Positions 1-64,000 of a DNA stretch of 64,000 nt are shown one piece after another. The stretch is taken from assembly GCA_046292385.1 (NCBI GenBank), contig JBKBRF010000006.1:64001-128000 (forward strand). Reading direction: 5' to 3'. The position numbers and the translations under genes were made by a program. The notes beneath the pieces were generated by a model. The model had not been told where the DNA came from, ran no database searches, and saw only the letters and a program-made list of their open reading frames with translations. Numbering within the stretch: position 1 is the first letter of the stretch; each line of letters opens with the position of its first letter. Origin of the DNA: Armatimonadota bacterium. GTDB taxonomy: Bacteria > Armatimonadota > SYMT01.

Positions 1-1
1 C

Positions 2-1063
2 CACGCCCCGGCGGGGTACTTCGCTCTGACGGGCCACGTGCCGAAGCGGGACGTCAATAACTTCGGGCTCAACTTCGACGACTACCCGGCGGTCGGCTCC
101 GTGCTCTCCCTGATGAAGCCGAGCACCCGGCCGGTGCCGTCGTACGTGCAGCTCTCGCCCTCGCTGGTGGGGGATACCGGCATCCAGATGCCGGGCTTCC
201 ACGCCGGCGTGCTGAGCGCCAAGTACGACCCGCTGAAGGTGACGAACGACCCGAACGACCCCAGCTTCCAGGTGGAGGAGCTCTCCCTTCCGAACGGTGT
301 GACCGACGACCGCTTCAAGGCGCGCCGGTCTCTGCTGCAGATCGTCGAGGACGAGTTCCCGCTGCTGGAGCAGTCGCCCGCGCTGGGGCGGATGGACAGC
401 TTCTACCAGCGCGCCTTCAACATCGTCACCTCGCCGGAGGCGCGCAAGGCGTTCGACATCAACCAGGAGCCGCTGAAGCTGCGGGAGCGCTACGGCCGCA
501 ACATCTACGCCCAGCAGCTTCTGCTGGCGCGCCGGCTGGTGGAGTCGGGGGTGCGCCTGGTGACGATCGTCTGGGGCGGCCCGATCAACGCGCCGCTCGA
601 CTACTGGGACACGCACCAGGGCAACTTCCCCAAGCAGAAGGACAAGCTGATCCCGGTGTTCGACCAGTGCTACAGCGCGCTGATCGACGACCTGGAAGAC
701 CGCGGCATGCTGGAGGACACGCTCGTCCTGGCGATGGGCGAGTTCGGCCGCACCCCGCGGGTGGGCCAGATCACCGCCAACGGCGGCACCGACAGCACCG
801 GGCGCGATCACTGGCCGTTCTGCTACAGCATCACGCTCACCGGGGCCGGCATCCAGACCGGCCAGGTGATCGGCAAGAGCGACGAGACCACCTCCACCTA
901 CGAGGAGCGGCCGGTCACGCCGCAGGACATGATCGCGACCATCTACCACGCACTGGGAGTGGATCACCACGCGGAGATGCACGACCAGTTGAACCGCCCG
1001 CTGCCGATCGTGCGGGACGGCTCGCCCGTTTACGAGCTCTGGGGCAGCCAGCCGAAGGCGTAG
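2..1063 (+). CDS. DUF1501 domain-containing protein (5'-partial)
   Basis: Frame is open from position 2. Typical DUF1501 motifs: LLARRLVESGVRLV, WDTH, MGEFGRTP, GRDHW, TIYHALG. Confidence 0.9.
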   Translation, partial: HAPAGYFALTGHVPKRDVNNFGLNFDDYPAVGSVLSLMKPSTRPVPSYVQLSPSLVGDTGIQMPGFHAGVLSAKYDPLKVTNDPNDPSFQVEELSLPNGVTDDRFKARRSLLQIVEDEFPLLEQSPALGRMDSFYQRAFNIVTSPEARKAFDINQEPLKLRERYGRNIYAQQLLLARRLVESGVRLVTIVWGGPINAPLDYWDTHQGNFPKQKDKLIPVFDQCYSALIDDLEDRGMLEDTLVLAMGEFGRTPRVGQITANGGTDSTGRDHWPFCYSITLTGAGIQTGQVIGKSDETTSTYEERPVTPQDMIATIYHALGVDHHAEMHDQLNRPLPIVRDGSPVYELWGSQPKA

Positions 1064-1178
1064 CGGGCTGCCTTACCGATCCGGAGACGTGCCCGCGTCC
1101 CCTTCCAGGGCACGTCTCCCGCGGCTCTCCCCGCGGCCGGGCGGGCTCCCGCCCTCGAGAAGTCAGGTCTTTAGCGTT

Positions 1179-3716
1179 ATGATCGATTACCTGCTCCGTA
1201 CTCGTGGATTGCTCCTGGCAGCCGCCGCCCTGGCGCTGGGGGCCGCGGACACCGTCCAGGCGGCGCCTCGCAAGCCGGCGGCGCGCAAGCCCGCGGCCCG
1301 GAAGACCGCTGCCGCGAAACCGGCGCCGAAGCCGGCCGGTCCCCGGCTCCTGAAGGTGAGCGTCGCCCCGACCGAGCTCACGCTGGACGGGCCGCGCTCG
1401 GAGCAGGGCCTGGTGGTCACCGGCCACTACGCGGACGGCAGCGTGGCCGACGTGACCCGCGCCGCGAAGTTCCAGGTCGGCAACCCGCGCGCCGTGGCGG
1501 TCCGCCTGCACGAGAGCCGGCGGCTGGTCCGGCCGGTGGCGGACGGCAGCTCCAGGATCACGGTAACGGTTCCCGGCGCCGCTCCGGTCACGGTCTCCGC
1601 CAAAGTGCAGGAGACCGGCAAGCTCGCCCCCGTCTCCTTCAAGGACGAGGTGGTTCCCGCGCTCACCAAGCTCGGCTGCAGCATGGGCACGTGCCACGGC
1701 ACCCCCACCGGCAAGGGCGGCTTCCGCCTGAGCCTGCAGGGTTACGCGCCGGAGCTCGACTACCACACCCTGGCCCGCGAGGGAGTGCGGCGCATCAACA
1801 AGGCCGACCCGGGCCGCAGCCTGCTCCTCCTGAAGCCGCTGGCGGAGGTCCCGCACGCGGGCGGCAAGCGGCTCTACAAGGAGTACCCGGAGTTCGACGT
1901 GCTGGTCCGCTGGATCGCGGAGGGCGCCCATGAAGATCCGGAGCAGGCGCCGGAGCTGGTGAAGCTGGAGATCCTGCCGGAGCCGCGGCAACTCCTGCTT
2001 CCGAAGGCGGCGAAGCAGCAGGTGGAGGTGCGCGCGCACTTCTCCGACGGCTCCGTCCGCGACGTGACGCGCCTGACGAAGCTCGACACCAGTAATCCGG
2101 ACGCCGCCACGATCACCCGCGAAGGCCTGCTGGAGGGCGTGGAGCGCGGCGACATTGCGGTGCTGGCCCGCTACCAGCACATCCTCACCAGCTCCCGCGT
2201 CACCTTCCTGAAGAACGTCCCCGGCTTCAAGTGGAACGACCCGCAGCCGTTCAACTTCGTCGACCAGCACGTCTTCAACCGGCTGAAGCTGTTCCAGATC
2301 CCGACCAGCGACCTGGCGAGCGACCAGGAGTTCGTGCGCCGCGTCTACCTCGACAGCATCGGCCTGCTGCCGACCTCCGACGAGGTGCGCGCCTTCATGG
2401 CCGACAAGTCGCCGGACAAGCGCGCGAAGCTGATCGATCACCTCACGGAGCGCCCCGAGTTCGCCGACTACTGGGCGGTGAAGTGGGCCGACGTGCTGCG
2501 GATCCAGGACGAGACGCTCCAGAGCACCGGCGCGAAGCTGTTCCACCAGTGGGTGCGCGACAGTATCGCCGCCAACAAGCCGATGGACCAGTTCGTCCGG
2601 GAGATCGTGACGGCGACCGGGCCGAGCTTCTCCGTCGGACCGGCCAACTTCTTCCGGATGTCGGAGAAGCCCGAAGACATCGCCGAGGCAACCTCCCAGC
2701 TCTTCCTCGGCGTCCGGATGTCGTGCGCCAAGTGCCACAACCACCCGTTCGAGCGCTGGACCCAGGACGAGTACTACCAGCTGGCCGCCTTCTTCGCGCA
2801 GGTGGACCGCGGCCGCGGCAAGGGTAAGGACGAGGCGGTCATCGAGCTCGATCCGGAAGGCGAGGTGGAGCACCTGCGCACCGGTAAGGTGATGCAGCCG
2901 AAGCTCCTCGGCGCCGCGGTGGTCGACCTGCCGAAGGACCAAGACCGGCGCGTCGCTCTGGCCCAGTGGATGACCGGTAAGGACAACCCGTTCTTCGCCA
3001 AGGCGATGGTGAACCGCGCCTGGGCGAACATCATGGGCCGCGGCATCGTGGAGCCGATCGACGACTTCCGCGACTCCAACCCGCCGGTGAACGGCCCGCT
3101 CCTCGACGCGCTCGCCAAGGACTTCGTCGCCAGCGGCTTCGACTTCCGCCACCTGGTGCGGACGATCATGAAGTCGCGGAGCTACCAGCTCACCGCGAAG
3201 ACGGTGCCGCTGAACAAAGACGACCACACCTACTTCTCGCACGCGGAGGCGCGCCTGCTGACCGCGGAGCAGCTCCTCGACGCGATCAGCCAGGTGACCG
3301 CCGTCCCTGAGAAGTTCGAAGGTTATCCCGCCGGCACCCGCGCCATGCAGCTTGCCGGCACCGCCGCGCGGACTCCGTTCCTGAGAACGTTCGGCCGGCC
3401 GGACCGCAACCTCACCTGTGAGTGCGAGCGGGAGAAAGACCCCACGCTCTTCCAGGCGCTGGCGCTGATCAACGGCCGGGGCATCCACGCCAGGCTCACC
3501 AGCAGCGACGGCAGGGTGGCGGCGCTCGCCGGCTCCGACAAGCCGACCGACGCCATCGTGGAGGAGATGTATCTCACCACGCTCTCCCGCGTGCCGACCG
3601 CAAAGGAGAAGCGGGAGTGGGCCTCCCACTTCGGCAGGGCCGGGGACCGGCGCCAGGCGGTGGAAGACCTCACCTGGGTGCTGATCAATTCCAAGGAGTT
3701 CCTGTTCCGGTACTAA
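1179..3716 (+). CDS. Secreted DUF1549/DUF1553 (PSCyt2/PSD1) protein with Ig-like Big_2 domains
   Basis: Signal-like N-terminus, CSMGTCHG, RRVYLDSIGLLPT, CAKCHNHP, NRAWANIMGRGIVEP, C-terminal WVLINSKEF. Adjacent to DUF1501, as is usual. Confidence 0.9.
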   Translation: MIDYLLRTRGLLLAAAALALGAADTVQAAPRKPAARKPAARKTAAAKPAPKPAGPRLLKVSVAPTELTLDGPRSEQGLVVTGHYADGSVADVTRAAKFQVGNPRAVAVRLHESRRLVRPVADGSSRITVTVPGAAPVTVSAKVQETGKLAPVSFKDEVVPALTKLGCSMGTCHGTPTGKGGFRLSLQGYAPELDYHTLAREGVRRINKADPGRSLLLLKPLAEVPHAGGKRLYKEYPEFDVLVRWIAEGAHEDPEQAPELVKLEILPEPRQLLLPKAAKQQVEVRAHFSDGSVRDVTRLTKLDTSNPDAATITREGLLEGVERGDIAVLARYQHILTSSRVTFLKNVPGFKWNDPQPFNFVDQHVFNRLKLFQIPTSDLASDQEFVRRVYLDSIGLLPTSDEVRAFMADKSPDKRAKLIDHLTERPEFADYWAVKWADVLRIQDETLQSTGAKLFHQWVRDSIAANKPMDQFVREIVTATGPSFSVGPANFFRMSEKPEDIAEATSQLFLGVRMSCAKCHNHPFERWTQDEYYQLAAFFAQVDRGRGKGKDEAVIELDPEGEVEHLRTGKVMQPKLLGAAVVDLPKDQDRRVALAQWMTGKDNPFFAKAMVNRAWANIMGRGIVEPIDDFRDSNPPVNGPLLDALAKDFVASGFDFRHLVRTIMKSRSYQLTAKTVPLNKDDHTYFSHAEARLLTAEQLLDAISQVTAVPEKFEGYPAGTRAMQLAGTAARTPFLRTFGRPDRNLTCECEREKDPTLFQALALINGRGIHARLTSSDGRVAALAGSDKPTDAIVEEMYLTTLSRVPTAKEKREWASHFGRAGDRRQAVEDLTWVLINSKEFLFRY

Positions 3717-3779
3717 CCGGGACGGGCACTCCTACTCCTCGTTCTCCTACTCCAACGGCCGACCGGCATGGCGCGGGCG

Positions 3780-3830
3780 GTGTAAGAAAGGAAATGAGGG
3801 GATGAATTGGGGATGTGGGGAAGAGCCAGC
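3780..3830 (+). repeat. G-tract intergenic repeat (GTGTAAGAAAGGA.ATGAGGGGATG...), family G copy
   Basis: Near-identical start to copies at 28967 and 62679. Confidence 0.75.
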
Positions 3831-3918
3831 CAGGTAGGCTGGCTCTTTTCTCGTCGCGCCAAGAAGAGCCCGAAGGGGGTACGGCCGTCTCCCGGAATGC
3901 GGCGCGTTACCCGCCAGG

Positions 3919-3978
3919 CCGCGAGGCACTGGAAGTACCTCGCTACTCGGCCTTCGGCCACGCGTCCGCCGGACGCCC
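3919..3978 (+). repeat. Double-hairpin REP-like element, family B copy 1
   Basis: CCGCGAGGCACTGGAAGTACCTCGC...GCGTCCGCCGGACGCCC. An inverted homologue lies at 37762-37820. Confidence 0.75.
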
Positions 3979-4067
3979 ACATTCGGATGCTCGGCTCGTC
4001 CTCACTCAACCTTCCACCCTGCCGGTTGGGGACAGGCAGATCAGAAGCAGCCGCCCTCCGCTACGGA

Positions 4068-4107
4068 GGTTCGACTTTAGCCTTTAGCCTTCTGCCTTTA
4101 GCCTTAA
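4068..4107 (-). repeat. Heptamer tandem repeat (AAAGGCT-like) ending in GTCGAACC
   Basis: Minus strand reads AAGGCTAAAGGCAGAAGGCTAAAGGCTAAAGTCGAACC. Homologue at 31463-31522. Confidence 0.75.
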
Positions 4108-5309
4108 GGTCGGTTCCAGTAGATCTTCAGGTTGCGCGTGGCGCGGCCGGAGGCGACCAGGTCGATGCGTCCGTCGCCGTTCAGGTCGGCGGCGGTGAGG
4201 TCCTCGCACGCCATTCCGTCCTCGTCGATCGGCTTCTTCTCCCACGCCGTGCCGGCCGCGTCGGTGGGGACGTAAGCGGCCACGCCGACCTTTCCGGTGG
4301 CATCCTTGCCGCGCCATCCGATCAGCAGCTCGTCGCCGGGCTTGCCGTCGACGTCGGCGCACCAGACGCCGTGACCGTCCCGCAGCGTCGCGTCGAGCAC
4401 GCGGCGGTCCCAGAGCGGTCCCGCGCCCTCGGTGTAGACGACCACCTCGTTGCCGTGCCATGGCTCGATCGTGGCGAGGTAGCGCTTCCCGTTGGGAAGC
4501 TTGCCGAGCTTGATCTCGCTGCTTCCCCGCGGCGCCCGCGGGGACTCGTGCCCGCTGCCGAGCTTCGTCCGGCCCCACTTGCCGTCCGGGCCGCGGTCCA
4601 GCAGGAAGACCCCCTCGAACCCGGCGATCAGGATCTCCTCGGCGCGGTCGCCGTCCCACTGCACCGGCCAGAGGTTGTGGGTGACGTGGAGCGTGTCGTC
4701 GGCGATCTCCCGAGTCCACGGGTCTGTGGCCGGGTTCGCGGGGGGACGATAGACGACCACCCGCACCCCCGCGCCTTCGAACTCCGGCGCCTGGTTGCCG
4801 CGGCCGTGCAGGGGCACCATCACCAGCTCCTGCTTGCCGTCGCCGTCCACGTCGGCCCAGCGCATGCGGTGGACCGTCGGCTCCGGCTCCAGGTTCACCG
4901 GCTTCCAGGGCTGACGCGGGTCTTCCGGTCGCACCAGCCAGTGGACGCTGCCGCTTCCCACCGTGTCCGCTGGCTTCCAGAACGCGCCGAGCGCAAGCTC
5001 CGCGCGGCCGTCGCCGTCCAGGTCGGAGGCGGCGATGCAGACATTGTCTCGCGGCGTGGCGTCGCTCAGGATCGTGTGACGCTCCCAGGTCGGGTTCTGA
5101 TACCAGCGGACCTGGTTCTCATTCACCGCGATGATGTCCGGCTTGCCGTCGGCGTTCATGTCGGCCACCGTTACCGCGTAGCCGATGCTAAGCTCTGGAT
5201 CGATCGTCTGCGCCTCAAAACGGGGGAACGAGTCCTGGGCGGCGGTGAGGCTCGTGCCCACGCCGGCCAGCATCAGGGCGCCCAGGCTCCACTTGAAAGC
5301 GGTCCGCAT
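4104..5309 (-). CDS. Secreted FG-GAP/VCBS-repeat beta-propeller protein
   Basis: Signal peptide and repeated DxDGDG loops (ADMNADGKPD, DLDGDGRAE, DVDGDGKQE, DLNGDGRID); PWHGNEV. Confidence 0.85.
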   Translation of the reverse strand: MRTAFKWSLGALMLAGVGTSLTAAQDSFPRFEAQTIDPELSIGYAVTVADMNADGKPDIIAVNENQVRWYQNPTWERHTILSDATPRDNVCIAASDLDGDGRAELALGAFWKPADTVGSGSVHWLVRPEDPRQPWKPVNLEPEPTVHRMRWADVDGDGKQELVMVPLHGRGNQAPEFEGAGVRVVVYRPPANPATDPWTREIADDTLHVTHNLWPVQWDGDRAEEILIAGFEGVFLLDRGPDGKWGRTKLGSGHESPRAPRGSSEIKLGKLPNGKRYLATIEPWHGNEVVVYTEGAGPLWDRRVLDATLRDGHGVWCADVDGKPGDELLIGWRGKDATGKVGVAAYVPTDAAGTAWEKKPIDEDGMACEDLTAADLNGDGRIDLVASGRATRNLKIYWNRP

Positions 5310-5312
5310 CAA

Positions 5313-6278
5313 TCACTCCTCTTCGAACCCGATCTCCTGTTCGATTTCCGCGTGCCGCGGCGTATCTCCTCGGGCACCTGAGCGGGACCGGAGCAGCGCC
5401 AGGTAGCGCTCCAGCTCGGGCGGGAGCGGCGACTCCATCTCCATCCGCGCGGAGGTGACCGGATGCGTAAAGACCAGGCGGAAGGCGTGGAGGAAGAGGC
5501 GGCCGAGCTCCGGCTCCGAACCGCGGCCGAACAGGTCGTCGCCGGCGATCGGGTGTCCGAAGTGCGCGCAGTGGAGGCGGAGCTGGTTGGTGCGCCCGGT
5601 CACCGGCTCCAGCTCCAGCAGCGTGTGCTCCGGGAGCCGCTCCACAACTCGCCAGCGGGTGTGCGCGGGCCGGCCGGTCTCCCGGATGCCCCACTTCGGG
5701 AACGCCTCCGGATCCGAGCCGATCGGCGCCTCCCACTCCCCGGCCTCACCCTCCGGCGCCCCATGGACGAGCGCCAGGTAGCGCTTCTCCACCTGCTTCT
5801 GCTGGAACTGCACCGTGAGCCGGGAGAGCGCGCGCTGGGTCTTCGCGATCACGATCAGGCCGGAAGTGGAGCGGTCGAGCCGGTGGACCATCCCCGGGCG
5901 GACCGGCGGCTCTGCCCCGCCCAGCACGTTGAAGTGGTGCGCCAGCGCGTTCGCCAGCGTCCCGGAGCGGTGCCGGCCGGCGGGGTGGACCACCATCCCG
6001 GCCGGCTTCTCCACCACCGCCAGCGCGTCGTCCTCGAAGTAGATCCGCAGCGGGATCTCCTCGGGAGTCATCGCGCTCTGCTCGTCCAGGTCGAGCTCCG
6101 CCGTCACCAGGTCGCCGGCCGAGACCCGCCAGCCCGCCGGACGGGGGAGGCCGTTCACGCGGACCTCTTCCCGGTCGAGCGCCAGGCGCAGCCGCATCCG
6201 GCTGAGACCCGGTATCCGCGCGCTCAGCACCCGGTCCAGCCGCTCCGTGTCCTCTCGCGGGCTCACTTCGAAGCGCAT
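5313..6278 (-). CDS. RluA/RluD-family RNA pseudouridine synthase with S4 domain
   Basis: RLDRVL S4 start, KPAGMVVHP, catalytic HRLDRSTSG, TGRTNQLRLH, LHA. Confidence 0.95.
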   Translation of the reverse strand: MRFEVSPREDTERLDRVLSARIPGLSRMRLRLALDREEVRVNGLPRPAGWRVSAGDLVTAELDLDEQSAMTPEEIPLRIYFEDDALAVVEKPAGMVVHPAGRHRSGTLANALAHHFNVLGGAEPPVRPGMVHRLDRSTSGLIVIAKTQRALSRLTVQFQQKQVEKRYLALVHGAPEGEAGEWEAPIGSDPEAFPKWGIRETGRPAHTRWRVVERLPEHTLLELEPVTGRTNQLRLHCAHFGHPIAGDDLFGRGSEPELGRLFLHAFRLVFTHPVTSARMEMESPLPPELERYLALLRSRSGARGDTPRHAEIEQEIGFEEE

Positions 6279-6480
6279 TCACCCACACCTGGCCTCCCCC
6301 AATAGCCGCCCGGTCGCTCCTCCATCGGATAATCTCCCACCGCTCCACCCAAAGGGCTAACAACAATTCGCCTGCAAGGTGCACTATGGTAGAGTGGAGC
6401 CCGACCGCCGGTCGGCCCCCCTACCTTCCTATCCGGGGCGCCGAGAGCGCCTCGATCCCTCTCTTCCCAGGAGTCACACC

Positions 6481-7038
6481 GTGAAGCTTCGCGCTGGAAT
6501 CGCGGCGACCTGCGTGGTCGCCATCGCTGGACTATCGATCGCGGCGGGCGCCGCCCCGCGCCGGGATGATTCCGGCCTGCCCGTCGACGAGGTCAAGCGC
6601 GGCCTGAAGATCGCGCCGGTGCCGCTGAACCTCAAGGGCAAGAACAAGGCGCTCGTCGGCAAGGGCAGCTACATCGTCAACGCGCAGGGCGGCTGCAACG
6701 ACTGTCACACCAACCCGTCCTACGCACCGGGCGGCAACCCGTTCGCGGGCGAGCCGGAGCAGATCAACGCGGATCACTACCTCGCCGGCGGGCAGCAGTT
6801 CGGGCCGTTCGTCTCCCGGAACCTGACGCCGGACGAGCAGGGTCGCCCCGCGGGGATGACGTTCAAGGAGTTCAAGCAGGTCCTCCGCACCGGTAAGGAC
6901 CTGAGCGGCACGACCCTGCAGGTGATGCCGTGGCCGGTCTACGGCAAGATGACCGACAAAGACCTGCGCGCGGTGTACGAGTACCTCCGCGCCATTCCGC
7001 CGGCTCAGCCCGGCACCACGCCTCCGCCGGCCGAGTAA
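6481..7038 (+). CDS. Periplasmic/secreted mono-heme cytochrome c
   Basis: AGGAG RBS before GTG, signal peptide, CNDCH heme motif, NLTPD, MPW axial-ligand region. Confidence 0.85.
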   Translation: MKLRAGIAATCVVAIAGLSIAAGAAPRRDDSGLPVDEVKRGLKIAPVPLNLKGKNKALVGKGSYIVNAQGGCNDCHTNPSYAPGGNPFAGEPEQINADHYLAGGQQFGPFVSRNLTPDEQGRPAGMTFKEFKQVLRTGKDLSGTTLQVMPWPVYGKMTDKDLRAVYEYLRAIPPAQPGTTPPPAE

Positions 7039-7064
7039 CACGCAGCGATTACCGGCCAGCCAGA

Positions 7065-7110
7065 GAACGGGGAGGGTGCCGCGGAGCGCCCTCCCCGTTC
7101 CGGATTTTTC
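7065..7110 (+). terminator. Stem-loop terminator between convergent cytochrome genes
   Basis: GAACGGGGAGGGTGC / GCGCCCTCCCCGTTC stem followed by ATTTTTC. Confidence 0.65.
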
Positions 7111-8468
7111 TACAGCGAGCGGAGGAACGCCACCAGGTCGGCCTTTTGCTGCAGCGTAAGGTTGAGCTGGAACCGGGTGTCGTAGAACTGCACCACGTCG
7201 AGCAGCGTCGCCGCGGAGCCGTCGTGGAAGTACGGCGCCCGAGCGGCGAGGCCCCGCAGCGGGGAAACCTTGAAGCGGTCCATGTCGGACCACTTGCCGG
7301 TAATCAGGGCCCGCCCGGGATCGGTGGTGGAGCGGACCTCCCCAGTGCTCCGGTTCCGGAAGGTATAGAGCGGCACGTCGGAGCTCCGGCGCTGCGGGGC
7401 GCTCACCCCGATATCCTGCAGGACGCCCACGGAGCTGCTGCCGACGTTCGGCGCGTTGTGGCAGCTCGTACAGGTGGCGGTGACGGCGGGCGCCCCCAGC
7501 ACGTCGTTGAACCCCGCCACCCCGGTGACGGTGAACCGCTTGCGGTTGAAGATCACCTCTCCGCGCGCGACCGACTGCCGCTCAGCCCGCACCGCCTTGT
7601 TGGAAGCCCGCGACTTAGCCCACTTGGAGAAAAGCTTGAACGCGATCGGGTTGAACGGCTTGCGGCCGCCGAACGGATCGTTGATGCCGGGCTGGTACTT
7701 CTGCTTCGAGAGCAGCCTCGGACCGCCGCGGGCACCCTCCGCGGTCACCTTCCCGGCCGAGCTGTCGCGGATCTGGGCGTGGAAGAGCCCGCGCTCGAAC
7801 TTCACGATCTCGGCGAGCTGCGCGTCGGTCGGGCGGGCGCCGGCCTGCGCGTGGCCCAGGGTGGCGTCGAGCGCCTGGCTGGCCAGGTTCTGCTCCAGCG
7901 TGAAGCCCGGCGTGGTCTGCCGCCCGTCCCACATGATCGTGCTCTGGAACTTGAGGTTCGCGGCGGGGAGGGAGCGGCGGAACAGCGAGAGCTCCGCGGC
8001 GCTGGCGAAGCCGTAGGGATCGTCGACCGCCTCCAGCGTGAACTCCGCCTCCTGGGGCATCGGCAGCCCGATGCGGAAGACGCCGCGGCTCAGGAGCAGC
8101 GCGTAGGCGGACCGCTTCGCTTCCAGGGTGGAAACGTCCGCGTGCGGCGAGACGGTGCCGTCGTTGGTCCGGAAGAGCGGGTCCTCGCCGCTCGTCTCCT
8201 CGAACCGGCGCCGGGCACTGGCCGCGGAGAGCGACCATCCGTCCGACTCCGCGTGGCAGGTGTCGCAGCTTCGCCCGTTGGTGCCGAGCTGCTGGAAGAA
8301 CGGGCCGGAGGTATCGATCCGGTTCCGCTTGTTGACAGTGAGCGAGGCGCCGGTCTCATTCTCGATGGGACGGGGCGCCGTCTTCGGGCCGGCACCCGCG
8401 GCGGTAACCACCAGGGCGCCGAGGCCAGCGGAAATGCCGAGGGCGACGACGTGTCGGGGGGAAGGCAA
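7110..8468 (-). CDS. Di-heme cytochrome c peroxidase/MauG-like protein
   Basis: Signal peptide, two CxxCH motifs (CDTCH, CTSCH), TDPGRA, FKVSPLRGL, APYFHDGS; AGGAG RBS before TTG. Confidence 0.85.
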   Translation of the reverse strand: MPSPRHVVALGISAGLGALVVTAAGAGPKTAPRPIENETGASLTVNKRNRIDTSGPFFQQLGTNGRSCDTCHAESDGWSLSAASARRRFEETSGEDPLFRTNDGTVSPHADVSTLEAKRSAYALLLSRGVFRIGLPMPQEAEFTLEAVDDPYGFASAAELSLFRRSLPAANLKFQSTIMWDGRQTTPGFTLEQNLASQALDATLGHAQAGARPTDAQLAEIVKFERGLFHAQIRDSSAGKVTAEGARGGPRLLSKQKYQPGINDPFGGRKPFNPIAFKLFSKWAKSRASNKAVRAERQSVARGEVIFNRKRFTVTGVAGFNDVLGAPAVTATCTSCHNAPNVGSSSVGVLQDIGVSAPQRRSSDVPLYTFRNRSTGEVRSTTDPGRALITGKWSDMDRFKVSPLRGLAARAPYFHDGSAATLLDVVQFYDTRFQLNLTLQQKADLVAFLRSL

Positions 8469-8683
8469 GGGACAACTCCTGCGAAGCGCGGATAACAGCA
8501 GAAGCGGTTGCTCGGCCGCACTCCCAGCCTCTGATTATGGGCTTCCGGCCGTCGCATTTCCACCTCCGAACGGTCGATTTCTCTCGAGCCGTCCGTCCCA
8601 CCCATCGCAGGAGGCGCAGCTCAGGACGGCTGCCGGAGCAGCGTGAGCCCCACCGTTATCCGGCGGAGCCACCCCCAGTACGC

Positions 8684-9769
8684 TCACTGCGGCGGCTCCC
8701 AGATCTCCCACTGCACCCGCCGCAGGTCATACGCCTTCGGGTAGCGGAAGCGGCCCTTCCGCGCTCGGAGCCCGTCTTCCACCACGGCGAAGTCCAGGTC
8801 GAGGCCCTGCCGCTCCGCGGGAGTCAGCAGCCCCAGCGTCTGCTTCCGAGCCTCCGCCGGACCGGCGAGAAGCGAGGTGAGGGCGTAGAGCTGGATCACC
8901 GGCGCCTCCAGGCCCCATTCGGCTTCGCGCTGCTCGGACCTGAGCCAGTCCTTTGCGGCCCGCTGCTCAGCGCGCAGATACGCCGGGTACACCGCGCCAG
9001 CCTCCACGAAACGGCCACCCCGCCAACCCAGCACCATCGGGATGAAAGGCCCGCCCACGGTAGCATTCTTCCAGCCCGCGAAGCCGTCGTAGTCGGCCAG
9101 CAGCTCGAGCGCGTCGTCACTATCGACATCCTTCGGCTCCAGTCCGGTAATGCGTCGGGCACCGTAAGCGAGAAGACAGGCCGGCTTCGGGCCGAGGGAA
9201 TAGACGTAGTAGTTGGCCCAGATGTTATTCCCGCCGTTCCACTGGCAGAGGATCACCTCCGGCAGTCCGTCCTGCGTCAGGTCTCCGGTCCACTCCACGG
9301 AGACATCGAAGTCGGAGATGCGAGCGGCGGTTCTACCCCGTGGATCCCGGATCTCCAGGGTGGCGAGGGCGCCGTTCGGACGGTCGCGCTCGACCCACTT
9401 CCACAGCTTGCACGCACCGACTGCCTCCACCCGGAGCGGTGCTCGCGGATCCCACGAGGGCGGCTGGAAGCCGTTCGCCGCGACCCAGACGCGGCATATG
9501 GGGGAGAAGAAGACGAACGGCCACTCACGCCCGGTATAACCGTAGCTCCAGCCGTCCCGCTCCTCGGGGATAAGGCGGGGGCCAGGCCCCAGCGCCACCG
9601 GGCGTCCGAGCTCATCGGTCTGCTGACGGAGGGACGCGGCGGGCTGGCTGAAGTCGAAGACGACCGCCGCCGCACCGGCGTAGAGCAGGCCCACGACGAG
9701 CGAGAGCGCGATTCCGATGGTCAGGACGCGGAGGCGCCTAGCTGACTTCTTCTCGCGTAGTTCGTTCAT
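8684..9769 (-). CDS. Hypothetical membrane-anchored protein with FG-GAP-like loops
   Basis: N-terminal hydrophobic helix; GDLTQDGLPEV and KDVDSDDALEL loops. ATG start chosen at 9769. Confidence 0.6.
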   Translation of the reverse strand: MNELREKKSARRLRVLTIGIALSLVVGLLYAGAAAVVFDFSQPAASLRQQTDELGRPVALGPGPRLIPEERDGWSYGYTGREWPFVFFSPICRVWVAANGFQPPSWDPRAPLRVEAVGACKLWKWVERDRPNGALATLEIRDPRGRTAARISDFDVSVEWTGDLTQDGLPEVILCQWNGGNNIWANYYVYSLGPKPACLLAYGARRITGLEPKDVDSDDALELLADYDGFAGWKNATVGGPFIPMVLGWRGGRFVEAGAVYPAYLRAEQRAAKDWLRSEQREAEWGLEAPVIQLYALTSLLAGPAEARKQTLGLLTPAERQGLDLDFAVVEDGLRARKGRFRYPKAYDLRRVQWEIWEPPQ

Positions 9770-9904
9770 CCCCGGCGGGCCCTCCGCGCTGGCCGGTACG
9801 ACATCACGCCGCCTGAAGGGCCGCGCAAGGATACTGTTGGCGAAATCAGCTGAGCAGGATGAACACGAGCGGCCAAGCACTCCGGCGAGATTCCCCTAGC
9901 GGGG

Positions 9905-9932
9905 AAGCGGTGGCAAGCCACCGCACTCCACA
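9905..9932 (+). repeat. REP-like palindrome AAGCGGTGGCAAGCCACCGCACTCCACA
   Basis: Hairpin GCGGTGGC-AA-GCCACCGC followed by ACTCCA, the same tail as the reconstructed IS110 target. Confidence 0.75.
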
Positions 9933-10073
9933 GACTGCACCGGCGCAGTCTCCCTTTCGACGAGAGGGAATCTCTTCCGAGCTAGCCTGTGGAGATTCTA
10001 TGGTTCGCGTCAAGCGGAAAGTTCGAGAGGAGCTCTCGCACGCAGCCCCGCGGAGCCGGCGGCGCCGAAAACA

Positions 10074-11105
10074 TCACGGGTTCGTCGCCGCCGGCTCCGC
10101 TTCGGTGGATCCTGCGGGGACCGGGGCGGGCTCACCCCGCTTCGGGCTCGCCGGCTGTCGGTAGACCCGCTCGGGGTCATACTCTTCCCCGTGCTTCACC
10201 ACCGCCCAACAGACTTTAGCGATCTTGCGGGCGACCGCATTCAACGCTGCCGTCTTCGCCAGACCTTTGGCCAACTCCCGCTCATACTGCTGGCGGAACG
10301 GACTGTCTTTGATCCGGACGTTCGACTTGGCGGCCAGATAGAGCAAGCGGCGTAGCTCGGCATCGCCTTCTTTCGTGAGGCCATACTCCCCCGCCCGCTT
10401 TCCCGATTGCCGTACCCGGATATCCAAGCCGATATACGCCACTACCTGATCCGCGTGGGCGAAGTCATGCGAGGTAAGCCGGGCCGCGAGGGCGGCGGAA
10501 ATCACGGGGCCGATGCCGGGGATCTTCCGCAGGGCCTTGGTGGCGGGGAACTTCTCCTTATCCTGCGCCCGCTGGGCGATCTGGCGATCCAGCGCCGTCA
10601 ACCGCGTCTTGAGGTCGGCGACGGCCTCGGCCAGCACGTCCGCGGCGTACGGGAGCTCGCGGCGCTGCTGCTCCAAGCTGGTGAGGGCGGACCGTAAGCC
10701 ACGGCGGGCGCGCAGGAGTTGTTCGAGAGCTTCCACGTCGGCGCTCTTCACCGGGAACGGGCGCAGCCCCTCTGCTTTGGGTCGGGAAGCGGCGAACATC
10801 GCCAGCCCCCGGGCCGCCAGGCGGTCGGTCGAAGCCCGAGTACTCAGCGAGCGGAGGTAGGCGTGCACTTTACGAGGCGGGGCCAAGAGGACGGTCCGTC
10901 CCGCTTCCCGGGCCTGGTGCACGACCAGATGGCAGTAGCGCCCGGTGGGTTCGACCACCAGGGGGACGTCCGCCGGGGTGCGGGCCAGGAGCTTCCGAAT
11001 GCCGGCCGGGGTGTTCGGCACGGAGCCTTCCCAGGCAATGCGTTCGGAAGGACGGTCGAAGAGGGCGCAGACGAGTTCGGCTTTGCTGACATCGACTCCT
11101 AACAT
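10074..11105 (-). CDS. IS110-family transposase / bridge recombinase
   Basis: MLGVDVSK, VVEPTG, STDRLAA (RuvC-like DEDD domain); IPGIGP, YIGL..RQSG, LRRLLY, AVARK (Tnp_20 domain). GGAG RBS 8 nt before ATG. Confidence 0.95.
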   Translation of the reverse strand: MLGVDVSKAELVCALFDRPSERIAWEGSVPNTPAGIRKLLARTPADVPLVVEPTGRYCHLVVHQAREAGRTVLLAPPRKVHAYLRSLSTRASTDRLAARGLAMFAASRPKAEGLRPFPVKSADVEALEQLLRARRGLRSALTSLEQQRRELPYAADVLAEAVADLKTRLTALDRQIAQRAQDKEKFPATKALRKIPGIGPVISAALAARLTSHDFAHADQVVAYIGLDIRVRQSGKRAGEYGLTKEGDAELRRLLYLAAKSNVRIKDSPFRQQYERELAKGLAKTAALNAVARKIAKVCWAVVKHGEEYDPERVYRQPASPKRGEPAPVPAGSTEAEPAATNP

Positions 11106-11110
11106 GTGGG

Positions 11111-11286
11111 TAGCTCCCGAGGGGTTCCTCTCCCGCACACTTGCGGTACATGGCCGGTCTCCTCACGCGTGAGGGCCGTGGGATTCCTCATCGGCGGTGA
11201 GAGGGAAGAGGAGGTCTTCTCCAGACGTCCGTCCCCGAAGGGCGGCAAGTGCGGATGACCTTCCTCTTCCTTCCCACCTGGAGCTA
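11111..11286 (-). ncRNA. Candidate IS110 bridge RNA
   Basis: Outer stem TAGCTCC/GGAGCTA. Target loop closed by GGAAGAGGAAGGTC/GACCTCCTCTTCC, containing ATCCGCACT and TGGAG. Second loop contains GGAATC and GCAAG. Confidence 0.75.
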
Positions 11287-11505
11287 ACATACAAGTGCGA
11301 ATGCTTGCTTTCGCGCCCCGCGCCAGCGGGGCACCGGAGAAGCTTCTCGATTTCGTCAACAGTATCCGCAAGCGCGTCACTCCGCGAAGAGTCGTGCGGC
11401 GGGACACTTCGACGGGGCTGCTGGAATGACCGTGTGCGCGGCCTCGCTTTCGTCTTGACTGTCCATTCCTGGAGGCGGGGGCGCGCTCCTTCCCGAGAGC
11501 AGCGA

Positions 11506-14500
11506 CTACCCGCGACGCGCCCAGACTTCCACGGGAACGCCGTCCCGGTCGCCGGACCAGAGCTGCTCCGTGCAGGTGCGGCGGAGCAGGTTCTTCCAGA
11601 GCTGGGCGTGGGCGAACGTCTCCTCGTCCGGGCAGAAGAGCGAGAAGACGGAGCGGGAGGCCACGAGGATCAGCTTCTGCTTGGCGCGGCTGAGCGCCAC
11701 GGTGAGGCGGCGCGGGTCGAGCAGGAACTTGCTGCTGGCGAGGAGGTACTCCGGGTCGCTCTCGGTGGCGCTGACGACGATGACGGTGCGCTCGCCGCCC
11801 TGGAACCGCTCCACGGTATCGACCGCCGACCGCGGCGGCCCGTTCTTACCCGCGACGGTGAGGAACGGGTAGGCGAGCTGGAGGTCGGCGCGCTGGGCGC
11901 GGTGCGGCACCACGATACCGAGCCCTTCCTCCGCGTCGAGCGCGTAGAGCCCCGCGTCGGAGAGCGCCTCCAGGACCGGCTCCACCAGGTCGCGCTCGAA
12001 GGCATTGCGGTTCTGGCTGGCGCGCTCGTCGTGGAGCACCACCACCAGCGGGTAATCGGGAGCGAGCACGGCGGCGACGAAGTCATCCGCCAGCTCCCGC
12101 GGCTCCAGCTGCTTGCGGCGGGCGGAGCGGTAGGGGATGCCGTCCTGCTGGTAGACCTCCCGCCGCAGGAACTCCGCCATCTCCGCGTGGAGGCGGAAGC
12201 TCTCCTCGAAGCGGATCACCGGCGGCGAGAGCGGCAGCAGGGTGAGGAAGAGCGACTCGTAGGCGCGGTACTCCTGGAAGGTGCGGCGCGGCTCCGCGGC
12301 CCAGTCGTGCTTCACGATCGGCGGCATCTGGCGGTGGTCGCCAACGACGATGAGCTGGCCGTCGGTGCGGAGCGCGAGACCGGCCATCACCGCTTCCGGC
12401 AGGTTCATCTGCGAGGCTTCGTCGAGCACCAGGCACTCCGCCAGGGCGCAGTCGAAGAGAGCCTTCGGCGATTTCTCCCGGACCATCCCGTAGATGCCGC
12501 CCGGCGTGGCGGCGGCGACGCACCACTGCTGGTCCTGCAGGGCATCGGCCGGCCTCGGATCTCCCTTCTCCCGGCGGGTCTCCTTCGCCAGCGGGATCAC
12601 GCCTTCCGGCGGCGCCTCGCGGCCGTCGATCCGGAAGAGCGGCACGTTCAGGAGGCGCGGGTCGAGGTATCGGTCGAAGAGGTCCCGCCGCTGGTCGCGC
12701 AGCTCCCGCAGCCGCTCCCGGACCTCCACGACGTTCTGGAGCAGCACGTCGGTCGCCGCGTGCGTCTTGCAGGAGACGAGGGCTCGGAGCGGCTGACACG
12801 CCGCCATCGCGCCCTGCAGCCGGGCAAAGAGGGCGAAGGCGGTGGAATAGCTCTTCCCGGTGCCGGGAGGGCCCTGCACCAGCAGCACCGGGTCGCCGCC
12901 GTGCCGGCCGATGAAGGCGCGCTTGCTCTCCTCGAAGTCGTGGAAGAGCCCCGCCGTCCGGAACGCCTCCAGCCCCTCCAGGAACCGCGCCTGCCCGGCC
13001 GCCGCTTCCGTGGGCCAGGCCACGCTCGCCGCCGCGCCCGGGGTGAGCCGCTCGTAGACGGCACTGCGCCCCGTCTGCGCGCCGCGCTCCAGCTCGCAGA
13101 GCGCCTCGACTACCTTCTTGCTCCAGTAGCCGTACCAGTTGTCCGGGGAGACGTCGAGCGAGTAGGCCATGCCTTCCCGCAGGGGCCGCTCGATCGAGCC
13201 GAAGACGAAGCCCTTCATCGCCGCGTTTCCGCGCGAGGCCTGCAGCTCTACCTCCAGCATCGCTCCGGTGATCCGGCCCGCGGCGTCCCGCTCCGGCTGG
13301 ATCTCGACCAGCTCCGCCCGCACGCCGTAGAGCATCTGCTTGGGGGTGGGGGTGAACTCCTGCCGATCCTCCTCCGGCAGCCGCTCGTCGACGGTCCAGC
13401 GAGGGTTCAGCACCACCCGCTCGCCGCGGCGGAGCGTGGTGAGCGCCAGGATCTCTTCCGCGGAGCAGTCGATCCCCTCCGTCTCCAGCCGCAGCCGCAC
13501 GCGGAGGCCTTCCTGGCTCCACTGGCAGGCGTCCCGGTCCTCTTTGGCGAGCTTCACCTTCTGCGCGTCCGGGTTCTGCTGCCGCCACTCCGCGTAGAGC
13601 CGGTCTTTCAGCAGCCGGCGGCGCTCGTTCTCCCGGTTGCGCTCCAGCACCTCGGGGTCCTGGTCTTCCGGGCAGAAGCGAGCGAGCAGCGTTTCCCCCA
13701 TCAGCACGCGGCGCTCCGGGGCGGCGTGGCGGATCGCCTTCCACTCGCCCAGCTCCACGTGCCGCTCGATCGTGACGAACTCGTCCAGCGCCTGGGCCAG
13801 CGAGCCGGCGCGCTCGCGGAACTGCGTCAGCGCCGTCAGGTCGAAGGCTCGCTTCTCCGTCAGCTTGTTGCCGCGGAAGTCGGCGGCGATCCGCTCCAGC
13901 GCTTCCAGCCGCCGCTCCTGGAATTCGCGGATCAGCTCCGGCGTGGCGGCGCGGTAGTCCGCGTAGTCGTCCCGCTTCCCGGCGGGCGGCTCCAGGTCGC
14001 CCCACGCGGCGTAGGCGTACTCCAGCGGGATCTGGCTGTTGAAGCGAGCCCGGCGCGTGTACCAGGCCTCCGCCTCCGGGTCGAGCGTGCCCCACTCGTC
14101 GAAGAGCCGGGCGCGGAACGTCTCCCGGAACGGAGCCCAGTCGAAGCCGAGGTGCGCCGCCACCGCCTGGAGCGACTGGCAGACCATCGGGTAGTTCTTC
14201 AGCTCCCGGATCTCGCGGTCGAGGAAGGTGGCGATCGGGGAGTCGAACGCCGCGAGCTGGGTCATGAAGTCGTAGAGCGCGGGCGCGGTCTCCAGCAGCG
14301 CGGAGAGGTGGCGGGAGAGCGCCTCCAGGAAGAGCCGCTGCTCGAAGCTGTTGTAGAAGACCAGGTGGACCGGCGCGGAGAGGGTGCCGTCCACCGCCGG
14401 CTCCACCAACTCGGCGACCGCCAGCAGCGTGTCGCGCATCCAGGCGGCCAGAAGCGCTCGCTCCCGCTCGGGCGTGTCGGGCGGCCCGTTGGAGAGGTGG

Positions 14501-15795
14501 ACCACGCTCCGGCTCCGTGCCGGCTCTCCGCCGGCGCAGGCGACCACCCGCGCGCCAACCAGGTAGAGCCGGTCGTGGAGGTAATCGTGCTGCGCGTCGA
14601 GGTAGATGCGGACCAGGTTCGGGTTCTGCTCCGCGTCGCAGTAGGGCAGGGAGCCGTAGCCGGAGCCGGGGATGGAGCGCGGCGCCTCCAGCGGATCGCC
14701 CTTCCACCCACGGTAGCGCCGCGCGCGGTGGATCAGCTCGTCGAGGCGCGGGCCGACCGGCCAGGTCGTCGCCGCGCGGGCGCACCGCCCCTCCTGGCCC
14801 GGCGTGGGCGAGAGACTCCAGTCCCGCGGCGCGTCCGGAGCCGCCGGCGCGGGCTCCTTCAGCGCCGCCAGCTCCGAGGCGGTAGAGATGCCGAGCCGCC
14901 GCAGCGCCGCCTTCTCACCCGCAGCCAGGTGCGGGATCAGCGCCAGGTCGTCGGTCTCGGCGCTCCACTTCAGGCAGAGCTCGTTGTAGAGGCAGCCGTC
15001 GCACTTGTAGCTCAGGTGGTAGGAGAGCTCCTCGAACGGCGCGGAGGCGATGCCGCGGGCGGTGGAAGCGGCGCCGGTCACCAGGTCGGCGACGGCATCG
15101 AGGTAGGCCTCCGGATCGGCGACGACCTCCAGCAGCGCGCCGTCCCACCCGAACCGGCGGCGGGTCTCCTCCCGCAGCGCCGCGTCGTCTCCGCCCTCTT
15201 CTCCGCGGAAAAGGAGAGCGGTCCCGATCTCCGCCGCGACCCCCGCCGAAGCGAAGAGCCGCCCCAGCATGGCGTGGTAGAAGGCGACCTGCAGCCGGTG
15301 CTCCACCCGGGCGTGCGCGGAGCTCTTGACGTCCGCGATCAGCACCTGCAGGGCGCCGTCCTCCGCGCGCTCCAGGCGCAGCAGGTCGGCGTCGCCGGTC
15401 AGCAGCCACCCCTCCACCTCTACCCGCAGACGAGGCTGCAGCAGGAGCAGGGCCTCGCCCGGAGGCAGCTCCACGGCGGCCCGCACGATGGCGGCGTTGT
15501 CGTCCTCCCGCTCCAGCGGCTCCCGCTGCTCCCCGAAGTGGACGGAGCGGAACCGCGCGCGCAGCGCCGCCTCCACTTCCCGCTCGAACTGGCGCCCGGA
15601 GCGAGTCAGCAGCGGCGGGATCGCCTGCGGCGCCACGTCGTACTCCCGCAGGAACCGGGAGCCGTGCTGCGCCTGGTGCAGCCGCAGCCGCAGGTAGCGG
15701 GAGCACTGCTCCAGCCGGACGAACTGCGAGATATCGGTGGGGCTCACCCGCAGCGGCGCGGAGGAGGGAAGGAGCGGTAGGAAGACGGGGGGCAT
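11506..15795 (-). CDS. Large PD-(D/E)XK (RecB/Cas4-like, Fe-S) nuclease fused to an SF1 Upf1/DNA2-like helicase (TM0106-like architecture)
   Basis: N-terminal Cys plus CDGCLYNELC; ADLLRL...IADVKSS...QVAFY; Walker A GPPGTGKS, LDEASQ, VGDHRQMPP, TVERFQGGE, RLTVALSRA. Confidence 0.85.
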   Translation of the reverse strand: MPPVFLPLLPSSAPLRVSPTDISQFVRLEQCSRYLRLRLHQAQHGSRFLREYDVAPQAIPPLLTRSGRQFEREVEAALRARFRSVHFGEQREPLEREDDNAAIVRAAVELPPGEALLLLQPRLRVEVEGWLLTGDADLLRLERAEDGALQVLIADVKSSAHARVEHRLQVAFYHAMLGRLFASAGVAAEIGTALLFRGEEGGDDAALREETRRRFGWDGALLEVVADPEAYLDAVADLVTGAASTARGIASAPFEELSYHLSYKCDGCLYNELCLKWSAETDDLALIPHLAAGEKAALRRLGISTASELAALKEPAPAAPDAPRDWSLSPTPGQEGRCARAATTWPVGPRLDELIHRARRYRGWKGDPLEAPRSIPGSGYGSLPYCDAEQNPNLVRIYLDAQHDYLHDRLYLVGARVVACAGGEPARSRSVVHLSNGPPDTPERERALLAAWMRDTLLAVAELVEPAVDGTLSAPVHLVFYNSFEQRLFLEALSRHLSALLETAPALYDFMTQLAAFDSPIATFLDREIRELKNYPMVCQSLQAVAAHLGFDWAPFRETFRARLFDEWGTLDPEAEAWYTRRARFNSQIPLEYAYAAWGDLEPPAGKRDDYADYRAATPELIREFQERRLEALERIAADFRGNKLTEKRAFDLTALTQFRERAGSLAQALDEFVTIERHVELGEWKAIRHAAPERRVLMGETLLARFCPEDQDPEVLERNRENERRRLLKDRLYAEWRQQNPDAQKVKLAKEDRDACQWSQEGLRVRLRLETEGIDCSAEEILALTTLRRGERVVLNPRWTVDERLPEEDRQEFTPTPKQMLYGVRAELVEIQPERDAAGRITGAMLEVELQASRGNAAMKGFVFGSIERPLREGMAYSLDVSPDNWYGYWSKKVVEALCELERGAQTGRSAVYERLTPGAAASVAWPTEAAAGQARFLEGLEAFRTAGLFHDFEESKRAFIGRHGGDPVLLVQGPPGTGKSYSTAFALFARLQGAMAACQPLRALVSCKTHAATDVLLQNVVEVRERLRELRDQRRDLFDRYLDPRLLNVPLFRIDGREAPPEGVIPLAKETRREKGDPRPADALQDQQWCVAAATPGGIYGMVREKSPKALFDCALAECLVLDEASQMNLPEAVMAGLALRTDGQLIVVGDHRQMPPIVKHDWAAEPRRTFQEYRAYESLFLTLLPLSPPVIRFEESFRLHAEMAEFLRREVYQQDGIPYRSARRKQLEPRELADDFVAAVLAPDYPLVVVLHDERASQNRNAFERDLVEPVLEALSDAGLYALDAEEGLGIVVPHRAQRADLQLAYPFLTVAGKNGPPRSAVDTVERFQGGERTVIVVSATESDPEYLLASSKFLLDPRRLTVALSRAKQKLILVASRSVFSLFCPDEETFAHAQLWKNLLRRTCTEQLWSGDRDGVPVEVWARRG

Positions 15796-15803
15796 AACGC
15801 TAC

Positions 15804-15819
15804 TCGAACGAGTATTCCG
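15804..15819. promoter_or_regulatory. Possible LexA (GAAC-N4-GTTC type) box upstream of the nuclease-helicase
   Basis: TCGAAC-GAGT-ATTC about 10 nt upstream of the start codon, with one mismatch to the core. Confidence 0.3.
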
Positions 15820-15828
15820 AATGGGTCT

Positions 15829-16034
15829 CCGAACGAACGCGAAGACGCGAAGTCACGCGAAGGACGCGAAGGTGGAATGGAGCACGCTAACCCGCGCGCG
15901 AGTGAACTCGGCGCTACATAGAGCGAAGCCCGCCTGCGCGGGCTGGGAACGCGGTGACACGGTCTACCCAGCTTCTCCCCTTCATGTTTTCTTCGCGTCC
16001 TTCGCGCAAACTTCGCGCCTTAGCGTTCGTTCGG
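15829..16034. repeat. Inverted-repeat (REPIN/MITE-like) element with CGCGAAG sub-repeats enclosing a REP
   Basis: CCGAACGAACGCGAAGACGCGAAG..GGACGCGAAG (15829-15871) is mirrored by CTTCGCGTCC..AGCGTTCGTTCGG (15991-16034). Confidence 0.75.
15900..15945 (+). repeat. REP-like family A copy
   Basis: GAGTGAACTC..GCTACATAGAGCGAAGCCCGCCTGCGCGGGCTG. Nearly identical at 30211-30257 and inverted at 53813-53863. Confidence 0.85.
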
Positions 16035-16038
16035 TAAG

Positions 16039-18882
16039 CTACTCCTTGCCGGCTTTGAACACGTCGGTCAGGTCGCGGGTGCCGCGCTCCAGGTAGGGGA
16101 CGCCGCGCTCCATCCAGTCCGGGCGGGGCTTGCCGAGCAGGTGGTGGTCGAAAAACTCGTCCTGGTGGACCGTCCAGTGCTTCTGGTTGGCGCGGGTCCG
16201 CAGGCCGTGATCTTCGCCGTTGTAGTTGAAGAGGTAGGCCTCTTTCCCTAGCCGCCGGAGCGCGGTGAAGAACTCGATCCCCTGGTACCACGGCACGGCA
16301 CCGTCGGCGTCGTTGTGGATCGTGAGGTAGGGGGTGGTGACCTTGTCGACCCAGAAGATCGGGGAGTTCTCGATGAACTGGAGCGGGCGCTCCCACGGCG
16401 GGCCGCCGATGCGGCTCTGCGTCTTCTCATACTGGAAGGCGCGCGACATCCCGCTGCCCCAGCGGATCCCGCCGTACGCGCTGATCATGTTGGCGACCGA
16501 CGCGCCCGCCTGCGCCGCCCGGAAGAGGTGCGTCCGGGTGATCAGGTAGTTGATCTGGTAGGCGCCCCAGCTATGACCCTGGATGCCGACTCGCTCCGGA
16601 TCGGCGAGGCCCATCTCGATCACTCGCTGGACCGCGGGCAGCACGCACTTGAGCGCGCTCTCGCCTGGGTAGCCGGTGTCGTAGACGATGTCCGGCTGGA
16701 GCACCAGGTAGCCGCTGCTCACGTAGCGCGCGATGTTGATGCTGGTGCCGGGAGCGGGGGCGACATACCGGTGCAGCCCCTCGGAGCGGGTCTCGTAGAT
16801 GTAGACCATCAGCGGCAGTCGCTGGCCCGGCTGCCAGTTTTCCGGACGGGTCAGGATCCCGCGCAGCGGCTTGCCGTCGGTGCTGCGGTACTCGATCAGC
16901 TCGCTGCGGCCCCAGACGTACTTCGCCTGCTGCGGGTTCGCGTCGGTGAGTTTCCGCATCCCGGAAAAGCTCCCGTCACTCACCCAGAGGTCCGGGTACT
17001 CGTCGAACCGCTGCAGCGAGAAGAGCAGCGTCTCGCCGTCCTTCGCCTTCGAGAGGGAGCCGAACTCTTTGTCGAGCATCACCACGCGGGTGGGGCTGCT
17101 CCCCGCGGCGAGGGAGACACGATAGTAGCCGGTGGCGCGCGTCCGCTCGTCGGCGGCGGAGAGCAGCAGCGGCTGGTCTTCCGGGACGGTCCTCTGCTCC
17201 GGATCGAGGCGGACGTAGCGGAAGACGGTCTGCCGCGCGCGCCCCTCGCCGGCGGTGACGCAGCGGGTCTCGCCGGTCTCCGGGTTCGCCTCCCAGAGGT
17301 CGTACCGGTCGTAGATCAGCACGCGGCGGTCGTCTCCGGTCCAGCCGGCTACCCCGTACGGCCGCGGCATGTCCGGGGTGTCCCACGTCTCGTCGACGAA
17401 CTTGACCGGGAGCTTGCCGGTGAGGTTGACCGTCTTCCCGTCCTTCACGCGCCGGGCGTGCCACGCGCCGTCCTCGTCCGAGAAGTAGAGGACGAACTTG
17501 CCCTCGGGGGAGAGGGAGGCGCCGGAGCGGGAGCGGGTGAGCACCTTCTCGCGCGAGCCGTCCTGCTGGTCGACCAGGTAGACGTCGCTGTACCGGCCGT
17601 CCCAGGAGATCTGCGCGCGGTAAGGAACGTCGCTCTCGCCCAGGGCGTACCGCCCGGCCGGCGGAATGCTGACGGACGGGAGCTCGTCCGAGGCGAGCGG
17701 GGTGAGCTTACGATTGCGCAGGTCCCAGGTAGCGAGAAAGCTGCGGCGGCGCGCGCCGTTGGCCTGGATCTTCTGCATCGGCTGGAGGTACTCGTCCTGC
17801 CAGTGCCAGATGTCGACGTTCACCGGCTCGCCCTTCTTCGCCGGCTCCGGGGTGTCCGGCGCTACACCGAAGTAGAGGCGGTCGCCGTCGCGGGAGAAGC
17901 TGACGTTCGCGGTATCCGCCAGGCGGTGCTTCGCCGGGAAGCCGGGGGTCCCGGCGGAGACGACCTCCGCCGCGGTGCCGTTCCCCGCCTTCCAGGTGTA
18001 GAGCTTGAACGCGGGGGTCTTCGACTTCTGGTCGTCCCGGTCGCCCAGGAACGCAAGCTGCGCGCCCTCCTCGTTCCAGGCCCACTGCTTCACGCTCTGC
18101 GTGCCGGTCAGCACGGGGCGGGGAGCGCTCACCCCGTCCCGCTCGATCTTCCGCGCGAAGAGACCGTCGTTCGCGTCCGCCGCGGAGGCGACGGTGTAGA
18201 CCAGCCAGGAGCCGTCCTCGTTCCAGAGGAAGTCCGCCACCTCCGGTAGCCGCGTCTCCGCTCCGGTGCCCAGGTGGCGGAGGACCAGCTCCGTTCCGAG
18301 GGTCTTCTTCTTCGCCTCGGGGGCTGCCGCTCCGCCCTCTTTGCTCTCCTTCGCCGGAGCCGGTGCGGCGGCGGACGAGGGCGGCGTCTCTAGATGATAG
18401 GCGGCGAGATCACCCTTCTTCGCGGGAAGCCGGAAGCTCTTCACCCGCTCGATCCGCGTCAGCTTTCCATCCGCCAGCGACACGATCCCGAGCGCGCTCT
18501 TCGGCTGGTCTTCCGGCTTCTTCTTCTCCTTCTGCGCCTTCTCCAGCTCCTCTTTGTCCGGCGGGACCAGGAAGAGCACCGCGCGGCCGTCCGGCGAGAA
18601 CTGCGCGGAGGTGGCTCGCGCGTACCGGTGCTCGCGGTCATCCCGGGTGCTCCGCAGCACCAGCTCGCCGTCGCCTTCCTGCCGCCCCAGGGTGTAGAGG
18701 ACCCAGTCTCCGCCGGGGGAGAGGCGCGGACCCTGGATGGAGCGCCACTCGCTCCAGGCAGCATAGGTGAGCGGGCGCTTCGGAGCGGGCTGCTGTGCCG
18801 AGACGGCCAGCGGAGCCGCCACGCAGCCGGCGAGCAGCGCGTACGAGAGGAGAGTGCGACGGGCGGGAAGGGTGGAGCGCAT
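16039..18882 (-). CDS. Secreted S9 (prolyl oligopeptidase/dipeptidyl peptidase) family serine peptidase
   Basis: Signal peptide, beta-propeller region, nucleophile GHSWG, DGAVP (Asp), GEDHG (His). Confidence 0.92.
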   Translation of the reverse strand: MRSTLPARRTLLSYALLAGCVAAPLAVSAQQPAPKRPLTYAAWSEWRSIQGPRLSPGGDWVLYTLGRQEGDGELVLRSTRDDREHRYARATSAQFSPDGRAVLFLVPPDKEELEKAQKEKKKPEDQPKSALGIVSLADGKLTRIERVKSFRLPAKKGDLAAYHLETPPSSAAAPAPAKESKEGGAAAPEAKKKTLGTELVLRHLGTGAETRLPEVADFLWNEDGSWLVYTVASAADANDGLFARKIERDGVSAPRPVLTGTQSVKQWAWNEEGAQLAFLGDRDDQKSKTPAFKLYTWKAGNGTAAEVVSAGTPGFPAKHRLADTANVSFSRDGDRLYFGVAPDTPEPAKKGEPVNVDIWHWQDEYLQPMQKIQANGARRRSFLATWDLRNRKLTPLASDELPSVSIPPAGRYALGESDVPYRAQISWDGRYSDVYLVDQQDGSREKVLTRSRSGASLSPEGKFVLYFSDEDGAWHARRVKDGKTVNLTGKLPVKFVDETWDTPDMPRPYGVAGWTGDDRRVLIYDRYDLWEANPETGETRCVTAGEGRARQTVFRYVRLDPEQRTVPEDQPLLLSAADERTRATGYYRVSLAAGSSPTRVVMLDKEFGSLSKAKDGETLLFSLQRFDEYPDLWVSDGSFSGMRKLTDANPQQAKYVWGRSELIEYRSTDGKPLRGILTRPENWQPGQRLPLMVYIYETRSEGLHRYVAPAPGTSINIARYVSSGYLVLQPDIVYDTGYPGESALKCVLPAVQRVIEMGLADPERVGIQGHSWGAYQINYLITRTHLFRAAQAGASVANMISAYGGIRWGSGMSRAFQYEKTQSRIGGPPWERPLQFIENSPIFWVDKVTTPYLTIHNDADGAVPWYQGIEFFTALRRLGKEAYLFNYNGEDHGLRTRANQKHWTVHQDEFFDHHLLGKPRPDWMERGVPYLERGTRDLTDVFKAGKE

Positions 18883-18982
18883 GGGCGGGAAACCTGAATC
18901 GCGCGCGAGGAGGGATGCCTCACTGTTGGCGAAACGGGACTGCGAGACCTCCGATGGCAACAACCGCCATTCACCCTTGATC

Positions 18983-19030
18983 TGCCGGAGTTAACTCCGG
19001 CAATTGGGCCGTCCGGGAGTTAACTCCCGG
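18983..19030. repeat. Tandem pair of perfect palindromes (GGAGTTAACTCC core)
   Basis: TGCCGGAGTTAACTCCGGCA (18983-19002) and CCGGGAGTTAACTCCCGG (19013-19030). Related to the CCGGAGTGAACTCCGG arm of REP family A. Confidence 0.75.
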
Positions 19031-19041
19031 CCATAACACAC

Positions 19042-19860
19042 TCACTCCACGCCCTGGCAGCGCGGGCAGAAGTAAGTCGACCGTGCGTCGATCCCCTGGC
19101 GGCGCATGCGGACCGGCTCGCCGCAGGCCCGGCACGGCTCGCCGCTGCGGCCGTAGACCCAGAGCCGCTTCCCTTCGTCCAGGCCGAAGACGGTGCGCCG
19201 CGACCCGCCGGAGCGGTTGAGCGTGAGGAGCCGGTGCGACTCGGTGATCAGCCCGCGCAGCGTCTCTTCCGGAAGCTCTCCGACCCGCGCGAACGGGCTG
19301 ACCCGGCAGACGAAGAGCACTTCCGACTTGTAGATGTTGCCGACCCCCGCCAGCACTCGCTGGTTCAGGAGCGCCACGGCGATCTCGCTCTCGGGCAGCC
19401 GCTGCAGCCGGCGGAGCGCCTCCTCCGGGTCGAACTCCGGGGTGATGGCGTCGGGGCCGAGGCTGCGGAGGTCGGGATGGCGGTCGGCCTGCCATGCCGA
19501 GAGCAGCTCCACCACCGGCGCGCTGAAGCAGGGCACCACAAAGGCGTCGGTATGGATTACCACCCTGGCGTAGCGCTCCGGCTTCTGCCACTTCTCTCCG
19601 GGGCGGTAGACGTGCCAGGAGCCGGTCATCCGCATGTGCGTGTGCAGCACCAGCGGTCCGGCGGGCGGCGCCGCGCTGAAGCGGATCAGCAGGTGCTTCC
19701 CGCGCGGCTCCACCGCCTCCACGGTGCGACCGGCGACCGGGGTCCGAGAATCGACCGCCGCCACCTCCGGCACCAGCGCGTCGAACCGGGTGACCACCCG
19801 TTCGAGCAGCGCCTTGCGGAGCGTGGCGGCGGTGCGATAAATGGTGTCACCCTCTGGCAT
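19042..19860 (-). CDS. nei: Fpg/Nei-family DNA glycosylase/AP lyase (endonuclease VIII-like)
   Basis: N-terminal MPEGD, RGKHL, HMRMTGSW, H2TH motif LLNQRVLAGVGNIY, C-terminal CxxC..CxxC zinc finger. Confidence 0.93.
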   Translation of the reverse strand: MPEGDTIYRTAATLRKALLERVVTRFDALVPEVAAVDSRTPVAGRTVEAVEPRGKHLLIRFSAAPPAGPLVLHTHMRMTGSWHVYRPGEKWQKPERYARVVIHTDAFVVPCFSAPVVELLSAWQADRHPDLRSLGPDAITPEFDPEEALRRLQRLPESEIAVALLNQRVLAGVGNIYKSEVLFVCRVSPFARVGELPEETLRGLITESHRLLTLNRSGGSRRTVFGLDEGKRLWVYGRSGEPCRACGEPVRMRRQGIDARSTYFCPRCQGVE

Positions 19861-19869
19861 GGCGGCACC

Positions 19870-19875
19870 ATTATA
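19870..19875 (-). promoter_or_regulatory. Perfect -10 box (TATAAT) just upstream of nei; near-leaderless transcript
   Basis: Minus strand reads GGG-TATAAT-GGTGCCGCC-ATG, with no SD sequence. Confidence 0.6.
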
Positions 19876-19884
19876 CCCTTCCGG

Positions 19885-22800
19885 CTACGGAGAGATCGTC
19901 AGCTCCGCGCTTCGGACTACCTTCGCGTGGGTGGCGGTGATGGTGACCACGCCGCCCTTCTTCGCCTTCTTGCTCTTGCCCACCTGGATCACGAAGGTGG
20001 CCGAGCTCTTCCCTTTCTTGACTTTCACCTTGCCCGGTACCTTCGCCAGCTTGCCGTCGCTCGAGGTGAGCCTAACGGTGGCCGCCTTGGGCAGCGGCTG
20101 GTTGAAGACGACCGTCGCCTTCACCTTCTTGTTCGGCTTCGTGGCGCCCTTCTGCAGCCGGATCTCCAGCAGCATCAGCGGAGCGCTGCCGGCGAAGTCA
20201 ATCCCGGTGCGAGAGGGGCCGACGCTGACGCTGCGGGACGACGGCTCGAACTCGTAGCCGTCCTTCTCCGCCTTTACGGTGTAGCTTCCGGCACGCACTC
20301 CTTCCAGGCGGTAGGTGCCGTCCGCGCCGGTGGTGGCGGTGTGCGTGCCGGCGGTGACCGTCGCGCCGGAGAGCCCGTTCTTTCCGTCCCGCACGGTGCC
20401 GGAGATCGTGTAGGTGCGGACCGCGGCGGTGAACTCCAGCCCGTCCTGGCTCGGACCGACGGTGACGGAGCGCGAGGCGGGGGAGAAGTCGTACTCCGCC
20501 AGCTCCGGCGTGACCGTGAAAGTGCCGGCCGAAACCCCGGTGATGCTGAAGGTACCGTCGGCGGCGGAGACGCCCGACGCACTGCCCGCGCGGACGGTGA
20601 CGCCCTGCAGGCCCGCGCCGTTCTCCAGGATCCGCCCACTGATGACGAACATATCGGGCGGCGCGACGCTGAAGCTGACGTTCGCCGCGTCCGGCCCGAG
20701 GGTGACGCTCCGCGACGCCGGCAGGAAGGTCTTGCCGGAGAGGGAGGCGGTGACCGTGTAGTCTCCTGCCGGGAGATCCCGCAGGGTGTAGCTGCCGGTG
20801 ACGTTGGTGGTGGCGGTCCGGTCGCCGGCCGTGATCGTGACGCCGGAGAGACCGGAGGTGCCTTCCGTAACCTTCCCACTGATCGAGAAGACGGGGGAGG
20901 CGGAGAAGTCGATGCCCGCCGTGTTCGCGGAGAGGGTGACGCTGCGGTTCGCGGGGGAGAACTTATAGCCAGTCTTCGCGGGTACCACCGTGTAGGTGCC
21001 GCCCACCAGCCCGGCGATCGAGTAGCTGCCGTCCGCGGCGGTGGTGGCGGAGCTGCCGCCCGCGCTCACGGTGACGCCCCCGAGGCCTACTCCGCCCGCG
21101 GTGACGGTACCGCTCACCGTGTAGGTCACCTCGGTGGCGGTGAAGTCGACGTCGTTCCGGCTCGACCCGAGGGTAATCGACCGGGAGGTCGGATTGAAGG
21201 TGTAACGGGTGCTGGTCGGCTGCACCACGTAAGTCCCGTCCGCCAGGCCGTCCAGCACGTAGCGGCCGTCGGCCGCGGTGGTGGCGGAGCCGGCGCCGAT
21301 GTTGACGGTGATCCCGGAGAGACCGGTGCCGTTCAGCGTGATCCGCCCGCCGATGCTCTTGGAGCCGACGGCGCCGGTGAAGTCGACGCCGCTCACGTCG
21401 GCGCTGACGGTGATGCTCCGGGAGGCCGGGGTAAAGACGTAGCCGGCGCGCGCGGGCGTGACGGTATAGCTCCCGCCCTCTACCCCGGTAACGGTGTAGG
21501 TGCCGTCCGCGGCGGTGGTGGCGGTCTTCGTCCCGATCGTGACGGTGACGCCGCTCAGCCCGCTTCCGCCGGCGGTGACGGTGCCGGTGACGCGGTAGAC
21601 GGGCGCGGAGGGCAAGGCGCGGTGCACGTTCAGCCGGCCGGCGGTGACGGCCTTCCCGTTCAGCGCGCTGACCGGATCGGTGTTCTGCAGCAGCCGGTTC
21701 TTCAGGTCGGCGACCGAGAGCCCCGGCGCATAGGAGAGCAGCAGGGCGGCCGCCCCCGCCACATGGGGCGCCGCCATGGAAGTGCCGCTGGCGTAGGCGT
21801 AGCCGTTGTTTGGATAGGTGCTAAGGATCGTCACCCCCGGGGCGCCGAGCTGGACCGTTTGCGCTCCGTAGTTGGAGAAGCCGGCGAGCTGGTCGTTCCG
21901 GTTCAGCGCCGCCACGGAGACGATGTTATCGAGCTGGGTGCTGTACGCCGCCGGGTAGTCCGGGATCACGTCGTTGTTGTCGCCGATCCCGTCGTCGCCG
22001 CCGTTCCCGGCCGCGGCGACGAAGAGCATGCCGGCCTCCCGGGTGCGCTGGATCGCCTCGAAGAGAAGCTGGCTGGGCCCGCCGCCGCCCCAACTGTTGC
22101 TCGTCAGCGCGGCGCCGTTCAGGCGGGCGAAGTCGATCGCCTGGATCGCCCCGGAGGTGGTGCCGTCCCCGTTCCCGTCGAGGAACTTGAGCGGCATGAT
22201 CTTCGCCTGCTGGCAGACGCCGGTCACGCCGATCCCGTTGTTGCCCTCCGCCGCGATCGTGCCCGCGCAGTGGGTGCCGTGACCCTCGTCGTCCATCGGG
22301 TCGGCGTCGTTGTTGATGAAGTCGCGGCCGATCACCTTGCCGGTGTCGTCGCGGAAGATGTTGTCGTTCAGGTCGGGATGGTTGTAGTCCACCCCGGTAT
22401 CGATCACGGCAACCACGACCCCGGCGCCGCGGGTGATGTCCCACGCCTCCGGCGCATCGATGTCGGCATCGGCGGTCCCGCCGCCCTGCCCGCGGTTGTG
22501 GAGCCCCCAGAGCTCGTCGAAATACGGGTCGTTCGGCACCGCGGCCCGGCGGACGATGTAGTCCGGCTCCGCCACCCGCACGCTGGGATCGCGGCGGAGC
22601 TGCGCCAGCGCGCGCTCCACGTTCATGCCGGCCGCGAACTGCGCGGGCGGGATCGCCAGCCGGGCGAAGTGCGGGCTCGCCGCCTCGGCGCTGTCGACCG
22701 CCAGCCCCAGCCGCGCCACCGCGCCGAGCCGGCTCGGCACCGGCGCCCCTTCGTGGAACGCCACCAGCACCCGGTCCGGCACGTAGCCATAGCGGCCGGC

Positions 22801-22908
22801 CGGCACGCCGTCTCCGGCCGCGCCGCGCCCGGAGAGCAGCAGCGGCAGGAACAGCGCGAGGAGGAGCAGCAGGAGCGGGGAGCGACGGACGGACACGGCA
22901 GACGACAT
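19885..22908 (-). CDS. Secreted S8 subtilase with about six carboxypeptidase-regulatory-like repeats and a Lys-rich C-terminal Ig-like domain
   Basis: Catalytic triad VIDTG, HGTHCAG, SGTSMAAPH. Tandem ~78-aa repeats (GLSGVTV..TAADGTY..YTVTP..F.PASRSVT). Confidence 0.92.
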   Translation of the reverse strand: MSSAVSVRRSPLLLLLLALFLPLLLSGRGAAGDGVPAGRYGYVPDRVLVAFHEGAPVPSRLGAVARLGLAVDSAEAASPHFARLAIPPAQFAAGMNVERALAQLRRDPSVRVAEPDYIVRRAAVPNDPYFDELWGLHNRGQGGGTADADIDAPEAWDITRGAGVVVAVIDTGVDYNHPDLNDNIFRDDTGKVIGRDFINNDADPMDDEGHGTHCAGTIAAEGNNGIGVTGVCQQAKIMPLKFLDGNGDGTTSGAIQAIDFARLNGAALTSNSWGGGGPSQLLFEAIQRTREAGMLFVAAAGNGGDDGIGDNNDVIPDYPAAYSTQLDNIVSVAALNRNDQLAGFSNYGAQTVQLGAPGVTILSTYPNNGYAYASGTSMAAPHVAGAAALLLSYAPGLSVADLKNRLLQNTDPVSALNGKAVTAGRLNVHRALPSAPVYRVTGTVTAGGSGLSGVTVTIGTKTATTAADGTYTVTGVEGGSYTVTPARAGYVFTPASRSITVSADVSGVDFTGAVGSKSIGGRITLNGTGLSGITVNIGAGSATTAADGRYVLDGLADGTYVVQPTSTRYTFNPTSRSITLGSSRNDVDFTATEVTYTVSGTVTAGGVGLGGVTVSAGGSSATTAADGSYSIAGLVGGTYTVVPAKTGYKFSPANRSVTLSANTAGIDFSASPVFSISGKVTEGTSGLSGVTITAGDRTATTNVTGSYTLRDLPAGDYTVTASLSGKTFLPASRSVTLGPDAANVSFSVAPPDMFVISGRILENGAGLQGVTVRAGSASGVSAADGTFSITGVSAGTFTVTPELAEYDFSPASRSVTVGPSQDGLEFTAAVRTYTISGTVRDGKNGLSGATVTAGTHTATTGADGTYRLEGVRAGSYTVKAEKDGYEFEPSSRSVSVGPSRTGIDFAGSAPLMLLEIRLQKGATKPNKKVKATVVFNQPLPKAATVRLTSSDGKLAKVPGKVKVKKGKSSATFVIQVGKSKKAKKGGVVTITATHAKVVRSAELTISP

Positions 22909-23030
22909 GAAGACCCCTGTAACAGCGGGAAAGAAGGCACGGAGAGACAGTGCTCCCCGGATTGTTAGACGAGCGGACGAACGCCGGGAGTTCAACGGGT
23001 TGTGAGCCGAGGTACTCTCGTGAGGGGATT

Positions 23031-23383
23031 CCGAACCCTTTCAGGAGATGAGGGGATGTGGGAACGGGGATGAGGGGGATGGGCAGCCGGTTTGAGCTGT
23101 AGCTTCCACCCAGGTTGTCCGGTCTCCCGCCTCGGCCCGGCGCCGTTCGGTTATACAGCGACGGGGATGATTATCGGTAGGGAGGCGGTCGGAGTGCGAC
23201 CGCGCGCTTCACGATACTACGCCTCGTGCCGCGCTCCCTGGCGGCGCCGCTGCCCACCGGGGAATTGCCCCGGCCCGGCTTGCCGCGGGAGAAAGAGAAC
23301 GAGAAGGAGAACGAGCTGGGTTCGGTTGGCTGCCCATCCCCACCATCTCCCCCAGAATCCCCACATCTCCTGAGAAGGTCCGG
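23031..23383. repeat. Inverted pair of family G repeats with CCGAACC ends
   Basis: CCGAACCCTTTCAGGAGATGAGGGGAT..GGGCAGCC (23031-23088) and an inverted copy at 23318-23383, preceded by (GAGAAC)n hexamers. Confidence 0.75.
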
Positions 23384-23389
23384 CGCGAA

Positions 23390-26300
23390 TCAGGCCCTCC
23401 GCATGAAGCCGTGGATGCCGAAGGTGAAGCCGGCCTCCCGGAGAGCGGGGGCGAGCGGGGTTTCCTGCGCGGGGCGGCCGTCGACCTCTTTGATGAACAC
23501 CGCGCGGCGGGCGCCGGTCTCCACCAGGTTCGCGAGCGCGCCGGCGATCTCGGCCGCGACCTGCGCCGGCTCACGGTCCGGCAGCCCTTCGAAAAACGTC
23601 AGAAGCTGGCGCTCGGCGCGCCCCATCCAGGCGGCGAGGGCGCCGTCGACCAGCACCACCAGCGCTCCGGCGGCACGGGCGGGACGGCGGCCTTCTTCTC
23701 GCTCCGGCCAGGGGAGCGCCGCGCCGTAGGGGTTGGCGGGGTCGGTGGCGGCGAGGAGCACCGTCTGCGGCTCCTCTTCCGGGTCGCGGAGAGTCCGGAG
23801 GCGGTCGAGGGCGCCGGGGAGGGCGAACTGGGTGCCGCCGCGGCCGCTGACGAAGTAGCCGCGGCGGAGGTGGCCGCTCTCCTCCATCCGACGCAGCACC
23901 GGGTAGACGCTGGTGAAGCCGCCGGGGGTCCCCTCGGCGTGGACCGCTTCCCGCGTGAGCACGCCGTGCCGCTCCAGGAGTTGCCGCGCCGCGGCGGCCA
24001 GGCGCTCCGTGGTGCTGGGGCTGCCGAAGAGCAGGCTCTCCACCAGCGACCACCGCCCGGAGACCTCCGGCGGGAGCAGCGCGCGCGGACGCAGGCCGAG
24101 CCGGCCGTAGGTCCGACGCTCCAGTCGCCGCCGCGGGGAGCCGTACGCGCGGAGCGGCTGGAGGGTGTCGTTCGTCACCTCGCCGGCCCAGACCAGATCC
24201 CAGAGCGCCGCCGTCACCTCCGGCTGGAACTTGCCGCCGCACGCCTGGAGGAGCTGCGCGAAGAAGGAGGCGCCGCGGGTGCGGAGGTGCTCCCGGATCA
24301 GGTGGTGCAGCTCGTGGTCCGGCGCGTCGGTCCGCGCGGGGAGCAGCAGCGGCGCGTGCTCGGTCAGGTAGAGGCCGAGGCGGCCGTCCCGCTCGCCGAG
24401 AGAGCCGGCGCCGACCCACAGCACCGTCCCGGAGGCGGTGAGCATGTCGAGCTCGTGCGAGTCGTACCGTTCCAGGCGGGCCGGCAGCACGCGCGTCTCC
24501 AGGTCGGACGCCGGGATCGAGGTCCCCTGGAGCTGTTCGATCACCTCCAGCAGCGCCTCCGGTCCGCGCCGGCGCGCCCCGATCCCCTGCCACGCCAGGT
24601 AGAGCCGGCCTAGGGCGCTCTGCTCCACCGGCTCCACTTCCCGCCGCAGCCGCGCCAGCGAGCGCTGCCGCAGGGTCCGCAGCACGCCGGCATCGCACCA
24701 CTCGCGGCCGGTGCCCCCCGGGCGGAGTTCCCCCTGCACCACTCGGCCGGCGCTCTCCATCCGCTGCAGCGCCGTCAGCACCGGCCCCTCGCCGGTCCCG
24801 AGCCGCAGCGCCACCTCGTGCACGGTGAACGGCCCGTGCGTCCGGGCGTACCGCGCCACCAGGTCGCCCACCGGATCGTCGACCGGCTCCAGAAATGCGA
24901 CCGGCAATCCCGGAGGCGGGGGGATGCCGAGCGCGTCCCGGTAGCGGGCCGCGTCTTCCGCGGCGATGTACCGCTCCTCGCCGCCCACCGGCAGCCGCAC
25001 CACCCGACGCTGCCGCTCGAGCTGGGTGAGGACTTCGGCAACGGTGACCTCTTCCCGCGCGGAGCGGTGCTCCAGCTCCTCGAACGAAAGATCGCCCAGG
25101 CGCAGGAGCAGGTCGTGGAGGCCGTCGGCGTGCCGGACCCGCCGCTCCGGCGTGAGATGCTGAAGCTGCAGCTCCAGCTCCGCCAGCACGTCCGGATCGA
25201 GCAGCTCCCGCAGCTCCACCTCGCCCAGCAGCTCCCGGAGCTGGGACGGATCGACCGTCAGCGCCTGCGCCCGCCGCTCCGCCAGCGGCGCGTCGCCCTC
25301 GTACATGAAGTTGGCGACGTAGTTGAACATCAGCGACGCCGCGAACGGCGAGGGGGAGCGGGTGGTGACCGGCACCACGCGGACCGCCCGGCGGCGGATG
25401 TCGCGCAGCAGCTCCGTCAGCGCCGGGAGGTCGAACACGTCCCGCAGGCACTCCCGGTAGGTCTCCAGCACGATCGGGAAGGAGCGGTAGCGGGCGGCGA
25501 CGTTCAGCAGGTCTGCCGCGCGCTTCCGCTGCTGCCAGAGCGGCGCGCGCTGCCCCGGGTAGCGGCGGGGGAGGAGCAGCGCGCGCATTGCCGCCTCGCG
25601 GAAGCGGGAGGCGAAGAGCGCGTTGACGACGGCGGAGCCGCTCGCCTCCCGGGCGCCGCCCCCGCCGACGCTGAGCTGGCGGATCACCAGCTCTTCCAGC
25701 TCCTCCGGGTCCGGGATCACCGCCTCGACCGGCGGCGGCTCCTCCGCCTCCGCGAAGCGGGCGACGATGCCGTCGTCGGTCCAGATCAGGTCGAGCTCCT
25801 GCTCCGTCCGCTCCCGGAACATCGCCCCGATCGCCATCGCCCACGCGGAGTGAACCTTGCCCCCGAACGGGCTCAGGATGCAGACGCGCCAGTCGCCCAG
25901 CTCGTCGAGGTACCGCTCCACCACGATGGTGCGGTCGTCCGGCACCGAGCCGGTCGCCTCCGCCTGCGCCTCCAGGTAGGCAAGCAGATTGGTCGCCGCG
26001 GCGGGCGTGAGGGAGTGCGTCTCGGCCAGGAAGCGGACCGCCTCCTCCGGCGCCATGCCGCGGACGGTACGACAGAGCGCCCCGATCGCGCGGCCGAACT
26101 CGAGCGGCCGGCCGGCCGTCTCCCCATGCCAGAACGGCATCTTCCCCGGCTGCCCCGGCGCGGGGGAGACGAGGACGCGGTCGTGCGTGATCTCCTCCAC
26201 CCGCCAGGTGGTGGCGCCCAGCACGAACGTCTCTCCGGGACGCGTCTCCAGTACCATCTCCTCGTCCAGCTCGCCGACCCGCCGCGAGGGGCCCCGGCCG

Positions 26301-27958
26301 CCCCCTTCGCCGCCATCGACGAGGAAGACGCCGTAGAGCCCGCGGTCCGGTATGGCGCCGCCGTTGGTGATGACGACCCGCTTCGCCCCCTCGCGAGAGG
26401 TGAGCGTTCCCGCCAGGCGGTCCCACGTGAGGCGGGGGCGCAGCTCCGCGAACTCGTCCGACGGGTAGCGGCCGGAGAGCATGTCGAGCACGCCTTCCAG
26501 CGCGGTGGGGGAGAGCTCCGCGTACGGGGCCGCGCGCCGGACGACGGCGGCGAGCTCTTCCACCCGCCAGTCGTCCATCGAGACCATCGCCACGATCTGC
26601 TGCGCCAGCACGTCGAGCGGGTTGCGCGGGTAGCGGAGCGGCTCCACCTGCCCCTCCCGCATCCGGGCGGTGAGCGCCGCGCAGGCGAGCAGGTCGCCGC
26701 GGAACTTCGGCAGGATGATCCCCTTGCTCGGCACCCCGATCTGGTGCCCGGCCCGGCCGATCCGCTGCAGCCCGCTCGCCACGCTCGGCGGCGCCTCCAC
26801 CTGGACCACCAGGTCGATGGCGCCCATGTCGATCCCCAGCTCCAGCGTGGAGGTGGCGACGAGCGCCGGCAGCCGCCCCGCCTTGAGGTCGTCCTCGATC
26901 TGCTGCCGCTGCTCCCGCGCGATCGAGCCGTGGTGCGCGCGGACCAGCTCCTCGCCGGCCAGCTCGTTCAGCGCCGCCGCCATCCGCTCCGCCAGGCGCC
27001 GGCTGTTCACGAAGATCAGCGTGGAGGTGTGGCGGCGAATCAGGTCGAGCAGCAGCGGGTGCATCGCGGGCCAGATGCTGGTCCGCTTCTCCGCCTGCGC
27101 CGCGGGACCGCTCGGGATCTCCTCCACCTGACCCAGCTTCGCCATGTCCTCCACGGCGACTTCGACCGTGAGATCCAACTCCTTCCGCTGGCCCGCGTCG
27201 GCAATCGCCACGGGACGGGGACGGCGCTCGTCGGCGTCCGGCGAGGAGAAGAAGCCGCCGAGGAAGCGCTGTGCCTCCTCCACAGGCCGCACGGTCGCCG
27301 AGAGTCCGATCCGCTGCAGCGGGAACTGGGTTAGCTCCTCCAGCCGCTCCAGAGAGAGCGAGAGGTGCGTGCCCCGCTTGCCGCCGACCATCGTGTGGAT
27401 CTCGTCCACGATCACCCAGCGGACGCTCCGCAGCGACTCCCGGGCGTTACTGGTGAGGAGCAGGAAGAGCGACTCGGGCGTGGTGATCAGGATGTCGTCC
27501 GGATTCCGCGCGAAGCGGGCACGGTCGCGCGAGGGGGTGTCCCCCGTGCGGATGGCGACCTCCGGCGTATGGAACGGGTGGCCCATCCGCTCCGCGTATC
27601 GGGAGACCCCCACCAGCGGCGCGCGCAGGTTCCGCTCCACGTCGACCGCCAGCGCCTTGAGCGGGGAGACGTAGAGCACCCGGCACCGCTCTTGCTTCGC
27701 CGGCACCGGCTCGAACATGAGGCGATCGATAGCGGAGAGGAACGCCGCCAGCGTCTTACCGGAGCCGGTCGGCGCGAGGAGCAGGGTCGACTGCCCGGAG
27801 GCGATCAGCGGCCACGCCAGCTCCTGGGCACGGGTCGGCGCCGCGAACGAGGCGTTGAACCACGCCCGCACCGGCTCGTGGAACAGCGACAGCACCGAGC
27901 CATCCGCCGCGCCGCCCGCCCTCGCGCCCCGCCTGCCCTTCACCGCCGCCTGTTCCAT
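23390..27958 (-). CDS. lhr: ATP-dependent Lhr helicase, long form with C-terminal winged-helix/glycosylase-like region
   Basis: APTGSGKT, YVSPLKALAVDVERNL, TTPESL, DEIH, GLSAT, HHGS, LELGIDMG, QRIGRAGH, DPANPYG. Confidence 0.95.
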   Translation of the reverse strand: MEQAAVKGRRGARAGGAADGSVLSLFHEPVRAWFNASFAAPTRAQELAWPLIASGQSTLLLAPTGSGKTLAAFLSAIDRLMFEPVPAKQERCRVLYVSPLKALAVDVERNLRAPLVGVSRYAERMGHPFHTPEVAIRTGDTPSRDRARFARNPDDILITTPESLFLLLTSNARESLRSVRWVIVDEIHTMVGGKRGTHLSLSLERLEELTQFPLQRIGLSATVRPVEEAQRFLGGFFSSPDADERRPRPVAIADAGQRKELDLTVEVAVEDMAKLGQVEEIPSGPAAQAEKRTSIWPAMHPLLLDLIRRHTSTLIFVNSRRLAERMAAALNELAGEELVRAHHGSIAREQRQQIEDDLKAGRLPALVATSTLELGIDMGAIDLVVQVEAPPSVASGLQRIGRAGHQIGVPSKGIILPKFRGDLLACAALTARMREGQVEPLRYPRNPLDVLAQQIVAMVSMDDWRVEELAAVVRRAAPYAELSPTALEGVLDMLSGRYPSDEFAELRPRLTWDRLAGTLTSREGAKRVVITNGGAIPDRGLYGVFLVDGGEGGGRGPSRRVGELDEEMVLETRPGETFVLGATTWRVEEITHDRVLVSPAPGQPGKMPFWHGETAGRPLEFGRAIGALCRTVRGMAPEEAVRFLAETHSLTPAAATNLLAYLEAQAEATGSVPDDRTIVVERYLDELGDWRVCILSPFGGKVHSAWAMAIGAMFRERTEQELDLIWTDDGIVARFAEAEEPPPVEAVIPDPEELEELVIRQLSVGGGGAREASGSAVVNALFASRFREAAMRALLLPRRYPGQRAPLWQQRKRAADLLNVAARYRSFPIVLETYRECLRDVFDLPALTELLRDIRRRAVRVVPVTTRSPSPFAASLMFNYVANFMYEGDAPLAERRAQALTVDPSQLRELLGEVELRELLDPDVLAELELQLQHLTPERRVRHADGLHDLLLRLGDLSFEELEHRSAREEVTVAEVLTQLERQRRVVRLPVGGEERYIAAEDAARYRDALGIPPPPGLPVAFLEPVDDPVGDLVARYARTHGPFTVHEVALRLGTGEGPVLTALQRMESAGRVVQGELRPGGTGREWCDAGVLRTLRQRSLARLRREVEPVEQSALGRLYLAWQGIGARRRGPEALLEVIEQLQGTSIPASDLETRVLPARLERYDSHELDMLTASGTVLWVGAGSLGERDGRLGLYLTEHAPLLLPARTDAPDHELHHLIREHLRTRGASFFAQLLQACGGKFQPEVTAALWDLVWAGEVTNDTLQPLRAYGSPRRRLERRTYGRLGLRPRALLPPEVSGRWSLVESLLFGSPSTTERLAAAARQLLERHGVLTREAVHAEGTPGGFTSVYPVLRRMEESGHLRRGYFVSGRGGTQFALPGALDRLRTLRDPEEEPQTVLLAATDPANPYGAALPWPEREEGRRPARAAGALVVLVDGALAAWMGRAERQLLTFFEGLPDREPAQVAAEIAGALANLVETGARRAVFIKEVDGRPAQETPLAPALREAGFTFGIHGFMRRA

Positions 27959-28125
27959 GCACCCACTCCCGTCCGCCCTGGCCGCAGAACTTAGTTTGAC
28001 TACATTACCCAGGACCGGGAAACCAACGTGGCGAAAGTGGCACGCGAATCGCCGTGCCGGCAAGCAATCGACCCGCCCGCGTGCTACGATTCATCTGGGA
28101 CTCACGGGAGGTCCGGAATCCGCCT

Positions 28126-28992
28126 ATGCCGCTGCGAAAGCCAACCGAGACCGGTCTTGAAGACTGCCCGCTGGCGGCGACGCAGTGGAGCGACCGCGGC
28201 CCGCGCGTGCTGCTGCTGCACGCGATCGGGTTCGACCGCCACACCTGGATGCCGGTGCTGCCGTCGCTGGAGGGGTACAGCGTGGTCGGCGTCGACCTCC
28301 CCGGCCACGGGGAGAGCGGCAAGCCGCCGGACGCGGACTACGGCCTGATCTCCCTCGGCAGCCGGATCGTGCGGTTCCTCGACGAGCTGGAGTGGGAGGA
28401 CGCGGTGCTGGTGGGGAACAGCCTCGGCGGCGGGACGGCGCTGGCCGCCGCGCTGCTGGCTCCGCATCGGGTGCGAGGACTGGCACTGCTCGGATCGGTC
28501 GGCATGCGGGGAGGGCTGCCGGCGGTCGGCCGCCTTGCCATGCTCCCGCTCGTCTCCCAGCTCGGAGGCCTGGCGCCGCTCCTGGCGATCCGCCTGGGGC
28601 TCCAGTACGCGCGCGCCCGGCGCAGCAGCCTTACGGCCGAGCGGTGCATCTCCTGCCAGGGCTACCTCGGCTCGGTCGACGGTCGGATCGCCTTCTTCCG
28701 CACCTTGCGCCAGCTCTATGGGCACGACATGGAGCGGATGATGCGCCACTACCACGAGATCCGCTGCCCCACCGCCGTCCTGCAGGGCGACCGCGACCCC
28801 CTCATCCGGCCCACCCATGCCCAGCGGCTGGTCCAGGCGATCCCCGGCGCAGAGCTGATCCACCTGCACCACTGCGGTCACTTCCCGCAAGAAGAATGCC
28901 CCGAGGAGACCGGCAACGCACTGCGAGGCTTCCTGAACCGGATTCACGCTGCGGCCCCGGCAGGAGGTGTAAGAAAGGAGATGAGGGGATGA
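28126..28992 (+). CDS. Alpha/beta fold hydrolase
   Basis: LLLHAIG, DLPGHGES, nucleophile GNSLGG, GDRD, CGHFPQEE. Confidence 0.9.
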   Translation: MPLRKPTETGLEDCPLAATQWSDRGPRVLLLHAIGFDRHTWMPVLPSLEGYSVVGVDLPGHGESGKPPDADYGLISLGSRIVRFLDELEWEDAVLVGNSLGGGTALAAALLAPHRVRGLALLGSVGMRGGLPAVGRLAMLPLVSQLGGLAPLLAIRLGLQYARARRSSLTAERCISCQGYLGSVDGRIAFFRTLRQLYGHDMERMMRHYHEIRCPTAVLQGDRDPLIRPTHAQRLVQAIPGAELIHLHHCGHFPQEECPEETGNALRGFLNRIHAAAPAGGVRKEMRG

Positions 28993-29170
28993 AACTGGGG
29001 ATATGGGGATGGGCAGCCAAACGGGCTTGGCTCCTACTCATAAGCCTACTCCAGTTCGGCTGGCCTCTGGAGAAAGAGAACGAGAAAGAGAATGAGAAGG
29101 AGCTGGGTTCGGAAGGTTCCCATCCCCCTCATCCCCGTTCCCCGTCCCCCCATCTCCTGAAAACGTTCGG
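28967..29170. repeat. Inverted pair of family G repeats with hexamer tract
   Basis: GTGTAAGAAAGGAGATGAGGGGAT..GGGCAGCC (28967-29018); (GAGAA.)n-CTGGGTTCGG..CATCTCCTGAAAACGTTCGG (29069-29170). Confidence 0.75.
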
Positions 29171-29185
29171 CCCCCCTGACGTGCC

Positions 29186-30151
29186 ATGAACTCATCCACT
29201 TTTGACGTCTTCGCGCTGGGCGAGACGATGATCCGGTTTACCCCGCGCGGGTTCACGCGCCTGGAAGAGGCGAGCGAGCTGGAGCTGCGTATCGGCGGCA
29301 GCGAGTCGAACGTCCTGGCGGCGCTCGCCCGGCTCGGCCTGCGCACCGCCTGGGGTAGCAAGCTCCCCCGCAGTCCGCTGGGGATGCTGGTGGCGCGGCG
29401 GCTGATGAGCTTCGGGATCGACGTCAGCGCGGTGAGCTGGGTCGACGACGCGCGGATGGGCCTCTACTTCATCGAGCCGGGGGCCGCGCCGCGCTCCTCG
29501 ACGGTGCTGTACGACCGCGCCGGCTCCGCCGCGAGCACGCTGACGCCGGACGACCTCGACTGGAGCGTCCTCGCGCGCTCCCGCCACCTGCACCTGACCG
29601 GCATCACGCCGGCGCTCGGGCCGGGACCGACGGAGACGGTGGCGCACGCCATCTACCAGGCGCGGAGCCAGGGGAAGACCGTCTCGTTCGACGTGAACCA
29701 CCGCGCGCGGCTCTGGTCGGCCACCACGGCCGAGGTGACGCTCCGGCCGCTGATCCGGGACCTCGACCTCCTGATCTGCCCGCTGAGCGACGCGGCCACG
29801 GTGTTCGGAATTGAGGGCGAGCCGGAGCAAGTGGCGCGAGGCCTGGGCGAGCTCACCTCCGCGCCGCTGGTCGCGCTCACCCTCGGCGGGGGCGGCGCGC
29901 TGCTGTGGGATCGGGAGCGCTTCCACCGCGCGGAGCCGTTCGCCGTCCAGGCGATCGACCGGGTGGGAGCGGGGGACGCCTTCGACGCCGGCCTGATCTG
30001 GGGCTTCCTGGCCGGCGACCCGGTGCGCGGGCTGCAGTACGGCATGGCGATGGCCGCCCTCAAGCACACCATGCCCGGCGACGAGTGCATCTCCTCACTC
30101 GCCGAGATCGAAGCGCTCCTGAGCGCCGGCCACCGCGACATCCAGCGGTGA
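29186..30151 (+). CDS. PfkB-family sugar kinase (2-keto-3-deoxygluconate kinase-like)
   Basis: GETMIR, GGSESNV, YDRAGSA, TGIT, FDVNHR, DRVGAGDAF. Confidence 0.9.
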   Translation: MNSSTFDVFALGETMIRFTPRGFTRLEEASELELRIGGSESNVLAALARLGLRTAWGSKLPRSPLGMLVARRLMSFGIDVSAVSWVDDARMGLYFIEPGAAPRSSTVLYDRAGSAASTLTPDDLDWSVLARSRHLHLTGITPALGPGPTETVAHAIYQARSQGKTVSFDVNHRARLWSATTAEVTLRPLIRDLDLLICPLSDAATVFGIEGEPEQVARGLGELTSAPLVALTLGGGGALLWDRERFHRAEPFAVQAIDRVGAGDAFDAGLIWGFLAGDPVRGLQYGMAMAALKHTMPGDECISSLAEIEALLSAGHRDIQR

Positions 30152-30210
30152 TTTGAGCGTCCGCTTTGCCCCGGAGTGAAGGAAACGCCGGCGGCGTCGG
30201 CTTTGCCCCG

Positions 30211-30308
30211 GAGTGAACTCCGGGGCTACATAGAGCGAAGCCCGCCTGCGCGGGCTGAGCGGGCGGAAGGTTCGGGAATTCATCCCTCATCCTTCCGCCC
30301 TCATCCCT
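30211..30308. repeat. REP family A copy followed by GGTTCGGG and a (TCATCCC)n heptamer tract
   Basis: Matches 15900-15945. The heptamer tract is the inverse of 37545-37583. Confidence 0.8.
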
Positions 30309-31340
30309 CTACCGAAGTCCCATCAGGTGCTTCACGATGAGCAGCTCGAGCGCTTCGTAGTCGCGGCGCGCGCGCAGGTCCTGCACCTCGGCGGGGTCGA
30401 CCTTTCGGGCCACTTCCACGAGCTGCAGGAAGATCTCCCGGCTGTTCTCCAGGTGGCGCCACGCGGACTCGAACGGCTGGGTGCGCATCACCTTCACGTC
30501 GAGGCCCACGTACTCGCCGTTCTGGCCGTAGCCGGCCTGCTCCAGCACCCAGACCTGATTGAACGCGCGGCGCAGATCGACCGTTCCGAACACCTTGTCC
30601 TGGTCGTACTTCAGGCCGTTCTGGTCGTTCAGGTGCACGCTCCAGAGCTTGTTGTGCCAGAGGGCGTAGGCCATCTCGTCGCTCGGGTCGAGGCCGGCGA
30701 GGATGGCGTGCGCACTCTCGATCAGGACGCCGGACCGGCTGGGATCGGCGGTCTTGTAGCAGAGCGCCAGGAAGTGGCCGGTGGTGGGGAGGTACATCAG
30801 GTCCATCGGCTCGTTCGGCTTCATCTCGCCGAGGATCCGGATCTCCTTATCGTACTCCAGCAGCGCGTTCGCGTACTCCAGCATGTAGTCGAAGCTCGCC
30901 TGGGCGTCCTTGCTCTCGCGGATGTAGGTCCCTTCCCGGGCCGGCCACCAGACGATGTCCTTCGTGCCGATCATCCGCGCGATGTCGACCGCCCGCTTGG
31001 AGCGGTCGAGGGCGTAGCGGCGCTCCTCCGCGTTGTTGGAAGTGACCGGACCGTCGACCGTCCGCGGGTCCTCCCAGAGGCGGGGCGCCACGAACTCCGC
31101 GGCGAGACCGCGGTCGTCGAGCATCTTCTTCACCTCGCCGACCGCGGCCTCCATCTGGTCGGCGGGGAGGTCGGCGGGGATGATGTCGTCATCGTGGAAC
31201 TGGATCGCCTGGAAGCCGAGCTTTACGGCCAGGTCCAGCTTCTCCTGGAACGGGCGGCTCGCGCGGACGGTGGGGCCGAACGGATCGGCGCCTTCGCTCA
31301 GGTTCCAGGGTCCAAAGGAAAATCGGTATTGCGTTGCCAT
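30309..31340 (-). CDS. xylA: Xylose isomerase-like TIM-barrel protein
   Basis: GADPFG, FHDDD, WPAREG, EMKPNEP, ESAH, HLNDQ..YDQD. Motifs diverge from canonical XylA. Confidence 0.75.
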   Translation of the reverse strand: MATQYRFSFGPWNLSEGADPFGPTVRASRPFQEKLDLAVKLGFQAIQFHDDDIIPADLPADQMEAAVGEVKKMLDDRGLAAEFVAPRLWEDPRTVDGPVTSNNAEERRYALDRSKRAVDIARMIGTKDIVWWPAREGTYIRESKDAQASFDYMLEYANALLEYDKEIRILGEMKPNEPMDLMYLPTTGHFLALCYKTADPSRSGVLIESAHAILAGLDPSDEMAYALWHNKLWSVHLNDQNGLKYDQDKVFGTVDLRRAFNQVWVLEQAGYGQNGEYVGLDVKVMRTQPFESAWRHLENSREIFLQLVEVARKVDPAEVQDLRARRDYEALELLIVKHLMGLR

Positions 31341-31462
31341 CGAGGAGAGCTCCAAACCGGCGCGCTGCCTCACACCAGCGAGAGGCGGAAGCGCCCGGGG
31401 GCCTGCGCGGCCCACATTAGATAAGCCGGGAGCCTGCCCGAACCCTCCCCCTTGGGAAGGCA

Positions 31463-31570
31463 AAAGGCCCTTAAAGGCTAAAGGCCCTTAAAGGCTAGAG
31501 GCAGAAGGCTAAAGTCCGAACCGTCCGTGCACGGGCGGCCCTGCTCCTGCTCCTACTCCTGCTCTTGCTC
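31463..31570 (+). repeat. AAAGGCT heptamer tract - TCCGAACC - (CTGCTC)n hexamer tract
   Basis: Read directly; same modular layout as 37545-37628. Confidence 0.75.
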
Positions 31571-31661
31571 GCTGGCGACCCTGGGGTTCCGGCATGTCCT
31601 CGATGGCCCGTGCTTCGCCTCGACCCTGGTTAGAACCCTACGCAGACGGATGAACGCCCGC

Positions 31662-32330
31662 TCACTCGGCCGGGTAGCGGAAGTGGTGGGTGATGGTCCA
31701 GGCTTCCAGGCAGTCTTCCTGGCGGGTGCCGCCGAGGTTGTGGATCACGAGCGGGAGGCCTTCCGCGCTCCGGACGTCCGAGAGCACCCCGCAGTGGCCC
31801 ATGCCGTTGGGCAGGTCCCAGTAGACCAGGTCGCCGGGCTGCCAGCTCTGCCTCGCCTCCCCGTCGGTGCGGGTGGGGAGGGCGCGGCCGAAGCGCTTCA
31901 GGAAGGTGATCTGGTTCGGCGTGCGGCGGTGGTCGATGTTCCGATCCGGGGCGCGCAGGCCGTACCGCTGCGGGTACTCGGCGAAGCGCCGCCGCATGTC
32001 CTCGTGGATCAGGCGCTGGAGGTCGAACCCGGCGGCGCGGAGGGCGCGGACGATCACGTCGGTGCAGGCGCCCCGGTCGGCGGGGACGTCGCCGCCGGGG
32101 TACTTCATCGAGACGTAGGAGGCGTCGTAGGAGACGCCGCGCCGCACCTCCGCCTTCGCGCCGTTGACGATCCGCTCCGCCGCCGTCCGCGGGCTCGGGA
32201 TCGACGCCAGCGGATCCTCCGCGTGACCGGCTCCCTGCCGCAGCGAGGGGGCCGGACCACCGGCCACGCGCTCGGAAGGGGCGCAGCCCGCCAGCGCGAG
32301 CGCACCGCAGAGCAGCGCGAGCGGGCGCAC
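31662..32330 (-). CDS. DUF1287 (YijF-like) lipoprotein
   Basis: Lipobox LAGC; YPGGDVP..GACTDVIVRA, NIDHRR, HCG, IHN. Confidence 0.9.
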   Translation of the reverse strand: MRPLALLCGALALAGCAPSERVAGGPAPSLRQGAGHAEDPLASIPSPRTAAERIVNGAKAEVRRGVSYDASYVSMKYPGGDVPADRGACTDVIVRALRAAGFDLQRLIHEDMRRRFAEYPQRYGLRAPDRNIDHRRTPNQITFLKRFGRALPTRTDGEARQSWQPGDLVYWDLPNGMGHCGVLSDVRSAEGLPLVIHNLGGTRQEDCLEAWTITHHFRYPAE

Positions 32331-32331
32331 G

Positions 32332-33072
32332 TCAGTCGCCGCCGCCGAACATGCGGCCGAGGTCGCCGAAAGTGCCGGCCACCCCGCCCAGGCCGCTGCT
32401 CCCCTCCGTGGTGGCGCCGGTGATGCGGCCGGCCAGGCGAGAGAACGGCAGCGTCTGCAGGATGATCTGGCCCGGACCGGTGAGCGTGGCCAGGAAGAGC
32501 CCCTCTCCGCCGAAGAGCGTGTTCTTGAAGCCGCCGACGAACTGGATGTCGTACTGCACCGATTCCTCGAAGCCGACGATGCAGCCGGTATCGACCTTGA
32601 TCCGCTGTCCCGGTCCCAGCGTGTACTCCACGAAGTTGCCGCCGCCGGAGATGAAGGCGGGGCCGTGTCCGCTCAGGCGCTGCAGGATGAACCCCTCGCC
32701 GCCGAAGAAGCCGGCGCCGAGCTTCTTGGTGAAGGCGATACTGATCTCGACCGAGGTGCCGGAGAAGAGATAGGAATCGCGCTGGCAGATCCAGCTCTGG
32801 CCCATCAGGTCGAGCTGGCGCACCTTTCCCGGCGTGGGTGAGGCGAACGCCACCATCGCCTGCGGCGCCTGGCAGCGGAAGTAGGGGATGAAGAGGCTCT
32901 CGCCCACCAGCATCCGCTTGAGCCCGCCGAAGAGCCCGCCGGACATCTGCGTGTCCATCTGGACGCCGTCGGTCATGAAGAGCATCGAGCCCGCTTCCGC
33001 CCGGACCTCCTCACCGGCCCCCATCTGCACGATCACCGCCTGCATCACGTCGCCAACCACCTGAAAGTTCAT
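32332..33072 (-). CDS. TIGR00266/AIM24-family protein
   Basis: AEAGSM, GESLF, GFFGGEGFILQ, VDTGC, FGGEGLFLATLTGPG, QTLPFSR. Confidence 0.92.
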   Translation of the reverse strand: MNFQVVGDVMQAVIVQMGAGEEVRAEAGSMLFMTDGVQMDTQMSGGLFGGLKRMLVGESLFIPYFRCQAPQAMVAFASPTPGKVRQLDLMGQSWICQRDSYLFSGTSVEISIAFTKKLGAGFFGGEGFILQRLSGHGPAFISGGGNFVEYTLGPGQRIKVDTGCIVGFEESVQYDIQFVGGFKNTLFGGEGLFLATLTGPGQIILQTLPFSRLAGRITGATTEGSSGLGGVAGTFGDLGRMFGGGD

Positions 33073-33156
33073 TCGCTCCACGCCTCCGGCTGATTCAACG
33101 CAAACTCCCGGCGGCGGGATACGCCGCGTCTCTTCCGGTGACCGCGTCTGGCTGGT

Positions 33157-33286
33157 GGGAGCGGAGTGGGAGAGTGGGAGAGACTCGCTGCAGGTTTGCA
33201 AGTTGGCAGGTTGCAGGTTCCGAACCCCTGCCATCGGTAGGATCAACCTGCAACCTGCAACCTGCTAACCTGGAACCTGTTAACCT
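33157..33286. repeat. Inverted (GCAGGTT)n / (AACCTGC)n heptamer tracts around TCCGAACCC
   Basis: GCAGGTTTGCAAGTTGGCAGGTTGCAGGTTCCGAACCC, then CAACCTGCAACCTGCAACCTGCTAACCTG. Similar tract at 62841-62875. Confidence 0.75.
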
Positions 33287-33331
33287 CGGCCCTCTCTCGC
33301 TCCACCCCAGAAGAAGCAACCGGTCACCGGA

Positions 33332-36331
33332 TCAGAGTACGCCGCCGGGCTCGCTCTCTCCTCGGGCAGGCGACTGCGGCTCCCGCGCCCGCCGCTGGTA
33401 GGCGTAGCTCACGCCGAGCAGCACCACCGCCAGCACCAGGAAGGAGAGGACGCGGTAGCCGGCTTGCAGGAAGCTGAGGTCGAAGAGATAGACCTTCACC
33501 ACGGCGGCCAGCAGCAGCGCCATGCCGCCCCAGCGCACCGCCTCCGAGCCGCGCCGGAAGCCGATGAGGATCGCCGCGCAGCCGTAGAGGGTCCAGACGG
33601 CGGAGAGTGCGAACTTGGCCGGGTCGCCGCCCCAACCGGTGGTGCCGAGCCGGCCGGCGGCGTCCATCGCCTCGATGCTGAGCCAGCCGAGCGCCTGCAG
33701 GTTCGCGGCGGCCACCACCGCCGGGACCAGCGCCCGCTCCGCCTCGCTCCCGCGGGTCAGGAAGACCCACGCGCAGAGGCTCCAGCCGGCGAGGGCGGAG
33801 AGGGCGGCGGCGCTCCGGCTGTGGAAGAGCACCCGGCTGCCGGGGGGCAGCGCCAGCTCTCGCACCAGGACCTCCACCGTCACCAGCAGCAGCGCCGCCA
33901 GCGAGAGCGTTCGGAGCTCCGGGCGCTCGGTCCGCACCCCCAGGTAGAGCAGGCCGAGCGCCGCCAGCGCCCAGGTGAACGGCAGCCACCCCGCGCCGAG
34001 CTCCCGCCAGGCCCAGAGCATCGAGAGCGCGGCGCCGGCTCCGGCAGCGATCGAGGCGCCCGCGCTCGTCTCCTCCTGGGTCAGGTCCTGGCCCCGGAAG
34101 AGCACCGCCGCGATGCCCCCGATGAGCGCCAGCGCTGCCGCGAATCCGGCCGGAGACGCCATCGCTCCACCGGTGAGTGCCGCAGCCGCCAGCCAGAGAG
34201 CGGTGAGGCCCGCCGCGGCGTAGCCGACGCCCCGCTGGTGCGGCGTACCGGCCAGTAGGCCCGCCCCGAAGGCGAGCGCGCCGACCGCGGACCAAGCCAC
34301 GACGATCCAGGGCCCCGGCAGGGCGGCCCACCCGTGGTTCATCGCCAGGAACGCCGCCGCCGCGGAGAAGAGCGGCGCCAGCGAGCGCTCCGGGATCAGC
34401 TCCGGATCGGACCGGTGGTAGGCCACCGCCGCGCCGGCGAGCAGCGCGACCACCATCGCGAAGGCGAGATGGCGGTCGAGCGGGATTATCTCCGTAGGGG
34501 TTTCCCAGTGCCACGCGCCGAGCAACGGCGCGAGACAGAGCACGGCGCCGACGACCCGCACGTCGCCGCTGCGGAGCCGCCCTCCGAAGGCGAGGGTCAG
34601 CGCCGCCACGGCGGAGGAGACGAGGAGCCAATCGGTGAGACGCAGGTCGATCAGCGCCCACCAGTTGAGCAGGCCGCCGATCAGCAGCCCCAGCACGGCT
34701 ACGGCGCGCTCGTGCTCCCGTCCGGCGCGGTCGGAGGCGGTCCACTCCCGCAGGGAGACCGACGCCCGCAGCGCGAGCGCGGCAATGACGGCGGCGAAGG
34801 CGAAGCTGCGCGGCTGGAAGAAGAGCCCCTGCACCGGCTCCGGGGAGAGCGCGTCGGCGAGAACCAGCCGGAGCAGCCCGAGTCCGAGGGCGATGCCTCC
34901 CCAGGTGCGGGTGCGGGCGGAGCCGGAGCGGTAGCCGACCTCCGAGAGCGCCGCCCCGAGCAGCGCCCAACCGGCGGTGACCGCCGTGCCGGAGGAGCGG
35001 AACTGCAGCGGCACCGCCAGGATCAGGAAGAGCAGCGCGAGCGCGAAGGTGACCTGTTCCAGGTAGGCCGGCTCCCCGTGCCGGGCGCGGACCAGGCGCG
35101 CGGCGGCGTAGTGCACCGCCGCCAGGCCGATGGCGCTGGCGCCGAGCCACTCCGGATGCCGCGGCTCCAGCAGCGCGTAGAGGGCTCCCGCGGCGAGGAC
35201 CGGGTTGCAGACCGCCAGCATCAGGTCCGGATCGGCGCCCGGCTCCCGCCGCAGGAGCGGGTAGAGGACCAGCGACCCGAGGAAGATCCCGAAGCTCACC
35301 ACCACGAAGCCGGTCGCCGCGCCGAAGTCGGCGGGCGAGTAGCGTCCCTCGTACCAGGTGAGGTAGAGGAGGGCGGTCGCGAGCAGCCCCGCCAGCCGGA
35401 AGCCGGGCCACTTCCGGAAGATGCTGAACGCCAGGATCGCGCCGTTCAGCGCCGTCAGATAGAGGAAGAGCGGCGCCGGGGAGGCGGTGGGGGTGCGGAA
35501 AACGAGCGGGCTGACGTAGGCCAGGATCAGCCCGATCCAGCCGATGACCGGCGAGTCATGCCGCAGCGCCATCGCCAGCGCGATCCCGCCGACCGCCGCC
35601 AGGCCCGCCGTCGCCGCGGAGGCGGAGAGGCGGCCGTACTGCGCGTGGGCGGCGTAGGTGGTGACGTAGAGCGCGGCGATGCCGGCGCCGGCAAGCGTCT
35701 GCGCGTAGAGCGGCAGGCTGGCCCGCAGGCGCTCCCCAAAGAGCAGCAGCGCGCCGCCAAGGGCCCAGCCGAGGCCGAGATACACCCACGGGTTCAGGTA
35801 GAGGAGCGGCGTGAGCCAGCCCTGGTCGTAGGCCCACTTCAGGAAGAGCGCCAGGGCGATCACCAGCGAGGCGCCGCCGAGCCAGTTGAGCCACTGGCCG
35901 CCGATCCGGTCTTCCCAGGAGACCTCCGGCCGCGCCCCCGGCACGGGCGCTCCGGCGGCCGGCGCGGCGAGCGGGGGCGGAGAAACCGCCGGCAGCCGGT
36001 GGGCCATAAACACCGGCGCCGGTGCCGGCCGGGGAGGCTCCGGGGCGGGCTGGGGAAGGAAGAAATCCGGCGAGAGAGCCACCGGCTCCGCCGGCGGGGC
36101 TGCGGCGCCGGTCCAGGCGGTCTCCGGCTCCGGCTCTGGCGGCGAGCTGCCGGTCTCCACCCGCGCGATCCGGCGGAGCGCCGCCTCCATCTGGGCCTCC
36201 AGGCGCAGGACCCGCTGCTCCAGCGTGAGGTCCGCCACCGCCGCCGACCCACCGGCGGAGCGTCCCAGCCAGACCCCGGCGCCGAAGATCAGCCCGAGCA
36301 CGAGCAGGATTAGCAGGATCAGACCTTCCAT
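33332..36331 (-). CDS. DUF2339 family large integral membrane protein
   Basis: WEDRIGGQWLNWLG..FLKWAY, many TM helices, C-terminal KVYLFDLS..YRVLSF. Confidence 0.88.
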   Translation of the reverse strand: MEGLILLILLVLGLIFGAGVWLGRSAGGSAAVADLTLEQRVLRLEAQMEAALRRIARVETGSSPPEPEPETAWTGAAAPPAEPVALSPDFFLPQPAPEPPRPAPAPVFMAHRLPAVSPPPLAAPAAGAPVPGARPEVSWEDRIGGQWLNWLGGASLVIALALFLKWAYDQGWLTPLLYLNPWVYLGLGWALGGALLLFGERLRASLPLYAQTLAGAGIAALYVTTYAAHAQYGRLSASAATAGLAAVGGIALAMALRHDSPVIGWIGLILAYVSPLVFRTPTASPAPLFLYLTALNGAILAFSIFRKWPGFRLAGLLATALLYLTWYEGRYSPADFGAATGFVVVSFGIFLGSLVLYPLLRREPGADPDLMLAVCNPVLAAGALYALLEPRHPEWLGASAIGLAAVHYAAARLVRARHGEPAYLEQVTFALALLFLILAVPLQFRSSGTAVTAGWALLGAALSEVGYRSGSARTRTWGGIALGLGLLRLVLADALSPEPVQGLFFQPRSFAFAAVIAALALRASVSLREWTASDRAGREHERAVAVLGLLIGGLLNWWALIDLRLTDWLLVSSAVAALTLAFGGRLRSGDVRVVGAVLCLAPLLGAWHWETPTEIIPLDRHLAFAMVVALLAGAAVAYHRSDPELIPERSLAPLFSAAAAFLAMNHGWAALPGPWIVVAWSAVGALAFGAGLLAGTPHQRGVGYAAAGLTALWLAAAALTGGAMASPAGFAAALALIGGIAAVLFRGQDLTQEETSAGASIAAGAGAALSMLWAWRELGAGWLPFTWALAALGLLYLGVRTERPELRTLSLAALLLVTVEVLVRELALPPGSRVLFHSRSAAALSALAGWSLCAWVFLTRGSEAERALVPAVVAAANLQALGWLSIEAMDAAGRLGTTGWGGDPAKFALSAVWTLYGCAAILIGFRRGSEAVRWGGMALLLAAVVKVYLFDLSFLQAGYRVLSFLVLAVVLLGVSYAYQRRAREPQSPARGESEPGGVL

Positions 36332-36591
36332 CGCCGGCCTCCGCAGCAGAAGTCGCCGCACGCCGCAGTGTGGCGTGGAGCACCTATCGAACCGAGTCTA
36401 CCCGCGGCGCCGGGGCCCCGGCAGTGGGGCTAGCGAGCGATTCTGAAGGCAGGCAGGGTCCCGCCTGGGGTGGGTCCATGCGGGCTGGCGGGTCCGCCAT
36501 GGGTAGGTCTTCAGGCGGCAGAAAAGCCGGTGAGATTCTCCGGGCCGGAAGCTGACAATGGTGTAGGAGAAGGGTGCTCGGGCGGCGGAAG

Positions 36592-37542
36592 ATGCGACGA
36601 CAGGACGGAACAACCGGACGGCGTGGGTTTGCGCGCGGGCTGAGCCTGCTCTGCACGTGGGTGATGCTGGGCGCGCTCGGCTGCCGCATGCAGGTAGAGC
36701 AGACGGAGCGCCGCCGCGAGGTGGAGCCGTCGCCCGGCGTCGTCGTCCGCAGCCGGGACACCGACGGCTCGTTCGTCCGCGTGCTGGAGATCGACCTCCG
36801 CTCTCCCGGCCTCCGCGTGGAACTGGCAGCCGACGACATCGCCGTGCGGGAGGGGAAGATCACCGGCCGCGCCCGCACCGTGCCGGAGTGGCTCGAGGAG
36901 ACCGGCGCCGTAGCCGGCGTGAACGGCGGCTTCTTCGGGGCCGACGTCGGCGAGGAATTCAAAGAGATCCGCGGCCTCCTGAAGCGCGACGGCCGCGTCC
37001 GCGTGGCGGCGCCGCGGTACCGGTCGGAGCAGTCCGGCACCGAGTTCGCCCGCTGCGCCCTCGGCTTCACCCGCGAAGGCGAGCCGCGGATGGCGTGGGT
37101 CACCAGCGCCCCCGGCGACCCGCAGAGCCTGCGCGCGCACCCGGAGCCGGAGACCGGCGACAGCTACCGCCGGTGGAGCGTGGAGCAGGCACTGGCGTGC
37201 GGCCCACGCCTCATCCGTGACGGCGAAGTAGAAGTCACCTACCGCGGCGAGCGCCTCGCCAGCCCCGGCGCGCTGCCGCGGACCTTCCTCGGCTACGGCG
37301 GCAAAGCCGACCGGGCAACCCACCTGGTGCTCTGTACCGCCGAGGCGATGGAGTTCGAAGGGTGCGCGGAGTTCCTCGCGCGCTACTTTCGGGAGGAGCT
37401 CGGCTTCCCCTGCCGCCAGGCGATGTGCCTGGACGGCGGCGCGAGCACCCAGGCCGCCTGGCGAGACGGCTCCGACGTGCGCTCGGAGTTCGACTACGGC
37501 ACCACGGTCCCCACCGCCATCCTGATCCACCAGCAGCGCTAG
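36592..37542 (+). CDS. Phosphodiester glycosidase (NAGPA/DUF2233) family lipoprotein
   Basis: Lipobox ALGC, NGGFF, GPRLIRDG, PRTFLG, LDGGAST. Confidence 0.85.
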   Translation: MRRQDGTTGRRGFARGLSLLCTWVMLGALGCRMQVEQTERRREVEPSPGVVVRSRDTDGSFVRVLEIDLRSPGLRVELAADDIAVREGKITGRARTVPEWLEETGAVAGVNGGFFGADVGEEFKEIRGLLKRDGRVRVAAPRYRSEQSGTEFARCALGFTREGEPRMAWVTSAPGDPQSLRAHPEPETGDSYRRWSVEQALACGPRLIRDGEVEVTYRGERLASPGALPRTFLGYGGKADRATHLVLCTAEAMEFEGCAEFLARYFREELGFPCRQAMCLDGGASTQAAWRDGSDVRSEFDYGTTVPTAILIHQQR

Positions 37543-37544
37543 CG

Positions 37545-37628
37545 AAGGATGAGGGATGAGGGATGAGGGATGAATCCGAACCCTCGGTGAACGGATGTTC
37601 CTGCTCCTGCTCCTACTCTTGCTCTTGC
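37545..37628 (+). repeat. (GGATGAG)n heptamer - TCCGAACCC - (CTGCTC)n hexamer
   Basis: Read directly from the sequence. Confidence 0.8.
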
Positions 37629-37761
37629 GGGACGTGCCGACCCCGGCGCCTCCGGCACGTCTTTGGAATAGCCAACGGGCGGTTGAAACCGCGGCAACCA
37701 CGGCACGAAGTTTTATCCCCCGGACGGGGGACCGCCTTCGCGAACTAAGAGGGCCTGGTTC

Positions 37762-37820
37762 GGGCGTCCGGAGGACGCTTGGCCGCAGGCCTACCAGCGA
37801 GGTATTTCAATGCCTCGCGG
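37762..37820 (-). repeat. Double-hairpin REP-like element, family B copy 2
   Basis: Reverse complement aligns with 3919-3978 and retains both stems. Confidence 0.75.
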
Positions 37821-38021
37821 CTCCACGGGCACCCAGCCCCACTACCCGGCTATCTAGTAACGCTCTCATAAGGACCCGGCTGCCTCTACGGGAAGCACGC
37901 TGAAGCGCGCTCGGCGTCCGTTCATCCCCTCGGCTCACTGGGCGGCAGCATGACCCACGAGCAGCATTAACTTTGGGTTATTCCACAAGTTCAGGGTGGT
38001 AGACCGTGAGCGAGGTTACGC

Positions 38022-39164
38022 ATGCCCGCCCGTTCACCACTTACCCGCTTGCTCTCACTGCGACTGCGCGCCGGTCCTGGCCGGCTCTGGCTGCGGTGGG
38101 TCGCTCCGGCGCTGCTGCTCGTTGCCTCCAGCGCCGGTGTGGATAGCGGCGAGCGCGCGCCGCTGCCTCCCCGGGGCTACACGCTGCGAGATCTCGGCAC
38201 CCTCGGCGGCGAGCAAAGCGGCGCTACCGCCCTCAACAACCACGGTGAGGTAGTCGGTTGGGCCGAAACCGGCGGCGCGGTACGGGACGGGGTGCGGGAG
38301 TTTCACGCCGTCCGTTGGGCGGCCGATGGGATCCAGGACCTCGGCACGCTGGGCGAGTACCACAGTGCCGCATTCGGAATCAACAACCGGGGAGAGGTGG
38401 TCGGAGGGGTCTTGTCTGGCTTTGACCCGGAGCCATTCGTCTGGTCTACCGCCACGGGAATGCACCGGCTGCCGCTCAAAGATAATTTCGCAGGGGTCGG
38501 CCTTTCAATCAACGATCACGGGACCATCGCCGGGTACTTTGAAACCACCGGGTACGACAAGGCAGGGATGTGGACCGACCGTCTCCGCTGGCTGTCCCAC
38601 CCGTGGGACGGAAGGGCGCTCGACGTGAACAACCGCGGAGAGGTGGTCGGGTGGGGGGAAACCCTCTACGACGGGCTCCCAAAGGCGTTCCGGTGGCGCG
38701 GACGGCGGGGGCGCCGGCTGGAGCCTCCGCCTTACCGCGAGACAGACCCCTGGAGCAAGGCCCACGCGATCAACGACCGCGGCACGATTGTCGGGGAGCT
38801 CGAGGGGCGCGCCTTCATCTGGGCCGAGGGTCGGCTGCGCCGGCTGCCGGCGGGCGCAGGATACCAGAAGGCGCTGGCTGCCGACCTGAACCGCCGGGAA
38901 CAGGTGGTCGGCACCCTCTTCAACCATCGGAATTTCTTCGGTCCCTCGGAATTCCCCGCGTCTCCGACCGGAACGGCAGCGCTCTGGGAGCGAGGCCGTC
39001 TCACCGATCTTAGCGACGTGGTCCGCTTAACTTCGGGATGGCACCTGGAGACCGCGGCGGCGATCAACGACCGCGGGCAGATCGTCGGTATCGGCCGTCC
39101 GGAGGGGGAGGGGCGGGGGCCGAGGCGGGCTTACCTGCTCACTCCGGTCGAGCGGGAAAGGTAG
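38022..39164 (+). CDS. Secreted HAF-family extracellular repeat (beta-propeller) protein
   Basis: Repeats DLGTLG..A.(G/A)INN.GEVVG; ends AAAINDRGQIVG..AYLLTP. Confidence 0.85.
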   Translation: MPARSPLTRLLSLRLRAGPGRLWLRWVAPALLLVASSAGVDSGERAPLPPRGYTLRDLGTLGGEQSGATALNNHGEVVGWAETGGAVRDGVREFHAVRWAADGIQDLGTLGEYHSAAFGINNRGEVVGGVLSGFDPEPFVWSTATGMHRLPLKDNFAGVGLSINDHGTIAGYFETTGYDKAGMWTDRLRWLSHPWDGRALDVNNRGEVVGWGETLYDGLPKAFRWRGRRGRRLEPPPYRETDPWSKAHAINDRGTIVGELEGRAFIWAEGRLRRLPAGAGYQKALAADLNRREQVVGTLFNHRNFFGPSEFPASPTGTAALWERGRLTDLSDVVRLTSGWHLETAAAINDRGQIVGIGRPEGEGRGPRRAYLLTPVERER

Positions 39165-39173
39165 CGGACGACG

Positions 39174-41699
39174 ATGGCGCTTCTACACCCCCCGATGCCG
39201 ATCCTGGCGTGGCCACTGCTCGCCACCGCGGCAATCGCCTCCCTCGCGGTGCGGTCGGCGTCGCTACCCTTGCCGTCCGCAATCGAGTCTCTGCGAAGCG
39301 CAGGTCTCGGCTGGTCCGGGTTCGTACGGAGCGAGGGCCGGCTAGTCCAAGGCTCGGCTTTTTACACGCAGGATGGCGGCTCCGTCCTCTACTTCGATTC
39401 CGCGGGGGTCACGCACCAGCTCCCGACGGGAGCGCGGGAGAGCTCGGGCGCCTGGAACCTCCGGATCGGCTTCGCCGGAGCGCGGCCGGTGCAGCCGGAG
39501 GCGGAGGGGACGAGTCACCGGGTCGCCTGGTTTCACCGCGGGCGCACGCGGTCCGGCGCTCGTCCGGCGTTCTCCGGCGTCCGGTATCGCGGCCTGTGGC
39601 CGGGAATCGATCTCGTCTACCAGGCTGCGGGCTCGTCCCTGAAGTACGATCTTCACGTGGCACCGGGCGCGGATCCGGGCGCGATCCGCTTCGAGTGCCG
39701 CGGCGCCAGCTCGGCGCGGATCGACGCGGAGGGCCGGCTGCGGCTCACGGCCGGCGCGGACGAGCTGGTCGACGACACCCCCGTCGCGTACCAGGTAATC
39801 GCCGGAAAGAAGGTCGCCGTGCCGGCGCGGTTCCGGCTGCAGACCGTGCGTCCGGGCGTCTTCCAGTACGGTTTTCAGCTCGGCCACTACGACCCCACGC
39901 TGCCGCTGGTCATCGACCCCGCACTGCTCCGGAGCTGCGACTATCTCGGCTACGGACGGGCCGCCGGCATCGCGTTAGGGTCCGGCGGCGAGATCTATCT
40001 TTGCGGCGAGACCTCGGCGCCGCCCACCGAAGTGCCGCTGACTGTCGGGCCGGACCTGACCCACAACGGCGGCGAGACGGAAGCCTTTGTCGCCAGGCTC
40101 CGGCTCACGCAAGGCGGCCAGTTCGCGGTGGAGTACTTCGGCTACCTGGGAGGCGACGGCTACGACTCGGCGAAGGGGATCGCCGTCGACGCGGAAGGGT
40201 GCGCTTACCTGGTGGGGGAGACCAACTCGCGAGAGGACAGCTTTCCGGTCCTGGTGGGTCCGGACCTCACCTTCAACGGCACCAGGAGGTACACACCGTC
40301 CTCGACCGGCGATGCCTGGATCGCCAAGGTTACGCCGGATGGAAGTAGTCTCCGCTACTGCGGCTACCTCGGCGGCTCCGAACCGGACGAAGCCACGGGA
40401 GTGGCCGTCGACGAGCTGGGCCGCGCGTATGTTTCCGGAAGGACCACGTCCCCTTCCAGCAGTTTTCCCGCGACCGTGGGGCCCGTCTTGAGTCTCACGG
40501 TCGCGGAGGGGGGCGAGCTCCCCCGTCCGGACGGCTTCATCGCCCGCGTCGCACCGGATGGATCTGCCCTCGAGTACTGCGGCTACATCGGCGGCACGGG
40601 AGAGGACGTGGCCAACGCCGTGGCGGTCGACCGGGACGGGCGCGCGTACGTGGCCGGGAGCGGCCATTCGGGTTCGCCGACGTTTCCGGCCGTCGTGGGC
40701 CCGGAGTTAGTCGGCTATCCCAGCTACCCCGACGCCTGGGTGGCACGAGTTCGCGCTGACGGGACCGGGTTCGAGTACTGCGGCTTCATCGCGGGATACT
40801 ACGGCGAGGCGATTACTTCCATCGCGGTAGACGGAGAGGAGCGGGCCTACGTCGGTGGGTGGACCCGCTCGCCGGAGACCACCTTTCCGGAGAGGGTGGG
40901 GCCGGTACTCCGGTCGCGCGGGCGGGCCGACGCCTTCGTCGCCCGGGTAGCGCCGGACGGAACGCGCCTGGAGTACTGCGGCTACATCTCCGGAAAGGGC
41001 GCGGACGCGATAACCTCCGTGGCGGTAGACGCCCAGGACCGGCTGGTGGTGGCGGGAGAGACCGGCTCCGACGAGCGCAGCTTTCCGGTGCGAGGCGGGC
41101 CGGACCTGCGCTTTAACGGCGGCGGGGTGGATGGCTTCGTCGCCCGCGTCTCGGCGGATGGGCGGAAGCTCGATTACTGCGGCTATCTCGGCGGTACGAG
41201 CCGGCTCGATTCGGCCGCGGCCGTCGCCGCCGCGCCCGCCGGGGAGATCTTCGTCGCGGGTTTCACCAACTCCCCTCCGCAGAGCTTTCCGGTGCGCAAT
41301 GCCGCGCGGGCGGATCGCGGGGGCGGAATCTTCGTGGCGCAGCTATCCTGGCGCGATGAGGGCGCGCCGCCCGAGCGAGAGGCAAGGATCTTCATCTCGC
41401 CCTCGCGGCTCAACTTCGGCCAGGTGCGGGCCGGCACGCAGCGGACGCTGACCCTGCGGATCCGGAACCGCGGCCGCGGGCCGGGGCGGGTCGACGTGCC
41501 GGCGCTGCCGGCGCCATTCAGCACCGAGCCCGGAGAGCTGAGCGTCGCTCCCGGAGAGACGAAGCTGGTCCGAGTCACCTTGGAGCCGCTGAAGCCGGGC
41601 CGCTACGAAACGGGCCTGGCGCTGACTACCCCGGATGATCCCGGCAGCCCGCTAATCCACGTGCCGGTGCGAGCCACGGCGGAAAGGAGCGGGCAATGA
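39174..41699 (+). CDS. Secreted SBBP-repeat beta-propeller protein with C-terminal Ig-like (ASH/choice-of-anchor D-like) domain
   Basis: LWPGIDL..LKYD..PGADP, YDPTLPLVIDP, repeated LEYCGYIGG..D.A..VAVD, C-terminal LNFGQV domain. Confidence 0.85.
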   Translation: MALLHPPMPILAWPLLATAAIASLAVRSASLPLPSAIESLRSAGLGWSGFVRSEGRLVQGSAFYTQDGGSVLYFDSAGVTHQLPTGARESSGAWNLRIGFAGARPVQPEAEGTSHRVAWFHRGRTRSGARPAFSGVRYRGLWPGIDLVYQAAGSSLKYDLHVAPGADPGAIRFECRGASSARIDAEGRLRLTAGADELVDDTPVAYQVIAGKKVAVPARFRLQTVRPGVFQYGFQLGHYDPTLPLVIDPALLRSCDYLGYGRAAGIALGSGGEIYLCGETSAPPTEVPLTVGPDLTHNGGETEAFVARLRLTQGGQFAVEYFGYLGGDGYDSAKGIAVDAEGCAYLVGETNSREDSFPVLVGPDLTFNGTRRYTPSSTGDAWIAKVTPDGSSLRYCGYLGGSEPDEATGVAVDELGRAYVSGRTTSPSSSFPATVGPVLSLTVAEGGELPRPDGFIARVAPDGSALEYCGYIGGTGEDVANAVAVDRDGRAYVAGSGHSGSPTFPAVVGPELVGYPSYPDAWVARVRADGTGFEYCGFIAGYYGEAITSIAVDGEERAYVGGWTRSPETTFPERVGPVLRSRGRADAFVARVAPDGTRLEYCGYISGKGADAITSVAVDAQDRLVVAGETGSDERSFPVRGGPDLRFNGGGVDGFVARVSADGRKLDYCGYLGGTSRLDSAAAVAAAPAGEIFVAGFTNSPPQSFPVRNAARADRGGGIFVAQLSWRDEGAPPEREARIFISPSRLNFGQVRAGTQRTLTLRIRNRGRGPGRVDVPALPAPFSTEPGELSVAPGETKLVRVTLEPLKPGRYETGLALTTPDDPGSPLIHVPVRATAERSGQ

Positions 41700-44167
41700 T
41701 GACTGACGTCGGATGCTCTCGCTTCGGACGCGGGCGCGCGGCGCTGCCGATGCTCTTCGCCTGGCTGGCGGCGGCGGTCCTGCTCGCCGTGATCCCTCCA
41801 GCGGCTCAGGCACAGGCGGCGGCGGTCTCGCGACTCGGGTTCGTTCCGGCTCGCGCTGCCGGCGGGGGGTTCCACCTCGACGCCGGCCCGCACCGCTTCT
41901 ACTTTTCGGCGGAGGGGATTGCCGTCCGGCTGGCGGGGAGCCGGCGCGGGAGCAGCTGGAGCGTACGGATCGATTTCGAAGGAGCACGCCGCGTCGCTCC
42001 GGTGGCCGCAGGCGCCGGCGGCACCCGCGTCAGTCACTTCTCGGGTAGCGCGGCGGAGTGGACTTCCGTCCGGAGCTCCACCGAAATCGTCTATCGAGAG
42101 CTGTGGGCCGGGATCGATCTCCGCCTGAGCGCTGCGGACCGCCGCCTGAAGTACGAGTATCTCGTCTCGCCGGGGGCGAGTCCCGCCGCGATCCGGCTGC
42201 GCTACCGGGGCGCCAGCCTCTCGCTCGACGGTCAGGCGCTCTCCATCTCCACTCCGGCGGGGGTGCTCCGGGACGAGCCGCCGATCGCGTATCAGGAAAT
42301 CGACGGCGAGCGCCGCCCCGTGACATGCGCCTATCAGGTGGAAAGCGACCGGTGCGGCTTCGAATTGGGCGCATGGGACCCCACCCGCGCGCTGGTGATT
42401 GATCCGGTGCTCCTGGTCTCCTGCGGCTACTTCGGGGGCGACCTGGAGGAGGAAGTCCTCGACCTGACGGTCGATCGACAGGGCTACCTCTACCTCGTCG
42501 GAGCCGCGATCACGCGTCAGGACAGCTTCCCCGTTCGGGTGGGTCCGGATTCTACCTATAACGGCGGCTGGAGAGATGCCTTCGTGGCGAAGCTGACGCC
42601 GGACGCCGCTGAGATCCTCTACTGCGGCTATCTGGGGGGAAGAGGGTACGAGTGGGCTGCCGCGGTAGCCGTGGATGAAACCGGCGCCGCCTACCTCGCC
42701 GGCATGACCGATTCCACCGAAGCTTCCTTTCCAGTGCGGAGGGGACCGATCCTGACCCTGAGCAAGTACCGGGAGGCCTTCGTAGCCAAGGTGGCGCCGG
42801 ACGGCTCGGAGCTGGAGTACTGCGGGTATATCGGCGGGTCTGGCTACGACTACGCTGCGGACATCGTGGTGGACCGGCAGGGCCGCGCCACGGTTTGCGG
42901 AGGGACTGACTCCGAGGACCTACCGGTGCGTGTCGGTCCGTCGCTCTCGCTCTCACGCGGCGAATACTCCGACGATGATGGCTTCCTCGCCCGGGTTTCC
43001 GAGGATGGCTCGACGCTGGAGTTCTGCGGCTACCTGGGTGGGACGGGCACGGACTATGTCGCGTCGATCGCCCTCGCGCCGGACGGAAGCGTGTGCGCAG
43101 CCGGCACTACTTTCTCCGTGGACGGTCCGTTTCCGGCACCAGAGGCGCGAGCCGCGTTCCACCACGAGCCCCAGGACGGCTTCATCGCGCGGATCGCTGC
43201 GGACGGCTCCCGGATTCTCTCCACGCGCCGGTTAGGTGGGGACTCGGCGGACAGCCTTTCGTACCTCCGCCTGGACGGGAGTGGCAGGCTCTACGTGGCC
43301 GGCTACACCCGGTCCGATGAGGAGAGCCTGCCGGTGACCGTGGGACCCGACCTCACGGCGAACCGCTGGCGTTCCTCCGACTACCTGAATTACGGCGGCT
43401 TCGTGGCGCGGCTCTCCGCAGACCTGGAGACGATCGAATACTGTGGCTATCTCAGCGGCGAGCTCGAGAGCTGGATCCGCGGCATCGCCCTCGATGACCG
43501 AGACCGCCTGCTGGTGTGTGGGGTAGTATGGAGTTCCGACCGCGGCTTTCCGGTGCTTCCGGCTCCCAACCCGGTCGCCCGCGGCAGCAAAGAGGCCTTC
43601 GTCGCCCGGGTGAGCGAAAGCGGCGCGGAACTGGAGCTCAGCGGTTTCGTTGGCGGCGAGGGGGAAGACCGAGCGACAGATATCGAGGTCGGGCCGGACG
43701 GGTCGGTGTGGGTGGCCGGAAACACCACCTCCGCGCAGACCAGCTTCCCCGTACGCGAGGCGGGGGACATGGAGCTCGGGCGCGTCATTCGCCGGCATCC
43801 CCAGCAGGACGGGTTCCTCGCCCGCTTCGCGGAATGGGACCTGGCACCCGGCGACCGGGGAAAGCTCGGCGCGCTTCCGGCGCAGGTCGGGCTCGGCTCC
43901 GCGCTTCGTGGGAGCGAGCGGACCGCAACGGTGACCCTCCGCAACCGCAGCGGCCGGAACCCGCTGGTGGTGGACGTGCCCCGGCTGCCGGAGCCGTTCG
44001 AGGCGTCCCCGACCGGAGTGCTGCGGATCCCGGCACAGGGGCAGGCGGAAGTGACGATCACCTTCCGCCCCACCGCGCGGATCCGGTACACCACCTCGCT
44101 GGTGCTCACGACCAGCGATCCGAAGCGGCCCCTGGCGCAGATCCCGATCCTCGGACGCGGACGGTAG
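41696..44167 (+). CDS. Second SBBP-repeat protein, tandem paralogue
   Basis: Same architecture; ATGA overlap with the upstream gene. Confidence 0.85.
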   Translation: MMTDVGCSRFGRGRAALPMLFAWLAAAVLLAVIPPAAQAQAAAVSRLGFVPARAAGGGFHLDAGPHRFYFSAEGIAVRLAGSRRGSSWSVRIDFEGARRVAPVAAGAGGTRVSHFSGSAAEWTSVRSSTEIVYRELWAGIDLRLSAADRRLKYEYLVSPGASPAAIRLRYRGASLSLDGQALSISTPAGVLRDEPPIAYQEIDGERRPVTCAYQVESDRCGFELGAWDPTRALVIDPVLLVSCGYFGGDLEEEVLDLTVDRQGYLYLVGAAITRQDSFPVRVGPDSTYNGGWRDAFVAKLTPDAAEILYCGYLGGRGYEWAAAVAVDETGAAYLAGMTDSTEASFPVRRGPILTLSKYREAFVAKVAPDGSELEYCGYIGGSGYDYAADIVVDRQGRATVCGGTDSEDLPVRVGPSLSLSRGEYSDDDGFLARVSEDGSTLEFCGYLGGTGTDYVASIALAPDGSVCAAGTTFSVDGPFPAPEARAAFHHEPQDGFIARIAADGSRILSTRRLGGDSADSLSYLRLDGSGRLYVAGYTRSDEESLPVTVGPDLTANRWRSSDYLNYGGFVARLSADLETIEYCGYLSGELESWIRGIALDDRDRLLVCGVVWSSDRGFPVLPAPNPVARGSKEAFVARVSESGAELELSGFVGGEGEDRATDIEVGPDGSVWVAGNTTSAQTSFPVREAGDMELGRVIRRHPQQDGFLARFAEWDLAPGDRGKLGALPAQVGLGSALRGSERTATVTLRNRSGRNPLVVDVPRLPEPFEASPTGVLRIPAQGQAEVTITFRPTARIRYTTSLVLTTSDPKRPLAQIPILGRGR

Positions 44168-44176
44168 CGCCGGGGC

Positions 44177-45202
44177 CTACTTCTGCGTGTAGGTCCACTC
44201 CAGGACGACGTCGCCGACCACCTTCAGCGACTCCGGGCTGCACTTGTCCGGCGTGTCTTCCAGGGTGTGCCACCAGGAGTGGCCGGGGCCGTAGTTGAAG
44301 TCGATCAGGTCGATCACGCGGAGGCCTTTGGCGTGGAGCTGCACGTGGTCGTCCTCGATCGGGCCGCCGATCCGCTTCGGGAAGTGGCGGGCGTAGCCGA
44401 GACGGTGGGCGGTGTCGTAGACGCTGTAGAGCACGTCCCGCGCGGCCTGGAGCGAGTTGCTCTCCATCGGGATCTGGAGGTCGCGGTCGCCGACCATGTC
44501 GAGCAGGATGCCCTTCTTCGGCGTGTCGGCGGGGAGGTGCTCCGCGAAGTAGCGGGAGCCGAAGAACATGTCTTCCAGGCCGGGGCCCACGTCCTCGCCG
44601 TCGAACAGGACGATCATCACCGGGACGGGCGGGGGCGAGGCCTTGAAGACGCGGGCCGCTTCGAGCAGCACGGCGACCCCGGAGGCGCCGTCGTTCGCGC
44701 CCGCGATCGGGGTGGCGCGGCGGGCGGCGGTCCGCTCGTAGTCGGCGGTGGGGCGCGTGTCCCAGTGGGCGGTAAGCAGCACGCCCTTGTCGTCGCCGCC
44801 CGTGCCGGTGCCCTTCCACCGCGCGATGACGTTGGTCATCGGCAGCTTCTTGCCGCCGCTCTCCACCGTAAAGTCCTGCCGCTCGACCCGGTCCGCCAGC
44901 GGCTTCAGCGTCTCGACCAGGTAATCCCGGCACGCCGCGTGCCCTTTGCTGCCGGGCACGCGCGGACCGAACGCCACCTGCTTCTCGAGCTGCGCGAACG
45001 CCGCCGCCTTGTCGAACGCCGGCCGCTTTCCGCCGGCAGGCGCGTTGTCCTCCCGGCTGCCTGCCTGGAACAGCAGCAGCGCGCCGAGCGCCGCGCCGGC
45101 GCCCAGCAGCAGCCAGCGCGGGCGCAGGGCGGCGGGCTGGGCGGCGGGGGCGCTACCCGGACGGCGCGCCGCCATGGCTGCGGAACTGTTTGAGGTAGGC
45201 AT
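44177..45202 (-). CDS. M28 family peptidase / glutaminyl cyclase-like (start 45202 or 45175)
   Basis: QVAFGPRVPG, AHWDTRP, GANDGASG, FDGED, LLDMVG, EDDH, WHT..DT. Confidence 0.9.
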   Translation of the reverse strand: MPTSNSSAAMAARRPGSAPAAQPAALRPRWLLLGAGAALGALLLFQAGSREDNAPAGGKRPAFDKAAAFAQLEKQVAFGPRVPGSKGHAACRDYLVETLKPLADRVERQDFTVESGGKKLPMTNVIARWKGTGTGGDDKGVLLTAHWDTRPTADYERTAARRATPIAGANDGASGVAVLLEAARVFKASPPPVPVMIVLFDGEDVGPGLEDMFFGSRYFAEHLPADTPKKGILLDMVGDRDLQIPMESNSLQAARDVLYSVYDTAHRLGYARHFPKRIGGPIEDDHVQLHAKGLRVIDLIDFNYGPGHSWWHTLEDTPDKCSPESLKVVGDVVLEWTYTQK

Positions 45203-46275
45203 GGGTCAGCGGCTCGATCTCTCCGTCCATGACGGCGATGATGTTCCCGGTCTCGAAGTTGGTCCGGTGGTCCTTCACCAGCGTGTAGGGCTGGAAGACG
45301 TAGGAGCGGATCTGGCTGCCCCATTCGATGGCGCGCTGCTCCCCGCGGATCGCCGCCATCTGCTCTTCCTGCTTCTTCCGCTCGATCTCCGCCAGGCGGG
45401 AGCGCAGCACCTTCATCGCGAACTCGCGGTTCTTGAGCTGCGAGCGCTCGTTCTGGCACGCCACCACGATCCCGGTGGGGAGGTGGGTGATCCGGACCGC
45501 CGTCTCGTTCTTCTGGACGTTCTGGCCGCCGGCACCGCCGGAGAGATAGGTGTCGATCCGAAGCTCCTTCGGATTGATCTCCACCTCCACGTCCTCCTCG
45601 ATCTCCGGGACCACGTCCAGGCTCGCGAAGGAGGTATGGCGGCGCTTGTTCGCGTCGAACGGCGAGATACGGACGAGTCGATGGACCCCGTGCTCGCTCT
45701 TCAGGTTCCCGTAGGCGTACGGGCCCTTCACCAGCACGGTCACGCTCTTGTAGCCGGCTACTTCCCCCGGCACCTCGTCCAGGATCTCCGTGGTAAAGCC
45801 GGCCCGCTCCGCCCAGCGCAGGTACATGCGCAGCAGGATGGAGACCCAGTCGCACGCCTCCGTACCACCCGCGCCGGCGTTGATCTCCATGATCGCGTTG
45901 GCGGCGTCGTGCTTACCGGAGAGGATGTCAGCCAGCTCCAGCCGCTCCCACTCGCCCTGCGCGGCGTCCAGCTCGCCGCGGATCTCGTCCGCATAGCTGG
46001 AGGGGTCCGCCTCTTCCGCCGCAAGCTGGAGCAGCACCTCGGCGTCATCCAGCCGGCGGCGCAGCGTGTGCCACGGCTCCACCGCCTGCTCCAGGCGGCT
46101 CAATTCCTGCATTGTCTTCTGGGCGGCCTCGGCCTGGTCCCAGAAGCCCGGCTTCAGGGTCTCCGCGCGGAGACCGGCAATGCGCGCATCTTTGCCCGGG
46201 ACGTCAAAGATGCCTCCCCAGCTCTTCGACGCGTTCCGAAAGAGCTGTTACTTCTCGGCCAAGTTCTTCAAGCAT
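45153..46275 (-). CDS. prfB: Peptide chain release factor 2, with programmed +1 frameshift
   Basis: ORF1 MLEELGREVTALSERVEELGRHL ends CTT-TGA-C (46203-46209). The +1 frame continues DVPGKDAR.. into SPF and GGQ motifs. Confidence 0.95.
46203..46219 (-). other. prfB programmed frameshift site
   Basis: GGGGAGG-CAT-CTT-TGA-C: internal SD, slippery codon and UGA stop. Confidence 0.92.
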
Positions 46276-46422
46276 TCGTCATCCAGACTTGCGCGAGCGT
46301 GTCGCGTTTAGGGCTTCGCCCAGGGTGTAGCGTTTAGGGGGTAGGGTGTAGGTCTGTGGTGAGCCGGGGTGCCACTCGTGCACCTGTCCCTCTGTCCCTC
46401 TATCGCTCCGTCCCGAAGGGCG

Positions 46423-46644
46423 TTATTCCCGGTCCAGCCACTGCTGGTACAGCTCGGCCTGTCGCTGCACCTGCTCGCGGAACCGGCGCACGAACGGGGT
46501 GTCCTCGTCGTGCAGCCAACCATATCCCAGCGCCGCCGCGAAGGAGCGGCTCTTCAGGATCTCCGCCGCATACATCGCCGGCGGATAGGAGACGGCGTAG
46601 ACCGCCTCCTCGTTTCCGTCATTCACGCGCTGCTGATCGTCCAC
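46423..46644 (-). CDS. Small hypothetical protein (73 aa)
   Basis: GGAG RBS before GTG, protein-like composition, co-oriented between secA and prfB. Confidence 0.5.
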   Translation of the reverse strand: MDDQQRVNDGNEEAVYAVSYPPAMYAAEILKSRSFAAALGYGWLHDEDTPFVRRFREQVQRQAELYQQWLDRE

Positions 46645-46692
46645 GGGAGCATCTCCGCGGCGGGACAGACTACCGCCCGCCGCGTGCCGGGG

Positions 46693-49803
<3,111 letters not shown>

Positions 49804-49824
49804 CAGGGGATCACCTCGGCGGGT

Positions 49825-49854
49825 ATTTTAACAGGCTGCACGGGTCCAGTTCAA
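49825..49854 (-). promoter_or_regulatory. Putative sigma70 promoter of secA
   Basis: TTGAAC-N18-TAAAAT with extended TGn, followed by a GAGGTG RBS. Confidence 0.5.
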
Positions 49855-50074
49855 TAAAGCGAGGCTGCGAGGGGACCGGGTTCCATGCTCCAGAGAAAAG
49901 ACGCGCGACGGCGGCGGTTTCCAGCAGCGGAACCGGTGCGGGCGGGGCCTGAGAGAGATACGCACCGGGCACGCCGCGCGTGCCCGGTGCGATGCGAGTT
50001 CCGCCGGCAGCAGCCGACCTCCACATGATGTCATCGCCCGGGGGTCAGGCGACCGCTCGGCGCTGCGTCGGGGA

Positions 50075-52183
50075 CTACCGGCGACCGAGCTGTACCATCA
50101 TGTGGCTCTGGCGGTCCACGAGCTGCCGGTACTCGTTTCGTTCTACCGGATTTCGCACGATCTGCTGGGCGAGCTGGGGGTAACCCACCAGGTGGGTGTA
50201 GAGAGCCACCTCGATCCGATCCGCGGACGACCAGTGCTGCGATCTCGCGCTGGGGGATGCCGCGGCCCGGGCGAGCTTCTCCGCCTTCTTCTCGTTACCG
50301 AGCCACTTCGGGTGGTAGAGCTGCAGTCCCCAGTGGTAGACGCTCGCCTGCTCCGGGAACTGCCGGAGGATGCGGCTGAACGCCTCGTCCGCCAACTCCT
50401 CCTCCCCGCAGAATGCGGCGGAGCACGAGAGCCCCAGTCCGGAGGTGAGGTTCCGCGGATCGAGCTCCGCCGAGCGGAAGTCGGCCTCCAGCCAGAACGG
50501 GTAGAGCTTCTGGCACGCGGCCAGCTCGTCCGGCTGCATCTGGTCGACCGTACGGCCGCGCCGGATTGAGTCGGCCCAGTTGGCATAGCGGTCGCCGAGG
50601 ATCGCCCACGCGGTCGGGCTCTCCATGTTGCAGCGCACCGCCTCTTGCGCTTCCTTGATACTGCTGGCGAACTTCTTCTCCTGCTGGTAGGCACCGGAGA
50701 CGGCGACCCGGAGGAGGTAGTTGGAGGGGTTGAGCGCGACGCCGCGGTGGATCGCCCGCGTGAAGCGGGGATCCAGGCCGGCACCGGTGCCGCCGAGCGT
50801 TTGCGCGTACTGTGCCAGAACGAGCGGGTGGATGTCGTCCGGCTTCAGAGCGTCCTGGATCTCGAACAGGCTGTTGTAGTCTTCGACTACCGCGCGGTTC
50901 ATCAGGAAGTAGAACGCCCCGAGCACCCCCCGCTGCGAAACCTCTCGCAGCCGCTCGGTTGCCGCCGCGCCGATCGACTCGACCGGCACCCACGGCAAGC
51001 CCCCCAGGAACGTCAGGTCCGAAGCCGACTCCTGCACGTGCGTCGGCCCCGGCTGCGGCACCGCACCGGCGCGGCGGACCAGGGCCCGCGCGGCTTCCGG
51101 AAGCTGTGCGAGAACCTGCGCGCGGGAGCCGGAGAGGCGAATGGGAGCACCGACCGCCTTGCCGGAGGGAACCTCCAGCACGCGATAGGTGAGGACGCAG
51201 CGCGATCCGCTGCCCCGGATCTCGCCCACCGCGGCGTGGCTCACTCCCAGGCCCGTCGCCAAATAGGGAGCCTCACGCGGCGTGATCCGCAGGTGGGTCC
51301 GCTTGAGGGTCCGGCAGATCGAGTAACTGGAGGTCCAGAGCGGGGTCCGCCCGAGCTGCGGGTGCGCGCCAGCGGTAAACTGCAGCCAGCGCCCGCAGCC
51401 GGCGCCGAAGGCGGCGGTCTCCGCGTTCGCGCCCTGGGGAACCGGATCGCACACCTGCAGCCCGCCGCCGGACGGTTTCGGAGTGAGCTCGTGAAGCCCC
51501 GTCGACGGCACTTCGATCGAGACCGGGTCCCGCGCCGGAGCGGGGGGCGCCGCCGTGGGGTTGAAGCTGCCGGCCTGAGAGGCGACAGTACGGAGCCGCT
51601 CCCGGAGGTAGATCCACCCGGCGCTTCCAAATATGGCGACCACGGCTACTCCCACGGCAATTCCGGCCAGGAGCCCCAGGCGCGCCGCTCCGGTGAGCGG
51701 CGGACGAGACGGCCTCGCGACCGGGGGCGCTACCGCCTGTGCTACCCGCGGGGCTGCAGGGGCCGCCGGTGCCGACGGCGGCGTGACGGCGGGCGCGCTT
51801 ACGCGAGAGGCCTCCTGCACGGGCCGACTGCCGGCACGGCTCTCCAAACGCCGGAGCGCCTCCGCCGCGGCAGCATGCGTGCGGTCCAGCATCACCGCCT
51901 GCCGGAGCCGGCCGGCGGCCTCTTCGGGCCGTCCTGCCCGCTCCAGCGCCAGACCCAGGTTGTAGTGCATCGCGGCGGAGCCGGGAGCCAGAGTCGCGGC
52001 GTGATGTAGGCACCGCAGAGCCGCCTCCGAGTTGCCCAGGTGGCCGTATGCGACTCCCAGGTAACCCCACGCACCGGCATCCACCGGCACGGCTTCCACC
52101 GCGCGCCGCAGATGCTCCACCGCCGCGCGAGGGTCGCCCCGCCGCAGCGCCGCCAGTCCCAATTCTCGATCGGATGCACTCAT
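50075..52183 (-). CDS. TPR-repeat single-pass membrane protein
   Basis: N-terminal TPRs (AWGYLGVAY, MHYNLGLAL), Pro/Ala linker, one TM helix, C-terminal TPR-like region; GGAGG RBS. Confidence 0.8.
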   Translation of the reverse strand: MSASDRELGLAALRRGDPRAAVEHLRRAVEAVPVDAGAWGYLGVAYGHLGNSEAALRCLHHAATLAPGSAAMHYNLGLALERAGRPEEAAGRLRQAVMLDRTHAAAAEALRRLESRAGSRPVQEASRVSAPAVTPPSAPAAPAAPRVAQAVAPPVARPSRPPLTGAARLGLLAGIAVGVAVVAIFGSAGWIYLRERLRTVASQAGSFNPTAAPPAPARDPVSIEVPSTGLHELTPKPSGGGLQVCDPVPQGANAETAAFGAGCGRWLQFTAGAHPQLGRTPLWTSSYSICRTLKRTHLRITPREAPYLATGLGVSHAAVGEIRGSGSRCVLTYRVLEVPSGKAVGAPIRLSGSRAQVLAQLPEAARALVRRAGAVPQPGPTHVQESASDLTFLGGLPWVPVESIGAAATERLREVSQRGVLGAFYFLMNRAVVEDYNSLFEIQDALKPDDIHPLVLAQYAQTLGGTGAGLDPRFTRAIHRGVALNPSNYLLRVAVSGAYQQEKKFASSIKEAQEAVRCNMESPTAWAILGDRYANWADSIRRGRTVDQMQPDELAACQKLYPFWLEADFRSAELDPRNLTSGLGLSCSAAFCGEEELADEAFSRILRQFPEQASVYHWGLQLYHPKWLGNEKKAEKLARAAASPSARSQHWSSADRIEVALYTHLVGYPQLAQQIVRNPVERNEYRQLVDRQSHMMVQLGRR

Positions 52184-52446
52184 CGCGCCAAAACCTCCAG
52201 GTCGCGGTATTGCGCTAATTCATACTCATCTGAAAGAGGAACAGTTCCTTGAGGCACCACTGACTGACCGTTTCCGCCACGAACCGGCGCGGGCACCGGC
52301 TTGTGGAGACAATAGGAATGCGGATGGCCCGCAGCCCACAGCGGCAGGAACGCACGACGCGCGCTCCGAATCTGCCCCACGGCGCACCGCGCCCTCCCTC
52401 TCACCCTCTCGCCGCGCGCTTCCCCGGCGCTTCGAAAGTCATCGAT

Positions 52447-53769
52447 ATGAAGATCTCTCTACACAACGCACTCCTCGGCGCCGCCGCCGCCGGCCTCGCT
52501 GTCGGCGTAACCGTGGGGATCGCCACCCAGGCCAGGGCGCAGGACCGCCCTTCGGAGCCGCAGCTTCCCTCGGAAGACCTGCTTCACCGGCCCGGGAAGG
52601 CCGCACGGCGCTTCGACGACTTCGTCTACACCGCGAAGGAGCGCCGGGAAGAGGCGGCGGAGAAGGTGGCCCGCGTGCGCAAGTGGCTCGCGGAGAAGAA
52701 GCTGGACGGCGTGCTGATCGCCACGGAGCGGAACCTCAACTGGATCACGGCGGGCGGCAAGGACAACGTCGTCTGGGTGCAGCGCGAGTCGCCGGTGAAG
52801 CTGCTGGTCACAGCGGACAAGCTCTCCCTGATCGCGGACAACATCGAAGGCCCGCGTGTGATGACCGAAGAGCTGGACGGCCTCGGCTACCAGTGGCTCC
52901 GGTACAACTGGCACGCGAAGGAGGCGGATGCCCTGGCGCCGCTGATCCGGGGAAAGAAGATCGCCTACGACCTCCCCGCCGTCGCCGCCGCGCAGAAGGC
53001 CGACCCGGTGGCGCAGGTAGTCGACTTCTCCCAGCTCTACTTCCCGATCACCGCGGGAGAGCAGAAGAAGTACCGCTGGCTCGGCCGGAAGACGGCCGAA
53101 GTGCTGGAGCAGGTCTCCACGGCGATCCGGCCGGGAATGACGGAGCACGACCTCCAGTACCTGCTGGCGCGCGAGCTCTGGTACTGGGACATCGTGCCGA
53201 CGGTGATCCTCTCCGCGGTCGACGAGCGCTTCCGCACCTACCGTCACCCGGTGGTCACCGGCGCCGAGTTGAAGAAGTATGCCGCGCTGAACGTCTGCAC
53301 GCGCCGGTGGGGCCTGGTCGTCTCCACCACCCGCGTGGTGCACTTCGGTCAGCCGGACGAGAAGCTGGCAAAGGCGTGGGCGGACGGCCCGAAGGTGATG
53401 GCGGCGATGTGGGCCGCCTCTCGCCCCGGCAACACGCTGGGAGAGGTGGTCCGCGCCGCGCAGAAGGCTTACGGGCAGATCGGCCACCCGGAGGAGTGGA
53501 AGCTGCACCACCAGGGCGGCCCGATCCTTACCCTGGAGCGGCTCTTCCTGGCGCAGCCGGACGACGGCACGAAGATCGTCCCCGGCATGGTGCTCGCCTG
53601 GAACCCCACGGTCCAGGGCGCCAAGTTCGAGGACACCGTCCTGGTGAAGGAAGACGGCACCCTCGAGAACCTGACCCCCGCCCTCGGCTGGCCGACCGTC
53701 CAGGTCGGAGCCGGCGGCCGCACCTACGCCGTTCCCGGATTGAAGGTGCTGCCGGCACCTGGGCGCTAA
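52447..53769 (+). CDS. Secreted M24/creatinase-fold protein
   Basis: Signal peptide, LDGVLI..NLNWIT, IRPGMTE, HHQGG, AWNPT..KFEDT. Confidence 0.85.
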   Translation: MKISLHNALLGAAAAGLAVGVTVGIATQARAQDRPSEPQLPSEDLLHRPGKAARRFDDFVYTAKERREEAAEKVARVRKWLAEKKLDGVLIATERNLNWITAGGKDNVVWVQRESPVKLLVTADKLSLIADNIEGPRVMTEELDGLGYQWLRYNWHAKEADALAPLIRGKKIAYDLPAVAAAQKADPVAQVVDFSQLYFPITAGEQKKYRWLGRKTAEVLEQVSTAIRPGMTEHDLQYLLARELWYWDIVPTVILSAVDERFRTYRHPVVTGAELKKYAALNVCTRRWGLVVSTTRVVHFGQPDEKLAKAWADGPKVMAAMWAASRPGNTLGEVVRAAQKAYGQIGHPEEWKLHHQGGPILTLERLFLAQPDDGTKIVPGMVLAWNPTVQGAKFEDTVLVKEDGTLENLTPALGWPTVQVGAGGRTYAVPGLKVLPAPGR

Positions 53770-53812
53770 GGGGTTGTGGGAAGTCATTGACACGTTTTGC
53801 AGTGGAGTTCTG

Positions 53813-53863
53813 AGCCCGCGCAGGCGGGCTTCGCTCCGTGTAGCCTCGACTTTAGTCCGAGGC
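53813..53863 (-). repeat. REP family A copy (inverted)
   Basis: AGCCCGCGCAGGCGGGCTTCGCTCCGTGTAGCC is the reverse complement of the family A core. Confidence 0.8.
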
Positions 53864-54122
53864 GAAAGCGGCCAGTCACTCCAGCGCACCCCTTAGTTAG
53901 CCGCTCGCGCGCGCCCTGCACGGGACCCACAGAAACGTGAGACCATCATCGCGTTCGCCGAACCTGCGGAGGCGGACCGCCCGCCACGCTATTGTTTCAT
54001 TGAAGACAGCACGATACCTTGACCCCGAAAGATCGTTCCGACAGAAGGCGGCTCGGCGCGAGGTTTCGAAGTGCTGCTTCGTGTAATTAGAATTCCGACC
54101 AACGCTCCCGAAAGGAAATAGC

Positions 54123-54692
54123 ATGGCACTACAGCTCATTTGCTCGATCAGTGCTGTGTCAAGGGATTGCATCGAGGAAGTGCTCCCTTTCACCGCATCG
54201 GACGACAACGTCGAGCGAGTCCGTCGGCTTTATGGCTCCACCGGACTCCAGTATCCGTCGCAATTCGCGTGCCTCATCGCAACTTCGTCACCTGCCAAGC
54301 CGGAATGGATAGCAGCGTTTGGACTGAAGCGGCAAGCGAATGTTCGCCGGGTAACACAGATGGTGTCGCCGGCTGAAACTGCGATAACGGGTTCTTCAGT
54401 CCTGAAGCAACTAAACGGATCGGGTATCGTGATTGTCACTGTCGAGGAGCTACTGGATGAGGTAGCCGTGGCTGCACCCGGGGACATCTCGGATATCGCT
54501 TCCAAGAGTGGTCAATCGTTGGTTGATCTCAGCGCCATGGCTACCCGTGAGGAGAAGCGAAGGTTGCTCTTGGATCTGGAGCGTCGGGCGAAGAATACGT
54601 ATTGCGAGGCCAGAATCCACAGGCCGTTGATCCGCAGCGATATCAAGGAAGTCTTTAGTCTGTCCGAGTTCCATCGGTACACCAGGAGCTAA
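54123..54692 (+). CDS. Hypothetical protein in a lower-GC patch
   Basis: AAGGA RBS; codon usage visibly more AT-rich than neighbours; no family recognised. Confidence 0.55.
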   Translation: MALQLICSISAVSRDCIEEVLPFTASDDNVERVRRLYGSTGLQYPSQFACLIATSSPAKPEWIAAFGLKRQANVRRVTQMVSPAETAITGSSVLKQLNGSGIVIVTVEELLDEVAVAAPGDISDIASKSGQSLVDLSAMATREEKRRLLLDLERRAKNTYCEARIHRPLIRSDIKEVFSLSEFHRYTRS

Positions 54693-54842
54693 CGCCCTCA
54701 GAGTCGGCTGCGGAAGCCTCGGCGTCGGCGTATGCTCTTAATATTCTCGACGGGTGCTTCGAGGGGTGAAGCTTCGACTCCCGCGTCTCACGCGGGGGTT
54801 GTCCGGGTATAGCCAGCAGGATCTTCAGAGGAGATGCTGCGG

Positions 54843-55418
54843 ATGGCGATCGAGGTGAGGGAGACGCGAGTGCGGGGCGGGCGGGCGGCCGCGCCGGCCC
54901 CCGGAGCTGCGCCGGGGATGGCGAGCGTGGTGCGACGCAACATCCAGGCACTGCTGGAGGCGCGCACCGCCGCGGAGCAGCGGGCCAGCCGGGAGGAGCA
55001 CATCGCCGACGCGATCACGCGCTTTACCGGCTCGATGCGCTTCGTCTACCTCCACGCGGTCCTCTTCGGCGGCTGGCTCCTGATCAACGTCGGCTGGGTG
55101 CCCGGCCTGCGGCCCTGGGACCCGTTCCCGTTCGTGATGCTCGCGATGATTGCTTCGGTCGAAGCGATCTTCCTCTCCACTTTCGTCCTGATCAGCCAGA
55201 ACCGCATGTCGGTGATGGCGGAGCGGCGAGCGGAGCTCGACCTCCATATCAGCCTGCTCGCGGAGCACGAAGTCACTCGCCTGATCCAGATGGTCGACAC
55301 TCTCTCCCAGCGTCTCGGGGCCGGCTGCCACGGAGATCCGGAGACGGAGGAGCTGAAGCAGGACGTGGCGCCGGAAGCGGTGCTGCACGAGATCGAAGAG
55401 GCGGAAGCGCAGCGGTAG
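54843..55418 (+). CDS. DUF1003 domain membrane protein (start uncertain: 54834, 54843 or 54918)
   Basis: ADAITRFTGSM.F, WDPFPF, EAIFLSTFVLISQNR, AEHEVT. Confidence 0.9.
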   Translation: MAIEVRETRVRGGRAAAPAPGAAPGMASVVRRNIQALLEARTAAEQRASREEHIADAITRFTGSMRFVYLHAVLFGGWLLINVGWVPGLRPWDPFPFVMLAMIASVEAIFLSTFVLISQNRMSVMAERRAELDLHISLLAEHEVTRLIQMVDTLSQRLGAGCHGDPETEELKQDVAPEAVLHEIEEAEAQR

Positions 55419-55542
55419 CGCGCCCGCCGTTCGGAACCGCGCAGGCGGTCTCCGCGCGCTTGGCCTTGCGGAGCTCGGAGGCGAAGCCGGAGGGATCTAG
55501 ATTCTGCCGGTGAGACGGGCAGTCCTACCGTCCTCCGCCCCA

Positions 55543-55568
55543 GTCATCCTGAGCGAACGTGAAAGATC
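55543..55568 (+). repeat. REP-like motif GTCATCCTGAGCGAACGTGAAAGATC
   Basis: Resembles the widespread GTCATCCTGAGCG..GATC extragenic repeat; a degenerate partner lies at about 55470-55498. Confidence 0.45.
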
Positions 55569-56013
55569 TCGGCAGCTGTATTGGACCGGGAAACGCAGGC
55601 GGGTGACCAGGACTCTGCCGTCGGTTCCCTGCCGCACGCCGGACGACCCGTGCTCCGGCAGCAAGGCCGCCGCCGCAATCACTGCCGCGCTGCGGGCACC
55701 CTCTCCGGACGGAAGCGAGCGGTCCGACCCGTAGGCGCCGCCTCCGCCATTCCCCGGCCCTTCTCCCCACCAGCTCGGCGCCTTCTCAAGCAGAGCGCCC
55801 ACTCCTGACCGCCGGGGTGGCAGACGAGCCCACTTGAGCATCATCTTCTTCAACCCGGGTTTACCGCTGCTCCTGCGGGGCTACTTCTAGTGAGTGCGAC
55901 TGCCTGTCCCTTGAGTTTGCGGGGACCGGCTCGCTTCCGGTCTTTCCGCCCTGCCGCCGAGCGAAACATCATCTAGCCGCTCGCCCAGGGCGCGGCGTTG
56001 AACGAGTGAGGGC

Positions 56014-57132
56014 ATGAGCAAACAAGTCTTGATTACCGGCGGAGCCGGGTTCGTTGGCTCGCACCTGGCCGATGAGCTGCTGCGCCACGAATACCGGGTG
56101 CGGGCGCTGGACAACCTGGCGCCACAGGTCCACGGCGAAGAAGGGGCGCGTCCCGCGTACCTCGACCGCGAAGTCGAGCTGATCGTCGGCGACGTGCGGG
56201 ACCCGGTGGCGGTCCGCCGCGCGCTGGAGGGCGTGGACGCCGTCTACCACCTGGCGGCGCTCGTCGGTGTCGGCCAGAGCATGTATGAGCTGGAGCGGTA
56301 CACCAGCGTGAACAACGTCGGCACCGCGGTGCTGCTGGAGGCGCTGATCGAGCGCCCGGTGGAGAAGCTGGTGGTCGCGTCCAGCATGAGCCTCTACGGC
56401 GAGGGGCTCTACCGCCGCCCGGACGGCACGATCGCCGCCGGCGTGGAGCGCTCGCTGGAGCAGCTCAAGGCGCGCCACTGGGAGGTGCGGGACGCGGAGG
56501 GCCAGGTGCTGGAGCCGCTGCCGACCCCGGAGACGAAGACGCCGGCGCTCCCTTCGATCTACGCGCTCTCCAAGTACGACCAGGAGCGGATGTGCCTCAC
56601 GGTCGGGAAGGCGTACGGCATCCCCACAGTGGCCCTCCGCTTCTTCAACATCTTCGGGACGCGCCAGGCGCTCTCCAACCCGTACACCGGCGTGCTGGCG
56701 ATCTTCGCCTCCCGCTTCCTGAACGAGAAGCCGCCGCTCATCAACGAGGACGGCTATCAGCAGCGCGACTTCGTGAGCGTGAAGGATGTGTCGCAGGCGT
56801 GCCGGCTGGCGCTGGAGGTGCCGGAGGCGGACGGCAAAGTCTTCAACGTCGGCAGCGGCCACAACTACACCATCCGCAGCATCGCGGACCGCATGGCGGA
56901 CGTGCTCGGCAAGGAGCACCTGAAGCCGGAGATCACCGGCAAGTACCGGGTCGGCGACATCCGTCACTGCTTCGCGGACATCACCCTGGCGCGGCAGGTG
57001 CTCGGCTACGAGCCGCAGGTCTCCCTGGAAGAAGGATTGGTCGAGCTGGCGGGTTGGCTGGAGGGCCAGGTCGCGGTGGATCGAGTAGAAACGGCGCGCA
57101 ACGAGCTCGCCGCGCGAGGGCTGACGGTATGA
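56014..57132 (+). CDS. NAD-dependent epimerase/dehydratase (extended SDR)
   Basis: ITGGAGFVG, ASSMS, YALSK, GDIRH. Confidence 0.92.
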   Translation: MSKQVLITGGAGFVGSHLADELLRHEYRVRALDNLAPQVHGEEGARPAYLDREVELIVGDVRDPVAVRRALEGVDAVYHLAALVGVGQSMYELERYTSVNNVGTAVLLEALIERPVEKLVVASSMSLYGEGLYRRPDGTIAAGVERSLEQLKARHWEVRDAEGQVLEPLPTPETKTPALPSIYALSKYDQERMCLTVGKAYGIPTVALRFFNIFGTRQALSNPYTGVLAIFASRFLNEKPPLINEDGYQQRDFVSVKDVSQACRLALEVPEADGKVFNVGSGHNYTIRSIADRMADVLGKEHLKPEITGKYRVGDIRHCFADITLARQVLGYEPQVSLEEGLVELAGWLEGQVAVDRVETARNELAARGLTV

Positions 57133-58280
57133 GCGCTCCTGTAACCCGCACCAACGGCCGCACCGCGGGGGCAAACGGCCAGTCGCGACCGGTGCTCATT
57201 ACCGGGGGCGCCGGCTTCGTCGGCACCAACGTGGCGCACCGCCTGCTCTCCGAAGGCCAGCCGGTCCTGGTGTTCGACAACCTCTCGCGCGCCGGCGTCC
57301 AGCAGAACCTGCAGTGGCTCCGCGACACCCACGGCAGCGCGGTGCAGGTCGAAGTCGCCGACGTCCGCGATCCGTTCGCCCTGCGCGATGCCGTGAAGCG
57401 CGCCAGCCGCGTCTTCCACTTCGCGGCGCAGGTGGCGGTGACAACGAGCCTGACCGATCCGTTCACCGACTTCGACGTGAACGCGCGCGGCACCCTGAAC
57501 CTGCTGGAGTCGATCCGCGCCTGCGACACCCCGCCGCCGCTCGTCTTCACCTCCACCAACAAGGTCTACGGCGGACTGGAAGATGTGAAGCTCCGGCTGG
57601 CGCGGCGGCGGTACGAGCCGGTCGACGCGGCGCTGCGCGCGAGCGGGATCGGAGAGAGTCGCCCGCTCGATTTCCACAGCCCGTACGGCTGCTCCAAGGG
57701 GACGGCGGACCAGTACGTGATCGACTACGCCCGCACCTACGGGATCCCGGCCGTCGTCTTCCGGATGAGCTGCATCTACGGCCCTCACCAGTTCGGCAAC
57801 GAGGACCAGGGTTGGGTGGCGCACTTCCTGATCCGCGCGCTGCAGGACCAGCCGATCACCCTCTACGGCGACGGCAACCAGGTGCGCGACCTGCTCTTCG
57901 TGGAGGACCTGGTCGACGCGTTCCTCCTGGCGCAGGAGAGGATCGAGGAGCTGTCCGGTCAGGCGTTCAACATCGGCGGCGGCCCCGCCAACTGTGCCAG
58001 CCTGCTGGAGGTGATCGAGCAGATCGAGCGGATCCGCGGGGAAGCGCCGGAGCTGCTGTTCGGCGACTGGCGCCCGGGCGACCAGCGCTACTACGTGTCC
58101 GACACCTCGAAGTTCCGCCAGGCGACCGGCTGGAAGCCGCGCGTCTCCGTGGCGGAGGGGGTGGAGCGACTCGGGGACTGGCTGCTGGAGAACCGGCAGG
58201 ATCTCCGCGCCCCGGCGCGAGCCAAAGCGCCCGCGCGCCAGCCGGCGAAGGTGCCCGCGGCCGCAGTGGTGACGGCCTGA
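57129..58280 (+). CDS. Extended SDR, CDP-tyvelose/paratose epimerase-like
   Basis: ITGGAGFVG, AAQVAVTTS, STNKVYG, SPYGCSKG, FRMSCIYG, DQGWVAHF; ATGA overlap. Confidence 0.9.
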   Translation: MSAPVTRTNGRTAGANGQSRPVLITGGAGFVGTNVAHRLLSEGQPVLVFDNLSRAGVQQNLQWLRDTHGSAVQVEVADVRDPFALRDAVKRASRVFHFAAQVAVTTSLTDPFTDFDVNARGTLNLLESIRACDTPPPLVFTSTNKVYGGLEDVKLRLARRRYEPVDAALRASGIGESRPLDFHSPYGCSKGTADQYVIDYARTYGIPAVVFRMSCIYGPHQFGNEDQGWVAHFLIRALQDQPITLYGDGNQVRDLLFVEDLVDAFLLAQERIEELSGQAFNIGGGPANCASLLEVIEQIERIRGEAPELLFGDWRPGDQRYYVSDTSKFRQATGWKPRVSVAEGVERLGDWLLENRQDLRAPARAKAPARQPAKVPAAAVVTA

Positions 58281-59275
58281 TGAGCGACGGAAGGCGGATG
58301 CGCGCGGCGGTCCTGGTGGAGCCGGGCCGCATGGAGCTGCAGGAGGTCCCCGTCCCCGAGCCGGACCCCGGACAGCTCCGGGTCCGGCTGGAAGGGTGCG
58401 GGGTCTGCGCTTCCAACCTCCCCCCGTGGGAGGGCCGGGAATGGTTCCAGTACCCGATGGAGCCGGGCCGGCTGGGACACGAGGGCTGGGGGATCGTCGA
58501 CGCGCTCGGTCCCGGCACCCAGGGGTTTGCCGTCGGCGATCGCGTAGCGATCCTGAGCAACCATGCCTACGCGGAGTACGACGTTGCCGGCACCGACGCC
58601 GCGGTCCGGATTCCGGCGGCGCTGGCGGACGTGCCGTTCCCGGGCGAGCCGCTCGGCTGCGCGCTGAACATCTTCCGGCGCAGCGGGGTGGAGCCCGGGC
58701 AGACCGTGGCGATCGTCGGCATCGGCTTCCTCGGGGCGCTGTTGACCCGGCTCACCGCCCGCGCGGGCGCTCGGGTGCTGGCGATCTCCCGCCGGGAGTG
58801 GTCGCTGCAGGTCGCCCGGCATGCCGGCGCGGCGGAGACGATCCCGATGGACGACCACTGGCGCATCATCGAGCGGGTGAAGGAGCTGACGGGCGGCCAG
58901 CTCTGTGACGTGGTGATCGAGGCGGTGGGGAAGCAGTGGCCGCTCGATCTCTCCGCGGAGCTGACGCGGGAGCGCGGGCGGATGATCGTGGCGGGTTACC
59001 ACCAGGACGGGCCGCGCCAGGTGAACATGCAGCTCTGGAACTGGCGCGGGCTCGACGTGATCAACGCCCACGAGCGAGAGGCGGCGGTCTACCTGAGCGG
59101 CATGCAGGCCGCGGTGGAGGCGGTCTCCTCCGGCGCGCTCGACCCGGCGCCGCTCTACACGCACCGCTATCCGCTGGAGCGGCTGGACGAGGCGCTGAAC
59201 GCCACCCGGGACCGCCCGGACGGCTTTATGAAGGCGCTGGTGATGCTGGATCGGGGCGCGGCGGCCGATGCGTAA
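58280..59275 (+). CDS. Zinc-binding (MDR) dehydrogenase
   Basis: CGVCASN, GHEG, VGIGFLG; TGATG coupling. Confidence 0.9.
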   Translation: MSDGRRMRAAVLVEPGRMELQEVPVPEPDPGQLRVRLEGCGVCASNLPPWEGREWFQYPMEPGRLGHEGWGIVDALGPGTQGFAVGDRVAILSNHAYAEYDVAGTDAAVRIPAALADVPFPGEPLGCALNIFRRSGVEPGQTVAIVGIGFLGALLTRLTARAGARVLAISRREWSLQVARHAGAAETIPMDDHWRIIERVKELTGGQLCDVVIEAVGKQWPLDLSAELTRERGRMIVAGYHQDGPRQVNMQLWNWRGLDVINAHEREAAVYLSGMQAAVEAVSSGALDPAPLYTHRYPLERLDEALNATRDRPDGFMKALVMLDRGAAADA

Positions 59276-59300
59276 CGGAACATACTTCGCGAGGGGACCG

Positions 59301-60443
59301 ATGCGGATCTTGATGACGGCCGACACGGTGGGCGGGGTCTGGACCTACGCCCTCGAGCTGGCGGGCGCCCTCTCCACCCGCGGCGTCGAGGTGGTCCTCG
59401 CTACCCTCGGCGACCGCCCCTCACCGTCCCAGCGGGAGGCGGCGCAGCGCGTCCCGGGGCTGCAGCTGCGGAAGGGGGCGTTCCGCCTGGAGTGGATGGA
59501 CGACCCGTGGGACGACGTCGACCGCTCCTCCGAGTGGCTGCTCGAGCTGGAGGCAGAGGTGCGGCCGGACGTGGTGCACCTCTGCAGCTTCAGCCACGGC
59601 TCACTGCCGTGGACCGCGCCGTCGCTCCTGGTCGCCCACTCCTGCGTGCTCTCGTGGTGGGAGGCGGTGCGGGGGGAAGCGGCGCCGGCCGAGTGGGAGA
59701 CCTACCGGCGGCGCGTCGCGGCGGGGCTGCGCGGCGCGGACCTGGTCGCGGCACCGACGCGGGCGATGCTCGACGCGATTACCCGTCTTTACGGAAGCTT
59801 CCCTGAGGGGGTGGTGCTGCCGAACGGCCGCGCGCCGGAGGCGTTCTCGCCCAGGCAGAAGGAGCCATTCGTGCTGAGCGCGGGCCGGCTCTGGGACGAC
59901 GCGAAGAACCTCTCAGCCCTGGCGGCGGTCGCGCCGAAGGTCGGGTGGCCGGTCCACGTGGCCGGGTCGCTGGAGCATCCCTCCGGACGCACGGAGCCGG
60001 CGGCCGGCGTGGAGTGCCTGGGCCGCCTGGAGCCGCCCGTGCTGGCAGAGCAGCTCGCCCGCGCGGCGATTTACGCGCACCCGGCGCGCTACGAGCCGTT
60101 CGGCCTGGCCGTGCTGGAAGCGGCTTACTCCGGCTGCGCGCTGGTACTCGGCGACATTCCCAGCCTGCGGGAAGTCTGGGGCGACGCGGCGACCTTCGTG
60201 CGGCCCGACGACTCGGAAGCGCTCCTCGCCGCGCTGGTCCGGCTGATCGAGAGGCCGGAGGAGCGGGCGCGCATGGCGCTGCGGGCGCGAGCGCGGGCGT
60301 TCGACTACACCGCCGAGGCGATGGCGGACCGGTACGTGGAGACCTACCGGCGCCTCTCCGGTCGGCAGGGACGGGGCTCGCGGAGCGCGGCGCAGGCCCG
60401 GAAGAGTGGAGAGCCCAGGGAGGTGATCTCGTGCGGGTCGTGA
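59301..60443 (+). CDS. GT4 glycosyltransferase (alternative start 59268)
   Basis: MTADTVGGVWTY, AGRLWDDAKN, YEPFGLAVLEA. Confidence 0.9.
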   Translation: MRILMTADTVGGVWTYALELAGALSTRGVEVVLATLGDRPSPSQREAAQRVPGLQLRKGAFRLEWMDDPWDDVDRSSEWLLELEAEVRPDVVHLCSFSHGSLPWTAPSLLVAHSCVLSWWEAVRGEAAPAEWETYRRRVAAGLRGADLVAAPTRAMLDAITRLYGSFPEGVVLPNGRAPEAFSPRQKEPFVLSAGRLWDDAKNLSALAAVAPKVGWPVHVAGSLEHPSGRTEPAAGVECLGRLEPPVLAEQLARAAIYAHPARYEPFGLAVLEAAYSGCALVLGDIPSLREVWGDAATFVRPDDSEALLAALVRLIERPEERARMALRARARAFDYTAEAMADRYVETYRRLSGRQGRGSRSAAQARKSGEPREVISCGS

Positions 60444-61585
60444 TGTTCTACCATTCGCTCTGTTCCGACTGGAACCACGGCAACGCACACTTCCTACGCG
60501 GCGTCGTGTCGGAGCTGATCGCGCTCGGGCACGACGTCCGCGTCTACGAGCCGCGCGACGCCTGGAGCGTGGAGAACCTGGTCCGAGACCACGGCCCCGA
60601 GGCGGTGGAGGCGTACCGCGAGGCATATCCGCAGCTCAGCTCCCGCCGCTACGACCCGGCGAGCCTCGACCTGGACGATGCGCTCTCCGGCGCGGAGCTG
60701 GTGATCGTACACGAGTGGAGCGAGCACGACCTGGTCCGCCGCATCGGGGCGCACCGGCGGGCCGGGGGCCGCTACCGGCTGCTGTTCCACGACACGCACC
60801 ACCGGGCGATCACGGAAGAGGCGAGCATGGCCCGGTACGACCTCTCCGGGTACGACGGGGTGCTCGCCTTCGGGGAGGTGCTGCGGGAGCTCTACCTGCG
60901 GAAGGGTTGGGCGCGCCGCGCCTGGACCTGGCACGAGGCGGCCGATACCCGCGTCTTCTATCCCCGCGCCGCGGGCGCGTGCGCAGGCGACCTGGTCTGG
61001 GTCGGCAACTGGGGCGACGAAGAGCGGACCGCGGAGCTGCACGAGTTCCTGCTCGGACCGGTGAAGACGCTGGGGCTCCGGGCGCGAGTGTATGGCGTCC
61101 GCTACCCGGAGCACGCCCTCGCCGCCCTGGAGGAAGCGGGCATCGAATACGGCGGCTGGCTGCCGAACTACCGCGCGCCGGAGGTCTTCGCCCGCTTCAA
61201 GATGACGGTCCACGTTCCGCGGCGGCCCTACGTCGAGGCGCTGCCGGGCATCCCGACGATCCGCCCCTTCGAGGCGCTCGCCTGCGGCATTCCGCTCGTC
61301 TCCGCGCCATGGTTGGACGCCGAGGGGCTCTTCACGCCCGGCGAGGACTTCCTGACGGCGCGGGACGGCGCGGAGATGACGCGGCACCTCGTCGCCTTAC
61401 GGGACGACGCCGGCCTGCGCGAGCAGGTAGCGGCGCGAGGGCTGCGGACTCTCCGCGCACGCCATACCTGCGCCCATCGCGTGGACGAGCTGTTGAGCAT
61501 TTATGAGGAGCTGAAATCGGTCGGACGGGGACGCCAGGCCGCGGCCGCCGCTCCCAACGCCTGGAAAGGAGCCGTGACGGCATGA
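60431..61585 (+). CDS. CgeB-family (Glyco_trans_1_2) glycosyltransferase 1
   Basis: SDWNHGNAHFLRG, DTHHR, PTIRPFEALACG, HTCAHR. Confidence 0.88.
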   Translation: MRVVMFYHSLCSDWNHGNAHFLRGVVSELIALGHDVRVYEPRDAWSVENLVRDHGPEAVEAYREAYPQLSSRRYDPASLDLDDALSGAELVIVHEWSEHDLVRRIGAHRRAGGRYRLLFHDTHHRAITEEASMARYDLSGYDGVLAFGEVLRELYLRKGWARRAWTWHEAADTRVFYPRAAGACAGDLVWVGNWGDEERTAELHEFLLGPVKTLGLRARVYGVRYPEHALAALEEAGIEYGGWLPNYRAPEVFARFKMTVHVPRRPYVEALPGIPTIRPFEALACGIPLVSAPWLDAEGLFTPGEDFLTARDGAEMTRHLVALRDDAGLREQVAARGLRTLRARHTCAHRVDELLSIYEELKSVGRGRQAAAAAPNAWKGAVTA

Positions 61586-62670
61586 GCCGCCCGCTGAACA
61601 TCGCCTTCTTCGGTTCGAGCCTCGTCTCCGCCTACTGGAACGGCGCGGCGACCTACTACCGCGGGATCATCCGCGCCCTCCACGAGCGAGGGCACCAGGT
61701 CACCTTCTACGAGCCGGATGCCTACGACCGCCAGGAGCACCGCGACATTCCGGACCCGGACTGGGCGAAGGTGGTGGTCTACTCCGCCGACGGGGAGGAC
61801 GAGGTCCACTGCTGTGTGGAGAGCGCCCGCGGCGCCGATCTCGTGGTGAAGGCGAGCGGCGTGGGCGTCTTTGACGAGCTGCTGGAGGCGGCGGTACTGG
61901 AGCTGCAGCAGCCCGGCACGCTGGTGGCGTTCTGGGACGTCGACGCGCCCGCCACGCTCGACCGGGTCGGCAGCAACCCGAGCGACCCCTTCGCGCCGCT
62001 GATCCCCCGGTACGACATGGTCCTCACCTACGGCGGCGGCGCCCCGGTGGTGAACGCCTACCGGGGCTTCGGCGCGAGGGAGTGCATCCCGGTCTACAAC
62101 GCGCTCGATCCGAGCACGCATCATCCGGTCGATCCGGATCCCCGCTTCGAGGCGGAGCTTGGCTTCCTCGGCAACCGGCTTCCGGACCGCGAGGCGCGAG
62201 TGGAGGAGTTCTTCCTCCGCGCCGCTGCGGAGGTGCCCGGCTCCCGTTTCATGCTCGGCGGCAGCGGCTGGGGCGACAAGCCGATGCCGCAGAACGTGAG
62301 CTACGTGGGACACGTCTACACGCGCGACCACAACGCCTTCAACTGCACACCTCGCGCGGTGCTGAACATCAGCCGGGAGAGCATGGCCCGCTACGGCTTC
62401 TCCCCCGCCACCCGCGTCTTCGAAGCGGCCGGCGCCGCGGCCTGCCTGATCACCGACCACTGGGTCGGTATCGAGCTGTTCCTGGAGCCCGGCACCGAGG
62501 TGCTGGTGGCGCGGGACGGGAACGAGGTCGCCGAGCTGGTAAGCGGCCTGGACGAGGCGCGCGCCCGAGAGATCGGTCAGGCCGCCCTGCGCCGCGTGCT
62601 GGCCGAGCACACCTACGCCCACCGGGCGGAGCAGGTGGAGGGGCTGCTGCGCGAGCGGCTGGGGGTGTAA
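61582..62670 (+). CDS. CgeB-family glycosyltransferase 2
   Basis: SAYWNGAATYYRG, WDVDAP, SPATRVFEAAG, HTYAHR. Confidence 0.88.
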   Translation: MSRPLNIAFFGSSLVSAYWNGAATYYRGIIRALHERGHQVTFYEPDAYDRQEHRDIPDPDWAKVVVYSADGEDEVHCCVESARGADLVVKASGVGVFDELLEAAVLELQQPGTLVAFWDVDAPATLDRVGSNPSDPFAPLIPRYDMVLTYGGGAPVVNAYRGFGARECIPVYNALDPSTHHPVDPDPRFEAELGFLGNRLPDREARVEEFFLRAAAEVPGSRFMLGGSGWGDKPMPQNVSYVGHVYTRDHNAFNCTPRAVLNISRESMARYGFSPATRVFEAAGAAACLITDHWVGIELFLEPGTEVLVARDGNEVAELVSGLDEARAREIGQAALRRVLAEHTYAHRAEQVEGLLRERLGV

Positions 62671-62678
62671 GGCTGCGA

Positions 62679-62875
62679 GTGTAAGAAAAGGAGATGGGGA
62701 GATGGGGAACGGGGATGAGGGGGATGGGCAGCCATCCGAACCAAGTTCTTACTCCTACTCCCACTCCACTCTTACTCCTACTCGAACCGCTCGGCGCACT
62801 CTATCCGTCCCCACGAGTGAGGGTGCCCCTCGCGTGGCACCAACCTGCAAACCTGAAACCTGCCAACCTGAAACC
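62679..62875 (+). repeat. Family G repeat - TCCGAACC - hexamer tract - AACCTG heptamers, inserted inside the operon
   Basis: GTGTAAGAAAAGGAGATGGGGAGATGGGGAACGGGGATGAGGGGGATGGGCAGCCATCCGAACC, then (CTACTC)n and (AACCTG.)n. Confidence 0.8.
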
Positions 62876-62893
62876 GTAGTTGAAGGAGTCAAG

Positions 62894-63976
62894 ATGCGGA
62901 TCGTAATCCTGGGGTTGTCGATCACCTCGTCGTGGGGGAACGGGCACGCCACCACCTATCGCGGGCTGGTGCGGGAGCTCGCGGCGCGCGGGCACGACCT
63001 GCTCTTCCTGGAGCGGGACGTGCCGTGGTACGCGGAGAACCGCGACCTGCCCCACCCGCCGTACGGCACTACCCGGCTCTACTCCAACCTCGACGCGCTG
63101 CGGGACGAGTGGCGGGACGCCGTTCGCGAGGCGGACCTGGTGGTGGTCGGCTCCTACGTCCCGCAGGGCGTGGAGGTGGGGGAGTGGGTCCTCGGCACCG
63201 CGCGGGGGGCGACCGCCTTTTACGACATCGACACGCCGGTGACGCTCGCCAAGCTGGAGCGCGGCGACTACGAGTACCTCACGCCGTCGCTCATCTCCCG
63301 GTATGACGCCTATCTTTCCTTCTCCGGCGGACCGATCCTGCAGCGGATCGAGCGGGAGTACGGCTCCCGGATGGCGCGGCCACTCTACTGCTCGTTCGAT
63401 CCGGAGCTCTACACGCCGGAGCCGCGGGAGCTCCGGTGGGACCTGGGGTACATGGGCACCTACAGCGACGACCGGCAGCCGCCGCTCGACCGGCTCATGC
63501 TCCAGGCCGCCGCGGCCTGGGGTGAGGGACGGTTCGTGGTGGCGGGGCCGCAGTACCCGGAGTCGATCGCCTGGCCCGCCAACGTGCAGCGGATCGAGCA
63601 CCTGCCGCCGGCGGAGCACCGCGCCTTCTACAACGAGCAGCGGTTCACGCTTAACATCACCCGCGCCGACATGATCCGCGCCGGCTACTCGCCCAGCGTG
63701 CGCCTCTTCGAAGCGGCGGCGTGCGCGGTGCCGATCATCTCCGACTACTGGGACGGGCTGGGATCGTTCTTCGAGCTGGGGCGGGAGCTGCTGGTCTCTT
63801 CCTCCCCGGAAGAGACGCTGCGCTACCTGCGAGAGATTCCGGAAGAGGAGCGCCGCGCCATCGGGGAGCGGGCGCGGGAGCGCGTGCTCTCCACGCACAC
63901 CGCCGCGCACCGGGCCGCGGAGCTGGAGGGCTACGCGCTGGAGCTGCTCGAGACCCGCGCGCCGGGGCGGGTGTAG
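62894..63976 (+). CDS. CgeB-family glycosyltransferase 3
   Basis: AAGGAG RBS; SSWGNGHATTYRG, YDIDTP, SPSVRLFEAAAC, HTAAHR. Confidence 0.88.
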   Translation: MRIVILGLSITSSWGNGHATTYRGLVRELAARGHDLLFLERDVPWYAENRDLPHPPYGTTRLYSNLDALRDEWRDAVREADLVVVGSYVPQGVEVGEWVLGTARGATAFYDIDTPVTLAKLERGDYEYLTPSLISRYDAYLSFSGGPILQRIEREYGSRMARPLYCSFDPELYTPEPRELRWDLGYMGTYSDDRQPPLDRLMLQAAAAWGEGRFVVAGPQYPESIAWPANVQRIEHLPPAEHRAFYNEQRFTLNITRADMIRAGYSPSVRLFEAAACAVPIISDYWDGLGSFFELGRELLVSSSPEETLRYLREIPEEERRAIGERARERVLSTHTAAHRAAELEGYALELLETRAPGRV

Positions 63977-64000
63977 GGCCGGAGAGCCGCGTTCGGATGG

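Follow-up and report, generated by a model that had tools for sequence, protein, structure and literature searches.

A shared CCGAACC end-word on the purine-rich repeat arms of intergenic elements in an Armatimonadota genome

Our results revealed one seven-letter word, CCGAACC, at the inner end of purine-rich tandem-repeat arms of several classes that lie between the genes of an Armatimonadota bacterium. With roughly even confidence, we read the word as the conserved, non-repetitive end (hereafter, the cap) of the arms of one amplified, lineage-specific line of elements; many tracts would then share it because they belong to a single expanding, repeat-armed family. Heptamer arms at gene ends are of an already known kind; what is new here is the end-word they share.

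Results

In the window, by which we mean the whole stretch of DNA analyzed (64,000 nucleotides), every repeat tract named in the original prediction is present where that prediction had placed it, and pyrimidine hexamer tracts follow the word as it had claimed. The elements are modular and intergenic, and most start at stop codons. Three G-rich arms bear exact CCGAACC at their purine-strand 3' edge. The minus-strand unit at 23289..23383, which starts just past the Lhr helicase stop codon at 23390, runs from its arm through GGGCAGCCAA-CCGAACC (word at 23319-23325) into (GTTCTC/CTTCTC)n hexamers (23289-23315), and an identical copy is present in contigs from two other metagenome runs. At 28960..29172, two units face each other: the plus-strand G-rich arm overlaps the stop codon of a hydrolase gene, carries CCAAACGGG in place of the word and continues into CTACTC hexamers, while the minus-strand unit (folding z of -2.9) consists of a G-rich arm (29113-29170), CCGAACC (29106-29112) and hexamers (29070-29102), the hexamers being bounded by GTTCGG at 29044-29049. 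The third, at 62679..62875 on the plus strand, follows a glycosyltransferase stop codon and comprises the arm, GGGCAGCCAT-CCGAACC (word at 62736-62742), CTACTC hexamers (62750-62783), TCGAACC (62782-62788) and, before the next gene, an AACCTGC/AACCTGA arm (62842-62875); the orthologous spacer in genome G005 holds 18 ACTCYT hexamers plus CCCGAACC.

The exact word likewise closes two GGATGAG arms, one AAAGGCT arm and one GCAGGTT arm. Specifically, the minus-strand arm at 30276-30308 (unit 30221..30308) starts at the TAG stop codon of an AP_endonuc_2 gene and is followed by CCGAACC (30269-30275) and a REP-like palindrome, CTACATAGAGCGAAGCCCGCCTGCGCGGGCT. The plus-strand unit at 37545..37662 begins 3 nt past the TAG stop codon of the NAGPA gene and has what we call the type a order: GGATGAG arm, CCGAACC (37576-37582), mini-hairpin, hexamers (37599-37628) and, at its right end, a 9-bp hairpin, GACGTGCCG..CGGCACGTC (37631-37661). 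A second type a unit, at 31457..31605 (+), has an AAAGGCT arm (31457-31515) whose purine strand runs antisense to the minus-strand genes on either side; CCGAACC (31516-31522), the mini-hairpin GTCCGTGCACGGGCGG, (CTGCTC/CTACTC)n (31540-31570) and CGCTGGCGACC..TCCGGCATGTCC (31570-31599) follow. The minus-strand AAAGGCT-type arm at 4075-4106 (unit 4054..4106), which starts at the TAA stop codon of an FG-GAP gene (4104-4106), ends as predicted in the variant TCGAACC (4068-4074 in plus-strand numbering), after which comes a small hairpin, CCTCCG..CGGAGG. A true hairpin (folding z of -5.9) is formed by the plus-strand element at 33164..33286, where GAGTGGGA units and a GCAGGTT arm (33189-33219) lead into CCGAACC as the first letters of the loop (33220-33226) and a complementary AACCTGC arm (33244-33286) closes it.

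The palindromic, CGCGAAG-armed element at 15829..16034, with the REP-like palindrome at its center, had also been credited with CCGAAC ends. The CCGAAC/GTTCGG words are indeed there, but at the outer rather than the inner ends of the arms, where they belong to a 16-mer, CCGAACGAACGCGAAG, with 20 copies in the genome; the element is of a related style but, given the position of the word, a different case. Two further loci lack the word. At 3717..3862 (+), a hairpin and CTACTC hexamers without an arm follow the stop codon of a DUF1549/DUF1553 gene, and a later G-rich arm runs into a canonical hairpin and T-run terminator (3828-3844). At 46322..46414 (+), arms of two kinds face each other, with TAGGGTG units on the left and CTGTCCCT, the complement of GACAGAG, on the right.

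The window total of CCGAACC is at chance (16 seen against 14.8 expected, sd 3.5), which would suit an artefact of chance or composition, although 7 of the 16 sit at array edges. Genome-wide, 110 of the 1882 copies (both strands) directly follow a 40-nt stretch that is at least 75% purine, a 13.8-fold enrichment. We assembled 608 strand-biased arrays (TRF, periods 6-10 and 13-17) and called an array capped when CCGAACC lay within -8 to +22 nt of its purine-strand 3' edge. The enrichment at short tandem repeats that the original prediction implied was borne out, with 124 of the 608 arrays capped against about 2 expected from the genome frequency; in the same arrays, the orientation controls gave 3 (reverse complement, 5' edge), 24 (forward word, 5' edge) and 28 (reverse complement, 3' edge). 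CCGAACC is the commonest 7-mer at purine-strand 3' array edges, and the 15-mer GGATGAATCCGAACC has 40 copies, against 0 for its reversed control. The purine-context, array-edge and 15-mer results refute a chance or compositional origin, whose probability we put as practically negligible; the sharing of the word is genuine, lies far above random expectation and was not produced by slippage. The genome itself spans 7.04 Mb and comes from an uncultured soil or hot-spring bacterium.

The repeats had been described as unrelated, a view that our results do not uphold, since 92 of the 124 capped arrays have GGATGAG or AAAGGCT arms, which stand in the same phase to the word and are bridged by intermediate units. 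Alignment of 51 type a copies places both classes in one register against the cap, and hybrid units (GAGGGCG, GAGGGCA and GAAGGCA) connect them; GGG runs are present in GGATGAG and G-rich arms and absent from AAAGGCT arms. Counting exact caps plus those with one mismatch, the cap is found on 53+23 of 92 GGATGAG, 39+14 of 80 AAAGGCT-like, 5+5 of 10 GGAGTGCAGAGG, 12+8 of 71 GACAGAG, 0+10 of 121 hexamer and 3+1 of 58 GAGTGGGAG arrays, and on none of 11 TAGGGTG arrays. The rarer capped classes (GCAGGTT, G-rich, GGAGTGCAGAGG and GACAGAG) bear only a loose similarity to RARGGNN units. Whole arm variants recur across loci, TAAAGGC TAAAGGC AGAAGGC TAAAGGC TAAAG at no fewer than eight of them, and so the arms have been copied between loci rather than grown locally. 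This recurrence of specific unit orders weighs against growth in place, in which a nick or pause at CCGAACC would lead to slipped synthesis duplicating the seven letters 5' of the word. We regard such growth as very improbable: the dominance of heptamer units would suit it (among TRF periods not divisible by three, 7 is the commonest, with 417 of 3350 rows), as would the locally derived look of arms beside certain genes in other Armatimonadota (see below), but the unit classes are no more than a handful, the word is preceded by a linker of varying sequence and no candidate nickase was found. That linker, which joins the final unit to the cap, reads T, TT, TTC, AT, ACT, G or GG, a variability that fits imprecise joining as well as decay.

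On its other side, CCGAACC marks a sharp module boundary. At least three different sequences are found to the right of a single arm variant, GGGATGAGGGCGGAAGGATGAGGGATGAAT-CCGAACC, and the partners of capped arms comprise 42 of type a, 25 of type b and 57 others. What follows a capped arm may be a small GC hairpin with pyrimidine hexamers (types a and b), a GGTTCGG-closed loop with a second arm, or a gene of the PF05635 family. Hairpins after the cap exceed shuffled sequence in types a and b (MFE of -8.1 against -6.0 and of -4.4 against -2.6), and the 57 other partners give no hairpin signal there (-6.3 against -5.9). MITEs have terminal inverted repeats together with a target-site duplication; here, the outer boundaries of the elements merge into the arrays.

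Such a boundary could be where a dedicated mobiliser recognizes, cuts or joins the DNA, with arms and centers assembled combinatorially or with centers inserted 3' of the word, much as IS200/IS605 elements enter on the 3' side of a short target. The sharp 3' edge with its many unrelated partners, and the joining of the same arm variants to different ones, would agree with this, as would the facing arms of unlike kinds that each carry their own cap (for example, C65 28644 and C13 16610), the cap found after hexamers plus AAGAGGCNG at six loci, and an IS200-like Y1 transposase gene (C51) lying directly behind a GGATGAG arm and the variant CCGAGC. We nevertheless consider it unlikely. The genome holds two good Y1 genes, and neither ties the HUH/RAYT mobiliser of the original prediction to the cap module: the C51 gene has single-copy flanks apart from the pre-existing GGATGAG arm, with flanking hairpins (GCGAGGGGTTGAAAACCCCTCGC) unrelated to the cap region, and no arm lies near the other (C22). 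A search of this 98.45% complete genome for a reverse transcriptase (PF00078) gave no match, contrary to the predicted templated addition of repeats, and the only gene inside the elements encodes a four-helix bundle of about 120 aa. Further, of 111 capped arms, 26 have a complementary arm in the 700 nt downstream, too few for entry into the loop of a ready-made hairpin to be the common origin. The type a module, invariably 3' of the word, has a hairpin close to each end; neither empty sites nor a cognate TnpA were found for it.

REP/BIME sequences with their RAYT proteins and the IS200/IS605-derived PATEs are high-copy, intergenic hairpin modules at gene ends, mosaic in structure and with a short word beside the hairpin. 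The present elements resemble them in copy number, small hairpins, gene-end position, mosaicism and a fixed word beside the hairpin, but differ in that the Y1 genes are not flanked by the cap module and the tandem-repeat arms have no counterpart. A REP/RAYT system was rejected, as the C51 Y1 gene is flanked by single-copy sequence apart from the pre-existing GGATGAG arm, and no GTAG-type REP was seen in this genome.

Relative to genes, 54 of the 124 capped arms start within 25 nt of a same-strand stop codon. According to a crude gene call (GC3 filter, 4757 ORFs, 78% coding), the 101 classifiable capped arrays lie in 31 convergent, 10 divergent and 60 tandem contexts, as compared with 514, 569 and 1583 background gene pairs; divergent contexts thus account for 10 of 101, against 21% of the background. 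These positions, in sense at stop codons and enriched between convergent and depleted between divergent genes, would fit a word that acts in RNA, as a selected and repeatedly acquired 3' UTR signal (a processing, pausing or termination cue in the order purine tract, word and hairpin). Consistent with such a signal, the last three letters of the cap, ACC, lengthen the type a stem (ACCCTCCG/CGGGAGGT), and after one G-rich arm a canonical terminator takes the place of the cap. Most of the Xanthomonas and Nostoc repeats are transcribed and lie on the sense strand within 50 bp of stop codons, according to the available part of PMC4692102. Against it stand the 10 arrays between divergent genes, 26 capped arms that are antisense to both neighbors, hairpins without a following U-run, and sister genera whose arms of the same kind do not use the word; its position in gene-bearing elements (see below) also counts against it, and we find this reading doubtful. 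The type a and b hairpins were rejected as intrinsic terminators, being followed by a mixed pyrimidine tract with no T-run; canonical terminators in 40 kb numbered 8 and 9, against 7.6 and 5.8 expected.

Among the kinds of gene that the original prediction proposed to look for between such modules, one for a four-helix-bundle protein was found, linking the modules to a carried gene. All eight genes in this genome for the 23S-rRNA-IVS/Avd-like protein (PF05635) lie between inverted arms, with an inverted match of 13-24 nt in each case, and in seven of the eight elements the arms come from five abundant, dispersed classes. All eight adjoin protein-coding genes, in elements that start at stop codons, and none lies in a 23S rRNA helix, where IVS elements reside and from which RNase III excises them. 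When the elements were compared with the genome by BLAST, only arm and cap recurred elsewhere, and similarity stopped a few letters past the cap. Three of the eight carry CCGAACC, exact in each; two have it on the upstream arm and one on the downstream arm, which a directional RNA signal would not lead one to expect. The three corresponding proteins form their own subgroup, with 54-83% mutual identity and scores below 80 against the other five. An exact cap despite such divergence is not predicted by drift alone and indicates that something keeps it, a point against plain inheritance of the cap and in favor of a mobiliser site. We know of no nuclease or recombinase activity for the PF05635/Avd four-helix bundle. 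It is quite unlikely, in our estimation, that the PF05635 genes and arms constitute an undescribed selfish or domesticated element that settles at stop codons, with CCGAACC as its recognition, cutting or joining site; were the word such a site, arms and centers would be interchangeable and the combinatorial architecture would be explained.

The association extends across the phylum: among 52 PF05635 loci in 31 Armatimonadota genomes, 37 have a flanking inverted match of at least 12 nt, as compared with 4 of 98 shifted controls, and in other Armatimonadota the stop codon itself often supplies the first letters of the arms next to these genes (TAGTCGC.., TAGTGAA..). Searches of relatives and of sequence collections turned up no arm with CCGAACC. 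The Lhr and NAGPA gene ends of relatives lack arms of this kind; at NAGPA, four of six relatives have no arm, G001 has another tandem repeat and G003 a short GAGTGGG-like run. From these comparisons, arms have been gained at both gene ends relative to other genera.

Discussion

Under the reading we prefer, that of a cap inherited within one family, an element has a purine-rich arm on one strand or on both, pointing inward from gene ends. Arm units would turn over fast through slippage and unit replacement, so that classes such as GGATGAG and AAAGGCT diverged, and the single-copy cap beside them could not turn over in this way. Arm and cap behave as one module, joined to many right-hand partners. 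Common descent of the capped arms, preservation of the cap by selection or copy-correction and a role at mRNA 3' ends are all plausible; a transcript from either direction would read a purine arm with stop codons, the cap, a hairpin and a pyrimidine tract.

Arms of tandem heptamers stand at gene ends across many bacterial phyla, and for the question of how they arise and what they do this genome offers an unusually clean handle, with a fixed boundary word, more than 100 recent copies with interchangeable partners, and gene-bearing copies in which protein subfamily and arm type go together. Should the word be a recognition site, it would point to the machinery of spread and to a role for the many orphan Avd-like proteins without a reverse transcriptase; as no more than an inherited boundary, it would still be a marker with which to date and trace the spread of arms.

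Parts of this architecture are known from other systems. Rehm et al. 2015 (PMC4692102) described intergenic heptamer SSRs of unproven function, GGGAATC in Xanthomonas and GGGGAYT in Nostoc, which share with our arms tandem 7-nt, purine- or G-rich units on the sense strand at gene ends and rarity between divergent genes, and among which convergent inverted pairs are frequent. Unlike what the available part of that paper describes, the present genome combines many unit classes with a fixed 7-letter inner end-word, non-complementary partners (hexamer tracts) are common, and some copies hold a PF05635 gene. In Geobacter metallireducens, Aklujkar et al. 2009 (PMC2700814) reported paired tandem hepta- and octanucleotide sites, read as binding sites of a global regulator; these are also short tandem-repeat pairs on opposite strands with variable spacing, and one class consensus, TCTCCGTS(Y), is the complement of GACGGAGA units here, but the available part of that work mentions neither a shared end-word nor an enclosed gene, both of which the present elements have. 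The intervening sequences of 23S rRNA with their IVP/S23p ORF (PF05635), together with the Avd protein of diversity-generating retroelements, are a further parallel, in that a small four-helix-bundle gene stands between long inverted arms, as outlined in the accessible part of PMC10053308; the elements here differ in following protein-coding genes and in their tandem-repeat arms, and a diversity-generating retroelement was rejected since the genome has no PF00078 reverse transcriptase. The TAACTGA direct repeats of marine Beggiatoaceae and cyanobacteria are also heptamer arrays with stops in all three frames that overlap gene ends, yet, as far as the available part of PMC4679880 goes, they lie mostly just upstream of start codons, are of a single unit type and have no end-word. 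A CRISPR array, suggested by two Rfam RF01356 matches, was rejected, as these are isolated 24-nt matches 14 kb apart that score 35.4 against a gathering threshold of 35; they correspond to the palindrome GCCCGCCTGCGCGGGC, which has 47 dispersed copies in the genome.

A shared word at the inner edge of tandem arrays

In the genome under study (G000; 7.04 Mb, 69% G+C, 91 contigs; window at G000:C6:64001-128000), every tandem tract named in the original prediction was located, and seven arrays of the window run on their purine-rich strand exactly into CCGAACC (the word, or cap), at 23319, 29106 and 30269 on the minus strand and at 31516, 33220, 37576 and 62736 on the plus strand. A variant, TCGAACC, replaces it at the array edge at 4068-4074, and the pyrimidine hexamer tract that had been described 3' of the word is present in five of the window cases. 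Across the entire window, CCGAACC occurs about as often as chance predicts (16 occurrences versus 14.8 expected); its unusual feature there is its position, not its number. Genome-wide, 110 of its 1882 occurrences on both strands lie directly 3' of a 40-nt stretch of at least 75% purine, a 13.8-fold enrichment. Further, merging periods 6-10 and 13-17 among the 3350 rows returned by Tandem Repeats Finder for the whole genome gave 608 strand-biased arrays, and the enrichment foreseen beside tandem repeats was evident among them: the word stands at the purine-strand 3' edge of 124, versus about 2 expected from its genome frequency and 3, 24 and 28 in three orientation controls on the same arrays. 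It is the commonest 7-mer at these edges, and the 15-mer GGATGAATCCGAACC occurs 40 times in the genome, its reversed control 0 times.

Capping differs between arm classes. Specifically, 53 of 92 GGATGAG arrays carry the exact word and 23 a one-mismatch form, with corresponding counts of 39 and 14 for AAAGGCT-like arrays (of 80), 5 and 5 for GGAGTGCAGAGG (of 10), 12 and 8 for GACAGAG (of 71), 3 and 1 for GAGTGGGAG (of 58), 0 and 10 for hexamers (of 121), and 0 and 0 for TAGGGTG (of 11). The repeats that converge on the word had been called unrelated, which does not hold for the main classes: GGATGAG and AAAGGCT arms stand in the same register relative to the word in 51 aligned copies of one module type (type a; ..ATGAGGGATGAAT-CCGAACC versus ..CTAAAGGCTAAAG(T)-CCGAACC), and the hybrid units GAGGGCG, GAGGGCA and GAAGGCA are present in real arrays. 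Judged from their sequences, GGATGAG, AAAGGCT and the hybrids appear to be diverged forms of one RARGGNN-type array.

Modular architecture of the capped elements

The consensus around the word is RRRT-CCGAACC-YYCCG-NNNN-CGGRRG, and the sequence 3' of it falls into three groups, namely type a (42 copies), type b/hex (25) and other (57). Type a consists of a mini-hairpin, CTCCGTGAACGGGAGG, whose stem also takes in the ACC of the word, followed by (CTCCTG/CTACTC)n hexamers and then by CGCTGGCGACC..TCCGGCACGTCC, and similarity among its copies ends about 85 nt 3' of the word. Type b/hex, which takes in the G-rich units of the window, has another small hairpin, such as TCCCGGTACGGGCA, together with CTACTC/GTTCTC hexamers. 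In the third group, some loops are closed by GGTTCGG and a complementary arm, forming true hairpins (33185-33290 in the window, fold z -5.9); others are facing pairs of unlike arms, each arm with a word of its own (for example, GACAGAG against GGATGAG on contigs C65 and C13), leaders of protein genes, or unique sequence.

A complementary arm stands within 700 nt of only 26 of the 111 exact copies, and folding revealed no pairing of GGATGAG or AAAGGCT arms with the hexamers (CTCCTG; z -0.7 and +1.3). Hence, the common design is not a hairpin; rather, two purine-rich arms on opposite strands point inward at a centre. Since the word also stands 3' of "hexamers + AAGAGGCNG" at six loci, it is punctuation between modules. 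A tree of the 320 nt that follow the hexamers on the right, comparing arm type with right-hand module, was set aside as evidence, given that conservation ends about 85 nt 3' of the word and that a real gene follows the 31516 copy, so that the alignment is mostly non-homologous (end branches of 0.55).

Several further repeats were observed. A palindrome, GCCCGCCTGCGCGGGC, part of a longer module, CTACATAGAGCGAAGCCCGCCTGCGCGGGCT, is dispersed in 47 copies genome-wide (in the window at 15922-15945 and 30234-30257, and also 53807-53857); it matches the Rfam family CRISPR-DR28 at the gathering threshold, an identity that we reject for a dispersed palindrome in favor of a REP-like unit. At G000:C62:11423-12013, at least four tandem copies of a unit of about 139 nt each bear TAGGGTG-type arms. 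The AACCTGA/AACCTGC arm units at 62842-62875 and 33244-33286 in the window seem to resemble GAACCUGAAACC, a conserved part of domain I in 23S rRNA, perhaps by coincidence.

PF05635 genes within inverted arms

A four-helix-bundle gene had been suggested as one to seek between such modules, and the search bore this out: all eight matches in the genome to PF05635, the 23S-rRNA-IVS/Avd-like four-helix-bundle family, are bracketed by tandem-repeat arms in inverted orientation, which start at the stop codon of the gene upstream. The arms are GGATGAG with CCGAACC on contigs C43 and C10, AAGGCAG with GGTTCGG on C1, GAGTGGGAG on C47, GAGAAG hexamers on C34, TAGGGTG on C49 and C25, and ACGCAATAC on C7, and in seven of the eight elements they belong to five of the abundant dispersed classes. 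The proteins of the three capped elements share 54-83% identity and score below 80 against the other five; for the pair encoded by the two TAGGGTG elements, identity is 65%. The C10 gene (G000:C10:107689-107910) departs from its C43 paralogue over the C-terminal third and is probably a frameshifted copy. In C43 and C10 the word lies in the upstream arm, whereas C1 carries it in the downstream one; hence, it does not serve the PF05635 gene as an expression signal.

The arrangement extends across the phylum. The 300-nt flanks were compared at 52 loci, eight here and 44 in a further 30 Armatimonadota genomes: at 37 of them, the two flanks have an exact inverted match of at least 12 nt, compared with 4 of 98 shifted controls, and the arm unit varies locus by locus. 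In three other Armatimonadota genomes (L027, L033 and L039), the armed element apparently sits inside a large N6-adenine methyltransferase-type gene, which it may split or interrupt: the upstream flank reads as open coding sequence, and coding continues downstream into a ..DPACGSGHFL.. motif.

Origin of the word

Many loci have particular series of variant units in common, and the arrays have therefore been copied whole, not grown locally, leaving it highly improbable that they extend in place from a nick at the word, the reading that we rank fourth. One arm variant was found joined to type a, to type b and to the REP-like palindrome, and similarity among these copies ends at the word. Further, the word is exact in three PF05635 elements although their proteins have diverged to 54% identity, which suggests that something keeps it intact, be it selection or copy-correction against the many dispersed copies. 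The reading that we place first, and to which we give about even credence, is that a single PF05635-associated element lineage has multiplied here and that the word would be the non-repetitive inner boundary which its arms inherited, the arms drifting through slippage while the boundary stays. The derivation of gene-less loops from PF05635 elements by internal deletion was unsupported, as BLAST found only the arm and cap in common.

The second reading, that the word is a recognition or joining site of a putative mobiliser, is in our view rather unlikely. PF05635 resembles Avd of diversity-generating retroelements (PMC10053308), and a search of the genome for a PF00078 reverse transcriptase gave no match. 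A RAYT-type mobiliser linked to the modules had also been envisaged; there are two good matches to the Y1 transposase family PF01797, on C51 and C22, and neither explains the capped family. At the end of a TPR-like gene, a GGATGAG arm with CCGAGC directly precedes the C51 gene (G000:C51:25745-26600, IS200-like), which has inverted GCGAGGGGTTGAAAACCCCTCGC hairpins on both sides; the element and its flanks are single-copy, and these hairpins are unrelated to the family. The C22 gene has no arm nearby.

Arms at gene ends

All counts of genomic context rest on a crude gene call based on GC3, with 4757 ORFs that cover 78% of the genome. By this call, 54 of the 124 capped arms either overlap the stop codon of a same-strand gene or start no more than 25 nt from it. 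The 124 arrays lie between tandem genes with the arm in sense (34) or antisense (26), between convergent (31) or divergent (10) genes, inside a crude ORF (15) or elsewhere (8), against a background of 1583 tandem, 569 divergent and 514 convergent gene pairs. The genes flanking the window elements are ordinary (Lhr helicase, a hydrolase, PfkB kinase, an AP-endonuclease-fold protein, DUF1287, AIM24, NAGPA and two glycosyltransferases), and TGAGGGA- and TAAAGGC-type units place a stop codon in every frame. The third reading, in which the word would act in RNA as a 3'-end signal, we consider doubtful. In types a and b, but not in the other group, a significant hairpin stands directly 3' of the word, and single-sequence folds of the 345 nt 3' of the word were no better than shuffles (z +1.5 and -0.8). 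The inherited boundary, the mobiliser site and the RNA signal are not mutually exclusive.

Two other features of the window concern gene ends. A canonical intrinsic terminator (7065-7110, plus strand; 15-bp stem and TTTTT) follows a gene ending at 7038, and the organism therefore also uses ordinary terminators. At 45153-46247 (minus strand), a release-factor gene (PCRF and RF-1) has a stop-to-stop frame that exceeds its longest ATG ORF, in which the Pfam match begins at residue 1, and the gene may have the usual programmed frameshift of prfB.

Known repeats and evolutionary history

We regard the capped arms as a variant of a known repeat kind, not a separate new kind of system. Heptamer repeats at gene ends, convergent pairs among them, are described in Xanthomonas and Nostoc (PMC4692102), paired tandem sites, among them the complement of the GACGGAGA unit, in Geobacter (PMC2700814), and TAACTGA arrays rich in stop codons in Beggiatoaceae (PMC4679880). 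The main-text passages of these papers on the repeats mention neither a shared end-word nor an enclosed PF05635 gene. Literature on CCGAACC itself yielded only primers and unrelated text, and we found no published description of tandem-repeat arms around PF05635 genes at title and abstract level in the PF05635, four-helix-bundle, IVS-protein and repeat literature.

The word at an arm was not found in 30 relatives' genomes with the 15-mer, in four family members with RRRRNCCGAACCYYCCG (the sole match, in G005, lies inside an IF-2 gene), in a collection of genome contigs with a 21-mer (0 matches), or in metagenome contigs with a degenerate 31-letter pattern (two chance matches, no arms); the G005 match and a single one in the relative G002 were likewise dismissed as chance. 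The word followed by hexamers gives 143 overlapping matches here and at most one in each of four relatives. PF05635 genes are also present in the sister genera G005 and G006, where their arms consist of other units and no common end-word was seen.

At individual gene ends, the array is absent after Lhr in all three relatives examined and after NAGPA in four of six; of the remaining two, G001 has a different tandem repeat and G003 a short GAGTGGG-like run. The spacer between two paralogous glycosyltransferase genes (62671-62893 in the window) has repeats in all three genera compared: in G005 (stretch L083), 18 ACTCYT hexamers, in the same orientation as the six hexamers here, are followed by CCCGAACC directly before the start codon, and G004 (L082) has other, GTGCGG-type repeats. 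This lineage has therefore acquired arms at gene ends, and at least one hexamer array may be older than the split of two genera. For strains, the comparison drew on four metagenome runs, all as contigs that break at repeats; the element at 23289-23383 is unchanged in contigs from two other runs, and a joint from 37582 to 37764, with 40 other letters between its two sides, most probably represents a further copy at another genomic site.

Follow-up and report, generated by a model that had tools for sequence, protein, structure and literature searches.

A probable IS621-type bridge RNA in the left end of an IS110-group insertion sequence from an Armatimonadota bacterium

The DNA analyzed here (hereafter the window) is a stretch of 64,000 nucleotides (nt) from an Armatimonadota bacterium (SYMT01), corresponding to positions 64,001-128,000 of the forward strand of contig JBKBRF010000006.1 (assembly GCA_046292385.1). 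On its minus strand it carries an IS110-group insertion sequence, which occupies positions 9993-11295 including both CT cores and measures 1301 bp when the body is counted with one core. The host of this element is an uncultured bacterium. The element is comprised of a non-coding left end of 188 nt (11106-11293), a recombinase gene encoding 343 amino acids from MLGVDV (10074-11105), and a right end of 81 nt (9993-10073). It is bordered by a left CT core at 11294-11295 and a right CT core at 9993-9994. A first-pass annotation, made from the letters of the window, had read these boundaries by eye. They are now fixed by two kinds of evidence: matches of the flanks to empty sites, which end at 11294 and start at 9994 and overlap in the 2-nt CT, and a soil-metagenome contig in which 9992 is joined to 11294, with 1301 nt skipped and 2 ambiguous letters. 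The CT dinucleotide is thus common to target and donor, is present at both borders of the element, and occurs singly in the empty sites. The two donor halves assigned earlier to the element ends are also present, namely ATAGAAT in the right end (left donor, 9995-10001) and TGTAT in the left end (right donor, 11289-11293).

According to PMC11208160, the IS110 group is separated from the IS1111 group by a longer non-coding left end and a sub-terminal repeat of only 2-3 bp. In the element studied here the left end is the longer of the two ends and an ATA...TAT pair flanks the donor, in keeping with the IS110 group. In the IS1111 group, a DEDD/Ser recombinase is likewise guided by an element-encoded RNA (seekRNA), as would be the case here, and that RNA lies in a long right end with sub-terminal inverted repeats of 7-17 bp. 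The window element differs in both respects, its left end (188 nt) being longer than its right end (81 nt) and its repeat measuring 3 bp.

The site occupied by the element lies in a repetitive sequence of the same genome. The left target, ATTCGCA (11296-11302), belongs to the 3′ arm of a hairpin (11297-11314) within a repeat that has at least 50 copies, and the right target is CCACA (9988-9992). When the left flank, one CT, and the right flank were joined and compared with the same genome by BLAST, 67 of 94 hits matched across the junction, and a 30-nt core around the site was invariant in all 38 aligned copies (the best copies). It had been proposed that removal of the element at its CT cores rebuilds its target; the rebuilt 14-mer, ATTCGCACTCCACA, indeed exists unoccupied 50 times in this genome. 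A 7-bp GC hairpin (11315-11332) adjoins the target hairpin. When an unoccupied copy of the target repeat was scanned against Rfam, nothing exceeded the threshold. A comparable arrangement is described in bioRxiv 10.64898/2026.03.19.712850 for ISPpu10 of Pseudomonas putida, whose target consists of many identical copies of one intergenic sequence and has a GC-rich stem-loop 5′ of the site; the counterpart here would be the 7-bp GC hairpin, whose role in recognition is putative.

With regard to the protein, the gene product matches PF01548 (DEDD_Tnp_IS110; 67.7 bits, cut-off 29), PF02371 (Transposase_20; 76.8 bits, cut-off 21.3), and the NCBIfam model NF033542, named "IS110 family RNA-guided transposase" (188.3 bits, cut-off 140), and by these profile matches the gene encodes an IS110-family recombinase. 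Its nearest solved structures are ISCro4 and IS621. ISCro4 (PDB 9t56) is the best match (E 4.5e-22, residues 2-314) and has the same domain order, the comparison being one of proteins, and IS621 of Escherichia coli (PDB 8wt6) is distantly related (phmmer E 4.2e-20, residues 47-313).

Folding of 11100-11300, which includes the left end upstream of the gene, gave a minimum free energy of -89.9 kcal/mol compared with -73.3 ± 4.4 for shuffled sequences (z -3.77), and none of 200 shuffles was as good. The covariance model R1 matches 11181-11293 with an E value of 5.9e-16, and a search of the genome with it returned exactly eight matches, the window copy and seven paralogue ends. In an Rfam 15 scan of 9500-11800, no bridge-RNA family was found, and the only matches were sub-threshold, microRNA-like matches to hairpins. 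The RNA body would run from approximately 11283 to approximately 11128 and contains two stem-closed loops. The target-binding loop is closed by a stem whose 5′ arm (11257-11270, with a bulged A at 11262) and 3′ arm (11204-11216) lie where they had been drawn by eye, and it bears a distal hairpin (11227-11246; family consensus GCCGC...GACGG) in which five of six pairs show compensatory changes and 94.6% of cells are paired. The donor-binding loop has a basal stem formed by a central strand, CTCTC(A)CCGC (11194-11203), with a bulged A, and the 3′ strand GCGGGAGAG (11128-11136), with compensatory changes at eight of nine pairs. It also has a distal stem-loop (11149-11180), all three pairs of which show such changes. 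The central strand has an alternative partner in a 5′ strand, GGTGGGA (11272-11278), which may extend the target-loop stem and for which alignment support is weak.

A family of about 60 metagenomic homologues with 43-69% protein identity shares the common two-loop RNA. The first-pass annotation had suggested a covariance model of homologous left ends and a comparison of loop 1 with flanking targets; in such a model the stems of both loops covary. For the target-loop stems (48 sequences), 89.3% of cells were paired compared with 67.9% after shuffling, compensatory changes were present at 13 of 14 pairs, and the covariation score was 0.584 compared with 0.211, which 0 of 500 shuffles reached (slid controls gave at most 0.147). 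For the donor-loop stems (62 sequences), the corresponding values were 93.6% and 80.1% of cells paired, compensatory changes at 11 of 14 pairs, and a score of 0.416 compared with 0.162, again reached by 0 of 500 shuffles. The outer stem described earlier does exist in the window copy, where TAGCTCC (11280-11286) can pair with 11111-11117 at -18.2 kcal/mol, its 3′ partner overlapping the likely ribosome-binding site. As a family feature, however, it was set aside, since the family mean of -12.3 kcal/mol is close to the -11.6 ± 0.35 of permuted pairs and conservation is not clear. A further 2-bp helix proposed by RNAalifold, which would pair the AUG in the left donor guide region with the CA in GCAAG, was also rejected because both of its pairs are invariant and give no evidence.

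Both target guides can be read in loop 1. The left target guide, ATCCGCACT (11248-11256), matches the left target plus core at eight of nine positions, as first reported, with a mismatch at position 3. The right target guide had been given as TGGAG, and these five letters are correctly placed at 11219-11223; the guide is really 7 nt long, TCTGGAG (11219-11225), and matches the reverse complement of CTCCACA at six of seven positions. This guide holds a fixed position in 61 loci, approximately 32 nt before the donor-loop motif, and in most homologues all seven positions of the right target are matched. Across the same number of loci, the guides follow each element's own flanks. The left target 9-mer differs from the best match in its own loop region by a mean of 1.90 mismatches (n=61), compared with 2.98 ± 0.09 when loci are permuted (minimum 2.73 in 200 permutations), and the reverse-complemented right target 8-mer by a mean of 0.95 (n=61) compared with 2.22 ± 0.09. 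In addition, all 11 homologue copies in an Abditibacterium metagenome-assembled genome (MAG) sit in GGGTGCCCT, which is their loop sequence, with an exact right target in seven of the 11 and one mismatch in four.

It might be supposed that the left end serves the recombinase mRNA only as a 5′ untranslated or regulatory structure, and that its guide matches arose by coincidence. Such an account would fit the position of the outer stem over the likely ribosome-binding site, and a right-guide match is by itself easily obtained. When the 188-nt left end of the window copy alone was shuffled 20,000 times with dinucleotides preserved, 6872 of the shuffles contained a 7-mer with at most one mismatch to the right target in reverse complement, and the right-guide match is accordingly weak on its own in a single sequence. 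On the other hand, a 9-mer with at most one mismatch to the left target appeared in 122 of the 20,000, and both guides in the right order and spacing in only eight. Since the loops of about 60 loci also follow their own flanks, as do those of all 11 copies in a second genome, and since the outer stem is not conserved, the purely regulatory account is considered very improbable.

Loop 2 carries the donor guides. The left donor guide region, GATGAGGAATCC (11181-11192), contains the GGAATC noted earlier (11182-11187), of which GGAAT matches the donor G-A-A-T; the final C mismatches the core T, as it does in most homologues, and does not belong to the match. One position of this region covaries with the donor: at donor position 5, donor and guide are concordant in 66 of 66 loci (A/A in 48, G/G in 18), and the remaining donor positions are nearly invariant, which makes the covariation test of the donor guides thin. 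The right donor guide, GCAAG (11140-11144), is complementary to CTTGT in the left element end with one G-T wobble, as proposed earlier, and in two loci a donor G-to-A change is accompanied by a guide C-to-T change; ACAAG occurs in three loci. A second register for this guide, with UAC and AAG flanking a bulge, was rejected because the bases before CGCAAG vary and the donor does not. At the level of sequence, then, loop 1 tracks the flanks of each element and loop 2 tracks the element ends.

Handshake dinucleotides may also be present in both loops. In the target loop, a putative AA (11217-11218), whose first A can pair with donor T7, was placed by analogy with positions 81-82 of IS621 (PMC11208158). 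In the donor loop, a putative UG (11138-11139) is complementary to target positions 6-7 (CA). For target position 7, 59 of 61 loci can pair with this dinucleotide, compared with a permuted mean of 54.3 and maximum of 57 in 1000 permutations, a difference that comes from only two to three informative changes; for target position 6, 44 loci pair compared with 44.35 after permutation.

Covariation of the stems, the agreement of loop 1 with the flanks, and the agreement of loop 2 with the element ends together underlie the reading of the left end as a bispecific bridge RNA of the IS621 type encoded upstream of the gene, as had been proposed earlier, and all three hold across the family. The broader proposal of an RNA-guided recombinase system is likewise supported by the protein family matches and the family-wide covariation of the guides. 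The element qualifies as a true IS110-type insertion sequence, and guides directed at its own site and its own ends can be read in the upstream RNA. Several features are shared with IS621 as described in PMC11208160 and PMC11208158: an RNA encoded ahead of the gene, within the left end; a pair of internal loops, each of which has a distal hairpin, a 5′ guide in the sense of the top strand, and a 3′ guide in reverse complement; a CT core; an ATA...TAT triplet pair flanking the donor (ATAGAATCTTGTAT in the window element); a bulged A in each stem; a promoter, predicted for the window element, that arises at the circle junction; a target in a repeated extragenic hairpin; and a dinucleotide after the right donor guide that is complementary to target positions 6-7. 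However, the window RNA is without an evident separate 5′ stem-loop, and its 5′ strand can instead pair with a strand of the donor-loop basal stem. The right target guide also differs, measuring 7 nt here compared with 4 nt (G77-G80) in IS621 (PMC11208158).

Bridge RNAs have previously been predicted for thousands of IS110 elements, as stated in PMC11208160, and apart from Ala97 (see below) the present element is an ordinary member of the described system. Among the literature matches listed, none linked the term "bridge RNA" with Armatimonadota or Abditibacterium; the clade may be among the thousands of predicted orthologues in the supplementary tables of PMC11208160. Bridge recombinases are under development as programmable tools for insertion, excision, and inversion, and new orthologues widen the choice.

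A sigma-70 promoter is predicted to form only when the ends of the element are joined. Its -10 half, TATGTT (11286-11291), lies in the left end and its -35 half, TTGACG (10008-10013), in the right end, and joining at one CT places them 17 nt apart; no sigma-70-like site was found in the integrated copy. In locus L110, TTGACG-17-TATGGT spans a natural junction. The -35 box stands at a fixed offset in 42 of 66 loci, and in most of the remaining 24 (at least 17) it is read with a shift of 1 nt. The -10 conforms to TATGNT in 64 of 65 loci. Among the contigs from public runs that hold the stretch, no circle junction, that is, a joint going back on itself, was found; these runs provide contigs only, whose uncovered parts carry no meaning. 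The sole contig from an RNA library, of 213 nt, lies inside the recombinase gene and is uninformative on expression.

The element is very probably an IS110-group insertion sequence in which an IS621-type bridge RNA is encoded by the 188-nt left end, and a cycle leading from junction to insertion can be proposed for it. Briefly, the element would leave as a circle joined at one CT. Joining would set the -35 box of the right end 17 nt upstream of the -10 of the left end and switch on transcription of the left end, and the RNA would adopt a fold with two internal loops, each closed by a stem. Dimers of the recombinase seated on each loop would then bring circle and target together, with strand exchange at the CT. 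Transcription of the RNA, its binding by the protein, and catalysis are all predicted steps of this scheme.

The paralogues in the same genome bear on how the guides are used. The seven unassembled paralogue left ends differ from the window copy at only five positions in 11101-11299: two guide bases, two bases in one compensated pair (11264:11210, G-C in the window copy and A-U in the paralogues), and one apical-loop base (11168). CTCCAAA flanks six of seven paralogue right ends and is matched exactly, in reverse complement, by the paralogue right guide TTTGGAG; the donor ends of the paralogues are identical to those of the window copy. For the copy at 9993-11295, no exact guide-perfect site was found in the assembly and six sites had one mismatch; its natural target is a hairpin in the repeat described above, and it occupies a near-cognate site with one mismatch to each target guide, so that the occupied site differs from its own guide-specified sequence at two of 14 positions and from that of the paralogue guides at three of 14. 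The window copy might accordingly have been placed in trans by a sister RNA, or its guides might have drifted after insertion, so that the present guides are not those that chose the site. Identical donor ends mean that the RNA of any copy could handle the circle of any other, the two and three differences leave neither guide set perfect, and the seven-position right target is matched in full by most homologues. However, the copy's own guide, which at its position 2 has a T that agrees with the site, is closer to the site than the paralogue guide, and natural copies tolerate one right-target mismatch (four of 11 in the Abditibacterium MAG). Placement in trans or drift is possible, though less likely than not. 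The natural record offered by these genomes, with its 50 empty targets, a sister lineage with two guide changes and a compensated stem, and 11 of 11 guide-matching insertions elsewhere, demonstrates natural retargeting and tolerance of mismatches.

The recombinase itself has an incomplete DEDD tetrad. D5, E52, and D94 and the catalytic S234 are present, but codon 97 (GCG, 10815-10817) encodes alanine in place of the fourth aspartate (D105 in IS621), so that three of the four acidic residues remain. All 119 other homologues have Asp at the equivalent position, which in the alignment corresponds to the D-x-x-D present in IS621 and ISCro4, and Ser92 and Val80 replace Lys92 and Ala80, each invariant in the same 119; ISCro4 reads K-T-D-x-x-D where the window protein reads S-T-D-x-x-A, and the alanine is likewise a difference from IS621. 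An Ala at the fourth DEDD position is unexpected to a specialist; should the enzyme prove active, this residue would bear on the catalytic model derived from IS621. According to PMC11208158, mutation of IS621 D105 abolished recombination.

The RNA could accordingly be a genuine bridge RNA coupled to a catalytically dead (DEDA) recombinase, the eight copies being non-autonomous elements that were moved by an unassembled or lost intact master, or being immobile. The inactivity of the IS621 D105 mutant (PMC11208158) and the additional loss of invariant Lys92 and Ala80 agree with this, and an intact copy could hide, since the assembly does not run through the paralogues and rare variants are lost from contigs. 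Against it, the seven paralogues have collapsed in the assembly, with a depth about 7-8 times that of the window copy, which points to recent spread, and they have the same letters at codon 97, the stretch forming one contig without differences at the summed depth. Moreover, the window copy and paralogue protein P0001 differ at about 84 nucleotides and 17 amino acids, giving a dN/dS of roughly 0.1 (a rough value from piece counts), which points to selection on the protein since their split. No other close recombinase is present in the assembly, the only further match being 31% identical; that match is contig C91, which was tried as the missing paralogue interior and rejected, as it does not match the contig ends and carries a different IS110 gene. 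A scan of genome contigs with a single protein gave nothing, and an alignment-based scan did give matches. In a protein search of the genomes of 60 relatives and of the own genome, the relatives yielded only two partial matches, at contig ends and too short for a left end. A dead enzyme is, on balance, regarded as unlikely.

Alternatively, and with some reserve, the element may encode a working bridge recombinase that lacks both the fourth aspartate of the DEDD tetrad and the invariant lysine near the third, and that has, under purifying selection, spread to about eight copies. In addition, the RNA of the element may alternate between mutually exclusive folds, one with an extended target-loop stem and the other with a formed donor loop, so that one loop is presented per molecule. 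If the enzyme is active, the fourth carboxylate would not be universally required in this enzyme class; if it is inactive, the copies would be non-autonomous elements carrying a bridge RNA.

The mobile element on the minus strand at 9993-11295 is an IS110-group element with a predicted bridge RNA, belonging to an already described system; its host is an uncultured bacterium. It comprises a 343-aa recombinase gene (10074-11105, minus strand), a 188-nt non-coding left end upstream of the gene (11106-11293, minus strand), and an 81-nt right end downstream of it (9993-10073, minus strand). The protein contains the two Pfam domains typical of IS110 transposases and scores 188 bits against NCBIfam NF033542 ("IS110 family RNA-guided transposase", cut-off 140), and its nearest solved structures are the ISCro4 (E 4.5e-22) and IS621 (E 4.2e-20) recombinases. 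Among the literature matches listed, none joined "bridge RNA" with Armatimonadota, supplementary lists of predicted orthologues lying outside the search. The recombinase stop codon falls within a GC-rich inverted repeat of 13 bp (~10046-10105), which the sister copies retain, one of its pairs being G-U in them; for this repeat Rfam yielded chance microRNA-like matches only. In addition, a 1429-aa ORF (11506-15795, minus strand), which by eye resembles a large helicase or nuclease, ends ~210 nt upstream of the element.

To examine the boundaries, the element plus its flanks was compared by BLAST with the assembly from which the window derives (91 contigs, 7.04 Mb). At many places in this assembly the left flank is joined directly to the right flank, and the matches overlap by 2 nt, corresponding to the CT core. 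The rebuilt empty site is spanned by 67 of 94 BLAST hits, a 30-nt core around the site is invariant in 38 of 38 copies aligned (the best 38), and the exact 14-mer ATTCGCACTCCACA has 50 unoccupied occurrences. A soil-metagenome contig, with two ambiguous letters, also joins 9992 to 11294. These empty sites and the soil joint fix the boundaries, which the first-pass annotation had placed correctly, and give an element length of 1301 bp.

The 3′ arm of a hairpin (11297-11314) serves as the target; a 7-bp GC hairpin (11315-11332) adjoins this hairpin, and the target sits within a repeat of ~150-170 nt with two adjacent hairpins (11296-11366 plus 9900-9992). At least 50 copies of this repeat occur in the assembly, many close to the ends of contigs; the repeat has no match in Rfam, and reverse-strand self-matches suggest that the unit is partly palindromic. 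Another short repeat of ~46-51 nt with a GC hairpin (GCCCGCCTGCGCGGGC) is found in both orientations at 15900-15954, 30221-30266, and 53807-53857. Diverged 102-nt direct repeats occur in two sets of six (20275-21561 and 40311-43078; spacing ~200-400 nt, with one gap of 1643 nt) and probably represent repeated protein domains.

The left end had been read as a bridge RNA with a target loop (guides at 11248-11256, left, and 11219-11223, right) and a donor loop. All sequence strings named in that reading were found at their positions, and the fold of 11100-11300 is stabler than shuffled sequences (z -3.77, 0 of 200 as good). In dinucleotide shuffles, the left-guide match alone is unlikely by chance (122 of 20,000), the right-guide match alone is within chance (6872 of 20,000), and the joint occurrence of both matches, correctly ordered and spaced, is rare (8 of 20,000). 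Because this single-copy support is mixed, the right-guide match being common, the case for a bridge RNA rests on relatives. The proposed outer stem (11280-11286 with 11111-11117) is strong in this copy but not clearly conserved across the family, the mean being -12.3 kcal/mol versus -11.6 ± 0.35 for permuted pairs. No separate 5′ stem-loop is evident in the left-end RNA.

A protein search returned 754 homologues at E ≤ 1e-30, the best 95% identical and the remainder at most 72%. Metagenome contigs scanned with an alignment of 37 homologue proteins provided 80 loci of 43-69% identity, and the donor-loop motif CCGATGAGGAAT is conserved in 76 of 81 sequences (these loci plus the window). Among these 76, the left boundary together with 9 nt or more of flank is available in 61, and the right boundary together with 6 nt or more in 64. 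Left ends begin TGTATG, and right ends terminate CTTGACA-N-AACCATAG(A/G)ATCT. A species-genome scan located the clade in MAGs labelled Armatimonadota (Abditibacteriaceae, Capsulimonadaceae, Chthonomonadales), Chloroflexota, and others.

Guides and flanks were compared without alignment, the best match being sought in each element's own target-loop region. The left 9 nt (core included) show a mean of 1.90 mismatches (n = 61; 0 in 4 loci, 1 in 25, 2 in 12, 3 in 13, and 4 in 7), versus 2.98 ± 0.09 when flanks are swapped among loci (minimum 2.73, 200 permutations), and most matches fall immediately 5′ of the distal hairpin. For the right-border 8 nt, taken as reverse complement, the mean is 0.95 mismatches (n = 61 after three short-region loci were dropped; 0 in 13 loci, 1 in 40, 2 in 6, and 3 in 2), versus 2.22 ± 0.09 when permuted, and the matches occupy a constant position immediately 3′ of that hairpin. 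The lone right-side mismatch is the eighth base in most loci, and the guide is therefore 7 nt long. The proposed covariation of the first loop with flanking targets is thus borne out on both sides. In one long-read Abditibacterium MAG, all 11 copies of a 1284-bp homologue are inserted in GGGTGCCCT, equal to their own loop sequence, and the right target is exact in seven copies and has one mismatch in four.

Both loops also show stem covariation. The target-loop alignment consisted of the window and 47 of 64 loci with a left boundary (target-loop region ≤122 nt; L069 and L089 excluded), from which RNAalifold predicts a closing stem and a distal hairpin. Pairing in these stems amounts to 89.3% of cells (versus 67.9% for shuffles), with a covariation score of 0.584 versus 0.211 (0 of 500 shuffles reach it; slid controls ≤0.147), and 13 of 14 pairs have compensatory changes. 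In the donor-loop alignment (the window and 61 of 68 loci, after exclusion of the six whose distal insertions are longest and of one truncated at its start), the corresponding values are 93.6% versus 80.1% and 0.416 versus 0.162 (0 of 500), with compensatory changes in 11 of 14 pairs. Both closing stems contain a bulged A, and G-A-C closes both distal hairpins; flipped-out adenines at comparable places are described for IS621 (PMC11208158).

The strand 11194-11203 has two potential, mutually exclusive partners, which would give either a long target-loop stem (with 11272-11278) or a formed donor-loop basal stem (with 11128-11136). Energy minimization selects the former in 54 of 65 homologues, and its complementarity is 8.29 of 10 versus 7.50 ± 0.08 when permuted; on the alignment it is weak (72.3% versus 70.4% paired, reached by 14 of 500 shuffles). 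The latter, to which the donor-loop stem of IS621 corresponds, shows strong covariation, exceeding that of its alternative. Overall, the left end very probably encodes a real bridge RNA of an IS110-group element, correctly read at first pass.

The donor is nearly invariant, and its sole variable position, ATAG(A/G)ATCT, agrees with loop GAGG(A/G)ATCC in 66 of 66 loci (A/A 48, G/G 18). In two loci G>A at the left element end is accompanied by C>T in GCAAG, and in three loci with ACAAG the G-T wobble becomes an A-T pair. In most loci the left donor guide ends in a C that faces core T, and its penultimate base can be C, T, or G against a constant donor; because of this, the core is probably not read by the end of this guide. 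The dinucleotide 3′ of GCAAG is UG in this copy, complementary to target positions 6-7 (CA), and comparable complementarity was reported for the IS621 handshake guides (PMC11208158). Pairing at target position 7 is seen in 59 of 61 loci (54.3 on average and at most 57 in 1000 permutations), with 2-3 informative changes only, and position 6 gives no signal.

Seven contig ends in the assembly bear a left end 93-97% identical to that of this copy and seven bear a right end 84-91% identical, the interiors being unassembled. The target-loop alignment was used to build a covariance model (R1), which matches exactly eight places in the assembly, namely this copy and the seven sister left ends. In run X1, the DNA run that best represents this stretch, contigs identical to this copy have a depth of ~59-68 and ~90% identical variant contigs ~426-520, a ratio of ~7-8. 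Only five differences separate the variant from this copy over 11101-11299: 11255 (left guide position 2), 11224 (right guide), the stem partners 11264 and 11210 (G-C here, A-U in the variant), and 11168 (apical loop). The variant right guide, TTTGGAG, reverse-complements CTCCAAA exactly, a sequence flanking six of seven variant right ends, and the variant left guide ACCCGCACT faces left flanks ending CCGCACT in all seven. The guides of this copy match their own site at 8 of 9 (left) and 6 of 7 (right) positions, below the sister match. Against the 50-copy repeat, this copy's guide has 2 mismatches in 14 and the sister guide 3 in 14, the former being one step closer. The assembly contains no exact guide-perfect site for this copy and six with one mismatch, three of which are a variant of the same target repeat. 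A 1413-bp contig (C91, locus L034) carries another, distinct IS110-family gene with 31% identity across residues 49-313; it was rejected as the missing interior of the sister copies, whose contig ends its own ends do not match.

With regard to the enzyme, residue 97 (codon at 10815-10817) is Ala in this protein and in the paralogue protein P0001, which agrees with the depth-rich variant at two checkable sites, C58S (10934) and T170A (10598), and is Asp in 119 of 119 other homologues. It aligns with the second D of T-D-x-x-D in ISCro4 and IS621, that is, IS621 D105, the fourth Asp of DEDD; according to PMC11208158, mutating D11, E60, D102, D105, or S241 abolishes IS621 recombination. Two further positions invariant in the 119 homologues are changed here (K92S and A80V). 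Decay is counted against by the codon 97 stretch, a single contig with no differences at summed depth, the roughly seven sister copies carrying the same letters, and by the ~84 nucleotide differences from the variant, which yield 17 amino-acid differences, eight in a poorly conserved tail. The dN/dS is ~0.1, a rough value from piece counts rather than codon by codon. Weighing the uniform codon 97 contig and the low dN/dS against the lost Asp therefore makes the chance of a functional Ala97 enzyme somewhat better than even.

In the integrated copy, neither strand of 9900-11500 contains a sigma-70-like site. With the ends joined at one CT, right-end TTGACG stands 17 nt from left-end TATGTT. Such a direct joint of right and left ends at one CT, from either a circle or a tandem copy, occurs in the metagenome contig of locus L110 (990-1030), where a promoter scan reports TTGACG-17-TATGGT. 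In 42 of 66 loci the -35 box lies at a fixed offset; in most of the remaining 24 the same box is present with its reading shifted by 1 nt (17 tallied, 5 unlisted), and the -10 is TATGNT in 64 of 65. The published cycle includes weak expression from integrated loci (PMC13626964), and the predicted junction-only promoter matches that cycle.
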